Shown here piece after piece: positions 1-64,000 of a stretch of DNA of 64,000 nucleotides. Each line of letters begins with the position of its first letter. Within the stretch, counting starts at the first letter, position 1. The DNA lies in assembly GCF_964204645.1 (NCBI RefSeq), contig NW_027437448.1:46712-110711 (forward strand), given 5' to 3'. Below the pieces are notes generated by a model, which saw only the letters and a list, made by a program, of their open reading frames with translations, was not told the origin of the DNA and searched no databases. The position numbers and the translations under genes are program-made. The stretch comes from Tubulanus polymorphus (lineage: Eukaryota; Animalia; Nemertea).

Positions 1-63
1 TGTAATATCCATAAAACCCCTGTGTGATCACATTAATTGTATCGTTTTTCTTTAACATTCCAG

Positions 64-1910
64 TTGAATGCAGACACTCATCATATTGATCAATGTGCGC
101 AACAAATATCTGATAAGATTAAAGCTAGTAACAGGTAAGCCATACTATAAACTATAACTGTTATGGTTTGCAATTTCCACACGTTAATTCATACCAATAT
201 CTCATTCCTGAATATTTCAGCTCTGATCAGGGTGACAGCAACGCTCACAAGCAGGGCGTGGAAGGAATGATGACTCTTATTAAGACAGTGAAGTGAGTAG
301 TCATGATGAATGTACAGTCCACCCCGATATCCCGCCCTCCCCGCCTACTGCCAGGTTTTCTCCATGTACATCTCAAAACACCTCCGATATACCGCCATAC
401 TCTCTATAGTGTCATACTCTCTATACCGCCAAAATCGTTCTGCACTGATGTGGGCGCAGTATACCAGGGGTTGACATTAGTGGTAAAGCAAAATCATTTT
501 GATATTAGACACTGGTATCAAACTGCCTCAAGCTTTATTGTATTTAATCCGAATGGTCTAAGAGCAGTCAATGCTAAAGTATGAATCATTTTTACTTACA
601 GAGATGTTTCGCAGCTAGAAGATAAGCAATTAACTTATTTGGTTATGCAGAATGAGTGCTATTTGAGGAATATTTTCCAGGGAAAGGTAGTGTACTTAAA
701 ATAATCATATATACCAGTCATTAGCGATTAATTTTGTGTTCAGGTGTCGTACAAAACTATCTCTCTAAGGTATTATATTAGTCTTCCATGACTGATATGT
801 ATCACAGTATTCATTACTTGTAGTCAACAGTAATGCTCATTTAATATATATATACTTTTAGACTAAATGTCGACGCCATGAAGACTACAAGAATGGCGGA
901 AAGAGCAGGCGTAAGTTGAAAATTAAGTACAATAACCAGTAGCTAATACCCTGGTAACCAAGTGTTTATGTGCCTTGCTTACTGTATTTCAGGTAACTTG
1001 ACCTTGCAAGTACCAATCACTTTGTACAGTGATGCGCAATGTGATGTAATAATAAAGGGATTAATGGACATGTTTTGCCCAACTGATACGAAGGTTTGTA
1101 TATACCGGTAAAGCTTTAAGTAATTTACCCTAGTATATCAAGTATTGCGTATGTAACCCACTTAAGTGAGCCATTTCGGTGTAGACGAAATATTTTGGGT
1201 TGTTTTAAATATGCTTCAATGCTTGTCTCGCTATGTTCACCAGGGGTTGTTTAATAGTAGATGTTCTATCCTCCCCTGGCAGGGTTCGTACCCGATGGCA
1301 TTGGCACAAAACCCTGCCACATTAGACCGAGTGCGCAGCTACCAGGCAGCTTAGATGATGACATTATCATTATTAGCAAATCAGATATCCCGGGTTTTCC
1401 CATTCTTTGTTGTTCCGTGAAATTTACCTCCGCGATTCTACAGCAAGCAATCTGATTGGTGCCGTAAGTTTTCGCGTGGCAAAGCTGCACACCCGGTCAA
1501 GTGTGGCAGGGGTTTGTGCCGTGTGGCTGAGTGAAGCGATGCCATCGGGTTCGATTCCCTGCTGTGGGAGGATGTAGATGTACCTGCATATATTGTTATA
1601 TTTTGTATGTACTGCATTTTTAATGTCATTGATTCCTTAATTTGTTCACAGGGGGCATTGAATATTGAAATTGTCTGATTGCTAAGCATTTCAGCAAATG
1701 TGCATGTTGTCTCTTAACACTTTGTTAGCCCGACCTCACCAAACTTTTGAATTATATTTTCAGTACATGGATTATGTGTTTCGAGTTTTGTTGCCAGAAA
1801 CACTGATAAAGATCTATATGGAGGTCCATCAAACATCACATGTACTAGCAGAAGAACGCTTGGCCGATGCTCTTTTGGGAAGTGAAAGTGATGAAGACAC
1901 TGAAAGCTGA
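64..1910 (+). CDS. 3' portion of a spliced gene, possibly with a PWWP3A/MUM1-like C-terminal domain (5' end outside window)
   Basis: Phase-consistent GT-AG exons 64-134, 221-292, 602-686, 862-910, 993-1093, 1764-1910 give ...NECYLRNIFQGKTKCRRH...YMDYVFRVLLPETLIKIYMEVHQTSHVLAEERL..., resembling the recalled MUM1 C-terminus (HLRAIL...FILDVLLPEAIICAI...AEEKY). Exon structure is solid; family call is tentative. Confidence 0.55.
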
Positions 1911-4016
1911 TCAATTGCCATATCTATAGTCGTTATTACGAGGTTCCACTGTTACATGATTGAAGTGTATGTTCCATCCATGCTTTTCGTAATTGACTTT
2001 GTGTTTTACATAGAGCAAAATATTTTTCATATACGTGGCAATGTACGTTGTATATTATAATTCATTGATACTGAAACAAAGTAATTTTGTATTGGTATAT
2101 TAAGTATGTTGAACTGTTCTGACAATCACATATCACTGATGTTTTTCATATTCTTTTTTATTGTTTGGTGAAAACGAAAACATTCAAATAATGTATGTAG
2201 AGTAGGTATTGGGTTAAGAAAATTTTATCAACAAAACAAACGTCCGTTGTGTTTTGTCTTTTATAAGCTTCGAGAGAACTAAGTATCAGTGGATAGAAAG
2301 AGGTACATGTATATAATATTCCTGTGTATATATTTTTTAATGTCAACGCAGAGGGATGTAAAATTAGAATCTTGTAAAATTGACATGTTCATTTTAAAAG
2401 AGATTATACATATGGTTATTATATTAATTTGGTCCTTTAGATGTAATATGCATTTGTATGTTTACTGATATATTTTATATGATAATAGAGCATAATTCAA
2501 TCTTTTATCCTATTTTTATCAAATGTCAAAATGCTCAATAACATATTAAATCAGTTCATACTTATAACTACATATCTAGCTCTGTTTTCGAATAGATCTG
2601 AAGTTAACTAGTCTACATATCATATAACTCAATAAAAAGTCTAATTCATTTAGGCTTAGATGCATGAAATCAAAATATTTGATATGCGTAGTATGAAAAC
2701 TTGGGCCTAGTCAAATGTTTACACTAAATTTGGCTAAATGAAATAGATTAAAATACTTACCTGTAAATATCAGCGAATAGAAAGAGTAAGATATATAAAA
2801 TTAATGTGTATATGTATCGAGAGTTTTAAAATCTGAATAACTTTCTGAGTCACTGCGACTATATATCTACCCTTGGGCTAGCTGGTGTCAGATGGCCTAA
2901 TATTTAATTAAATACAAACTATTCGTGCAATCGATCGCTATTACTCGTCGATTACTGCACGCTATTACTACCTTGTTTGAGTGTATCGTCAAACCGCCAG
3001 ATTGTATAATATTGATAATTGATAAGTTTGTTTAATGATATGATAAATATCAATTGAGCAAGATGGTAGACACACAGGTGCTCACAGTAATTCACAGTTT
3101 TAATTCGACTGATTTTCCTGAAAATTGAGACAAAACAACGTGTTTGCCGATAAATAATCAAAGTAAATTAAAGTCTGCCTTTCCGTCTGCCATCTAAACT
3201 TCGCATCAATGAAAAACTGATATTATCAGATTGACACATGCATTTACACTAAAGAATATATGTGAAATTAAGTGTTGCTAAATATTTGTAATATGCTCAC
3301 ACTATACATGCTACGTTTCACAAGTACGATCGTCTTTCCAGTATGCATAGCAATTTAGTTATTTTTTGAATTACACTACTTATATTTTCTAGACATATCA
3401 TTTGTAGTGCATTTATGAATGACATAAATAAAGGTATTTTGTATTAATTAAGTTTGGTTTCAATTGTTTTTATGCCATTCTTTGTAACAAGGCTACGTAC
3501 GTTGCTGACGAGCAAAGAAGATTGCATACAGATCGTTGCAATTCCTAGATACGATTCCTGTCAATTAAGTTCTCTCTATGTTTGTTGTAAAAAATACGTT
3601 CTGGATCTGGAACTTGGCAATAAGCAAATGAAACATGGTGTATAGACTGCCAAAAGAACTATCGTTTCAAGAGCATCGCCATTATGAATAATCATCTAGA
3701 AATTCGAGGAAAAGCTGTGCGATTTGTTAGGGATAAGTGAATAACTTAAATTTCACAATTTTCAAAGATTGCCCTAGCTACGCTTATAGGGGTAGGAGAT
3801 AGAAAATATCTATGCACGTTGTATGTATATTCGAAAGAATACCCACAATGAGCTAGTTTTTTTGTAATTTATACATGAAATATCAAATTAACATATAACT
3901 GAATAGTGCATGGAGATTTGATACACTAGTTTGTTAGTTATTCGAATCAAATGTTTCGTTGAAAGCACTGGCTTAAAATTATGTTTTTGTTGTTATAATT
4001 TTGAATATGAATAAAC

Positions 4017-5650
4017 GGTTGTAGGTAAAAATCCCCTGGGTAAAAATCCCCCAGGTAAAAATCCCCCAGGTAAAAATCCCCTAGGTAAAAATCCCCAATT
4101 ATTCAAAGTAGGTAAAAGTCCCCCACCTTTTGAATGTAGTCCAAATTAGATACAATTTTAAGGTCAATTTATTCGTATTAATATATTCTATTTATTATTT
4201 ACCTTATAATTGCGTTACATAGAAATATCATGTATAGAAGTTATCGCATTTCAATGAAAAATACAAAATTAGAAGTTAATTAATTCACAAAATCGCATCA
4301 CATTAAAAATTACAAATTGGTTGTTCATTAATACTGTATCGCACAAAATATAAGTTAAAAAGAAAACAATCGCACAGTTCAAACATATTATGATTTTAAT
4401 TTTCAAAAAGCACTCTAAATTAAAAGTTTATTTATAACGCACAGCTTAAATAATATATCACAAGTTTAAAAAGGCTCATCAAATAGGTAAAAGATATTAC
4501 ATTTTGAAGTTTAAAAAGTATTACAAATTAGAAGTTATTAATTAATGTACAAAATCGCATCACATTGTAAATCACATCGCACAGTACTGCATCGCGCAAA
4601 ATATAAGTTAAAAAGAGGTCATCGCACAGTTCAGTTTTATTTTCAAAAAGTACTCCAAGTTAAAAGTTACTTTAGTTAACGTTTATCAATTCTAATTTCC
4701 AAGCGGAATGTTATGACCCACACCACGCAGGAAATCGGCCATATTCAAATGTCCATCATTGTATTGTCGACACAGTATTTGTAATCGTTCGTGTAACGGA
4801 CGATGGATGTTGCTAACCCGTCGTTGTGGAACTCCACCGATGGCGTTTTCCATTATCTTGGTGCTTGTGACACTCTGTTCCATTTGAATGGGACGGATGG
4901 CGCGCCATATAGAAGGGTGTTTTGTGCCCAATCAAATTGCGGAATCTGTTGTTCCATTCTTCTGAAACATTATTAGTTTTTGGGTCAGAGTTTAAAGTTG
5001 CTCGATTTACGTTCCATCTCTCGGGTGCAAATCTCGGAGCAATTCTCCGTATTATGTGTCGATTCTCTTCTCCGATTCTTCTTTCCCTATATGTTCCATT
5101 AACATATGTCGCATCGAAGTAGTTAATAAGAGGATCACAACCATCTGAGGCAACATCTCGTAGATGTTGCATTCCCGCCACAACATCCGCAGTGGGAAGA
5201 AATGCCAAACCATCAAGCCCACAGAATAACTTGAAATCGTCCTCATTCTGATACCTGAATACATAAGAGTAAATGAGTCAACAACAATTTGTACAAAATC
5301 ATTCAATTATTTTAAAAATTAAAAAAAGGTCATTTTCTTACCGATTTGCCATCCCGAGCTCTTGTATCTTGCGCCAGGTTGATTGTCTTAGGTGATAAAA
5401 ACAACCCTGAATCTGCAGTGCATCGCCGAAGACAGCTCTTAACGCGTGATGAACATCTCAAAGTCCACTATAACTGTATCGGGATCAATACCATCGACAT
5501 TTTCACTGATGGCATTGAACAAATCCTCGTATGTACCTTCTGACTTCCGCTGTAAGAATGTGTACACTAAAGGAACTGTTATATTGTCAACCAAAGGAGC
5601 ATGGATGACATACACCTGAGAAAAAAGTGGTGGTGCCATCGAAAAAGTTC
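4017..5650 (-). mobile_element. Truncated Mutator/MULE DNA transposon with one TIR (4017-4175, tandem GGTAAAAATCCCC subrepeats)
   Basis: TIR-type end next to a MULE transposase remnant; the same terminal sequence recurs at 5751, 6330-6434 (inverted) and 6650. Confidence 0.8.
4692..5650 (-). pseudogene. MULE transposase remnant (frameshifted, N-terminally truncated, one intron ~5255-5341)
   Basis: Fragments TFSMAPPLFSQVYVIHA...PLVY...VIVDFE, GCFYHLRQSTWRKIQ (CxxH), YFDATYVNG...WNV...TNNVSEEWNN spread over several frames. Confidence 0.85.
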
Positions 5651-5750
5651 ACAAAGGATATTGGTGAGGAATTAAAACTTGAAAGCAGCAAGCGGAAAAC
5701 AGTTCGATTTAAATTTGTCGTAATTCAAAGTAAGCATAGGCAAAGAGCTA

Positions 5751-6434
5751 ACGGTTGTAGTTAAAAGCCCCCTCTGTAAAAATCCTCTAGGTAAAAATCC
5801 CCAAATATTCAAAGTAGGTAAAATTCCCCACTTTTCAATGATGTTCAAGAACATTTCAAAGCAAAATGTTTCTGAAATTTTATTCATTTGCAATGAGATT
5901 GAAATATGTTTGAACTGCGCAATGAAATCTTTCGTTGGGGTGAATTAGTTAACTCTTAGAATAAGATAAATTGTTAGAATTAATAAGAATAATGAACTTA
6001 TTATTCTTTATATCGAAAAATTCGAACTGAAATGGTATATTTTTGAAATGTGAAATCGTGTTAACTTGTATTTCAGCTGTGCGATGCCATGAGTTAATAG
6101 AAATAATGAACGTTTAATTTGAAATACTTTAGATTCAAGCTAGTGCGATAAATTTTAAATGTGCGATGAACCCTTTCATTAACTGCTATAACTTAAAGTA
6201 CTAATTTGGTATTAATGAACTGTTAATTTGTTGTAAGTTTTAATGCAATTAGTGTATACTATAGTTTGTACGCTCGTGATATCCTATGGTTTTCCACGGT
6301 AAAATATAAATAAATTGGATATGTGTATCTGAATTAATTTACCTCAAATTGTATCACTTCATTCAAAAGGAGGGGGATTTTTACCTACTCTGAAGAATTG
6401 GGGATTTTTACCTAGGGGATTTTTACCGCTAACC
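5751..6434. mobile_element. Non-autonomous MULE-family MITE
   Basis: 5751-5835 is the approximate reverse complement of 6360-6434; AT-rich non-coding interior; same TIR family as 4017. Confidence 0.65.
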
Positions 6435-6852
6435 AGAGCTTACAAGCCATTATACATTGAACCTTATTAAATCTAGATGACCCCGTAATTCCTTCAATTA
6501 CGTACGTACACAATATGATCACGGAAAGCGTACCAGGTGATAACGAATAATTACTCGGCCACTATATATTGATATTACGAATCGATGTATTTAATTCGGT
6601 TATCTAAACTCAGTCTACAATTCTTTAAATCACTAGTTAATTAAAAGGGTTAGGGGTAAAAAAAATCACCTAGTTAAAGATCCCCTATAGGTAATGTCCC
6701 CTCGGTGAAAAACCCCAATTCTCCAAAGTAGGTAACCCCCTACATTTTGATTTGGAGTGCAAGTAGATACACATTTTAAGGTCAATTTATTCATATTATT
6801 CACGTACTTCTACGAATCTACGAGCAATTATCTGAAATTCAAACCATAGAAC

Positions 6853-7026
6853 CACAGGGGCTCGTATCAGAGTTGTAGATTATGTAAAAACGATAATCTG
6901 TTAATGCAATGTATATAGTATATATAAAATAACTTTATATATTATATTATTTTATATATACTATATACATTGGATTAACAGATTATCGTTTTTACATTAC
7001 CTACAACTCTGATACGAGCCCGTGTG
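6853..7026. repeat. Foldback inverted repeat, ~80-bp arms
   Basis: GGCTCGTATCAGAGTTGTAG...TATATAAAATAA pairs with TTATTTTATATA...CTACAACTCTGATACGAGCC with few mismatches. Confidence 0.9.
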
Positions 7027-9030
7027 CATAGCACAGGTGGATCCGTTTCATCTATGATTGTGCACTAAAAAGAACAAATTGCTGCTTCTAGAAATGTCTT
7101 CACATTGCTAAAGATCATAAAAACACCTTTTAGCAACAATTCTACTTGACCTCCCTACCATGTCGCCAGGATCGAGGTTCCCAGCGCCTAGTTTTGCCTG
7201 TGCACAATTCGAAAGAGCGCTTTGAAAAGGGTACTCCCAAAAACTTGGTGATCTTTCATTGTATTTCCAAGTGACCATTTCATTTGAATAACCAACACTC
7301 TCGTAAAACCATCAAAATTGTCAATTTGTTTATGTTCAATATGCTGCAAATGCAATATCTTTTTATTATCTCCAAAAACAACTTGTCATTTCTTCAAGTC
7401 GATCACGGAGTGGGGTTTATCACGATCTAGGCGCTTTTTTCAGATTAATTTAAAAGACGCATGAATCTTTTCTGCCATGTTTACAGTGATAACCCTTATG
7501 GCCTTATTCCCAGTGATCCTGACAAGTAAGTGTTGGTAAACGTTGCATTTTACGGTACTTGATGGGCCAGCCAAAGATTTCTTTGAACTTTTTGGTTGAG
7601 TAAATTCTCTACAATTTTTATCTTTTCGAAATTTCAAACCTGAACTCAGTTCACAAAAATTCCCCTGACGTCAATAATCATAATTAGATAAAAATTACAC
7701 AATATGTTTTTGACAAATATTTATTAATATATGTAATAAAAATGTGCATTTTTTATTAAAATTGTTAGATGGAAGATGGGAAGATTGTTAGATGGGAAAT
7801 TCAATGATTTTAAAGCAGGGCCACATTCAGGCATCGGCTACTGGCAGCTCTAGTACCTGCATTGATTAAAGTAGGTCTGTAAACGAATTAATACGGTATG
7901 GGAGAAAATGGCCTCTATATCCTGCAAGTCTGGTCTGGATTTTTCGCCGATGAGTCAACAGCCGATACTTCGTAGTTTGATTTTGATAAATTCCGTCGTA
8001 TAAAATTGTTATGTGAGATCAAATGTAATAAATATAGAATGTGTGAAGGGCTGGGATCACCTGCAATCTCCATTTCCTTAGAAACAAAATCCACATTGGA
8101 ATCAGATAGATAAAACGAAAATTTCCATACAAAGACTTTATTATTATTCAAGCTTTATTTTCATTTTTCAATCACATATTCAATCTATACATGCCACTTC
8201 TAAAAAAAAATAGAAATAAGGCAGTTGGATGATACATGCTGTATACTGCTATATACACATCTACCAGCTACATAACCTCATATTTTAACGTTAACCAGAT
8301 ACTAATTAAAAGTTCATCATTATCATACCAGTCCCCAAATTAATCAGCCATTATAAAGCATCAACCAAGATTACAGTTTGATAATCATTATGTTTATAAC
8401 TCCAGAGATGTACAAGGAAGTCAATCCAAAGTCAAATTTGGTTAAGTGCTCATAATGATAAGTCAAAGTGATGTTTGAAACATAAATACTCAAGTCACAA
8501 TCTGTATTTCTAATATGTATTTATAATCAAATCTGCCAAATGTAAGTGATCATCTGGATAAGTCGTCACTTTTATCACAATCCCCAAAGTGTCGAGTTAA
8601 CCGTGGTTAACTGTTTTAGTTGAATCAACACATCAAAAGGGAGTCCCACCCTACGGTCTTATAATCACTCGATACGGTTCAGATACAGTTCAGAAGAAGA
8701 GTTAACAGCGTGATAAGTCTTATTGGTTCCCACTCTGTTTCTCTGTTTGTAGTTTTCTGTCAGTATGCTGCAAGTAGATAAAAAAATGTATGTCAATTAT
8801 CAAAATTTTATGTGATTTTGTATAAATATGTAATAATGAATACTCACAACTGTTCACAGCATTTCTTCTTTATGCTCGCCAGTTCAGCCATGAATCATCA
8901 TAACCTGGTAACATATTATCTGCCAATCCATTTACTTATAACCCTAGGAGGCACTGGTGGTCGACTCAATACAAAAACAGCAATCTTCCCTGCTAATAAA
9001 AACGTGGACAATACATAAATGTCTATTATG

Positions 9031-9310
9031 ATGGGCGTCACCAGGATTTTTTTGGAGTTCATTTTTAGGAATAGAGGGGGTCTGGGTGTCCTCCCCAGAA
9101 AATTTTGTGCAAGCAGGCGTGTTCTGGTGCAATCTGAGGACGATAGGTAGACTGGTTCCCGTTTATAGGTAGACTGTTTCCCGTTTACTTTGTCTTTGCA
9201 TGTATTCATTTTATTTTGCTAATTTAGCAAATGCAAACCATGAGCCGACGTTTGAAAATTCAAAAAAGGGGGTTCGTTTTAACTACCGAATCCCCCTAGC
9301 GACGCCCATG
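9031..9310. mobile_element. Short non-autonomous TIR element
   Basis: Termini ATGGGCGTCACCAG / CTAGCGACGCCCAT; internal GGGGGTCTGGGTGTCCTCCCCAGAAAATTT. Confidence 0.55.
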
Positions 9311-9545
9311 ATTACTGATACACACACAGGCCCAGACTGTGGTATTAACTTTAACCCGGGGGCCAACTCAATTAAGAAAAAAATTAATGTGCATGATCAC
9401 CCAGATAGCATATTTCCCAATAACAGATGTACACACTCTCACGAGCAGTTTCCAGCAAAAAATAAATATCTCCTATCTGTCCAGCAAGTAAGTAAGAAAT
9501 GCTTGTGAAAACCAAGCAATGTGACATGTGACTATATAAGCATCC

Positions 9546-9776
9546 CAGGGGCAGATCCAGGCTGGGAAAATGGGGTGGGGGTTCACTTTATATGACAAGG
9601 GCATTTTATCGTTGTGAAAAGTGTCCAATCGCATTGAGTGGGGCAGGCGCGACACACCACTAAGCTGCAGACTTTTGTCATATGCTGAGATCATTTGTAG
9701 GGTGGAATCTTTTGTAGTGAGATTTTCAAAAGGGCTGGGCAGAAAAGGGGTTGAAACCCTGGATCTGAGCATCCCT
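9546..9776. mobile_element. Short non-autonomous TIR element
   Basis: Termini CAGGGGCAGATCCAGG / CCTGGATCTGAGCATCCCT are imperfect inverted repeats. Confidence 0.45.
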
Positions 9777-10067
9777 CAAAACAAGTTAGACAATCCCGTC
9801 CGAAAAACTCCCAGTAATTTACTCTACATACCATACCGGGGCAAGTTGGTAGGCTCCAAAAGTTACCAAAACCATTGGCATTGCCATTGGGCCAGTGTCT
9901 ATTTCTCAAAGACGTTGGACTGGTTCAACGTCCCTTTGGTTTTGGAGATGATATCGATGATTTTGAATGATAGGACCTAAACATGCAGTAAATTAGGACA
10001 TGCAAAAAATTTGCCAGTTTTGTTGAATAAGACAAGTGTCAAAGTGACGTGAAAAACATGACAGAGC

Positions 10068-10187
10068 AGATCTTTACACGGACTTGACACAAAACGATTT
10101 TGACCTCAGTATCCTAGGTACTGTCTTTTTATATATAGTACCTAGGATACTGGGGTCAAAATCCTTTTTTCAAGTCCCTGTGGATCT
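10068..10187. repeat. Imperfect hairpin / foldback element
   Basis: GATTTTGACCTCAGTATCCTAGGTACT pairs with AGTACCTAGGATACTGGGGTCAAAATC; pairing extends to GGACTTGA/TCAAGTCC. Confidence 0.85.
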
Positions 10188-10241
10188 TTTAGTTAAATGT
10201 TTAAATTCCGCAGCGGAACCAGGAAGTGACAGCGTAGCGCA

Positions 10242-10280
10242 GCGCACCTAGAGCGGCGCGCAGCGCCGCTCTAGGTGCGC
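10242..10280. promoter_or_regulatory. Perfect GC-rich 18-bp-arm palindrome in the putative SEPHS promoter
   Basis: GCGCACCTAGAGCGGCGC-gca-GCGCCGCTCTAGGTGCGC; CAGGAAGTG ETS-like site at ~10220; ~640 bp upstream of the ATG. Palindrome is certain, regulatory role inferred. Confidence 0.45.
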
Positions 10281-10916
10281 GGCCGCCGCCGTGAAGGTTG
10301 AAAATGACACCCTCTAGCGGTTCCTTGTTTGATGTGGTTCCTCGAATGCTACCCCGACACACGGCGTCTTTAATTTAATCAAAAATCGCGGGCATTTGCA
10401 TTAAAAAACACGTTATAGTAGAATTTACTTTTATGGTTACAATTTAGCTTTCTTGTATTTTCTTTTTAATTGTACGAGTTAAACAAATTGTTAAATTGAT
10501 CGGCCGATCCAGAAAATAAAACCAGTGAGAGTAACCGCGCGGATGAGCGGCACTAGGTTTGTCACGTTAATGCTTTTTCCGGACTCTTTCACTTTATCAT
10601 TCCATGGTCGCAAGAATTTGAAGAGCCCAGTACTACACCCTTTCGGGTGCATTTTGGTTTTAACTAATTAATTTTCGCGCCAATTCTGCCGTCAACGCAC
10701 GCTATTTACAAACTGCTCCCTCGCAGGGAGCCTCTCATAACAAATCAATCGCGCCTCATTGTAAATGAACGCGGACATCCGGGTATTTCACCAGCGACTA
10801 GACAAAGAGGGAGTTGGTGATAATTTTGAGCCCCGGAGGAGCCGCGCTCAAAACATTGAATTTATTCTGTAAATACGAATCGACAGCGAAATTGATCGAT
10901 TTACAGAGATTCAGCG

Positions 10917-13900
10917 ATGGATAGTGTGGAAGCCGTAGCTGTAGAACAGACCGCTGAACTCACTAATAAACCGGTAATTCGTAGATTCGTTCCAACCGAT
11001 CATGATTTGGAAGCCTCTTTCCGACTCACTAAATTTGCCGACCTGAAAGGATGAGGGTGTAAAGTCCCCCAAGAAGTTCTGCTCAAACTTCTGGAGGGAC
11101 TTCAAGAACAGGAAAGCAATGAAAGTGTAGTCGCAGGAGATGGTGGAGATGGAACCTATGGATACGGTGCCGGCGGTGCTGCTGCACAGTTACCTAGAAT
11201 CGGTAAGTTGTTCATTGCTGGTCCCGAGCCCGAGGAGCCACGTTCAACTTCACGCACATTTTTCATTTCCGAATAAACTTCAAATTCTTATAATTTATCG
11301 CCATCTGATTCGATAAAAATGATTATTTATTATATTTGAAACATTTGAACAAGAATCAGTTTTATTTAGCGGTCTATTTATGGTTAAAATGGTGATCTAA
11401 TTTCATCGATTCATCTCCCGTTCGTTTCTCTTATTTTCAACATGGCGGATCAAGTCGAGTCACATGATCTGTATATTTGTAAACACGAGCACGTGTTCAA
11501 CTACTGGTTCGTCGACTGTCACATGTTTACGACGAGTGGGTTCGAATCCTGAATTAATGGTGTTTGTATTTGTTATTTCAGGTATAGGAATGGATTCGTG
11601 CGTGGTACCTCTGAGGCAACCTAATTTATCATTGGTGCAAACAACTGATTTTTTCTACCCATTGGTTGATGATCCGTACATGATGGTATCTTTTTAGATT
11701 TTTTGTGACGTTTTTTTATCCTGGCAGCTTGAGGTGGCCCGGATTGAGGGAGGTGCTGAGACAGGCTGGGTCACTCAGCAGCTGATATATTATATAACTG
11801 ATTTTGGTATATGTATTTTAGGGTAAGATAGCGTGTGCTAATGTATTGAGTGATCTGTATGCTATGGGTGCAATGGATTGCGATAATATGTTAATGCTGT
11901 TAGGAGTCAGTCAGAAGATGAGTGATAAAGAGAGAGATGTCGTCGTTCCTTTAATCATGAGAGGATTCAAGGTAAAAATCTCCTAAATCATTATTTATAA
12001 GTCCGTACTTCAATTCATGGTAAAATACTAAACTTCTGTTAAGATGTCTATTTGTGACGTAGTTTTTTGAGTAACACAAGTTGAGGCTTTACTTCAGACA
12101 CCTGCACCTGTAGTTGTGGTTATATATTGTAGGATACAGCTGAAGAGGCAGGTACCGCTGTCACTGGAGGTCAAACTGTTCTCAATCCATGGTTAACTAT
12201 TGGGGGCGTGGCTACATCAGTCTGTCAATCAAATGAGTTTATCATGTAAGTTTTTTGTTCGAAGTCTTTTTCGTTAAATTGAGATTCCGTATTTTAGTGT
12301 TTGTGTATTTACGCTAGGCCCGATGATGCGGTAGCCGGGGATGTTTTAGTGTTAACCAAACCGTTAGGAACGCAAGTAGCGGTAAACGCTCATCAGTGGT
12401 TGGACGTTCCTGAAAAATGGAACCGTTTAAAATTAGTCGTCAGCGAAGAAGACGTAAGAAAAGCTTATCACAGAGCGATGACTAGTATGGCTAGACTGAA
12501 TAGAACAGGTTCGTACACCTCCCCTCATCCCCCTCCCTATCCTCTCTCCCTTCCTCTCCCCTTCCCTCATCCCTCTAGACTGAATAGAACAGGTTCGTAC
12601 ACCTCCCCTCATCCCCCTCCCTATCCTCTCTCCCCCTCCCCTATCCTCTCCCCTTCCCTCATACCTCTAGACTGAATAGAACAGGTTCGTACACCTCCCC
12701 TCATCCCCCTCCCTATCCTCTCTCCCCCTCCCCTATCCTCTCCCCTTCCCTCATCCCTCATACCTCTAGACTGAATAGAACAGGTTCGTACACCTCCCCT
12801 CACCCCCCTCCCCTATCCTCTCTCCTATCCTCTCCCCCTCCCCTATCCTCTCCCCTTCCCTCATCCCTCCCCCTCTAGACTGAATAGGACAGGTTCGTAC
12901 ACTTCCCCTCATCCCCCTCCCTATCCTCTCTCCTATCCTCTCCCCCTCCCCTATCCTCTCCCCTTCCCTCATCCCTCCCCCTCTAGACTGAAAAGGACAG
13001 GTTCGTACACTTCCCCTCATCCCCCTCCCTATCCTCTCTCCTATCCTCTCCCCCTCCCCCTCTAGACTGAATAGAACAGGTTCGTACACCTCCCCTCATC
13101 CCCCTCCCTATCCTCTCTCCTATCCTCTCCCCCTCCCCTATCCTCTCCCCTTCCCTCATACCTCTCCCTTTAGACTGAATAGAACAGGTTCGTACACCTC
13201 CCCTCATCCCCTTCACCCCCCTCCCCTTTTGTCCCTCCCCTCTTCATCCCCCTTCTTTCTCTAGACTAAATAGAACAGGTTCGTATACCCTCTTCCCTCC
13301 TCATCTCCCCAAACCCCCTCCTCCCCTTCACATCCCCTCCCTCTCCTCCATCCTCTTCATTAGACTGAATCAAACAGGTTCATCTCTCCTCATCCCCTCT
13401 CCCTCCACCCTCTCCCCTCCCCTGTCTCCTCTCCCCTCCCTTCCCTCATCCATCTTCCTCTAGACTGAATAGAACAGGTTCGTACACCCCTTACCTCCTC
13501 TCCCTCTATCCTCCCTCTGATCTTCATCCCCTCCCTCTCCCCTTTCCTCCCTCTTCTCATCCCCCACCCCTTCCATCTCCTCTTTTCCTCTACCTACCAC
13601 CCTCTCCTCCATCCTCTCCTCCATCCTCTCTCCCTGTACCTACCACCCTCTCCTTAATCCTCTCTCCCTCCATCCTCTCTCCCTCCACCCTCTCCTTAAT
13701 CCTCTCTCCCTCCCTGTGGTGTATATAATAATTAATTGTTTATATTTGTAGCTGCGAAATTAATGCATAAATACAGCGCTCACGGTGCAACAGATGTCAC
13801 TGGTTTCGGGTTGCTAGGACACGCTAATAATTTGGCTCGTATTCAAAAACGTGAAGTCAGTTTCGTTATTCATAATTTACCGGTTATCGCTAAGATGGCC

Positions 13901-14282
13901 GCCGTTAGTAAAGCATGCGGAACTACGTTCGGTTTATATCAGGGGATGTCAGCTGAAACATCAGGTTCGTTCATTTCTCTGTCTATGTGGCTGTCTGTCC
14001 GTGTGGCTGTCTGTCTGTCTGTGGCTGTCTGTTTGTCTGCCTGTTTTACTGTAATCTCAGTATTTATTTATTGATCTGTTTTGTTTATAATTGATAGGTG
14101 GATTATTAATCGCGTTGCCACGGGAACAAGCCGCTGCGTTCTGTAAAGATATCGAGAGACAGGAAGGATATCAGGCGTGGATTATCGGAATCGTCGAGAG
14201 GGGTAACCATACAGCACGGATCATCGAGAAACCTCGAGTGATTGAGGTCCCGGCCAAAGAGAAAGACAATGAATCGTGGTAG
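10917..14282 (+). CDS. SEPHS2: Selenophosphate synthetase, Sec-containing (SPS2-type), 413 aa
   Basis: Exons 10917-11202, 11582-11685, 11822-11971, 12133-12245, 12318-12508, 13752-13964, 14098-14282 (1242 nt). Motifs [74 protein letters not shown]. In-frame TGA at 11052-11054 (codon 46), missed by the ORF track. Confidence 0.95.
11055..11102 (+). promoter_or_regulatory. GGGTGT hexamer plus Sec-redefinition-element (SRE)-like stem-loop after the UGA
   Basis: TGA-GGG-TGT, then AAGTCCC(11062-68)/GGGACTT(11096-102) and CCAAGAAGTT/AACTTCTGG pairing. Confidence 0.8.
12491..13490 (+). repeat. Polypyrimidine tandem repeat carrying 10 extra copies of the SEPHS exon-5 end and donor site
   Basis: (C)TAGACTGAATAGAACAG|GTTCGTACAC at ~12575, 12667, 12766, 12875, 12983, 13062, 13171, 13261, 13361, 13461. 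Confidence 0.95.
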
Positions 14283-14572
14283 AGCCCCCTGGTGGTGGAC
14301 TCGAGAAACAGCCCAGTAGCGTAATTCCACAACACTTGGTTATAATAATCATTTAAATCCATTCGTCTCGGGTTCGAAAATAATCATCACATTTCATTGC
14401 ATTTAAAATTTGATGAATTGTATAAAAATCATGAAAATTATCGTCCATATTTTTGATTGTTTTATGAAGAATTTTGAATCCAATAATAGAGTCGGTTAGT
14501 TACTGTTGGCATGAGCAACCACTGTACTATAAACTCCGATGAAATACCGATTTATCTAAACCATATCGAGAT

Positions 14573-14665
14573 ATTCTGCAACTTTCTTGATGAAATTATT
14601 TAGAGAAATTAAACTCATGGTTGATTCTAAATAATGGATGTTTTTATGAATGAAAGTTGTGGAAT
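14573..14665 (+). promoter_or_regulatory. SECIS element (type II-like) in the SEPHS 3'UTR
   Basis: Helix I TTCTGCAACTTTC(14574-86)/GAAAGTTGTGGAA(14652-64); core ATGAA(14590-94)/GGAT(14636-39); perfect 10-bp helix II ATTATTTAGA/TCTAAATAAT; apical AAA at 14606 with a mini-stem; AATAAA at 14703. Confidence 0.9.
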
Positions 14666-16656
14666 TTGGTTTTTATGTCGGTTTTAAACTAAACTATGAT
14701 TCAATAAACTAATTTTATAAGATAGAAATTTGCTTTTTATGTCGTTGGTTTTAATTCCTGCTGCCTGGGGTCTGGTGTCTGTAGATCGATAGGGTCCATT
14801 GAAGTATCCCAGTGATCCAACATTATCAGCTATCTATAGTCAATCTCTGACTGGTTTAGGGTGTAAGTCTATACAATGTACCGTTATTATCTCGATGAGA
14901 GTATATGACAGTGTATTTGGGGATGTTTTGTGCCTACTTTTCATAAAAATGCTGAAAATGCTACTACGCTGAAGTCTAATAAGTAACTTAAAAGTTTCTG
15001 AAAAATACTTGTAAAATGGATATACATGTAATGCGTAGAGCAAAAAATTAAAAGCCAAGCACACATCACTTAATGTGCCCTATTTGGTCCCGTGAGATAC
15101 GAGGAAAATGCAAACTAGTCGAGTTTTAGTCAAATATTGACTGAATTCTATTCCTGGGAAATAAAATAATATTTGCTTCAAATTCTTCCTGTGGCATGTG
15201 AATCTGCCGCTTTACCGCTTGCAACTACATCCGCTGAGTAACGAGTTCTATTAAACGTGGCTTGAAAATTTATTTCAAAGTCAGATTCATAATGATAAAG
15301 CTTTAATCCCAATAAAATGATGCATTTAAAACAAACTTATGTTAAGTGATGAATGAAATTTGACTTGGTTGAAAATATCTGCAATCTTATTCTTCGCATG
15401 CCACAGTAGACAAGCGAGGATGTATTAAATCTCATCCGTTCAGTGCTGCCTCTACGAACAACGATAGCGGAATTTCATTGAACTAATGTATTTACACTAT
15501 GGACCACTGTGGCACCTAATTCTAATATTGTTGTAATCATTTGAATAGGAACTATGGTATTATGAATCATGAATTGTGATTTATATATTTTTAGATAACT
15601 TATTCTCAATTAGCAAAAAACTATTTTGCTTATCAATTACTGATCAGAATAAGTCATCATCATTTTTGAATGATCAATTATCCAAATCATTGACAAAACC
15701 GCCATTATTTCCTGAGAAAATCGTCATTTGGAATACGGAACAAATCCCGAAATAAATTCGGGATTCGAACTTACAAACATTGCATTGTGGGATAAGCTAC
15801 CCTAGCGGTGATGGAACAAACTACAGTAAATATAATGAGATAATTTGTGAAAAATGACAGGTTAATAAACGATGTTCACAGGTAAATATTGAACTAATCT
15901 CAGTATTATAAACACAGTATCAAACATATAAATCAGTTGCATATACTGTATCGCTGAGGAATGGGGCCTGGCTGCATGCAGCAGCAGCAGCATCAGCATC
16001 CTCTGCAGCATCCTCTCTATCCAGCAGTCTCCATCTTCCTACCCTCAATCACTGTGGTGTATCCTGCATCACAGCCTCTCTTGCTGCTTCTTACACACAG
16101 TGTTGTTGCGTTAAACTGATAAATGCTGGATGCAGCAGCACTAACCGGGTCACTAGTCGGTGTCAGCTGCTGGCGGCCGTTACAGAAAGCTGACAGGAGC
16201 GTGGAGGAGGTAGCTACCCTACCCCTAGTATACTACTGACACTGACACTGCCTACACTGCTGCTGATACCATACCTCTCCCTTACCCTCCCCATCTCCCT
16301 CCCTGTCCCCTCCTCTCTCCCCTCCCTCCCACTCCCCCTCTCCCCTCCTCTCTCCCCTTCTCTCCCTCCCCTCCTCCCTCTCCTCCCACTCCCCCTCTCC
16401 GCTCCTCTCTCCCCTCCATCCCCCTCTCCCCTCCTCCCTCCCCTCTCCCCTCCCTCCCCCTCTCCCCTCCTCCCTCCTATCTCCCCTCCATCCCCCTCTC
16501 CCCTCCTCCCTCCCCTCTCCCCTCCCTCCCCCTCTCCTCCCTCTCCTCCCACTCCCTCCCTGATTATTATTTCATTTGTTTAATTTTTATATTTTTCATT
16601 TCAGGATTTTGTGATTAATTCAACTACAACAATGTAAGACAGTTGAACTCTGAGCC

Positions 16657-19600
16657 ATGAGACGTAAACTATCAGAGGAAGAGCCGCGATCAGTGGCGGA
16701 TAAAACCACCAATAGATGGCGTACTAATCGACAATCTAAACACGACGAATCGGACAACAATGCGAAACCGATAGTAACCGGGCGAAGGTCGAGGTCAAAT
16801 TCGCCGAGGATTCGTAAATCTCCGAAAGAAGAGAAAAAGAAAACTTTAAAACGAAAAAAAGAGGAGGAAAGTAAAGATGAAGATAAGAGTGAAGAGGTTG
16901 ATAGTACAGCGGTGACACCTAGTGTGAAAAAACGAAAACTCACGGACACCGGTCAAGCTAAACCTAAACCTAAACCTAAACCTAAACTTAAAACTAATCC
17001 TAAACCTAAAAGGATCAGTAAAAAACTTGTCAAAAATGACAATCAAAATACGAAAACTGCAGCGCCCTCTAGTGGTGAAACCAGTATAGCAGCACCCTCT
17101 AGTGGTGAAACCAACCAAACAGTGACCTCTAGTGGTGAAACCAGTACAGAACAAGCGCCACCTAGTGGTGAATCCGGTACAACAATAGTGACATCTAGTG
17201 GCGAAACCAATCAAACAGCGACCTCAAGTGGTGAATCCAGTAAAACGCTAGTTACCTCTAGTGGCGAAACTAATGCCGCGGCGACCTCTAGTGGTGAAAC
17301 TAAAGAATCGAAACCAAAATCGAAACCTAAAAAACGAGCTTCCAAAAAAACATCAAAAACATCGAATACATCGAATACATCGAATACTGCTGATCATGAG
17401 AAACCAGTAAAAAAACCTCGAAAACAGAAAAAAAATGATCTCACAAAAAAAACCGAATTATCTACGGAGAATGGAACGAGTAATGGACAAAATTCAGACG
17501 ATAAAAAACCAGAAAATAATTCAGAAAAACCGATAAAATGTGAACAGAAAAAACGAGTAAAATCAGATTCGGAAAAACGAAGTTTAATTTGTGAAAAATG
17601 TGGATTTATTACAACAACGAGAACTTTATTAAAGAAACACGACGACCGTTGTCATAAAGAGGGTAACGAGGAATATATCAGAGACAATCCGTTTAAATGT
17701 ACCGTTTGTGACTATCGCGCTAAAAAACTAGGAGTTATTAAAGGACACCTTAAAAAACACGGGCTACGAATGTGTCATTACTGCGAGTTTACTGCCGAAC
17801 AAAACCAAGTGGAAATTCACGAGAGGAATATCCACTCAGATCGCGTAACGTCTAAACTGTGTAAAACGTGTCAGCGATATATCAAATGCGACAGCGATGA
17901 TTTCGAAACGCACTTCGAAAATTGCGACGGCAAGAAACGTCCGTTTGTTTGTAAAACGTGCGGTAAAGAATACGAATACGCATCGGCTTTAAAAATGCAT
18001 TCATTCACTCACGATAGCGGTCCGAAAAAATATCACTGCGAAAAGTGTCATTATAAAACGCATTATAAAATCAACCTTCAGAAACACATGGCAAACAAAC
18101 ACGCGGAAAATCGCGAGAAAAATATCCCGTGCCCGGAGTGCGAGAAAAAATTCTTCAACGAGGATAATCTTCGACGCCATCTTGTGTCGCATAGCGAAGA
18201 TCGTCCGTACTCGTGCGAGGAATGTTCGAAATCGTTTAAAACCGGAGTCGCTTTAAAGGGTCATTTAGAAACTCATATAACCGATCGACCCTACGCTTGC
18301 GGTATCGATTCCTGCGGTAAATCATTTAAAAGTACGAAACTATTACGTTTACATCAGGATGATATTCATAAACTATTACCACGTAAATTCAAGTGTAATT
18401 TCGATGGATGTGATTATATATTCTTTAAAAGCAGTCATTTAATCAGACATAGAGCTACGCATACAGGTTAGTTAGTTACAGTATCTGTACACCAGGGGGC
18501 ACTAACTGTTAACCCTTCAGCCCTGTAGTTCACGTATTAATAGATGATACTCGTGTTGTGATGGGATTTAAAAGGATTGGCGAATTTAATCAAGTTGAAT
18601 CAGAGAGAAAATCCTCCATTTTGTGAAATTTCTCTTGAATTTTAACTACGCCTAATACCTGAAATAAATGAAGTTATTTTTCTAGGGGTCACATGAACAA
18701 CATCAGGGCAAAAAATGGAAGAAATTTTGTGTGATTTAACATAAAACTCATTCATTACTAAACTCCAGCCTCTTCACGGATGATGAAATGTAAAATGCTG
18801 TAAATGTAGAATATTTTGTGTGTAATATTTATAGGTGAGAGGAAGTACGCGTGTGATTGGTCGAATTGTGGTAAAGCGTTTCGTCACGCCGATAACCTTA
18901 AAGTACATTACAGACAACACACTAATGAGAAACCGGTGAAATGTCATCTGTGTGACTTCGCTTGTCGTCAGAGAAATTCATTAACCTGGCATCTTAAACG
19001 TCAACATCCCGAAACCTCCATAGATGGCGCCGATAACGGTAACTATAGTAACGGTTCGACGGAGGTAGAGGAGGACGCCTCGGTCCAGGTGGCGCCGGTA
19101 GTCGTCGCCGCAGCCGTCGTAAAAAAGAAGAGGATTTATAAACGTCGGAAAAAAGTGGAGAAAGTCGAGGAATTAGAGGAGAAAAAATCGGAAACTGGTG
19201 AAAAAATCGGTGAATTGGGATTATTGAAAATATTGAGTAATTTAGAATTATTAAACGAGGAGTCGTTCGCTGATTGTGAGGACAGTGAGATTGAAGAGAT
19301 TGTGAATCTAACAGATCCTACAGCAGCGGCGGCACGCAGGAGAAAACGTAAAACAGACGGCAGCAAAAAACAACAAAGAGTTTATCAAAAACGAGCCTCT
19401 AAATCTATTAAACCTAAACCAGTAGAAACAGAGACAGCTGCTGTCTCAGCTACTGCACCTGATGTAGAACTAGGAGAAACAGCTGCTGAACCAGTGGTAG
19501 AATCGGAAACAGCTACGGAAACAGCTGCTGATCCTGCTGCAGAACCATCTACAGAAACTGCAGCATCGGCAGCCGAACCAGATACAGAACCATCTGTTGA

Positions 19601-22004
19601 ACCATCTCAACCAACTGTAGAACTAGTGAACGAACCAATCCTAGAACCATCGACTCAAATATCAGAGAATGATGATACTGAAGAGGAAGAAGGAGATCGT
19701 AAACAAATAAGAAGGATTCTGAGTCCACGAACTCGTAAAACAGCAGCAGCAGGTGCAGGTGCTGGTGCAGCAGGTGCTGGGCCTCGTAACTGGTTGATAA
19801 ACAGTAAATCAATAGAATCTCAGATCAGTGAAACTGATATTTATAATTTCACATCAGACGACGAACAAACTAGTGTTAATCCTCCTCCTATAGGTGGCGC
19901 TACTTGTGTTAGTAATAACGATGATAGTACGCGTAACGACCACCAGGTGGAAGAGTCACCGAGCGTCGATAGTAAGAGCGTTATAGATAAGATGAAAGAG
20001 AGGTATATCACGGATGAGAAAAGTCCGGTGGTTGCTTTGAGTCCGTTAGATATAGCTAAAATAGAGATCAAACATAACATTCATATACCTGATAATACAG
20101 CTGCACCTGCTGCTGCTGCTGCTGCTGCTGCTGAACAGCTTACCGACGGTCAACAAACAACATCTGCACCTGCGGTTGAACAAACTATATGCGCTGAACA
20201 AATTGCATCCGCACATCTGGAACAACCGGCATCTGTACCTGCTGAACTTATAGCATCTGCACCTGAGGTTGAACAAACTGCATCTGTTGAACAAACTGTA
20301 CCAGCTGAATCTACAGAAATGGCACCTGATTCTATAGAACAAATGGTATCTGTATCAACGGAACAAACAGCACCTGCATCTACAGAACAAATGGTACCTG
20401 AGTCTACAGAACAAATGGTATCTGTATCCGGTGATGACTATATGACTAGTAGTGGTGATACAGTGCCCCCTGGTGGTGAACTAGGAGTATATACAGCTGC
20501 AGCTGCGGATGATGATGATGATGAGATGATTAACAGTATTCATCCTTCGCAACAATTATTCGATAACGAAGAGAAAGAGAATGATGAAGATGTGAATGAT
20601 ATAAATATCGCTCGTTGTGAAGGAGAAATAATCGACCGTCAATTGTTACAGAAATATTTAGAAGACGCAACGATGGACGAGTTTGAAAAAGAGCAGTTGA
20701 TTAAAGATACCGAACCAAAAACAGAACCATCGGGTTCTACAACATCCACTGCGGAACATCAGTGGAAACCTGATCCACAACCCGATCCAAAATCAATTTC
20801 CACTTCCACCAGCTCCACCGCCGCGTGGTCCACTGTAGATCACGATAAACTATTAACGCATAGCGTTGAGCGTCTCTACGACAACAGTTCATTGTTACAA
20901 CCTAGCGGCGGTGAGCGTATAGATGGCGCTACTATGTATCGACCGGATCTGAATGGATTTTACGATACTCGAGGCGCGAGCGGATTGATACATCCTCCGC
21001 TGTATCCGGCATCCGGATACTCAACTCCGGTCGTTAATAAAGATACGTGTTCACCTCGCGGCGATCCGTTAATCTACAGCCAATCAGCAACTCCGTATTT
21101 ACCGTTAGCTACGAGTATGAACCAATCAGCACCGGCGTACCTCGACCCCTATAACGCCGCTCCGCATAGACAACAATACGATAACCCGTTAGGTAGCCTA
21201 GCGATGAGTACGGCTAAATATATCGAATCAGAGGTCAGTAAAACTGTAGAACGTCGAGTTTACTCGCAGCAGGGCTGGGCTTTACAAGAGACTCAATCAC
21301 TACGTCTTACTCATTCATTATTCCCACCGGGATCGCATCAGAACTGGGAATCGAGCAGCAGATCGGCTGCAGCTGCAGCTGCGTCTTATCCTTATATAGA
21401 TACCTCGTCTAGATCGTCTGCTTATCTCCCCGGGCAACCGCCTCCCGATACGTTAGATAAACAGACATTTGATCGTTACGATCACATGGCTTATTTAAAC
21501 TGTCGTCATCCGGCGATCGGTCAACATCCCGGTTTTAATCAACTACCGCCGCCGCTAGGGGGCGCTTCGAAGGCTTTATCGGATCAATATCGTAGCGATT
21601 ATCACCGTAGTTTCTCGACTCAAGCTACGACTGATTTATATTCGACGATGGATAAATATTTTTATCCTCGGGATTCGATGTATTCTCCTCATCAGAGAAT
21701 ACATCAACCGGTCGGTTTACAACCGGATCATCATCATCATCATCATCCATTCTCACCAGCGGGGGCGCCACCTGCACCCGCTCCTCAACATAACTACGTA
21801 CCTCGCGAGTATCCGACCTCACGGTATCCGCAAACTAATCCTTACGATTTCATACCCGATCCTAAACAGTATCCGGATACAGGTAAATATTCACAAGGCG
21901 CGCCGATGCAGTTTATACCTCGAGCCGGTTCGACTACAACTCACGATCCATATAGATCAACAATGCCTCTTTATAACATGATGAATCACCGTGGTTACAT
22001 GTAA
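16657..22004 (+). CDS. Multi-C2H2 zinc-finger protein (~1659 aa), last finger ZFP91/ZNF692-like
   Basis: Coding exons 16657-18466 and 18835-22004 join in frame at the HTG|ERK linker; about a dozen C2H2-type fingers; CHLCDFACRQRNSLTWHLKRQH resembles recalled ZFP91 CEICGFTCRQKASLNWHMKKH; long acidic and Pro/Tyr-rich tail; probable 5'UTR intron ~15882-16604. Confidence 0.9.
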
Positions 22005-22907
22005 ACTATTATACGCGTTACATGCGGTTACAGCTAGTCAATGATGACCGTTAGTCCGGTTTAGTCCGGCAGTTGTGCCAATAGTCCGTTTGGTGCTGTA
22101 TATATTATTGTTGTGTAGTGTTTTATTGTTGCAGCTATTATTATTTATTGTTGCTATGCGTGAAGATAATGATTATAAACTCGTTAGTTCGGTGATCATG
22201 TGATCACATTTACTGACACACAACTTTATTGCTATTTCATCTGTCTACATTTGGGCTTCAGGGGGCAAAGAGTGAGGGGTGTAAATAGTGAAGTTTATGA
22301 GGGAGGGTGTGTGGGGGAGAGGGGGACTAAGGGGTGCTTGTATTGTTGTATAGGTTGTGTATGTTATGGGGGGAGGGGGAGGGGGGTGTAACGGAGGGAG
22401 GAGAGACTAGGGGGTGTCTATATTGTTGTACAGGTTGTGTATGTTATGGGGGAGGGGGAGGGGGGTGTAACGGAGGGAGGAGAGACTAGGGGGTGTCTAT
22501 ATTGTTGTACAGGTTGTGTATGTTATGTCAGGTGTATGTGTTTGTTGTAATGATGTTGTTTATTGTATAATAGGCGCCCTCTATCTCACTCTGTGGCGCC
22601 CCCTATCTCTCTCACTCGTTGGTGCGCCCTCTATTGTCAGTGTGTGTAAATAACATTGTTTTTTATATCGATTCATGTAGGTTTTAGTGGCTAGTTTACG
22701 TTGTTCGTTGTCGTCATAGTTGCTATAGATATTGTTGCTACGGTGATGTCTACTTATCAATACATTGTTGTAAGAAAGGTATATATTGCATTTATCGTAA
22801 TGAGATTTATTGATTATTATCAGTGTAAATTGTGCCTGTAAAACTTGACATGTCGTGTGTACTATAAACACAGGGTATTATAACAAATAGAGTTTATTTT
22901 ACTGCGA

Positions 22908-23360
22908 AAAACAGCGAGCAGTGAGTTGTGAACAGTGAGCAGCGAGTTGTGAACAGCGAGCAGCGAGTTGTGAACAGTGAGTTGTGAATAGCGAGTTGTG
23001 AACAGTGAGTTGTGGACAGCGAGCAGCGAGTTGTGAGTTGTGAACAGCGAGTTGTGAACAGCGAGTTGTGAACAGCGAGTTGTGAACAGTGAGTTGTGAG
23101 TTGTGAACAGCGAGTTGTGAACAGTGAGTTGTGAGTTGTGAACAGCGAGTTGTGAACAGTGAGTTGTGAACAACGAGCAGCGAGTTGTGAACAGTGAGTT
23201 GTGAACAGCAAGCAGTGAGTTGTGAACAGTGAGTTGTGAACAGCAAGCAGTGAGTTGTGAACAGTGAACAGCGAGTTGTGAACAGTGAGTTGTGAACAGT
23301 GAGTTGTGAACAGCAAGCAGTGAGTTGTGAACAGTGAGTTGTGAGCAGCGAGTTGCGAAC
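22908..23360. repeat. Minisatellite (GAGTTGTGAACAGY, 14-bp unit with 7-bp subunits)
   Basis: Directly visible tandem array; explains the overlapping repetitive ORFs. Confidence 0.95.
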
Positions 23361-24274
23361 GTTTCAATTTTCATTCTTGTAAATAAATTCTAATCAATTT
23401 CTGAGATTACTTACTACACGTATCTGAATTACCAGTAGGTGGCGCTGCTATCAATAAAGCTCTTTATTTTGTTTGTTTTTTATTTTAGATTTATACTTTG
23501 TTAATGATATTATTTTATCTTTGTTGATCAGTTTATCGCGTATATATGTACATATATGTATTTATATATCAAATAAGTGGTGGGGTTCGGGGGGAGGGGT
23601 TCAGGGGGAGGGGGAGGGTGTTCAGGGGTGATCTAGGGAGGTTTTAGGGGAGGTATTAAACCCAACGTTCAGTTCAGTTCCCCAATAGTTTTGTTACAGA
23701 TATTTAATACATGTGAATATGATATATTATAATTCTATAGATATTTAGATTTTTAGTAGGATTTTTAGATACAAATATAATAATAATTATAATAATAATA
23801 ATAATAATAATAATATCAATGATTGTATAAATTATTAGATATTTGAATTCATTGTGCATTATTCATTATTGTAACAGTCATTGTTGTGAGTTACCATAGA
23901 AACTGACCGCTCGCATGAGAGCGACAACTTGTGGTGCATTTTAAAAATAGAATGTGCTAAATCCTAAAAATTTGTGACCTGAATCAAAAATTAGATTGAA
24001 TTATATCACAATAGTTGTCATTTCTATGATCAAAAAGTTTGGTAATTTTGAACAATCATAATTTGATTTCAACAGAAATATAAAGAATATATATATATAT
24101 ATATATATATAATTATATTGTTGTCCTATAAATGTGTGCATTATTTTAAAAGTGACTCTTACCGTTAAAAAACGAAAAGGGTCTCCTAAAATATTTATTG
24201 AATAAAATGTAATTGTACACGAAATGTAATTGTTTTGATTCTATTTCATAAGAAAATCAACAGCATGAACCGAC

Positions 24275-27200
24275 TGAGAGGATGTACAAGGGTGTCCCGG
24301 GTTCGAACCCAGTAATTACTGATACTGGTTCAGAGTGGTCCTGATGCCGCGAATAAAGGATGTACAGGGGTGCCCCGGGTTCGAACCCAGTTATTACTGA
24401 TACTGATTCAGAGTTGTCCTGATGCCGAACAGGGGCATCCCGGCCGTACGGTGCTGCCTCTATGCTCATCGTTAGCGGGTTTATCATACACTAACGTAGT
24501 CGACTCTGGCAATCGACGTGCTGTCCAGTTATACTCCGTAACCCTAGCATGCCAGAGTTGACTTCCGTTAGTGTATGAAAATCCCGCCAACAATGAGCAT
24601 AGCGGCAGCACCGTACGGGGGATTGTTGATACACAAAAGTATTACTGATACTGGTTCAGAGTGATGCTGAAAAGAGGATGTGCAGGGGTGTCCCGGGTTC
24701 GAACCCAGTTACTGATGCTGATTCAGAGTGTAGTCCTGATGCTGAATAGAGGATGTACAGGGGAGTCCCAGGTTCGAACGTGGGAATCAATGACACCATG
24801 ACAATAAGTTCGCCATCTATTGGAATTTTGCTGAACTGTCAAAATCATAGAATTGACAATACCAAAGGTTTAGAAAGAACCATGTTTCTCATACGCCATC
24901 TACCGGCATATAGAATCATTAAGCATAGTGTCCCGGGTTCGACTGGGAATCACTGACACTGAATCAGAATAGTCCTGATGCTGTATAGAGGATGTGCAGG
25001 GGTGTCCCGGGGTCGAACCCAGTAATTACAGATACTGGTTCAGTGGTCCTGATGCCGAATAGAGGATGTACAGGGGTATCCCGGGTTCGAACCCCTGAGT
25101 CATTACTGATAATGGTTCAAAGTGGTCCTGATGCTGAATTGAGGATGAACAGGGGTGTCCCGGGTTCAAACCCAGTAATTACTGATACTCTGGTTCAGAG
25201 TTGTCCTGATGCTGAATAGAGGATGTACAGGGGTGTCCTGACCGTACGGTGCTGCCGCTATGCTCATCGTTAGCGGGTTTTTCATCCACTAACGTACGTC
25301 GACTCTGGCAATCGACGTGCTGTCCAGTTACACTCCGTAACCCTAGCATGCCAGAGTTGACTAACGTTAGTGTATAAAAATCCCGCTAACAATGAGCATA
25401 GCGGCAGCACCGTACGAGGAAATGTTGATATACAAACTGTATTACTGATACTGATTCAGAGTGGTACTGATGCTGAATAGAGGATGTAATGGGGTGTCCC
25501 GGGTTCAGACCCAGTAATTACTGATACTGATTCAGAGTTGTCCTGATGCTGGATAGAGGGTGTACAGGGGTGTCCCGGGTTCGAACCCAGTATCATTACT
25601 GATACTGATTCAGAGTGGTACTGATGCTGAATAGAGGATGTAATGGGTTGTCCCGGGTTCGATCCCAGTAATTGCTGATACTGATTCAGAGTGGTCCTGA
25701 TGCTGAATAGAGGATGTACAGGTGTGTCCCGGGTTCGATCCCATGACAATAAGTTCGCCATCTATCGGAATTTTGCTGAACTGTCAAAATCATAGAATTG
25801 ACAATACCACGGTTTTAGATTGAACCATGTTTCTCATACGCCATCTACCGGCATATAGAATCATTAAGCATAGTGTCCCGGGTTCGAACCTGGAAATCAC
25901 TGACACTGATTCAGGGTGGTCCTGATGCTATAGCGGATTTACTGGGGTGTCCCGGGTTCGAACCCAGTAATTACTGACACCGATTCAGAATGGTCCTGAT
26001 GCTGTATAGAAGATGTACAGGTGTGTCCCGGGTTCGATCCCATGACAATAAGTTCGCCATCTATCGGAATTTAGCTGAACTGTCAAAATCATAGAATTGA
26101 CGATACCAAGGTTTTAGAATGAACCATGTTTCGCATACGCCATCCACCGGAATATAGAATCATTAAGCATAGTGTCCCGGGTTCGAACCTGGGAATCACT
26201 GACACTGAATCAGAATAGTCCTGATGCCGAATTGACGATGAACAGGGATGTCCCGGGTTCGAATCCAGTAATTAGTGACACTGTTACAGAGTGCATGGTC
26301 CTGATGCTGAATAGAGGATGTACAGGGGCATCCCGGCCGTACGGTGCTGCCGCTATGCTCATCGTTAGCGGGTTTTTCATACACTAACGTAAGTCGACTC
26401 TGGCAATCGACGTGCTGTCCTTAGGCGTTTTTATGGAAGCCCTGAGACGACATCTTGAGTTTATGAGTTCCCCAGTTCATAACTTCCTGAGTTCTCAAAT
26501 TCATGAATTCCTGTGTTCGTTTGATGACAAAAAGCCTGCGATACTTTAACATCGAACGTTAACACGATGTTCTATGAAAGACCCGCGTCTAAGGCTCAAG
26601 ACGACACTGTATAACCAGCAATTAACGGCATGTTGAAGGGAGAAGGGCGCCTCCGTTCTGCCGGCATGTAGCTCGAGCGGCTCCGATTTTCTGTACGTGG
26701 TAGTGGGTGACTCCGATTCACTGCCGACTCTCGATGTGTCTGTTCAGGTTTTAATTATAATGGAGACAAACGCTCATTATTAGACATTTTTAACATCTTT
26801 TGATTTTCTATAAACCATCAAGAAAGCAGATAGCTGATGATAGACTGGTTGCCGGTCTACCATCAGTTGACTGCCAGTGCAGGATGATTGGACACAGTCA
26901 ACCAGTCTAGGTTGATGTGAGACATAACTTTTGTAGTTAATTCATGGCGAAAAAGGATTTGACATCCTTAGAATATGATGTTTTTTAAGTCGCGTTATTT
27001 CATAGTTTGCCAAAATGCACAAATAAACTCAAAATCTCATAAACTCAGGAAGTGATGAACTGGGGAACTCATAACCTCAAGATGTCGTCTCAGGGCTTCC
27101 ATAGTTTTAAGTTATACTCCGAAACCCTAGCTTGCCAAAGTTGACTTACGTTAGTGTATGAAAATCCCGCTAACGATGAGCATAGTGGCAGCACCGTACG

Positions 27201-27358
27201 GGGAAATGTTGATATACAAAAGTAAATACTGATACTGGTTCAGTGATGCTGAATAGAGGGTACAGGGATGTCCAGGGTTCAAATCCAGTAATTACTGATA
27301 CTGATTCAGAGTGGTCCTGATGCTGAAAAGGATGTACAGGGGCGTCCCGGGTTCAAAT
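24275..27358. repeat. Composite satellite of ~75-bp units containing GTCCCGGGTTCGAACCC, interleaved with foldback elements
   Basis: Repeated GATGCTGAATAGAGGATGTACAGGGGTGTCCCGGGTTCGAACCCAGTAATTACTGATACTG; ~170-bp foldbacks at ~24445-24617, ~25242-25416 and ~26337-27200 (interrupted); ~140-bp block at ~24797, 25742, 26041. Confidence 0.9.
26432..27103. mobile_element. TIR element (~670 bp) nested in the loop of a foldback element
   Basis: ~60-bp TIRs TATGGAAGCCCTGAGACGACATCTTGAG... / ...CTCAAGATGTCGTCTCAGGGCTTCCATA; the two sister foldbacks lack it. Confidence 0.85.
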
Positions 27359-27669
27359 CGAAAATCAATTCACAACAAAAACAAAACACAAACATTCTCA
27401 TCATAGTCTCGAAATCTAATTCATTGTTACATATTTGAAATTCAGAAATAAGCAAAATAAACATCCATTTAAGAAATTCAAAACGCTGCAGATGAAACTG
27501 ACGCCGGTTTTAAATAGATTAATAAGTGAATTATGGTTTGATAAAGGCTTCACTAATACAAAGTGGTGAATATAAATGTAACTGTACACGTAGGATATAA
27601 ATAGAACAAACAGTTGAATATCAATGCATGGAATTAAATTGCTGAGGGGTGAAACGCGTCAAATTCATT

Positions 27670-29079
27670 CTATCTGAAATGTTTTCCATCTAAAACACAA
27701 TTCATTTCTTTCACGCTTTGTTTAACGCAATCAACGAATTCAGAAACATTCGTCTCCGGGGGATACGACGTAACAATACAACCGAGTTTATCAGCCATTA
27801 TAGCGTAACCTACAACACAAAGAGCAACACGATTAACAGAAGAGAGGGGAGTGAGGGGGAGGGGGAGTGAGGTGGAGGGGGGAACTCACCTATACCATAT
27901 CCATCAGATACAACTGGAGCAAATCCACCAATCAGAACAGAAGGACTGCTCAATGTAGAGGTAGATATGATGTTATGGTTGAGTAGATTATACCCGGGCT
28001 CCTCGTAAATATCTGGTAATTTATCACCTCGATTTAAACAGATCGATTTCATCGCGAATAAATGACGATCAAAACCTTGACCTGAAAATATAAATCACAC
28101 GACAATAGAAAATAGAACAGCAACCTAATCCTAATCCTAATCCTAATCCTAATCCTAATCCTATAAAATGTCTAATGTCTGGTGATTGTAGTTAAGCCCT
28201 GAATACATGTGAAGTGTGGACTATCAGTTTTTTAACTGGTCTAATGTCTGATGTTTCATGGTGAAGTCCTCATCCCTGAATTAGACTTACCCATCGCAGC
28301 ATTTTTAGTCAGTTCATTATGTTTATCGGAACATTGTCTGATAGAATTTTCCATCTCTTGCGGAGAAGCTTCAGACGTGGTTGTATTAAACATTTCACTA
28401 GTATTTCTAGTAAATAAAGTACAAGGTCGAATAGTTTCAGTTCTACCGTGTTTAAACGCTGATGTACTGCATGATTCATACGAACCGACTGTTCTTCCAT
28501 TTGATTGTTTATGGTAAGCCATCTGTAAAATAAATACATCATTGAACCATGTACGGTACGCGACATCAGACATTATTATCAAACACTCACCTGAAACGCT
28601 AATTGCATAAAAGCATCCGGACTGATTTTCTTACTTTTCAAATATTTGCTTCCGAAAGCATCCATCACGAAATAATCCAAATCTAAAGTTTTAACTTTCT
28701 GATCGAATTTCTCTAAAGCCGTTTTGATGCCGCTTTTTACTTCATCGTTCAATTGAAACTCTACAAATAGAAAACAAACTGATTTAAATCTAGAATTGTA
28801 AATTGATAAGTTGTAAATTGAAAGTAGTAAATGCCACTGACTGATTCGTCGAACGGATTGCGATGAATCGATACTCGATGGTTTGGAATCGGGATGAACG
28901 CTCGGATTCGACGTCGTATCTTTAAATACTTCGTTGAAGAATCTGAGTACAGCAACGCCATCTCCCCACGAGTGTTCAAAATTCACACTAGCGGTTCCAT
29001 CAGCAGCAAATAACAGAGAAAATGATTTATCATACCACCTACAATATACAATAAACAACTCTACAACTTACAACTGAGC

Positions 29080-29112
<33 letters not shown>

Positions 29113-32100
29113 TTAAACCTGTTTGAAGCGCGACCGTGTAAAAACTGACTCGACATTCCTTTCACATCAGTTTCATGTTTAGGTGAATAATCGTCTAAAG
29201 ACAGCATGAATACAGCCGTATCTACGAGTCTTAGAGCTTCTTCATTACCTATAAACACAACATCCAACAGTTATAAATAGTTGATGAAATGATATATAGG
29301 TGTCTCTGACTGTCGTACCGACCGTTATTCACTAATGATTCTCTCAGTTGCGCCCAGGTGTCTCTGTGTTCTGACGTTAAAGCTCCTATTGGATGTTCAC
29401 ATTCACCGATATCATCATTCAATATATACTGTATATTAGCCATTATATCACCAGGGGGCGCTATACGACCTGTATAAAATGTAGAGGAATATAGTTTGAA
29501 TCACCAGGGGGCGCTATACGACCTGTATAAAATGTAGAGGAATATAGTTTAAATCACCAGGGGGCGCTATACGACCTGTATAAAATGTAGAGGAATATAG
29601 TTTAAATCACCAGGGGGCGCTATACGATCTGTATAAAATGTAGAGGAATATAGTTTAAATCACCAGGGGGCGCTATACGACCTGTATAAAATGTAGAGGA
29701 ATATAGTTTGAATCACCAGGGGGCGCTATACGACCTGTATAAAATGTAGAGGAATATAGTTTAAATCACCAGGGGGCGCTATACGACCTGTATAAAATGT
29801 AGAGGAATATAGTTTAAATCACCAGGGGGCGCTATACGACCTGTATAAAATGTAGAGGAATATAGTTTAAATCACCAGGGGGCGCTATACGACCTGTATA
29901 AAATGTAGAGGAATATAGTTTAAATCACCAGGGGGCGCTATACGACCTGTATAAAATGTAGAGGAATATAGTTTAAACCACCAGGGGGCGCTATACGACC
30001 TGTATAAAATGTAGAGGAATATAGTTTGAATCACCAGGGGGCGCTATACGACCTGTATAAAATGTAGAGGAATATAGTTTGAATCACCAGGGGGCGCTAT
30101 ACGACCTGTATAAAATGTAGAGGAATATAGTTTAAATCACCAGGGGGCGCTATACGACCTGTATAAAATGTAGAGGAATATAGTTTAAATCACCAGGGGG
30201 CGCTATACGACCTGTATAAAATGTAGAGGAATATAGTTTAAATCACCAGGGGGCGCTATACGACCTGTATAAAATGTAGAGGAATATAGTTTAAATCACC
30301 AGGGGGCGCTATACGATCTGTATAAAATGTAGAGGAATATAGTTTGAATCACCAGGGGGCGCTATACGACCTGTATAAAATGTAGAGGAATATAGTTTAA
30401 ACCACCAGGGGGCGCTATACGACCTGTAAAAAAAACGCAGGGGGCGCTATAAACCGGTGTAAAACTTTAAAACTTACCATCTTCATTGATCACATCGAAT
30501 ATATAAATATGACCTTTTCGTTGAACAGCAATGTGTCGAGCAGTTTCATCCGTTAACAGTTCATCCTTCACAAGTCTGAAATAATAATAATAATGATGAA
30601 GTCATCAATAAATAGATTCAGATATAAACTGATGAGTATAGAATGTGTGTTTTACCGTGGAATACGAGTTGAATTAAACAATCTCGGAAATTGACTCATA
30701 TCTAACGGGAATGCTTTATACCAATAGGCTCCGTACCAAGAAACAGCTTGAGGTAAATACCTAGAAATACATATAACTACTGACTACCTTATTCCTACCT
30801 CATCTCAAATACAGCTTATTCAATCTTACTTGACAAAATTACGAAAACTTTGTGTGTCACTTTTCTTCGGATTCAGATGGAAAACTTCAGGTTCTAATAA
30901 TCCAGCTCGGTAGGTTTTCATAAATTTCATAGCAGAAACAATCATATTAGTGGCTCTGACAATCTGTAAAAACAATCATATTTCGTGGCCCTGACAATCT
31001 TTAAAAACAATCAAATTTAGTGGCTCTGACAATCTGTAAAAACAATCATATTTAGTGTCTCTGACAAGGCATTGAATTAAAATGAATATATGAATGGTTT
31101 GAAATGGATTGAATACCTGTGTATTGTAGAGTTTCCTCGGATCTGGGTTAAAAACCACAAACGGATTGTGATTGAAAACCAGAGCGGGTCGATATTTCAA
31201 ATACATATCATACCAGGGACCTGAAACAACAATACACAAATACCAGTACATCTTAATACATCGGAGTAATACATTGGAGTAATACATCGGAGTAATACAT
31301 CGGAGTAATACATCGGAGTAATACATCGGAGTAATACATCGGAGCAATACATCGGAGTAATACATCGGAGTAATACATCGGATTAATACATCGGAGTAAT
31401 ACATTGGAGTAATACATCGGAGTAATACATCGGAGTAATACATCGGATTAATACATCGGAGCAATACATCGGAGTAATACATCGGAGTAATACATCGGAT
31501 TAATACATCGGAGTTATACATCGGAGTAATACATCGGAGCAATACATCGGAGTAATACATCGGAGCAATACATCGGAGTAATACATCCTTACTTACCAGA
31601 TATATAACTAGTTTGTTTATTAGATTTATCTAATTGCACTAATTCATTGTGATATTCTGCAAAAACATTAAAATACAATTTGTCAATCAATTATCAAATT
31701 AGTTGATTAAATTCGGACACTCGCTCGTGCGCACGGTACCTTGAAGTGACTGAACAGTTTTATCAACAGAGAAATGTTGTTTATGTTGAGGGATTAAAGG
31801 TTGAACTGATTGCGAGTATCTGCTGCATGTATCATGTAGTTTAGGTATCGGTAATCGAGGTAAACTCCTCTGGAAATGATCGGTAGGAATCGAACTACGA
31901 TGTAATAATTCATCAGCATCAAATTCACTGTCGCAATAAATAGAAAAACATACATTTCAAACAGAGTTGTTTTAAACACATATCTTTTAATGAGTGTTTA
32001 ATTCCACTATATATAGGAATGTATAACATGATGTCATATCTTAAAACCTGTAAAGACGTGTGTCTCTGAAACGCAGTAGCGTCTGCACAGACAGTGTTTA

Positions 32101-32919
32101 TTGTTTCTAATTACCGTTTTGAATCTTTCTTGTTACTGCTATGAAATTTTTTGAAGCATGTTGATAATTTCTGAAAGAGATAGATACAATTTAAAATCAA
32201 CTGGTTGGGGATCGGTGCGGGATGAAAGTAGAGCCCGATGAGGTATTGCCGGCGCTGGGACGAGTTTGTAGCACTTTGGTACCATTTAGACTAATGTCTA
32301 TTTCAACCTGACTTGAGAGCATTCCGGGTGGCCTAGCTCACTCATTTTTGGTAGTACATACCTGATAAAGGTCTTAAAAAGGACAGGCAGTCGACCTAAA
32401 TCATCATTTTTTAATCCATTTGAAACTGTATTGAAGGATATCCAAAAAATCTGCAGTGAGAGGGGTTCCTGAGAGAAAAGAGACTCCATGATTTGAAAGT
32501 TTAACAATATGTTTCCATGCCTACGTATCAAATTTCAGTTGGTAGGCAGATTTTTTGGATATCCTTCAATACAGTTTCAAATGGATTAAAAAACGATGAT
32601 TTAGGTTGACTGCCAGTCCTTTCTAGTCCTAATAAGACTTCTATCAGGTATGTACCACCAAAACGACTGACTGAGCTAGGCCACCCTGTATGCTCTCAAG
32701 TCAAGTTGAAATAGACATTAGTCTGAATACAGCAGGACATTGTGACGTTCCTGACAACAACTTGTCTTGGAGACAGGTAACACTGTATGTATAGCTCCGC
32801 TAGGACTCGGGGGGGGGGGGTGGTCTTACCGGTATATTACACTGAATACTGCTGCTGCAGCTGCTGCTGCTGTTTATTATCGTCCTGTATCTTTTAGATA
32901 AACATCTGGACAGCAACAT
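27670..32919 (-). CDS. CPT2: Carnitine O-palmitoyltransferase 2, mitochondrial (multi-exon)
   Basis: Exons 32919-32830, 32170-32115, 31927-31740, 31656-31597 and further exons give [66 protein letters not shown] (catalytic His), [55 protein letters not shown]; stop at 27670-27672. Confidence 0.96.
29448..30460 (-). repeat. 53-bp tandem repeat (19 copies plus one degenerate) made of a CPT2 acceptor site and exon start
   Basis: Unit TCACCAGGGGGCGCTATACGAC|CTGTATAAAATGTAGAGGAATATAGTTTRAA; the lowest-coordinate copy is the real exon start (29469). Confidence 0.97.
30936..31066 (-). repeat. 35-bp tandem repeat (~4 copies) spanning a CPT2 acceptor site
   Basis: AAACAATCATATTTAGTGGCTCTGACAAT|CTGTAA repeated; real exon starts at 30963. 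Confidence 0.9.
31254..31586. repeat. 13-bp minisatellite (TAATACATCGGAG) filling a CPT2 intron
   Basis: About 25 tandem copies. Confidence 0.97.
32294..32718. mobile_element. MITE with long TIRs and TA target duplication in intron 1 of functional CPT2
   Basis: TA|ATGTCTATTTCAACC...GTTGAAATAGACAT|TA; duplicated units show the empty site ACTAGTCTG. Confidence 0.9.
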
Positions 32920-32935
32920 TTTGAATTTTTAGAGC

Positions 32936-32955
32936 AACCCGGAAGTAAACCGGAA
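32936..32955. promoter_or_regulatory. ETS-type motifs (ACCCGGAAGT/ACCGGAA) immediately upstream of the CPT2 ATG
   Basis: CCGGAAGT consensus, present in all 9 units; same motif occurs in the two bidirectional promoters. Confidence 0.55.
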
Positions 32956-34092
32956 CACCGCCACAGCTGTCAGATTTTACTCATTGCTACCGAATAATTA
33001 TAGCAAGGTCAGCTCCACAGCCTTGATAAATGCTTATCGCAAAGACAAAAAGAAGCATAGAAAATATTTTTTATGTAACCGTATTTTGTAAATAATAATA
33101 TGTATGTTACAGTTCAGTTTCTATACACAGTTTTCTGATATATAAGATTGATCTCAATCAATTTAATGTATGCGAAAAATGTATCTGTTATCATTCGATT
33201 TAGTGGCGCTAATTTAGTGTTCTAGTCCTACGCATGGTGGCAGCACTTGACGGTACTATACCAATGTCCCCGACCCGCGGGCCGGGTGCCGTTTTCTGCC
33301 CGGGTCAACTATTGCCCGAAAACCTATCAACTATTAAAGAAAAAAGAAAACAAGCAAAGGAAAATATCTTGTATAGAAAGTTTATTAATAATTTATAGAA
33401 AAGCCTTTTATCCTCAGCACAGAAAGGATTACAAAAATACATTCCATCGATAACATTTTTTTCAACCGTTTTTGTGACAATAAAAGTTCATTCCAATAGG
33501 GGAAAAACTTTTTAAGTATTTCGTTCATTAACAATTAGAAATTTTTTGAATCAAAACTCGATCAGAATTTGTTCTAAACTCAATCAGTGATTGGTACAAA
33601 CAACACTGGTGAAAATTGATGATTATCTGAGACATATTAAATTTGATTAATTAATTTTTACTTTTTGGGCTCCACTTCACCCAGCTGCATCAGTCTTTCC
33701 CTCTTCCTCTTCTCCAGGTCTCTCTCTCTCTATTTTATACATCATAAAATAATCGTGATAATTGATATCTTATCATAAATGCAACAATGCTGCAAAATAC
33801 CTAAAAAAATCAATAACAGTTTAAACATTAGTTCAATCTATTGATATTAGCATAAAATCATTAGAAATTAAAACTTACTTGAAAATACACAACACAGCGA
33901 ATAAACGCACTAAAACACGGCCGAATAAACCGAGGACTTCAACGCGGAATTTCACTCAACTAATTCCTAATTTATTCGTTTTAGCATCAAATCTAAAATA
34001 AATAATAAAAACCTTCAACATCAAATTCACTGTCGCAATAAGTAGAAAAACATACATTTCAAACAGAGTAGTTTTAAATACATATCTCTTAA

Positions 34093-34380
34093 CCCTTTCA
34101 GTGCCGACTAATTAATACTCTATAGTGCGGGAGAAAATTTGAAAATTTTGAAGAATTCCACCCTAGTGTGTTGAATAACGGGAATACCACTATAGTGCAT
34201 CTACACCGCGGTGCGGTGTATCGTTAGTTACTAATATTTCACTATGTTTGACAGGTGCTGCCATTTTTCAAGAGAGATATAAATTAAATACTAATTACAT
34301 CAATAGACCGCAGTGTGGTGTACTAGCAAAATCTATCACTGATTTATACACCGCATTGCGGTGCAGACGCACTGAAAGGG
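34093..34380. mobile_element. piggyBac-like MITE (~288 bp), copies also at ~36439, 39075, 41445, 43796, 46166 and 50575 (truncated)
   Basis: TTAA|CCCTTTCAGTGC...GCACTGAAAGGG; empty TTAA site at ~31990 and ~48527. Confidence 0.85.
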
Positions 34381-37300
34381 AAACGAATGTTTAATTCAAC
34401 TATATATAGGAATGTATAACATGATGTCATATCTTAAAACCTGTAAAGACGTGTGTCTCTGAAACGCAGTAGCGTCTGCACAGACAGTGTTTATTGTTTC
34501 TAATTACCGCTTTGAATCTTTCTTGTTACTGCTATGAAATTTTTTGATGCATGTTGATAATTTCTGAAAGAGATAGATAAAATTTAAAATCAACTGTTTG
34601 GGGAGTGGTGCGGGATGAAAGTAGAGCCAGATGAGGTATTGCCGGCGCTGGGACGAGTTTGTAGCTTGGTACCATAATAGACTAGTCTGAATACAGGACA
34701 TTGTTACGTTCCTGACTGACAACAAATTGTCTTGGAGACAGGTAACCCTGTATGTATAGCTCCGCTAGGACTCGGGGGGGGGGGTGGTCTTACCGGTATA
34801 TTACACTGAATACTGCTGCTGCAGCTGCTGCTGCTGTTTATTATCGTCCTGTATCTTTTAGATAAACATCTGGACAGCAACATTTTGAATTTTTAGAGCA
34901 ACCCGGAAGTAAACCGGAACACCGCCACAGCTGTCAGATTTTACACATTGCTACCGAATAATTAGAGCAAGGTCAGCTCCACAGCCTTGATAAATGCTTA
35001 TCGCAAAGACAAAAAGAGGCATAGAAAATATTTTTTATGTAACCGTATTTTGTAAATAAAAATATGTATGTAACAGTTCAGTTTCTATACACAGTTTTCT
35101 GATATATGAGATTGATCTTAATCAATTTAATGTATCCGAAAAATGTATCTGTTATCATTCGATTTAGTGGCGCTAATTTAGTGTTCTAGTCCTAGGCATG
35201 GTGGCAGCACTTGACGGTACTATACCAATGTCCCCGACCCCGCGTGCCGGGTGCCGTTTCTGCCCGGGTCACCTATTGCCCGAAAACCTATCGACTATTA
35301 AAGTAAAAAGAAAACAAGCAAAGGAAAATATCTTGTATAGAAAGTTTATTAATAATTTATAGAAAAGCCTTTTATCCTCAGCACAGAAAGGATTACAAAA
35401 ATACATTCCATCGATAACATTTTTTTCAACCGTTTTTGTGACAATAAAAGTTCATTCCAATAGGGGAAAAACTTTTTAAGTATTTCGTTCATTAACAATT
35501 AGAAATTTTTTGAATCAAAACTCGATCAGAATTTGTTCTAAACTCAATCAGTGATTAGTACAAACAACACTGGTGAAAATTGATGATTATCTGAGACAAA
35601 TTAAATTTGATTAATTTATTTTTACTTTGTGGGCTCCACTTCGCCCAGCTGCATCAGTCTTTCCTTCTTCCTCTTCTCCAGGTCTCTCTCTCTCTCTTTT
35701 ATACATCATAAAATAATCGTGATAATTGATATCTGATCATAAATGCAACAATGCTGCAAAATACCTAAAAAAAACAATAACAGTTTAAACATTAGTTTAA
35801 TCTATTGATATTAGCATAAAATCATTAGAAATCAAAACTTACTTGAAAAGCAAGAAGAATCACTGTCAGTGATCTCTCATGAGTCGGACCAATAATTGAT
35901 CAAATAAAATTAATCAGCGTAAAATTATTACATTCGACAAATTTTCCGTCGTCGCCGAGATTGTATTTAATATCGATAATACGCAACACAGCGAATAAAC
36001 GCACTAAAACACGGCCGAATAAACTGAGGTCTTCAACGCGGAATTTCACTAAACTCATTCCTAATTTATTCGTTTTAGCATCAAATCTAAAATAAATAAT
36101 ATAAACATTCTATGAATAAATGGAACAGGAGAGAGGGGGAGGATCAATTATCGAATAAGTTGATTAAATACGGACGCACGCACGGTACCTTGAAGCGACT
36201 GCACAGTTTTATCAACAGAGAAATGTTGTTTATGTTGAGGGATTAAAGGTTGAACTGATTGCGAGTATCTGCTGCATGTATCATGTAGTTTAGGTATCGG
36301 TAATCGAGGTAAACTCCTCTGGAAATGATCGGTAGGAATCGAACTACGATGTAATAATTCATCAGCATCAAATTCACTGTCGCAATAAATAGAAAAACAT
36401 ACATTTCAAACAGAGTTGTTTTAAATACATATCTCTTAACCCTTTCAGTGCCGACTAATTAATACTCTATAGTGCGGGAGAAAATTAGAAAATTTTGAAG
36501 AATTCCACCCTAGTGTGTTGAATACAAGAAATACCACTATAGTGCGTCTACATCGGGTGCGGTGTATCGTTAGTTACTAATATTTCACTATGTTTGACAG
36601 GTGCTGCCATTTTTCAAGAGAGATATAAATTAAATACTAATTACATCAATAGACCGCAGTGTGGTGTACTAGCAAAATCTATCACTGATTTATACACCGC
36701 ATTGCGGTGCAGATGCACTGAAAGGGAAACGAGTGTTTAATTCAACTATATATAGGAATGTATAACATGATGTCATATCTTAAAACCTGTAAAGACGTGT
36801 GTCTCTGAAACGCAGTAGCGTCTGCACAGACAGTGTTTATTGTTTCTAATTACCGCTTTGAATCTTTCTTGTTACTGCTATGAAGTTTTTTGATGCATGT
36901 TGATAATTTCTGAAAGAGATAGATACAATTTAAAATCAACTGTTTGGGGAGTGGTGCGGGATGAAAGTAGAGCCAGATGAGGTATTGCCGGCGCTGGGAC
37001 GAGTTTGTAGCTTGGTACCATAATAGACATGATAGACTAGTCTGAATACAGGACATTGTTACGTTCCTGACAACAAATTGTCTTGGAGACAGGTAACCCT
37101 GTATGTATAGCTCCGCTAGGACTCGGGGGGGGGGGGGTGGTCTTACCGGTATATTACACTGAATACTGCTGCTGCAGCTGCTGCTGCTGTTTATTATCGT
37201 CCTGTATCTTTTAGATAAACATCTGGACAGCAACATTTTGAATTTTTAGAGCAACCCGGAAGTAAACCGGAACACCGCCACAGCTGTCAGATTTTACACA

Positions 37301-38766
37301 TTGCTACCGAATAATTAGAGCAAGGTCAGCTCCACAGCCTTGATAAATGCTTATCGCAAAGACAAAAAGAGGCATAGAAAATATTTTTTATGTAACCGTA
37401 TTTTGTAAATAAAAATATCTATGTAACAGTTCAGTTTCTATACACAGTTTTCTGATATATGAGATTGATCTTAATCAATTTAATGTATGCGAAAAATGTA
37501 TCCGTTATCATTCGATTTAGTGACGCTAATTTAGTGTTCTAGTCCTACGCATGGTGGCAGCACTTGACGGTACTATACCAATGTCCCCGACCCCGCGTGC
37601 CGTTTTCTGCCCGGGTCACCTATTGCCCGAAAACCTATCAACTATTAAAGAAAAAAGAAAACAAGCAAAGGAAAATATCTTGTATAGAAAGTTTATTAAT
37701 AATTTATAGAAAAGCCTTTTATCCTCAGCACAGAAAGGATTACAAAAATACATTCCATCGATAACATTTTTTTCAACCGTTTTTGTGACAATAAAAGTTC
37801 ATTCCAATAGGGGAAAAACTTTTTAAGTATTTCGTTCATTAACAATTAGAAATTTTTTGAATCAAAACTGGATCAGAATTTGTTCTAAACTCAATCAGTG
37901 ATTAGTACAAACAACATTGGTGAAAATTGATGATTATCTGAGACAAATTAAATTTGATTAATTAATTTTTACTTTGTGGGCTCCACTTCACCCAGCTGCA
38001 TCAGTCTTTCCTTCTTCCTCTTCTCCAGGTCTCTCTCTCTCTCTCTTTTATACGTCATAAAATAATCGTGATAATTGATATCTTATCATAAATGCAACAA
38101 TGCTGCAAAATACCTAAAAAAAACAATAACAGTTTAAACATTAGTTTAATCTATTGATATTAGCATAAAATCATTAGAAATCAAAACTTACTTGAAAAGC
38201 AAGAGGAATCACTGTGAGTGATCTCTCATGAGTCGGACCAATAATTGATCAAATAAAATTAATCAGCGTAAAATTATTACATTCGACAAATTTTCCGTCG
38301 TCGCCGAGATTGTACTTAATATCGATAATACGCAACACAGCGAATAAACGCACTAAAACACGGCCGAATAAACCGAGGTCTTCAACGCGGAATTTTACTA
38401 AACTCATTCCTAATTTATTCGTTTTAGCATCAAATCTAAAATAAATAATAAAAACATTCTTTGAATAAATGGAACAGGAGAAAGGGGGAGGATCAATTAT
38501 CAAATAAGTTGATTAAATACGGACGCACGCACGGTACCTTGAAGCGACTGCACAGTTTTATCAACAGAGAAATGTTGTTTATGTTGAGGGATTAAAGGTT
38601 GAACTGATTGAGAGTATCTGCTGCATGTATCGTGTAGTTTAGGTATCGGTAATCGAGGTAAACTCCTCTGGAAATGATCGGTAGGAATCGAACTACGATG
38701 TAATAATTCATCAGCATCAAATTCACTGTCGCAATAAATAGAAAAACATACATTTCAAACAGAGTA

Positions 38767-39038
38767 TTGTTGAGACGAGAAGATACACAATATCCGTGTA
38801 AGAAGATAACAAGAGAAATCCCACAATAAGTTCAGCCAAAACGAGAAACTTGAATAGAAGAGTTATATATATTTTTGCGCAACGTTTCGGCTAAAGACTA
38901 TTAGCCATCATCAGGCGTACTGAGTACGCCTGATGATGGCTAATAGTCTTTAGCCGAAACGTTGCGCAAAAATATATATAACTCTTCTATTCAAGTTTCT
39001 CGTTTTGGCTGAACTTATTGTGGGATTTCTCTTGTTGT
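38767..39038. mobile_element. Penelope-like inverted-repeat insertion with 14-bp TSD
   Basis: TTTCAAACAGAGTA at 38753-38766 and 39039-39052; perfect arms 38808-38921 / 38923-39036; absent from all other units. Confidence 0.8.
38927..38966 (+). ncRNA. Minimal hammerhead-ribozyme motif (mirror copy on - strand at 38878-38917)
   Basis: CGC-CTGATGA-T-GGCTAA-tagtct-TTAGCC-GAAA-CGTT-GCG: both core boxes, 6-bp stem II, palindromic AACGTT in place of stem III, 3-bp stem I. Confidence 0.7.
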
Positions 39039-42000
39039 TTTCAAACAGAGTAGTTTTAAATACATATCTCTTAACCCTTTCAGTGCCGACTAATTAATAC
39101 TCTATAGTGCGGGAGAAAATTTGAAAATTTTGAAGAATTCCACCCTAGTGTGTTGAATAACGGGAATACCACTATAGTGCGTCTGCACCGCGGCGCGGTG
39201 TATCGTTAGTTACTAATATTTCACTATGTTTGACAGGTGCTGCCATTTTTCAAGAGAGATATAAATAAAATACTAATTACATCAATACACCGCAGTGTGG
39301 TGTACTAGCAAAATCTATCACTGATTTATACACCGCACTGCGGTGTAGACACACTGAAAGGGAAATGAGTGTTTAATTCCACTATATATAGGAATGTATA
39401 ACATGATGTCATATCTTAAAACCTGTAAAGACGTGTGTCTCTGAAACGCAGTAGCGTCTGCACAGACAGTGTTTATTGTTTCTAATTACCGTTTTGAATC
39501 TTTTTTGTTACTGCTATGAAATTTTTTGAAGCATGTTGATAATTTCTGAAAGAGATAGATACAATTTAAAATCAACTGGTTGGGGAGTGGTGCGGGATGA
39601 AAGTAGAGCCAGATGAGGTATTGCCGGCGCTGGGACGAGTTTGTAGCACTTTGGTACCATTTAGTCACTAGTCTGAATACAGGACATTGTTACGTTCCTG
39701 ACAACAACTTGTCTTGGAGACAGGTAACACTGTATGTATAGCTCCGCTAGGACTCGGGGGGGGGGGTCTCGGGGGTGGTCTTACCGGTATATTACACTGA
39801 ATACTGCTGCTGCAGCTGCTGCTGCTGTTTATTATCGTCCTGTATCTTTTAGATAAACATCTGGACAGCAACATTTTGAATTTTTAGGGCAACCCGGAAG
39901 TAAACCGGAACACCGCCACAGCTGTCAGACTTTACTCATTGCTACCGAATAATTAGAGCAAGGTCAGCTCCACAGCCTTGATAAATGCTTATCGCAAAGA
40001 CAAAAAGAGGCATAGAAAATATTTTTTATGTAACCGTATTTTGTAAATAAAAATATCTATGTAACAGTTCATGTAACAATTCAGTTTCTATACACAGTTT
40101 TCTGATATATAAGATTGATCTTACTCAATTTAATGTATCCGAAAAATGTATCTGTTATCATTCGATTTAGTGGCGCTAATTTAGTGTTCTAGTCCTACGC
40201 ATGGTGGCAGCACTTGACGGTACTATACCAATGTCCCCGACCCCGCGGGCCGGGTGCCGTTTTCTGCCCGGGTCACCTAATGCCCGAAAACCTATCAACT
40301 ATTAAAGTAAAAAGAAAACAAGCAAAGGAAAATATCTTGTATAGAAAGTTTATTAATAATTTATAGAAAAGCCTTTTATCCTCAGCACAGAAAGGATTAC
40401 AAAAATACATTCCATCGATAACATTTTTTTCAACCGTTTTTGTGACAATAAAAGTTCATTCCAATAGGGGAAAAACTTTTTAAGTATTTCGTTCATTAAC
40501 AATTAGAAATTTTTTGAATCAAAACTCGATCAGAATTTGTTCTAAACTCAATCAGTGATTAGTACAAACAACACTGGTGAAAATTGATGATTATCTGAGA
40601 CAAATTAAATTTGATTAATTTATTTTTACTTTGTGGGCTCCACTTCGCCCAGCTGCATCAGTCTTTCCTTCTTCCTCTTCTCCAGGTCTCTCTCTCTCTC
40701 TTTTATACATCATAAAATAATCGTGATAATTGATATCTTATCATAAATGCAACAATGCTGCAAAATACCTTAAAAAAAACAATAACAGTTTAAACATTAG
40801 TTAAATCTATTGATATTAGCATAAAATCATTAGAAATCAAAACTTACTTGAAAAGCAAGGCGAATCACTGTCAGTGATCTCTCATGAGTCGGACCAATAA
40901 TTGATCAAATAAAATTAATCAGCGTAAAATTATTACATTCGACAAATTTTCCGTCGTCACCGAGATTGTATTTAATATCGATAATACGCAACACAGCGAA
41001 TAAACGCACTAAAACACGGCCGAATAAACCGAGGACTTCAACGCGGAATTTCACTAAACTCATTCCTAATTTATTCGTTTTAGCATCAAATCTAAAATAA
41101 ATAATAAAAACATTCTTTGAATAAATGGAACAGGAGAGAGGGGGAGGATCAATTATCAAATAAGTTGATTAAATACGGACGCACGCACGGTACCTTGAAG
41201 CGACTGCACAGTTTTATCAACAGAGAAATGTTGTTTATGTTGAGGGATTAAAGGTTGAACTGATTGCGAGTATCTGCTGCATGTATCGTGTAGTTTAGGT
41301 ATCGGTAATCGTGGTAAACTCCTCTGGAAATGATCGGTAGGAATCGAACTACGATGTAATAATTCATCAGCATCAAATTCACTGTCGCAATGAATAGAAA
41401 AACATACATTTCAAACAGAGTAGTTTTAAATACATATCTCTTAACCCTTTCAGTGCCGACCAATTAATACTCTATAGTGCGGGAGAAAATTTGAAAATTT
41501 TGAAGAATTCCACCCTAGTGTGTTGAATAACGGGAATACCACTATAGTGCGTCTGCACCGCGGCGCGGTGTATCGTTAGTTACTAATATTTCACTATGTT
41601 TGACAGGTGCTGCCATTTTTCAAGAGAGATATAAATAAAATACTAATTACATCAATAGACCGCAGTGTAGTGTACTAGCAAAATCTATCACTGATTTATA
41701 CACCGCACTGCGGTGTAGACACACTGAAAGGGAAATGAGTGTTTAATTCCACTATATATAGGAATGTATAACATGATGTCATATCTTAAAACCTGTAAAG
41801 ACGTGTGTCTCTGAAACGCAGTAGCGTCTGCACAGACAGTGTTTATTGTTTCTAATTACCGTTTTGAATCTTTTTTGTTACTGCTATGAAATTTTTTGAA
41901 GCATGTTGATAATTTCTGAAAGAGATAGATACAATTTAAAATCAACTGGTTGGGGAGTGGTGCGGGATGAAAGTAGAGCCAGATGAGGTATTGCCGGCGC

Positions 42001-45000
42001 TGGGACGAGTTTGTAGCACTTTGGTACCATTTAGTCACTAGTCTGAATACAGGACATTGTTACGTTCCTGACAACAACTTGTCTTGGAGACAGGTAACAC
42101 TGTATGTATAGCTCCGCTAGGACTCGGGGGGGGGGTCTCAGGGGTGGTCTTACCGGTATATTACACTGAATACTGCTGCTGCAGCTGCTGCTGCTGTTTA
42201 TTATCGTCCTGTATCTTTTAGATAAACATCTGGACAGCAACATTTTGAATTTTTAGGGCAACCCGGAAGTAGACCGGAACACCGCCACAGCTGTCAGACT
42301 TTACTCATTGCTACCGAATAATTAGAGCAAGGTCAGCTCCACAGCCTTGATAAATGCTTATCGCAAAGACAAAAAGAGGCATAGAAAATATTTTTTATGT
42401 AACCGTATTTTGTAAATAAAAATATCTATGTAACAGTTCAGTTTCTATACACAGTTTTCTGATATATGAGATTGATCTTAATCAATTTAATGTATGCGAA
42501 AAATGTATCCGTTATCATTCGATTTAGTGACGCTAATTTAGTGTTCTAGTCCTACGCATGGTGGCAGCACTTGACGGTACTATACCAATGTCCCCGACCC
42601 CGCGTGCCGTTTTCTGCCCGGGTCACCTATTGCCCGAAAACCTATCAACTATTAAAGAAAAAAGAAAACAAGCAAAGGAAAATATCTTGTATAGAAAGTT
42701 TATTAATAATTTATAGAAAAGCCTTTTATCCTCAGCACAGAAAGGATTACAAAAATACATTCCATCGATAACATTTTTTTCAACCGTTTTTGTGACAATA
42801 AAAGTTCATTCCAATAGGGGAAAAACTTTTTAAGTATTTCGTTCATTAACAATTAGAAATTTTTTGAATCAAAACTCGATCAGAATTTGTTCTAAACTCA
42901 ATCAGTGATTAGTACAAACAACATTGGTGAAAATTGATGATTATCTGAGACAAATTAAATTTGATTAATTAATTTTTACTTTGTGGGCTCCACTTCACCC
43001 AGCTGCATCAGTCTTTCCTTCTTCCTCTTCTCCAGGTCTCTCTCTCTCTCTCTTTTATACGTCATAAAATAATCGTGATAATTGATATCTTATCATAAAT
43101 GCAACAATGCTGCAAAATACCTAAAAAAAACAATAACAGTTTAAACATTAGTTTAATCTATTGATATTAGCATAAAATCATTAGAAATCAAAACTTACTT
43201 GAAAAGCAAGAAGAATCACTGTGAGTGATCTCTCATGAGTCGGACCAATAATTGATCAAATAAAATTAATCAGCGTAAAATTATTACATTCGACAAATTT
43301 TCCGTCGTCGCCGAGATTGTACTTAATATCGATAATACGCAACACAGCGAATAAACGCACTAAAACACGGCCGAATAAACCGAGGTCTTCAACGCGGAAT
43401 TTTACTAAACTCATTCCTAATTTATTCGTTTTAGCATCAAATCTAAAATAAATAATAAAAACATTCTTTGAATAAATGGAACAGGAGAAAGGGGGAGGAT
43501 CAATTATCAAATAAGTTGATTAAATACGGACGCACGCACGGTACCTTGAAGCGACTGCACAGTTTTATCAACAGAGAAATGTTGTTTATGTTGAGGGATT
43601 AAAGGTTGAACTGATTGAGAGTATCTGCTGCATGTATCGTGTAGTTTAGGTATCGGTAATCGAGGTAAACTCCTCTGGAAATGATCGGTAGGAATCGAAC
43701 TACGATGTAATAATTCATCAGCATCAAATTCACTGTCGCAATAAATAGAAAAACATACATTTCAAACAGAGTAGTTTTAAATACATATCTCTTAACCCTT
43801 TCAGTGCCGACTAATTAATACTCTATAGTGCGGGAGAAAATTTGAAAATTTTGAAGAATTCCACCCTAGTGTGTTGAATAACGGGAATACCACTATAGTG
43901 CGTCTGCACCGCGGCGCGGTGTATCGTTAGTTACTAATATTTCACTATGTTTGACAGGTGCTGCCATTTTTCAAGAGAGATATAAATAAAATACTAATTA
44001 CATCAATACACCGCAGTGTGGTGTACTAGCAAAATCTATCACTGATTTATACACCGCACTGCGGTGTAGACACACTGAAAGGGAAATGAGTGTTTAATTC
44101 CACTATATATAGGAATGTATAACATGATGTCATATCTTAAAACCTGTAAAGACGTGTGTCTCTGAAACGCAGTAGCGTCTGCACAGACAGTGTTTATTGT
44201 TTCTAATTACCGTTTTGAATCTTTTTTGTTACTGCTATGAAATTTTTTGAAGCATGTTGATAATTTCTGAAAGAGATAGATACAATTTAAAATCAACTGG
44301 TTGGGGAGTGGTGCGGGATGAAAGTAGAGCCAGATGAGGTATTGCCGGCGCTGGGACGAGTTTGTAGCACTTTGGTACCATTTAGTCACTAGTCTGAATA
44401 CAGGACATTGTTACGTTCCTGACAACAACTTGTCTTGGAGACAGGTAACACTGTATGTATAGCTCCGCTAGGACTCGGGGGGGGGGGTCTCGGGGGTGGT
44501 CTTACCGGTATATTACACTGAATACTGCTGCTGCAGCTGCTGCTGCTGTTTATTATCGTCCTGTATCTTTTAGATAAACATCTGGACAGCAACATTTTGA
44601 ATTTTTAGGGCAACCCGGAAGTAAACCGGAACACCGCCACAGCTGTCAGACTTTACTCATTGCTACCGAATAATTAGAGCAAGGTCAGCTCCACAGCCTT
44701 GATAAATGCTTATCGCAAAGACAAAAAGAGGCATAGAAAATATTTTTTATGTAACCGTATTTTGTAAATAAAAATATCTATGTAACAGTTCATGTAACAA
44801 TTCAGTTTCTATACACAGTTTTCTGATATATAAGATTGATCTTACTCAATTTAATGTATCCGAAAAATGTATCTGTTATCATTCGATTTAGTGGCGCTAA
44901 TTTAGTGTTCTAGTCCTACGCATGGTGGCAGCACTTGACGGTACTATACCAATGTCCCCGACCCCGCGGGCCGGGTGCCGTTTTCTGCCCGGGTCACCTA

Positions 45001-48000
45001 TTGCCCGAAAACCTATCAACTATTAAAGTAAAAAGAAAACAAGCAAAGGAAAATATCTTGTATAGAAAGTTTATTAATAATTTATAGAAAAGCCTTTTAT
45101 CCTCAGCACAGAAAGGATTACAAAAATACATTCCATCGATAACATTTTTTTCAACCGTTTTTGTGACAATAAAAGTTCATTCCAATAGGGGAAAAACTTT
45201 TTAAGTATTTCGTTCATTAACAATTAGAAATTTTTTGAATCAAAACTCGATCAGAATTTGTTCTAAACTCAATCAGTGATTAGTACAAACAACACTGGTG
45301 AAAATTGATGATTATCTGAGACAAATTAAATTTGATTAATTTATTTTTACTTTGTGGGCTCCACTTCGCCCAGCTGCATCAGTCTTTCCTTCTTCCTCTT
45401 CTCCAGGTCTCTCTCTCTCTCTTTTATACATCATAAAATAATCGTGATAATTGATATCTTATCATAAATGCAACAATGCTGCAAAATACCTTAAAAAAAA
45501 CAATAACAGTTTAAACATTAGTTAAATCTATTGATATTAGCATAAAATCATTAGAAATCAAAACTTACTTGAAAAGCAAGGCGAATCACTGTCAGTGATC
45601 TCTCATGAGTCGGACCAATAATTGATCAAATAAAATTAATCAGCGTAAAATTATTACATTCGACAAATTTTCCGTCGTCACCGAGATTGTATTTAATATC
45701 GATAATACGCAACACAGCGAATAAACGCACTAAAACACGGCCGAATAAACCGAGGACTTCAACGCGGAATTTCACTAAACTCATTCCTAATTTATTCGTT
45801 TTAGCATCAAATCTAAAATAAATAATAAAAACATTCTTTGAATAAATGGAACAGGAGAAAGGGGGAGGATCAATTATCAAATAAGTTGATTAAATACGGA
45901 CGCACGCACGGTACCTTGAAGCGACTGCACAGTTTTATCAACAGAGAAATGTTGTTTATGTTGAGGGATTAAAGGTTGAACTGATTGCGAGTATCTGCTG
46001 CATGTATCGTGTAGTTTAGGTATCGGTAATCGTGGTAAACTCCTCTGGAAATGATCGGTAGGAATCGAACTACGATGTAATAATTCATCAGCATCAAATT
46101 CACTGTCGCAATGAATAGAAAAACATACATTTCAAACAGAGTAGTTTTAAATACATATCTCTTAACCCTTTCAGTGCCGACCAATTAATACTCTATAGTG
46201 CGGGAGAAAATTTGAAAATTTTGAAGAATTCCACCCTAGTGTGTTGAATAACGGGAATACCACTATAGTGCGTCTGCACCGCGGCGCGGTGTATCGTTAG
46301 TTACTAATATTTCACTATGTTTGACAGGTGCTGCCATTTTTCAAGAGAGATATAAATAAAATACTAATTACATCAATAGACCGCAGTGTAGTGTACTAGC
46401 AAAATCTATCACTGATTTATACACCGCACTGCGGTGTAGACACACTGAAAGGGAAATGAGTGTTTAATTCCACTATATATAGGAATGTATAACATGATGT
46501 CATATCTTAAAACCTGTAAAGACGTGTGTCTCTGAAACGCAGTAGCGTCTGCACAGACAGTGTTTATTGTTTCTAATTACCGTTTTGAATCTTTTTTGTT
46601 ACTGCTATGAAATTTTTTGAAGCATGTTGATAATTTCTGGAAGAGATAGATACAATTTAAAATCAACTGGTTGGGGAGTGGTGCGGGATGAAAGTAGAGC
46701 CAGATGAGGTATTGCCGGCGCTGGGACGAGTTTGTAGCACTTTGGTACCATTTAGTCACTAGTCTGAATACAGGACATTGTTACGTTCCTGACAACAACT
46801 TGTCTTGGAGACAGGTAACACTGTATGTATAGCTCCGCTAGGACTCGGGGGGGGGGGTCTCAGGGGTGGTCTTACCGGTATATTACACTGAATACTGCTG
46901 CTGCAGCTGCTGCTGCTGTTTATTATCGTCCTGTATCTTTTAGATAAACATCTGGACAGCAACATTTTGAATTTTTAGGGCAACCCGGAAGTAGACCGGA
47001 ACACCGCCACAGCTGTCAGACTTTACTCATTGCTACCGAATAATTAGAGCAAGGTCAGCTCCACAGCCTTGATAAATGCTTATCGCAAAGACAAAAAGAG
47101 GCATAGAAAATATTTTTTATGTAACCGTATTTTGTAAATAGAAATATCTATGTAACAATTCAGTTTCTATACACAGTTTTCTGATATATAAGATTGATCT
47201 TACTCAATTTAATGTATCCGAAAAATGTATCTGTTATCATTCGATTTAGTGGCGCTAATTTAGTGTTCTAGTCCTAGGCATGGTGGCAGCACTTGACGGT
47301 ACTATACCAATGTCCCCGACCCCGCGGGCCGGGTGCCGTTTTCTGCCCGGGTCACCTATTGCCCGAAAACCTATCAACTATTAAAGAAAAAAGAAAACAA
47401 GCAAAGGAAAATATCTTGTATAGAAAGTTTATTAATAATTTATAGAAAAGCCTTTTATCCTCAGCACAGAAAGGATTACAAAAATACATTCCATCGATAA
47501 CATTTTTTTCAACCGTTTTTGTGACAATAAAAGTTCATTCCAATAGGGGAAAAACTTTTTAAGTATTTCGTTCATTAACAATTAGAAATTTTTTGAATCA
47601 AAACTGGATCAGAATTTGTTCTAAACTCAATCAGTGATTAGTACAAACAACACTGGTGAAAATTGATGATTATCTGAGACAAATTAAATTTGATTAATTA
47701 ATTTTTACTTTGTGGGCTCCACTTCGCCCAGCTGCATCAGTCTTTCCTTCTTCCTCTTCTCCAGGTCTCTCTCTCTCTCTTTTATACATCATAAAATAAT
47801 CGTGATAATTGATATCTGATCATAAATGCAACAATGCTGCAAAATACCTAAAAAAAACAATAACAGTTTAAACATTAGTTTAATCTATTGATATTAGCAT
47901 AAAATCATTAGAAATCAAAACTTACTTGAAAAGCAAGGCGAATCACTGTCAGTGATCTCTCATTGAGTTGGACCAATAATTGATCAAATAAAATTAATCA

Positions 48001-51000
48001 GCGTAAAATTATTACATTCGACAAATTTTCCGTCGTCGCCGAGATTGTATTAAATATCGATAATACGCAACACAGCGAATAAACGCACTAAAACACGGCC
48101 GAATAAACCGAGGACTTCAACGCGGAATTTCACTAAACTCATTCCTAATTTATTCATTTTAGCATCAAATCTAAAATAAATAATAAAAACATTCTATGAA
48201 TAAATGGAACGGAGAAAGGGGGAGGGGGAGGATCAATTATCAAATAAGTTGATTAAATACGGACGCACGCACGGTACCTTGAAGCGACTGCACAGTTTTA
48301 TCAACAGAGAAATGTTGTTTATGTTGAGGGATTAAAGGTTGAACTGATTGCGAGTATCTGCTGCATGTATCGTGTAGTTTAGGTATCGGTAATCGAGGTA
48401 AACTCCTCTGGAAATGATCGGTAGGAATCGAACTACGATGTAATAATTCATCAGCATCAAATTCACTGTCGCAATAAATAGAAAAACATACATTTCAAAC
48501 AGAGTTGTTTTAAACACATATCTTTTAATGAATGTTTAATTCCACTATATATAGGAATGTATAACATGATGTCATTATCTTAAAACCTGTAAAGACGTGT
48601 GTCTCTGAAACGCAGTAGCGTCTGCACAGACAGTGTTTATTGTTTCTAATTACCGTTTTGAATCTTTCTTGTTACTGCTATGAAATTTTTTGATGCATGT
48701 TGATAATTTCTGAAAGAGATAGATACAATTTAAAATCAACTGTTTGGGGAGTGGTGCGGGATGAAAGTAGAGCCAGAGGAGGTATTGCCGGCGCTGGGAC
48801 GAGTTTGTAGCTTGGTACCATAATAGACTAGTCTGAATATAGGACATTGTTACGTTCCTGACAACAACTAGTCTTGGAGACAGGTAACACTGTATGTATA
48901 GCTCCGCTAGGACTCGGGGGGGGTGGTCTTACCGGTATATTACACTGAATACTGCTGCTGCAGCTGCTGCTGCTGTTTATTATCGTCCTGTATCTTTTAG
49001 ATAAACATCTGGACAGCAACATTTTGAATTTTTAGAGCAACCCGGAAGTAAACCGGAACACCGCCACAGCTGTCAGATTTTACACATTGCTACCGAATAA
49101 TTAGAGCAAGGTCAGCTCCACAGCCTTGATAAATGCTTATCGCAAAGACAAAAAGAGGCATAGAAAATATTTTTTATGTAACCGTATTTTGTAAATAAAA
49201 ATATGTATGTAACAGTTCAGTTTCTATACACAGTTTTCTGATATATGAGATTGATCTTAATCAATTTAATGTATGCGAAAAATGTATCTGTTATCATTCG
49301 ATTTAGTGACGCTAATTTAGTGTTCTAGTCCTACGCATGGTGGCAGCACTTGACGGTACTATACCAATGTCCCCGACCCCGCGTGCCGGGTGCCGTTTTC
49401 TGCCCGGGTCACCTATTGCCCGAAAACCTATCGACTATTAAAGAAAAAAGAAAACAAGCAAAGGAAAATATCTTGTATAGAAAGTTTATTAATAATTTAT
49501 AGAAAAGCCTTTTATCCTCAGCACAGAAAGGATTACAAAAATACATTCCATCGATAACATTTTTTTCAACCGTTTTTGTGACAATAGTTCATTCCAATAG
49601 GGGAAAAACTTTTTAAGTATTTCGTTCATTAACAATTAGAATTTTTTTGAATCAAAACTGATCAGAATTTGTTCTAAACTCAATCAGTGATTGGTACAAA
49701 CAACACTGGTGAAAATTGATGATTATCTGAGACAAATTAAATTTGATTAATTAATTTTTACTTTGTGGGCTCCACTTCGCCCAGCTGCATCAGTCTTTCC
49801 TTCTTCCTCTTCTCCAGGTCTCTCTCTCTCTCTTTTACACATCATAAAATAATCGTGATAATTGATATCTGATCATAAATGCAACAATGCTGCAAAATAT
49901 CTAAAAAAACAATAACAGTTTAAACATTAGTTTAATCTATTGATATTAGCATAAAATCATTAGAAATCAAAACTTACTTGAAAAGCAAGAAGAATCACTG
50001 TCAGTGATCTCTCATGAGTCGGACCAATAATTGATCAAATAAAATTAATCAGCGTAAAATTATTACATTCGACAAATTTTCCGTCGTCGCCGAGATTGTA
50101 TTTAATATCGATAATACGCAACACAGCGAATAAACGCACTAAAACACGGCCGAATAAACCGAGGACTTCAACGCGGAATTTCACTAAACTCATTCCTAAT
50201 TTATTCGTTTTAGCATCAAATCTAAAATAAATAATAAAAACATTCTATGAATAAATGGAACAGGAGAAAGGGGGAAGACCAATTATCGAATAAGTTGATT
50301 AAATACGGACGCACGCACGGTACCTTGAAGCGACTGAACAGTTTTATCAACAGAGAAATGTTGTTTATGTTGAGAGATTAAAGGTTGAACTGCTTGCGAG
50401 TATCTGCTGCATGTATCATGTAGTTTAGGTATCGGTAATCGAGGTAAACTCCTCTGGAAATGATCGGTAGGAATCGAACTACGATGTAATAATTCATCAG
50501 CATCAAATTCACTGTCGCAATAAATAGAAAAACATACATTTCAAACAGAGTTGTTTTAAATACATATCTCTTAACCCTTTCAGTGCCGACTAATTAATAC
50601 TCTATAGTGCGGGAGAAAATTTGAAAATTTTGAAGAATTCCACCCTAGTGTGTTGAATAACGGGAATACCCCTATAGTGCATCTACACCGCGGTGCGGTG
50701 TATCATTAGTTACTAATATTTCACTATGTTTGACAGGTGCTGCCATTTTTCAAGAGAGATATAAATTAAATACTAATTACATCAATAGACCGCAGTGCGG
50801 TGTACTAGCAAAATCTATCACTGATTTATACACCGCACTGCGGTGCAGACTGTATAACATGATGTCATATCTTAAAACCTGTAAAGACGTGTGTCTCTGA
50901 AACGCAGTAGCGTCTGCACAGACAGTGTTTATTGTTTCTAATTACCGTTTTGAATCTTTCTTGTTACTGCTATGAAATTTTTTGATGCATGTTGATAATT

Positions 51001-52141
51001 TCTGAAAGAGATAGATAAAATTTAAAATCAACTGGTTGGGGATCGGTGCGGGATGAAAGTAGAGCCCGATGAGGTATTGCCGGCGCTGGGACGAGTTTGT
51101 AGCACTTTGGTACCATTTGATTTAGTCACTAGTCTGAATACAGGACATTGTTACGTTCCTGACAACAACTAGCCTTGGAGACAGGTAACACTGTATGTAT
51201 AGCTCCGCTAGGACTCGGGGGGGGGTGGTCTTACCGGTATATTACACTGAATACTGCTGCTGCAGCTGCTGCTGCTGTTTATTATCGTCCTGTATCTTTT
51301 AGTTAAACATCTGGACAGCAACATTTTGAATTTTTAGAGCAACCCGGAAGTAAACCGGAACACCGCCACAGCTGTCAGATTTTACTCATTGCTACCGAAT
51401 AATTAGAGCAAGGTCAGCTCCACAGCCTTGATAAATGCTTATCGCAAAGACAAAAAGAGGCATAGAATTTATTTTTTATGTAACCGTATTTTGTAAATAA
51501 AAATATCTATGTAACAGTTCAGTTTCTATACACAGTTTTCTGATATATGAGATTGATCTCAATCAATTTAATGTATGCGAAAAATGTATCTGTTATCATT
51601 CGATTTAGTGACGCTAATTTAGTGTTCTAGTCCTACGCATGGTGGCAGCACTTGACGGTACTATACCAATGTCCCCGACCCCGCGTGCCGGGTGCCGTTT
51701 TCTGCCCGGGTCACCTATTGCCCGAAAACCTATCAACTATTAAAGAAAAAAGAAAACAAGCAAAGGAAAATATCTTGTATAGAAAGTTTATTAATAATTT
51801 ATAGAAAAGCCTTTTATCCTCAGCACAGAAAGGATTACAAAAATACATTCCATCGATAACATTTTTTTCAACCGTTTTTGTGACAATAAAAGTTCATTCC
51901 AATAGGGGAAAAACTTTTTAAGTATTTCGTTCATTAACAATTAGAAATTTTTTGAATCAAAACTCGATCAGAATTTGTTCTAAACTCAATCAGTGATTAG
52001 TACAAACAACACTGGTGAAAATTGATGATTATCTGAGACAAATTAAATTTGATTAATTAATTTTTACTTTGTGGGCTCCACTTCGCCCAGCTGCATCAGT
52101 CTTTCCTTCTTATCTTCTCCAGGTCTCTCTCTCTCTCTCTT

Positions 52142-55100
52142 TTATACGTCATAAAATAATCGTGATAATTGATATCTTATCATAAATGCAACAATGCTGC
52201 AAAATACCTAAAAAAAACAATAACAGTTTAAACATTAGTTTAATCTATTGATATTAGCATAAAATCATTAGAAATCAAAACTTACTTGAAAAGCAAGAAG
52301 AATCACTGTGAGTGATCTCTCATGAGTCGGACCAATAATTGATAAAATAAAATTAATCAGCGTAAAATTATTACATTCGACAAATTTTCCGTCGTCGCCG
52401 AGATTGTACTTAATATCGATAATACGCAACACAGCGAATAAACGCACTAAAACACGGCCGAATAAACCGAGGTCTTCAACGCGGAATTTTACTAAACTCA
52501 TTCCTAATTTATTCGTTTTAGCATCAAATCTAAAATAAATAATAAAAACATTCTATGAATAAATGGAACAGGAGTGAGGGAGAGGGGGAGGGGAGGAGGA
52601 TGGGGAGGAGGGGCGAACTGAGAGATGAAAATCTTACTTTGGTAAACGATGTCTCGGACACGGCACGAAGTGAAACAGCTGAGGAACCGAATAAATAAAA
52701 TTCAAAACTTGCGGAATAAAAAACAGTAACATTGTTTTACTGAAGTGACTGAGAATCGCGACGACTGCGAACGTCATTCCGGAAAAATAACAGAATGTGT
52801 CTCCGACAAATACAGCAGACGGATACCTGGAAATATATACAATCAATCAAATCAATCAATCAATCAGACAGTCAGCTAACCAATCAACTAACCAGTCAGC
52901 CAGCAAGTCAGCCAGCTTACCACAGCCAGCCAATCAATCGACAAACCAGTCAGCTAACTAACCAACCGACTAATCAGACAGCCAACCAATCAGCCAAGTA
53001 ACCAGTCAGCTAACTAACCAGTCAGCTAACTAACCAACCGACTTATCAGTCAGCCAAATAGTCAGCATACAAACAAACCAACTGATCAGCCAGCCAACCA
53101 GTCAACTAACCAACCAACTAATCAGCCAGCCAACCAGTCGGCTAACCAACTAATCAGCCTGCCAACCAGTCAGTCAGTTAATCAATTATTCACTGATAAA
53201 TTACTGCCATATTTTTACTTACCAGTTGTAATACATTAATGCTAATGTAACGGCCAGATAAGGCATCATGAATATCAGTGAAAATACGTGATCATTATTA
53301 AAATCACCTGAAATATAGAATTTATTCATTTTAGCATTAATTAGCATGAATTATAAACGGTTATAATCGAATGTTGATGATTCATACCTCGTAATTCGAT
53401 CAGATTGAATATAATAACTGATATAGAAATGATGACACTTTGACCGCATTCTAATCCATTTATACCGGCTAATATATTAATAGCATTAGTACAGAATACA
53501 GCCAGCATTCCCATATACACATAATACAATAAACCTACAAATATAATACATATATCAATCAGCTGACACACGTAATACTCATTGTATCAATCAGCTGACA
53601 CACGTAATACTCATTGTATCAATCAGCTGACCCCAGTAATACTCATTGTATCAATCAGCTGACACGCGTAATACTCATTGTATCAATCAGCTGACCCCAG
53701 TAATACTCATTGTATCAATCAGCTGACCCCAGTAATACTCATTGTATCAATCAGCTGACCCCAGTAATACTCATTGTATCAATCAGCTGACACACGTAAT
53801 ACTCATTGTATCAATCAGCTGACCCCAGTAATACTCATTGTATCAATCAGCTGACCCCAGTAATACTCATTGTATCAATCAGCTGACCCAGTAATACTCA
53901 TTGTATCAATCAGCTGACCCCAGTAATACTCATTGTATCAATCAGCTGACCCCAGTAATACTCATTGTATCAATCAGCTGACCCCAGTAATACTCATTGT
54001 ATCAATCAGCTGACACACGTAATACTCATTGTATCAATCAGCTGACCCCAGTAATACTCATTGTATCAATCAGCTGACCCCAGTAATACTCATTGTATCA
54101 ATCAGCTGACCCCAGTAATACTCATTGTATCAATCAGCTGACCCCAGTAATACTCATTGTATCAATCAGCTGACACACGTAATACTCATTGTATCAATCA
54201 GCTGACACATGTAATACTCATTGTATCAATCAGCTGACACACGTAATACTCATTGTATCAATCAGCTGACACACGTAATACTCATTGTATCAATCAGCTG
54301 ACACATGTAATACTCATTGTATCCACGGATACTTACTGAGATTTAAATCGTATCCTAGCAACGCGCGTAGCGGTTTAGGTACAATAATTGTAGTGGATCC
54401 AAAATTCACGAAATAAACCATTAACAACGGAAGAGACGCCATCGTAGGCAGCAGCAACTTGTGGCGCCATCTTAAATCTAAAACATCGTCTGCGAACCCG
54501 AGGAATATCATACAACAGATCGACAGCAGAGCAGAAATAAACTCGACCAACTGAAATATATACATACAATTAACAACAGGAGCGGGTACTCGATTCAGGT
54601 GTTAGGAGTGGGTACTCGATTCAGGTGTTAGGAGTGGGTACTCGATTCAGGTGTTAGGAGCGGGTACTCGATTCAGGTGTTAGGAGCGGGTACTCGATTC
54701 AGGTGTTAGGAGTGGGTACTCGATTCAGGTGTTAGGAGTGGGTACTCGATTCAGGTGTTAGGAGCGGGTACTCGATTCAGGTGTTAGCAGCGGGTACTCG
54801 ATTCAGGTGTTAGGAGCGGGTACTCGATTCAGGTGTTAGGAGCAGGTACTCGATTCAGGTGTTAGGAGCAGGTACTCGATTCAGGTGTTAGGAGCAGGTA
54901 CTCGATTCAGGTGTTAGGAGCAGGTACTCGATTCAGGTGTTAGGAGCAGGTACTCGATTCAGGTGTTAGGAGCAGGTACTCGATTCAGGTGTTAGCAGCA
55001 GGTACTCGATTCAGGTGTTAGCAGCAGGTACTCAATTCAGGTGTTAGCAGCAGGTACTCGATTCAGGTGTTAGGAGCAGGTACTCGATTCAGGTGTTAGG

Positions 55101-55667
55101 AGCGGGTACTCGATTCAGGTGTTAGGAGTGGGTACTCGATTCAGGTGTTAGGAGCCGGTACTCGATTCAGGTGTTAGGGGCAGGTACTCGATTCAGGTGT
55201 TAGGAGCAGGTACTCAATTCAGGTGTTAGCAGCAGGTACTCGATTCAGGTGATAGGAGCAGGTACTCGATTAACCCCTGGCAAGTGAGGATGAAGTACTT
55301 ACACGTTCATGTGGAAATGCCTGTAATATTTTCCCTTCCGCGATATGTTGATAAAATACGACTGGTATAAACAGGAATAGAACTAATAGATAAATAGCTC
55401 CGCACAAGACGCCTTGAGCCTCAGGTCTGTCAAATATAAACCACAAATATCAGAAATTACAATTCATATGTTAATGAAAGAAACAGGACAATAAAGGGAA
55501 GCAACTTACACTTTGACTTTTGTCGTTTTGCTCAAATCAATGCCGAATAAATTGGCTTTAATGAACATCTGTTTGAATCTAGGAATTAATCTGAATGTCA
55601 CAATGAACGCGATTATTGATAAAAAAGCGTTTGATAACAATAAATAACTCTGATTTGCGGCATACAT
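52142..55667 (-). CDS. DPAGT1: UDP-GlcNAc:dolichyl-phosphate GlcNAc-1-phosphotransferase (ALG7/GPT), 8 exons
   Basis: [82 protein letters not shown]-terminus [12 protein letters not shown]. Confidence 0.97.
53553..54322. repeat. 32/33-bp minisatellite filling a DPAGT1 intron
   Basis: GTAATACTCATTGTATCAATCAGCTGAC(CCCA/ACAC), about 24 copies. Confidence 0.97.
54578..55271. repeat. 24-bp minisatellite filling a DPAGT1 intron
   Basis: GGAGCRGGTACTCGATTCAGGTGTTA-like unit, 24-26 bp by eye, roughly 27-29 copies. Confidence 0.9.
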
Positions 55668-57192
<1,525 letters not shown>

Positions 57193-57736
57193 TTTCATCA
57201 AAATATACCATATTTCAAAAACAGTTTTTCTAAGGACAATCTAAGGTGGGCTGGTCCTCGAGTGATGGGTTTAGTTTATTCAATGTTTATGTTCAGTATT
57301 TTTTTTCTGGAATCTTCTGAATTCATTCATTTAACAAATAAAATAATGTAAATACATGTACTTAAAATCTCTACAAACTTCACTACTTTGAGGATGTGAA
57401 ATCATTGATACCTTTAAATTCCGCTAGATGGCGCATGAGTCGCCAGTAAGATGCAGCGTTACGCTCGAACATGACTTGTTGGTCATTCGTTCAGCTAAAT
57501 GGTACCGGTATATGAATCGCGACACCCCTCGTCATTGAGGAATCCATTCCCAATATCAGACATTGGGACCGTAAAAACTTGACTTGACATAAGACTGTGA
57601 AACTGACCCCTGTAGTGATATGTATGATACGATATAGCAGAAACATTTAGTACAAATACATATAACTTATTTATTTTGAAGGAATTGATTTCAAAAACAC
57701 ATTCATCATTTTTATTTCATCTTCATTTTATCCTCT

Positions 57737-60700
57737 TCATTTCTTCTCTTTCTCTGCGAGATATTTATAATGTAGTTTCATCGTATCTGTTTGAGAAACT
57801 TTAATCCAACCATCTTCCTTCATGTGATACACTACAAAACATACAACATCCTACATTGTGGTGGGCAGTATGAGAGGAGAGGGCAGTATGAGAGGAGAGG
57901 GGGGTGGAGAGGGGGGGTATGTTAAATCGCACACTTTTACCCTAACCATCTCCTCCTCATGGATGTTTTTATATATGCACCTCGTTCCCCCTTTAAGACA
58001 TGGGGCCACACCATTCGATCAACCTCCCTTTTATTCAATCAAATCTTTTACCCTAACCGACTATCTCATGGATGGTTTTGTATGTAATCTCCCTTATTGA
58101 TGGTGCATATAGCATATCCCCTCATTCCCCTCACGTATGGAGGGAGGAAGGGAGGGGTGGATTGAATACTCACAGTTAACGACACCTCCGCTGTACGCGT
58201 CTCTATGAGTGGCGTGATAAATAGACCTCACTCCCAGTTCATACGCTTCCTCTACAGATAAATCATATCTATATCCGTCGTCTAAAACCCCGTAAGCGTA
58301 CGGAGATCCCGATCCAACGGAGAACAGATTACCGGATAATCTCTGACCGTCGCTGTCAACATAGAATAATCCGGGCCCCTACAATTATACAATACCAGAA
58401 ACTAGTTAATAACACCCCCTAGTGGCCAGTCGGTAAAATACTGGAATAATGAATTACTTATACTTACTCTCTTGTCCCAACCAACGATCATAGTTCCCTA
58501 GAATAACAAAATAAAACAATTCAACATAAACAAAGAGAAATACAGAGAGAGGGAGGAAGGGGAGAGAGAGGGGAGAGTAAGAGGAGAAAGGGAGGAGAGG
58601 GGAGAGGGAGGAAGGGGAGAGTAAGAGGAAAAAGGGAGGAGAGGGGAGAGGGAGGAAGGGGAGAGTAAGAGGAGAGGAAGGAGAGAGTAAGAGGAGAGGA
58701 GAGAGGGGAGGAGAGAGGGGAGAGAGGAGAGAGGGGAGGAGAGAGGGAGGAGAGAGGGGAGAGTAAAAGAGGAGGGGAGAGGGGAGGAGAGAGTAAGTGG
58801 AGAAAGGGAGGAGAGGGAAGAGGGGAGAGGGAGAGAGAGGGAGGGAGGAGAGGGGAGTGAGCAAAAGAGGGAGAGGGGAAAGGGAGGAGAGAGTAAGAGG
58901 AGAAAGGGAGGGGAGGGGAGAGGGAGGAGAGAGTAAGAGGAGAGTAAGAGAGAGAGAAGAGAAAGGGAGGAGAGGGAGGAGAGAGGGAGGAGAGCGATGC
59001 TTACCATAGATAAACCCATACCGCGATAGTCATACACAATATTTCCCAATAGTTTTGAAGCCGCAGCAACAGAAATTCTTTCTTTATTCCTCAATTCATA
59101 AATCCTAAAATGAAATGTTTATAACATGTTTGATAAACTGCACCAGAGGAGGAGTTGTGACCGGGTGTGGACCAACTGACCGGACTAGATGTAGTGTATA
59201 CTGACCGGACTAGATGTAGTGTATACTGACCGGACTAGATGTAGTGTATACTGACCGGACTAGATGTAGTGTATACTGTCCGGACTAGATGTAGTGTATA
59301 CTGACCGGACTAGATGTAGTGTATACTGACCGGACTAGATGTAGTGTATACTGACCGGACTAGATGTAGTGTATACTGACCGGACTAGATGTAGTGTATA
59401 CTGACCGGACTAGATGTAGTGTATACTGACCGGACTAGATGTAGTGTATACTGACCGGACTAGATGTAGTGTATACTGACCGGACTAGATGTAGTGTATA
59501 CTGACCGGACTAGATGTAGTGTATACTGACCGGACTAGATGTAGTGTATACTGACCGGACTAGATGTAGTGTATACTGACCGGACTAGATGTAGTGTATA
59601 CTGACCGGACTAGATGTAGTGTATACTGACCGGACTAGATGTAGTGTATACTTACCGGACTAGATGTAGTGTATACTGACCGGACTAGATGTAGTGTATA
59701 CTGACCGGACTAGATGTAGTGTATACTGACCGGACTGGATGTAGTGTATACTGACCGGACTAGATGTAGGGTATACTGACCGGACTAGATGTAGTGTATA
59801 CTGGCGGGACTAGATGTAGTGTATACTGGCCGGACTAGATGTAGTGTATACTGACCGGACTAGATGTAGTGTATACTGACCGGACTAGATGTAGTGTATA
59901 CTGACCGGACTAGATGTAGTGTATACTGACCGGACTAGATGTAGTGTATACTGACCGGACTAGATGTAGTGTATACTGACCGGACTAGATGTAGTGTATA
60001 CTGACCGGACTAGATGTAGGGTATACTGACCGGACTAGATGTAGTGTATACTGACCGGACTAGATGTAGTGTATACTGACCTGGCTTCTCTTGCTAGAAC
60101 TCTCTCCCAGAACATACAATCAGCAGCGCCACCTGCCATCGTACCCAACAGAAACGGGTTGATTTCAATCACTTTCTTCACAGTCTGTGACGCTATCAAC
60201 ACAAACAAACAAACAATAGATTGAGAGATCTCCTGATTTTACTGTTTGATAATCCTTCAATACAGCGTAATACACAGTTTCACTGGTCGCGTATTGAGAC
60301 GATATTGAGGTATGTATTCAAAGGATTAAGCGAAACATCCCCAAAAAATTGATCCCAGATAAAAATAAATAATTTCAGCTCTCTCTGGACAGGACGCAGA
60401 GTGCCAGTGGTTCAGGGAGGGAGGGGGAGGGTATCAGTTGCTTACCGATGAGAGGTCCTGCTGAAGCTCTCGAATCCACTGCAACTATCACACCTTCTTT
60501 AAATTTAAATGCTAAAGTTGTCGTTCCATGATCGAAATGTATTTTCATCGGACTTTCATCATCAGTCAACTCGTTCAAACTTCTCCGACCCTGACACAGC
60601 GAACAAGCAATAAAATAAATTGACAATTGATTGAATATTGAATATTTTGTAACTGTCTGATTCTGTGATGATAAGAATGAAACTCACGTCATAATTCGGA

Positions 60701-60816
60701 GGTACCACAAATCTATCCTGTTCCCCAAAAGTGACATCGCTATTTCGAGCATTTAAAGGGTAAACTTGCGTTTGAAACTGTTTTTTATCGAAACGACAAA
60801 TCTCAGCGAGCGCCAT
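57737..60816 (-). CDS. PSMB5: Proteasome subunit beta type-5, 7 exons
   Basis: Propeptide then HG|[80 protein letters not shown]; stop at 57737-57739. Confidence 0.95.
59176..60080 (-). repeat. 25-bp minisatellite (~36 copies) starting at a PSMB5 donor site
   Basis: Minus-strand unit GTCAGTATACACTACATCTAGTCCG; the first GTCAGT is the real donor after the exon end at 60081. Confidence 0.97.
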
Positions 60817-61143
60817 GATGACTTTGGGTATTTATGCCGTCAGGTGCTGCCATCTAGCGCTTTTACAAATATATTCCTCTAGACTGGTTACCGGTCTCGT
60901 TTGAATGGGACAGTCAGCCAGTCTAATACTCCTGCCGTACGACTGATGAAATCCGATGACATTTAGGGTCAGGGTTAGTTAGAATTTTATCTGGCTGGTA
61001 AGGCAAAATCACTTCAAACCCGACAGTCGGTTTCCGGTTGGCTCCGGTTAATTCCGGTCGGTTTCAGTTGGTTATTAGTAGAAGCCGTCAAGTCAAATCC
61101 AATTAAATGTTATTGAAAGTTACTTCCGGGTTGGTTGATAGAA
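60817..61143. promoter_or_regulatory. Bidirectional promoter PSMB5/SMIM13
   Basis: 327 bp between divergent ATGs; ACTTCCGGGT at ~61122 and other TCCGG motifs. Confidence 0.65.
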
Positions 61144-62043
61144 ATGAATGAGATTTTTCTATCAATATTTTCACTCGTCGCTTCCCTTCTTGTTGTCATA
61201 TTATTCATATTTTTAGGTATGTTTCAGTTTTATTTATGTTTATTTCCGACGCTCACTTGAAGTATTTTGTTATTCGCATTTTTTAATGTAAAAGTGAGCC
61301 TCCTCCGGAGCCGACTAGACCCCAGGCCCGGCCCCCAAGCTAGAAGCAAGGTCCATGGGGTAACTTTGCTTTTACCTTATCGTCGGTGGTGCTTTTATCT
61401 TATCGAGAATATCCAGTGGGCTTGTTGAATGATAACCCTACTCTGCTGGTGGGTTCCCCTCCCGGGTAGATGTAACCGGATTTACTGACTGGATTCTCTC
61501 AATCCATGAGACCATATGTTATCAATATGTTACCAAGGCATGGATACCAGTGAATCCACGTTTGCACCTGCGAATCACCATAGAATCTCCAGACAGTCTC
61601 CAGAGATCTAGGTTGTTTTATCCAGTATGAAATTAATTAAATTGTCATGTAGTTTTTATGATAGTGGTTATAGAAAATAAGTTTAAACTGTAGCCGTTGG
61701 ATGTAGCTACTATTTAGTTCACTGATCCAGTTCCAGATCGGCTGTCAATCATTGTTGAATCTGAATATGTGTACATGTTTATTTGCTCTATTAATCTACT
61801 TTTAATTGTTTCTAGGATGGTACATTGTATATATTGTTTATTGTTTCTAGGATGGTACATTGTATATATTGTTTATTGTTTCTAGGATGGTACATTGTTT
61901 GGAAGCTGTTTCTATCGAGGTTTAAATTCATACAAGAATTACTAGGATCTGATGGCTGTAAAAGTGAAGAATCAACAATGAGTCAGCAGCAGGATCAATC
62001 CAAATCAAAAACAACTAGACGACGCAATTTAAGAATTGATTGA
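61144..62043 (+). CDS. SMIM13: Small integral membrane protein 13-like (76 aa)
   Basis: Exons 61144-61216 and 61886-62043: MNEIFLSIFSLVASLLVVILFIFLGWYIVWKLFLSRFKFIQELLG..., matching the recalled family motif GWYxVWxLFLSxFKFxxEL. Confidence 0.88.
61806..61898 (+). repeat. 35-bp triplication of the SMIM13 acceptor site
   Basis: TTGTTTCTAG|GATGGTACATTGT with exon-like starts at 61816, 61851 and 61886. Confidence 0.95.
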
Positions 62044-62821
62044 TCATCCATAAAACCAAAAACATGTGAAATTGAAAAAACTCTGTGTAATACACGATTT
62101 CTCCGGTAGATGGCGCAGGTGTAATGAGAGAGACTTCTGTAGCTCTGGCAAGCGACGATCTAATATCTAGTGTAATTTATAAACATGTACCGTCAATTTT
62201 TGTCAAACAATTGAAATAAATGTAAATGTTTTTGTAGAAAAAAGTTTTATGATTTTGTTCCTGTAGAGGCCGAGGAGTAGTGAGGATGTCCTAGGTTCAA
62301 ATCCAGAATCAGACAAGTGGTAATATTCGGTAAACTGTACATGGTTCCATTTTTTTTATTTCGGGCGGTTGTACTCAGATTATTTCGCCATCTATTGGAA
62401 TTTTGCTCAACTATCATATCCTGGCTTTTGAAACCTAGCAAAATTTGTGACGAAGGATTTTTCGCATGCGCCATCTATCGGAAATTTATCGCCTTTAGGG
62501 CGTTGACTAGAAGAGAATGTGCGGGGAACACTGATTCTGAGTGATCCCGATGAAACAGTTCTATTTGGTTATTTGGTTCCTTCCCCTAGAACTGTCATTC
62601 CCTCCCGCGCAGCCCGTCGCAATGTGAATTCCAACCACACTGATTGCATTGCTGCAATCTGGGATCTCGCGGGAGCTCGCGGTATCTCACACCTCGAGCG
62701 CTGCAGCAGTTCATTGAAATATGTTGAATTCCTTAAATTTAATTACTATACGAACATGGCGCTATAAGCGATCAGCGATATCCCCAAGCTGAACCCTGGT
62801 GGAGTCGTATGCCAAGCTGGA

Positions 62822-63178
62822 CCCTGAGAGTCGTGTGCCAAGCTCTAGAGTCTGAGAGTCGTGTGCCAAGCTCTGGAGTCTGAGAGTCGTGTGCCAAGCT
62901 CTGGAGTCTGAGAGTCGTGTGCCAAGCTCTGGAGTCTGAGAGTCGTGTGCCAAGCTCTGGAGTCTGAGAGTCGTGTGCCAAGCTCTGGAGTCTGAGAGTC
63001 GTGTGCCAAGCTCTGGAGTCTGAGAGTCGTGTGCCAAGCTCTGGAGTCTGAGAGTCGTGTGCCAAGCTCTGGAGTCTGAGAGTCGTGTGCCAAGCTGGAG
63101 TGTGAGAGTCGTGTGCCAAGCTCTGGAGTCTGAGAGTCGTGTGCCAAGCTCTGGACCCTGAGAGTCGTGTGCCAAGCT
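62822..63178. repeat. 28-bp minisatellite (~13 copies)
   Basis: CTGAGAGTCGTGTGCCAAGCTCTGGAGT tandem array. Confidence 0.97.
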
Positions 63179-63956
63179 GATAATTTTCCTCTATTCGTTT
63201 ATTTCATCGTTAGTAATAAAATTATACATCTATCTGTTGGATTGTCGTCACGTGATTGCGGAGGAGGCGCAACAATGTGTTGGACGCGTTACTGTTGGTA
63301 ACGCGGCTGTAGCTCGCGCGGTATTTAGCAGACGGATCTCTCAGTGTCTCGTCTCTCTCTCCTCGGGGTTTGTGGAGGAGGATTCTACTGCATACTCGAT
63401 TGTTTTCGGTAAGATATTACATGATTTTTCCGGTGTACACATGAAGGCCGTGAGGACTGCAGACTGAAACTGTTGAATGTATTGTTTAACAATGAATATT
63501 TCATTCCGGGTTTTTTAACAAATCGACTTCTCATCATTATAATATCCGGGTAGTTTCCGGCCGATATCAGTTGCTGGCACGAAGCCAAATGCAGTAAAGA
63601 AGTTGATCCCTTCCCGCAGCGGGAATAAATCGAGTCATCACTTGCCAGGGTTTACTCCGATATTATTCATCAAACAACCAGTGAAGCCGTGTGTAACCAG
63701 TCTAATATGGGACGTAAACAAGTCTAATGTAAAACCCCCGATCCGGGTCTAGAGTCACGTGTCACAAGGATTGGATGCTTTCTATTTCAGTCGTCCCATC
63801 ATGCACCGCTGTTCAAAACGATGATTATCACGTGTTATATTTAAATTTAGTTAATTCAGAGAGGCCCCGCCCCTTCTCCCCCTCCCACTCCCCCCACTCC
63901 CCAGAACTTACAGATCTTTTCACAATCATCTGTTTTACAGCTATTGAGGTACCCGT

Positions 63957-64000
63957 ATGGAAGACGCCGGGAACCGGGATGCTGTTTGTGGTTCCTGCCG
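63957..64000 (+). CDS. Possible first coding exon of a downstream gene (MEDAGNRDAVCGSC...)
   Basis: Acceptor TTTTACAG at ~63941, ATG in ATGG context, CxxC; CpG-rich region with a GTAAGA donor at ~63409 upstream. Too short to identify. Confidence 0.3.
   Translation, partial: MEDAGNRDAVCGSC

Follow-up and report, generated by a model that had tools for sequence, protein, structure and literature searches.

The window analysed here, a stretch of 64,000 nucleotides, contains several introns in which a splice site has been copied in tandem, up to 36 times. This raises the questions of whether such arrays arise by a process that starts at exon-intron boundaries, whether they serve some purpose in splicing, or whether they are minisatellites that have merely taken in a junction, and of how genes that carry so many identical sites could still be spliced correctly.

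Anatomy of the arrays

A first-pass annotation of this DNA had reported five arrays in four genes, each copying a splice site, and all five were recovered where it had placed them, by TRF and in the sequence itself. The gene models were curated by hand with their reading frames checked, and the flanking exons were aligned one by one to solved structures (PDB) and Pfam, being joined only for the counting of stops.

12491-13541, forward strand: donor array of SEPHS intron 5, 11 copies (TRF and copy list)
29443-30433, reverse strand: acceptor array of CPT2 intron 6, 53-nt unit in 19 copies (TRF and copy list)
30936-31067, reverse strand: acceptor array of CPT2 intron 3, 35-nt unit in 3.8 copies with 3 acceptors (TRF and copy list)
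59175-60081, reverse strand: donor array of PSMB5 intron 3, 25-nt unit in 36 copies (TRF and copy list)
61805-61898, forward strand: acceptor array of SMIM13 intron 1, 35-nt unit in 2.7 copies with 3 acceptors (TRF)

The SEPHS unit, which reads ctagACTGAATAGAACAG up to the junction and GTTCGTAC beyond it, is 79–109 nt long and consists of an 18-nt exon tail, the donor GTTCGT and a C/T-rich spacer. The donor is GTTCGT in 10 of the 11 copies and GTTCAT in the other, the GT being kept in all of them. The authentic donor, placed by protein alignment, lies directly after base 12508, and exons 5 and 6 are contiguous on the solved structure of human SEPHS1 (residues 250 and 252). In three of four older units a 30-nt junction core is 93–100% identical, with the C/T-rich spacer scrambled, and this retention of the core could reflect conversion or constraint instead of neutrality. 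A search downstream of SEPHS revealed no SECIS element.

The 53-nt unit in CPT2 intron 6 combines about 30 nt of intron end (closing with ttatacag) with 23 nt of exon start (GTCGTATAGCGCCCCCTGGTGAT), and its AG is intact in all 19 copies. The authentic acceptor lies directly before base 29469, and the flanking exons are contiguous on the rat CPT2 structure (residues 230 and 232). In CPT2 intron 3 the 35-nt unit comprises ttttacag and 28 nt of exon start, and the three acceptors are ACAG (twice) and AAAG (once); here too the flanking exons are contiguous on the CPT2 structure (residues 118 and 119). The decoys of intron 3 have in common a 1-nt insertion that is absent from the true exon, which indicates that it was the decoys that were amplified, as is usual for minisatellites.

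The PSMB5 unit begins exactly at GTCAGT and has an exon share of only 0–1 nt. Its GT is intact in 33 of the 36 units; three decoys are without the T of the GT, and one unit now reads GTAAGT. The authentic donor lies directly after base 60081, and the exons on either side of intron 3 are contiguous on the PSMB5 structure (residues 62/63 and 65). The SMIM13 units, each with 13 nt of exon sequence, are 100% identical and keep the AG in 3/3 copies. The true exon starts at 61886, and exon 2 has a match to Pfam DUF4750 that begins at position 27 of the profile; a protein search with this exon gave relatives that were 54–57% identical, none of them from the same species.

The first-pass annotation had also described three introns as filled almost end to end by minisatellites. 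The filling was borne out, at 89–96% of intron length, but the number of such introns is four:

31254-31587, reverse strand: CPT2 intron 2, wholly intronic 13-nt minisatellite in 25.7 copies, 334 of 376 nt (89%; TRF)
53553-54323, reverse strand: DPAGT1 intron 3, wholly intronic 32-nt minisatellite in 24 copies, 771 of 802 nt (96%; TRF)
54578-55271, reverse strand: DPAGT1 intron 2, wholly intronic 26-nt minisatellite in 26.7 copies, 694 of 752 nt (92%; TRF)
58545-58994, reverse strand: PSMB5 intron 4, low-complexity array, 450 of 507 nt (89%; TRF)

Exon 3 of DPAGT1 matches Pfam Glycos_transf_4. The PSMB5 intron 4 array, GA-rich on the forward strand and C/T-rich in the RNA, belongs to a family present at many sites in the genome; when the strand of the C/T-rich array was compared at five other loci, the exon detector gave nothing usable.

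Further cases are present on the same 110-kb contig, viz. a UBE2V donor array of 31 copies and an AMT donor array of 6 copies, together with one much larger repeat:

32017-52585, reverse strand: macrosatellite, 2.36-kb unit in about 8 copies, 96–99% identical

The macrosatellite unit includes the DPAGT1 terminal exon, its acceptor and about 56 nt of the intron, and it is thus a large-scale, junction-spanning tandem duplication. An in-frame stop is present in at least three of its decoy exons, a count taken from the copies read in register, which leaves aside four others. In total the contig carries four donor and three acceptor minisatellites plus this one acceptor-type macrosatellite, the two types being balanced. 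In six curated genes, minisatellites make up 59% of the intron sequence but 1.4% of the exon sequence; their share is 14% in the window and 32% over the first 40 kb of the contig. These figures describe an unplaced 110-kb piece that may be atypical of the genome. No telomeric repeats, as a subtelomeric position would suggest, were found where the contig begins or where the window ends. The 15-mer AGGTAAAAATCCCCC at 4023-4096, which has a donor-like look, was rejected, as it sits in non-coding AT-rich sequence.

Choice among identical splice sites

That only the outermost copy leads to the conserved protein, as the annotation had claimed, agrees with our alignments, in which the flanking exons join without a gap only when the exon-attached copy is used; the geometry of the arrays demands that this copy alone gives a seamless protein. 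The internal copies are potential cryptic sites, since they keep the GT or AG (11/11 in SEPHS, 19/19 and 3/3 in CPT2, 33/36 in PSMB5 and 3/3 in SMIM13), and their PWM scores equal those of the true sites. When splicing to the decoys was carried out in silico, a premature stop resulted from every decoy, including an early stop from both of those in SMIM13, with the sole exception of SEPHS copy 2, use of which inserts a further 84 nt and keeps the frame. PSMB5 and CPT2 each occur once in the assembly, and the idea that the arrays lie on haplotigs was dropped for this reason. Because the host genes are single-copy, intact and essential, we infer that the authentic copies are spliced; provided that these genes work, the sequences imply a strict choice of site among identical decoys.

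The splicing machinery would accordingly pick the copy attached to the exon, which would explain why the genes still work. In the donor arrays this would be the most upstream copy, in parallel to the human F7 IVS7 VNTR, and in the acceptor arrays the copy adjoining the exon body, in line with exon definition; any decoy-spliced RNA with a premature stop would presumably be removed by NMD. In animals with short introns, intron definition is expected, and this favours the innermost decoys. In our arrays the innermost decoys would give introns of ideal size (54 nt in CPT2 and 101 nt in PSMB5), and hence it is not obvious why the arrays are tolerated. One could go further and suppose that an exon-anchored selection rule dominates at both 5' and 3' sites, so that up to 35 donors or 18 acceptors are skipped, but a rule of such reach appears unlikely to us. 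If it were true, the arrays would be a ready-made system in which to measure it, in essential genes and over many unit sizes and copy numbers, and they could reveal whether array length tunes expression via NMD.

Origin of the arrays

To account for these features, the arrays are probably best viewed as ordinary minisatellites that resulted from local tandem duplication in repeat-prone DNA with short introns. The units hold sequence of the host exon and are unique to their locus, which indicates a local origin and not one from mobile elements. Slippage or unequal exchange would generate tandem duplications in this very repeat-prone stretch, where introns are about 80 nt long. Selection would purge purely exonic duplications, whereas a duplication that is internal to an intron or includes a single junction would keep one intact exon-attached site and could therefore persist and amplify. 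With units of 25–100 nt, a size comparable to that of the introns, roughly 40% of the surviving arrays would be expected to copy a GT or an AG.

The numbers observed agree with this expectation. With the arrays collapsed, the introns have a median length of 82 nt, and in introns of about 80 nt most random tandem duplications of 25–100 nt, other than purely exonic ones, must take in a GT or an AG. When the 12 intronic arrays were placed at random, 4.2–4.7 were expected to copy one of these sites and five did so [P(≥5) = 0.40–0.54], although with 12 arrays an enrichment below about twofold is still compatible with this result. The overlap with the exon, as a fraction of unit length, takes values of 0.04–0.80, which fit a uniform distribution (KS p = 0.55). 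The simpler of two explanations offered earlier, that short introns and general repeat expansion lead to overlap by chance, is thus upheld by random placement, and since the observed overlap is close to the random expectation there is no sign of a process starting at junctions.

The other explanation, a lineage-wide intron growth nucleated at junctions, in which duplications are seeded by, e.g., stalled spliceosomes, R-loops or breaks, is not needed and seems quite unlikely. The presence of seven junction-copying minisatellites and a macrosatellite on a single 110-kb contig speaks in its favour, as does the observation that the arrays that copy no junction also begin 8–30 nt from a donor. However, any place in an 80-nt intron is near a junction, seven of the 12 arrays are without any splice site, and the units reach into the exon with no preferred register. 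Further, the 2.36-kb duplication and the intergenic arrays indicate that duplication occurs at all scales and places.

Faulty assembly is a very improbable source of the arrays or of their copy numbers. The contig of the window (110,711 bp) is an unplaced, repeat-rich piece that also carries the 20-kb macrosatellite, and this lends the suspicion some weight. Against it, the arrays contain ordered internal variants (four unit types in CPT2, seven in PSMB5, old and young units in SEPHS), the exons on either side are undamaged, stay in frame and occur once in the assembly, the length of the arrays is mostly about 1 kb or less, and similar arrays are known from resequenced loci of amphioxus (PMC3902484).

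Least probable of these readings is that the arrays are functional devices, acting either as ratchet sites for stepwise removal of the intron or as tunable NMD decoys that set expression. In its favour, an AG/GT (the slash marks the junction) is present at every copy of the 19-copy CPT2 array (ACAG/GTCGTA) and of the SEPHS array (AACAG/GTTCGT), the junction core of SEPHS has been retained in the older units, each CPT2 unit also admits a reading in which an 18-nt micro-exon, in frame, is paired with a 35-nt intron, and use of the decoys would yield premature stops. The consensus of recursive sites is a pyrimidine tract followed by AG/GTAAGT. Juxtaposed intronic AG/GT is what two of the five arrays share with the recursive sites in the long introns of Drosophila and vertebrates; unlike those, the other three arrays are without it and the regenerated sites are similar to background. 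The regenerated CPT2 donor (ATG/GTCGTA) has a score of -1.2 bits, which places it at the 33rd percentile among all GTs (the median of real donors is 7.3); the would-be acceptor AG of SEPHS scores -7.7 to -1.0 bits and falls at the 52nd–84th percentile, whereas real acceptors reach the 96th or higher. The recursive splicing suggested in the first-pass annotation therefore has no support in the sequence. In addition, the arrays vary in unit, length and gene, as neutral minisatellites should, their copies are 95–100% identical and hence young, and the PSMB5 decoys tend, if anything, to lose the GT (three of eight substitutions). Lastly, a mobile introner or transposon-borne repeat was rejected, as the CPT2 53-mer has its sole match in the 268-Mb genome at its own locus and the units hold host exon sequence.

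Consequences for annotation and comparison with known systems

If the arrays are ordinary minisatellites, they represent a side effect of frequent tandem duplication that the genome tolerates, and their main practical consequence lies in annotation, with automatic gene models error-prone at such introns in this genome. A permissive ab initio gene finder produced 17 false in-frame 18-nt exons from the CPT2 units, false micro-exons from the SEPHS and PSMB5 units and a false exon from a hexamer repeat; under the stricter settings used first, exons were skipped.

In the model of Rogers, introns are gained by tandem duplication across an AG/GT proto-splice site. As in that model, a further donor or acceptor arises by duplication here and the sequence between copies turns intronic; unlike it, existing introns are enlarged with no new position, and the duplicated segments already hold a working site. 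The arrays illustrate how a single step can lengthen a short intron by a factor of more than ten.

The five arrays match, and belong with, the mirage minisatellites of amphioxus and the human F7 IVS7 VNTR, and they are ordinary in this respect. Mirage minisatellites have been described in Adh3, troponin C, the globins BflGb6 and BflGb9, and PGBD5; their units of 10–160 bp span an exon-intron boundary, and the mRNA was reported to be normal (PMC3087553, PMC3902484). In the globin work they were proposed as a route to new introns (PMC3087553). Our arrays share with them the boundary-spanning units, the involvement of both 5' and 3' boundaries and the retention of most GT and AG dinucleotides, and each unit holds host exon (18, 23, 28, 13 and 0–1 nt) and a splice site. 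They differ in that they occur in another phylum, in 19, 31 or 36 copies against 3–6 in the globins, at a very high local density (seven on 110 kb), and in very short introns, so that the decoys form introns of ideal size; also, the amphioxus mRNA is on record, whereas these arrays are known from genomic sequence, as one assembly copy, in which the 95–100% identity of the units and their variant sub-blocks may point to the copy-number instability typical of minisatellites. In human F7 the first monomer of a 37-bp VNTR spans the boundary of exon 7 and IVS7, leaving 5–9 identical donors after the real one, and minigenes have shown that only the most upstream donor is used, through a selection oriented 5' to 3' (PMC1557585). 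This is the arrangement of the SEPHS, PSMB5, UBE2V and AMT donor arrays, although the F7 case is mammalian, has fewer copies and is silent on acceptor arrays, in which the last site to be transcribed has to be the one used. As natural competitions between identical splice sites, the present arrays could carry the F7 and amphioxus examples over to 3' sites and to much larger numbers of copies.

Gene models and coding context

The 110,711-bp contig C31, of which the window forms the last 64 kb, is an unplaced part of a genome assembly of 268 Mb in 77 contigs, and as it is both unplaced and extremely repeat-rich, it may not represent the genome. Based upon hand curation after ab initio gene finding, models were constructed for the following six genes (window positions).

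10917-14282, plus strand: SEPHS
27670-31927 and beyond, minus strand: CPT2
52.3-55.7 kb, minus strand: DPAGT1, left unnamed in the first-pass annotation
55928-57192, plus strand: SLC35/TPT-type transporter
57737-60816, minus strand: PSMB5
61144-62043, plus strand: SMIM13

The exons of all six genes were open throughout (they were joined only for stop counting), and when searched singly they matched the families AIRS_C, Carn_acyltransf, Proteasome, Glycos_transf_4, DUF4750 and TPT. SEPHS is probably a selenocysteine-type (SPS2-like) enzyme, because an in-frame TGA (11052-11054) is found at the catalytic position (..LKG-U-GCKVP..); an Rfam search of 1.1 kb downstream of its stop codon found no SECIS element. 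PSMB5 and CPT2 are each present in a single copy in the assembly and so are presumably functional. A C2H2 zinc-finger gene (16657-22004) was also observed, with two long ORFs of 604 and 1,062 aa and in-frame coding repeats whose periods are 24, 30 and 63 nt; a tandem repeat within an exon therefore persists here only if its period is divisible by three.

Splice-junction arrays and their decoy sites

The first-pass annotation had described five tandem arrays in four genes that copy a splice junction, with the conserved protein obtained only from the outermost copy. Inspection of the sequence and of the individual copies in the window found all five to be real, with copy numbers as given by the assembly.

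SEPHS intron 5 (1,243 nt), donor: 18-nt exon tail, GTTCGT and a C/T-rich spacer, x11
CPT2 intron 6 (1,008 nt), acceptor: 53-nt unit x19, combining the last ~30 nt of the intron with the first 23 nt of the exon
CPT2 intron 3 (153 nt), acceptor: 35-nt unit x3.8, giving 3 acceptors
PSMB5 intron 3 (976 nt), donor: 25-nt unit x36, starting at GTCAGT, with GT kept in 33 of 36
SMIM13 intron 1, 3' end, acceptor: 35-nt unit x3, all identical (acceptor plus 13 nt of exon)

The statement regarding the outermost copy was likewise borne out, as flanking exons aligned separately to solved structures gave a seamless protein at the exon-attached copies of SEPHS (SEPHS1 residues 250|252), PSMB5 (62/63|65) and CPT2 (230|232 and 118|119). 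In any junction-spanning tandem array, geometry alone dictates that this copy is the true one, and this is no separate finding.

Use of a decoy, i.e., any array copy other than the exon-attached one, would damage the product: all decoys lead to a premature stop within 10-55 codons except SEPHS copy 2, which gives an in-frame gain of 84 nt (28 residues). When scored by a position-weight matrix derived from the 34 curated introns, the decoys are predicted to be as strong as the true sites, with scores of 10.6 versus 10.7 for the PSMB5 donor and identical scores in CPT2 and SMIM13, and with the innermost decoys the introns would have an ideal short length (54 nt for CPT2, 101 nt for PSMB5). We infer that in donor arrays the most upstream copy would be chosen, following the human F7 IVS7 VNTR, where experiments on a row of identical functional donors found the one furthest upstream to be selected without competition (PMC1557585). 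In acceptor arrays the copy adjoining the exon body would be chosen, as recognition across the exon would give, and residual errors of decoy splicing would be hidden by NMD. In the PSMB5 array, three of eight substitutions strike the T of GT, which hints weakly that decoys are selected against; of the units that lost GT, two adjoin each other and may have a single mutational event in common. The SEPHS array has four old units in which the C/T-rich spacer is scrambled; three of them retain the 30-nt junction core at 93-100% identity. This contrast is most simply accounted for by slippage in the low-complexity spacer, and may also reflect conversion by the true copy, or constraint.

The CPT2 53-nt units (29470-30477) each allow a second reading, namely a micro-exon of 18 nt in frame (ag|GTCGTATAGCGCCCCCTG|gtgatt) plus a 35-nt intron, and a permissive gene finder chained 17 such micro-exons; this reading is a trap for automatic annotation.

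Chance overlap, junction nucleation and recursive splicing

The existence of the arrays is confirmed, and of the readings offered for them by the first-pass annotation, chance overlap is supported, whereas junction-nucleated intron expansion and recursive splicing are not. Minisatellites (tandem repeats with a period of 10-500) make up 14% of the window and, at the start of C31, 32% of the first 40 kb, and within the six curated genes they account for 59% of intron bases versus 1.4% of exon bases. The median intron is 82 nt (n=34, each array collapsed to one unit). When the 12 intronic arrays, with their own unit lengths, were placed randomly among all segments except purely exonic ones, a test of low power (n=12, this window), 4.7 were expected to include GT or AG compared to 5 of 12 observed (P(>=5) = 0.54); with the shortest TRF periods the expected number was 4.2 (P(>=5) = 0.40). 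Chance overlap of repeats with junctions in short introns therefore suffices, and expansion nucleated at junctions finds no support in these numbers. The units of junction-copying arrays (25-99 nt) are longer than those of internal arrays (12-40 nt), in agreement with the prediction of the chance model, and the exonic fraction of the unit (0.04-0.80) is compatible with a uniform spread. Recursive splicing through internal copies is not supported, as AG|GT is absent from the SMIM13, CPT2 x4 and PSMB5 arrays and the sites to be reused in the other two are weak, the regenerated donor of CPT2 x19 (ATG|GTCGTA) scoring -1.2 bits (33rd percentile of all window GTs) versus a median of 7.3 for real donors, and the AG before each SEPHS decoy GT scoring -7.7 to -1.0 (52nd-84th percentile) versus at least the 96th percentile for real acceptors.

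Further arrays that copy a junction were found on C31, two of them upstream of the window (C31: denotes contig positions).

C31:13877-15088: UBE2V donor array, 39-nt unit x31, GGTTAGT intact in 31 of 31; its exon matches UBE2V1 residues 1-53
C31:22198-22491: aminomethyltransferase donor array, 48-nt unit x6; the adjoining exon matches GCV_T
32017-52585: macrosatellite (20 kb) between DPAGT1 and CPT2, 2.36-kb unit without a long ORF, ~8 copies, 96-99% identity

The macrosatellite unit takes in the terminal exon of DPAGT1 together with the acceptor of this exon and ~56 nt of the gene's last intron. The gene-attached copy of this exon is open, and at least three of seven decoy exons carry a stop in frame at the position of a Leu in the true exon (by fixed-offset translation, the other four being out of register). 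With minisatellites and a 2.36-kb macrosatellite on C31, tandem duplication is thus seen here at every scale, and the duplications that persist are those leaving one intact gene-attached copy.

Several other repeats were observed. C/T-rich low-complexity tracts or arrays are present in introns at the following positions.

12509-13713, 27846-27881, 52570-52611, 56740-56760
57863-57901, 58130-58170, 58545-58994, 60400-60435

Such tracts were pyrimidine-rich on the sense strand in ~9 of 9 counted; real acceptors, in contrast, are rich in T and G here, and C-rich stretches give poor acceptor scores. The PSMB5 array (58545-58994) has relatives at many genome sites, often <1 Mb from contig ends. CPT2 intron 11 contains (28163-28256), adjoining a (CCTAAT)6.7 run, a fragment of a ~109-bp satellite whose long arrays are found on several chromosomes (C6, C9, C10, C12). 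Arrays of 74-78-nt units with a tRNA-like GGGTTCGAACCC box, resembling SINE tails, occur at 24279-27330 and C31:19533-21231, in both orientations at ~26.3-27.2 kb.

Relationship to known boundary-spanning repeats

Tandem repeats spanning exon-intron boundaries have been called 'mirages' in amphioxus Adh3, and the same animal has them in its troponin C, globin and PGBD5 genes, where 5' as well as 3' boundaries are affected and the mRNA is normal (PMC3087553, PMC3902484). The human F7 IVS7 VNTR provides an experimental model of the donor-type arrays. The arrays in the window belong to this known mirage-type class, and what is new is the lineage, together with their unusually high copy number and density.
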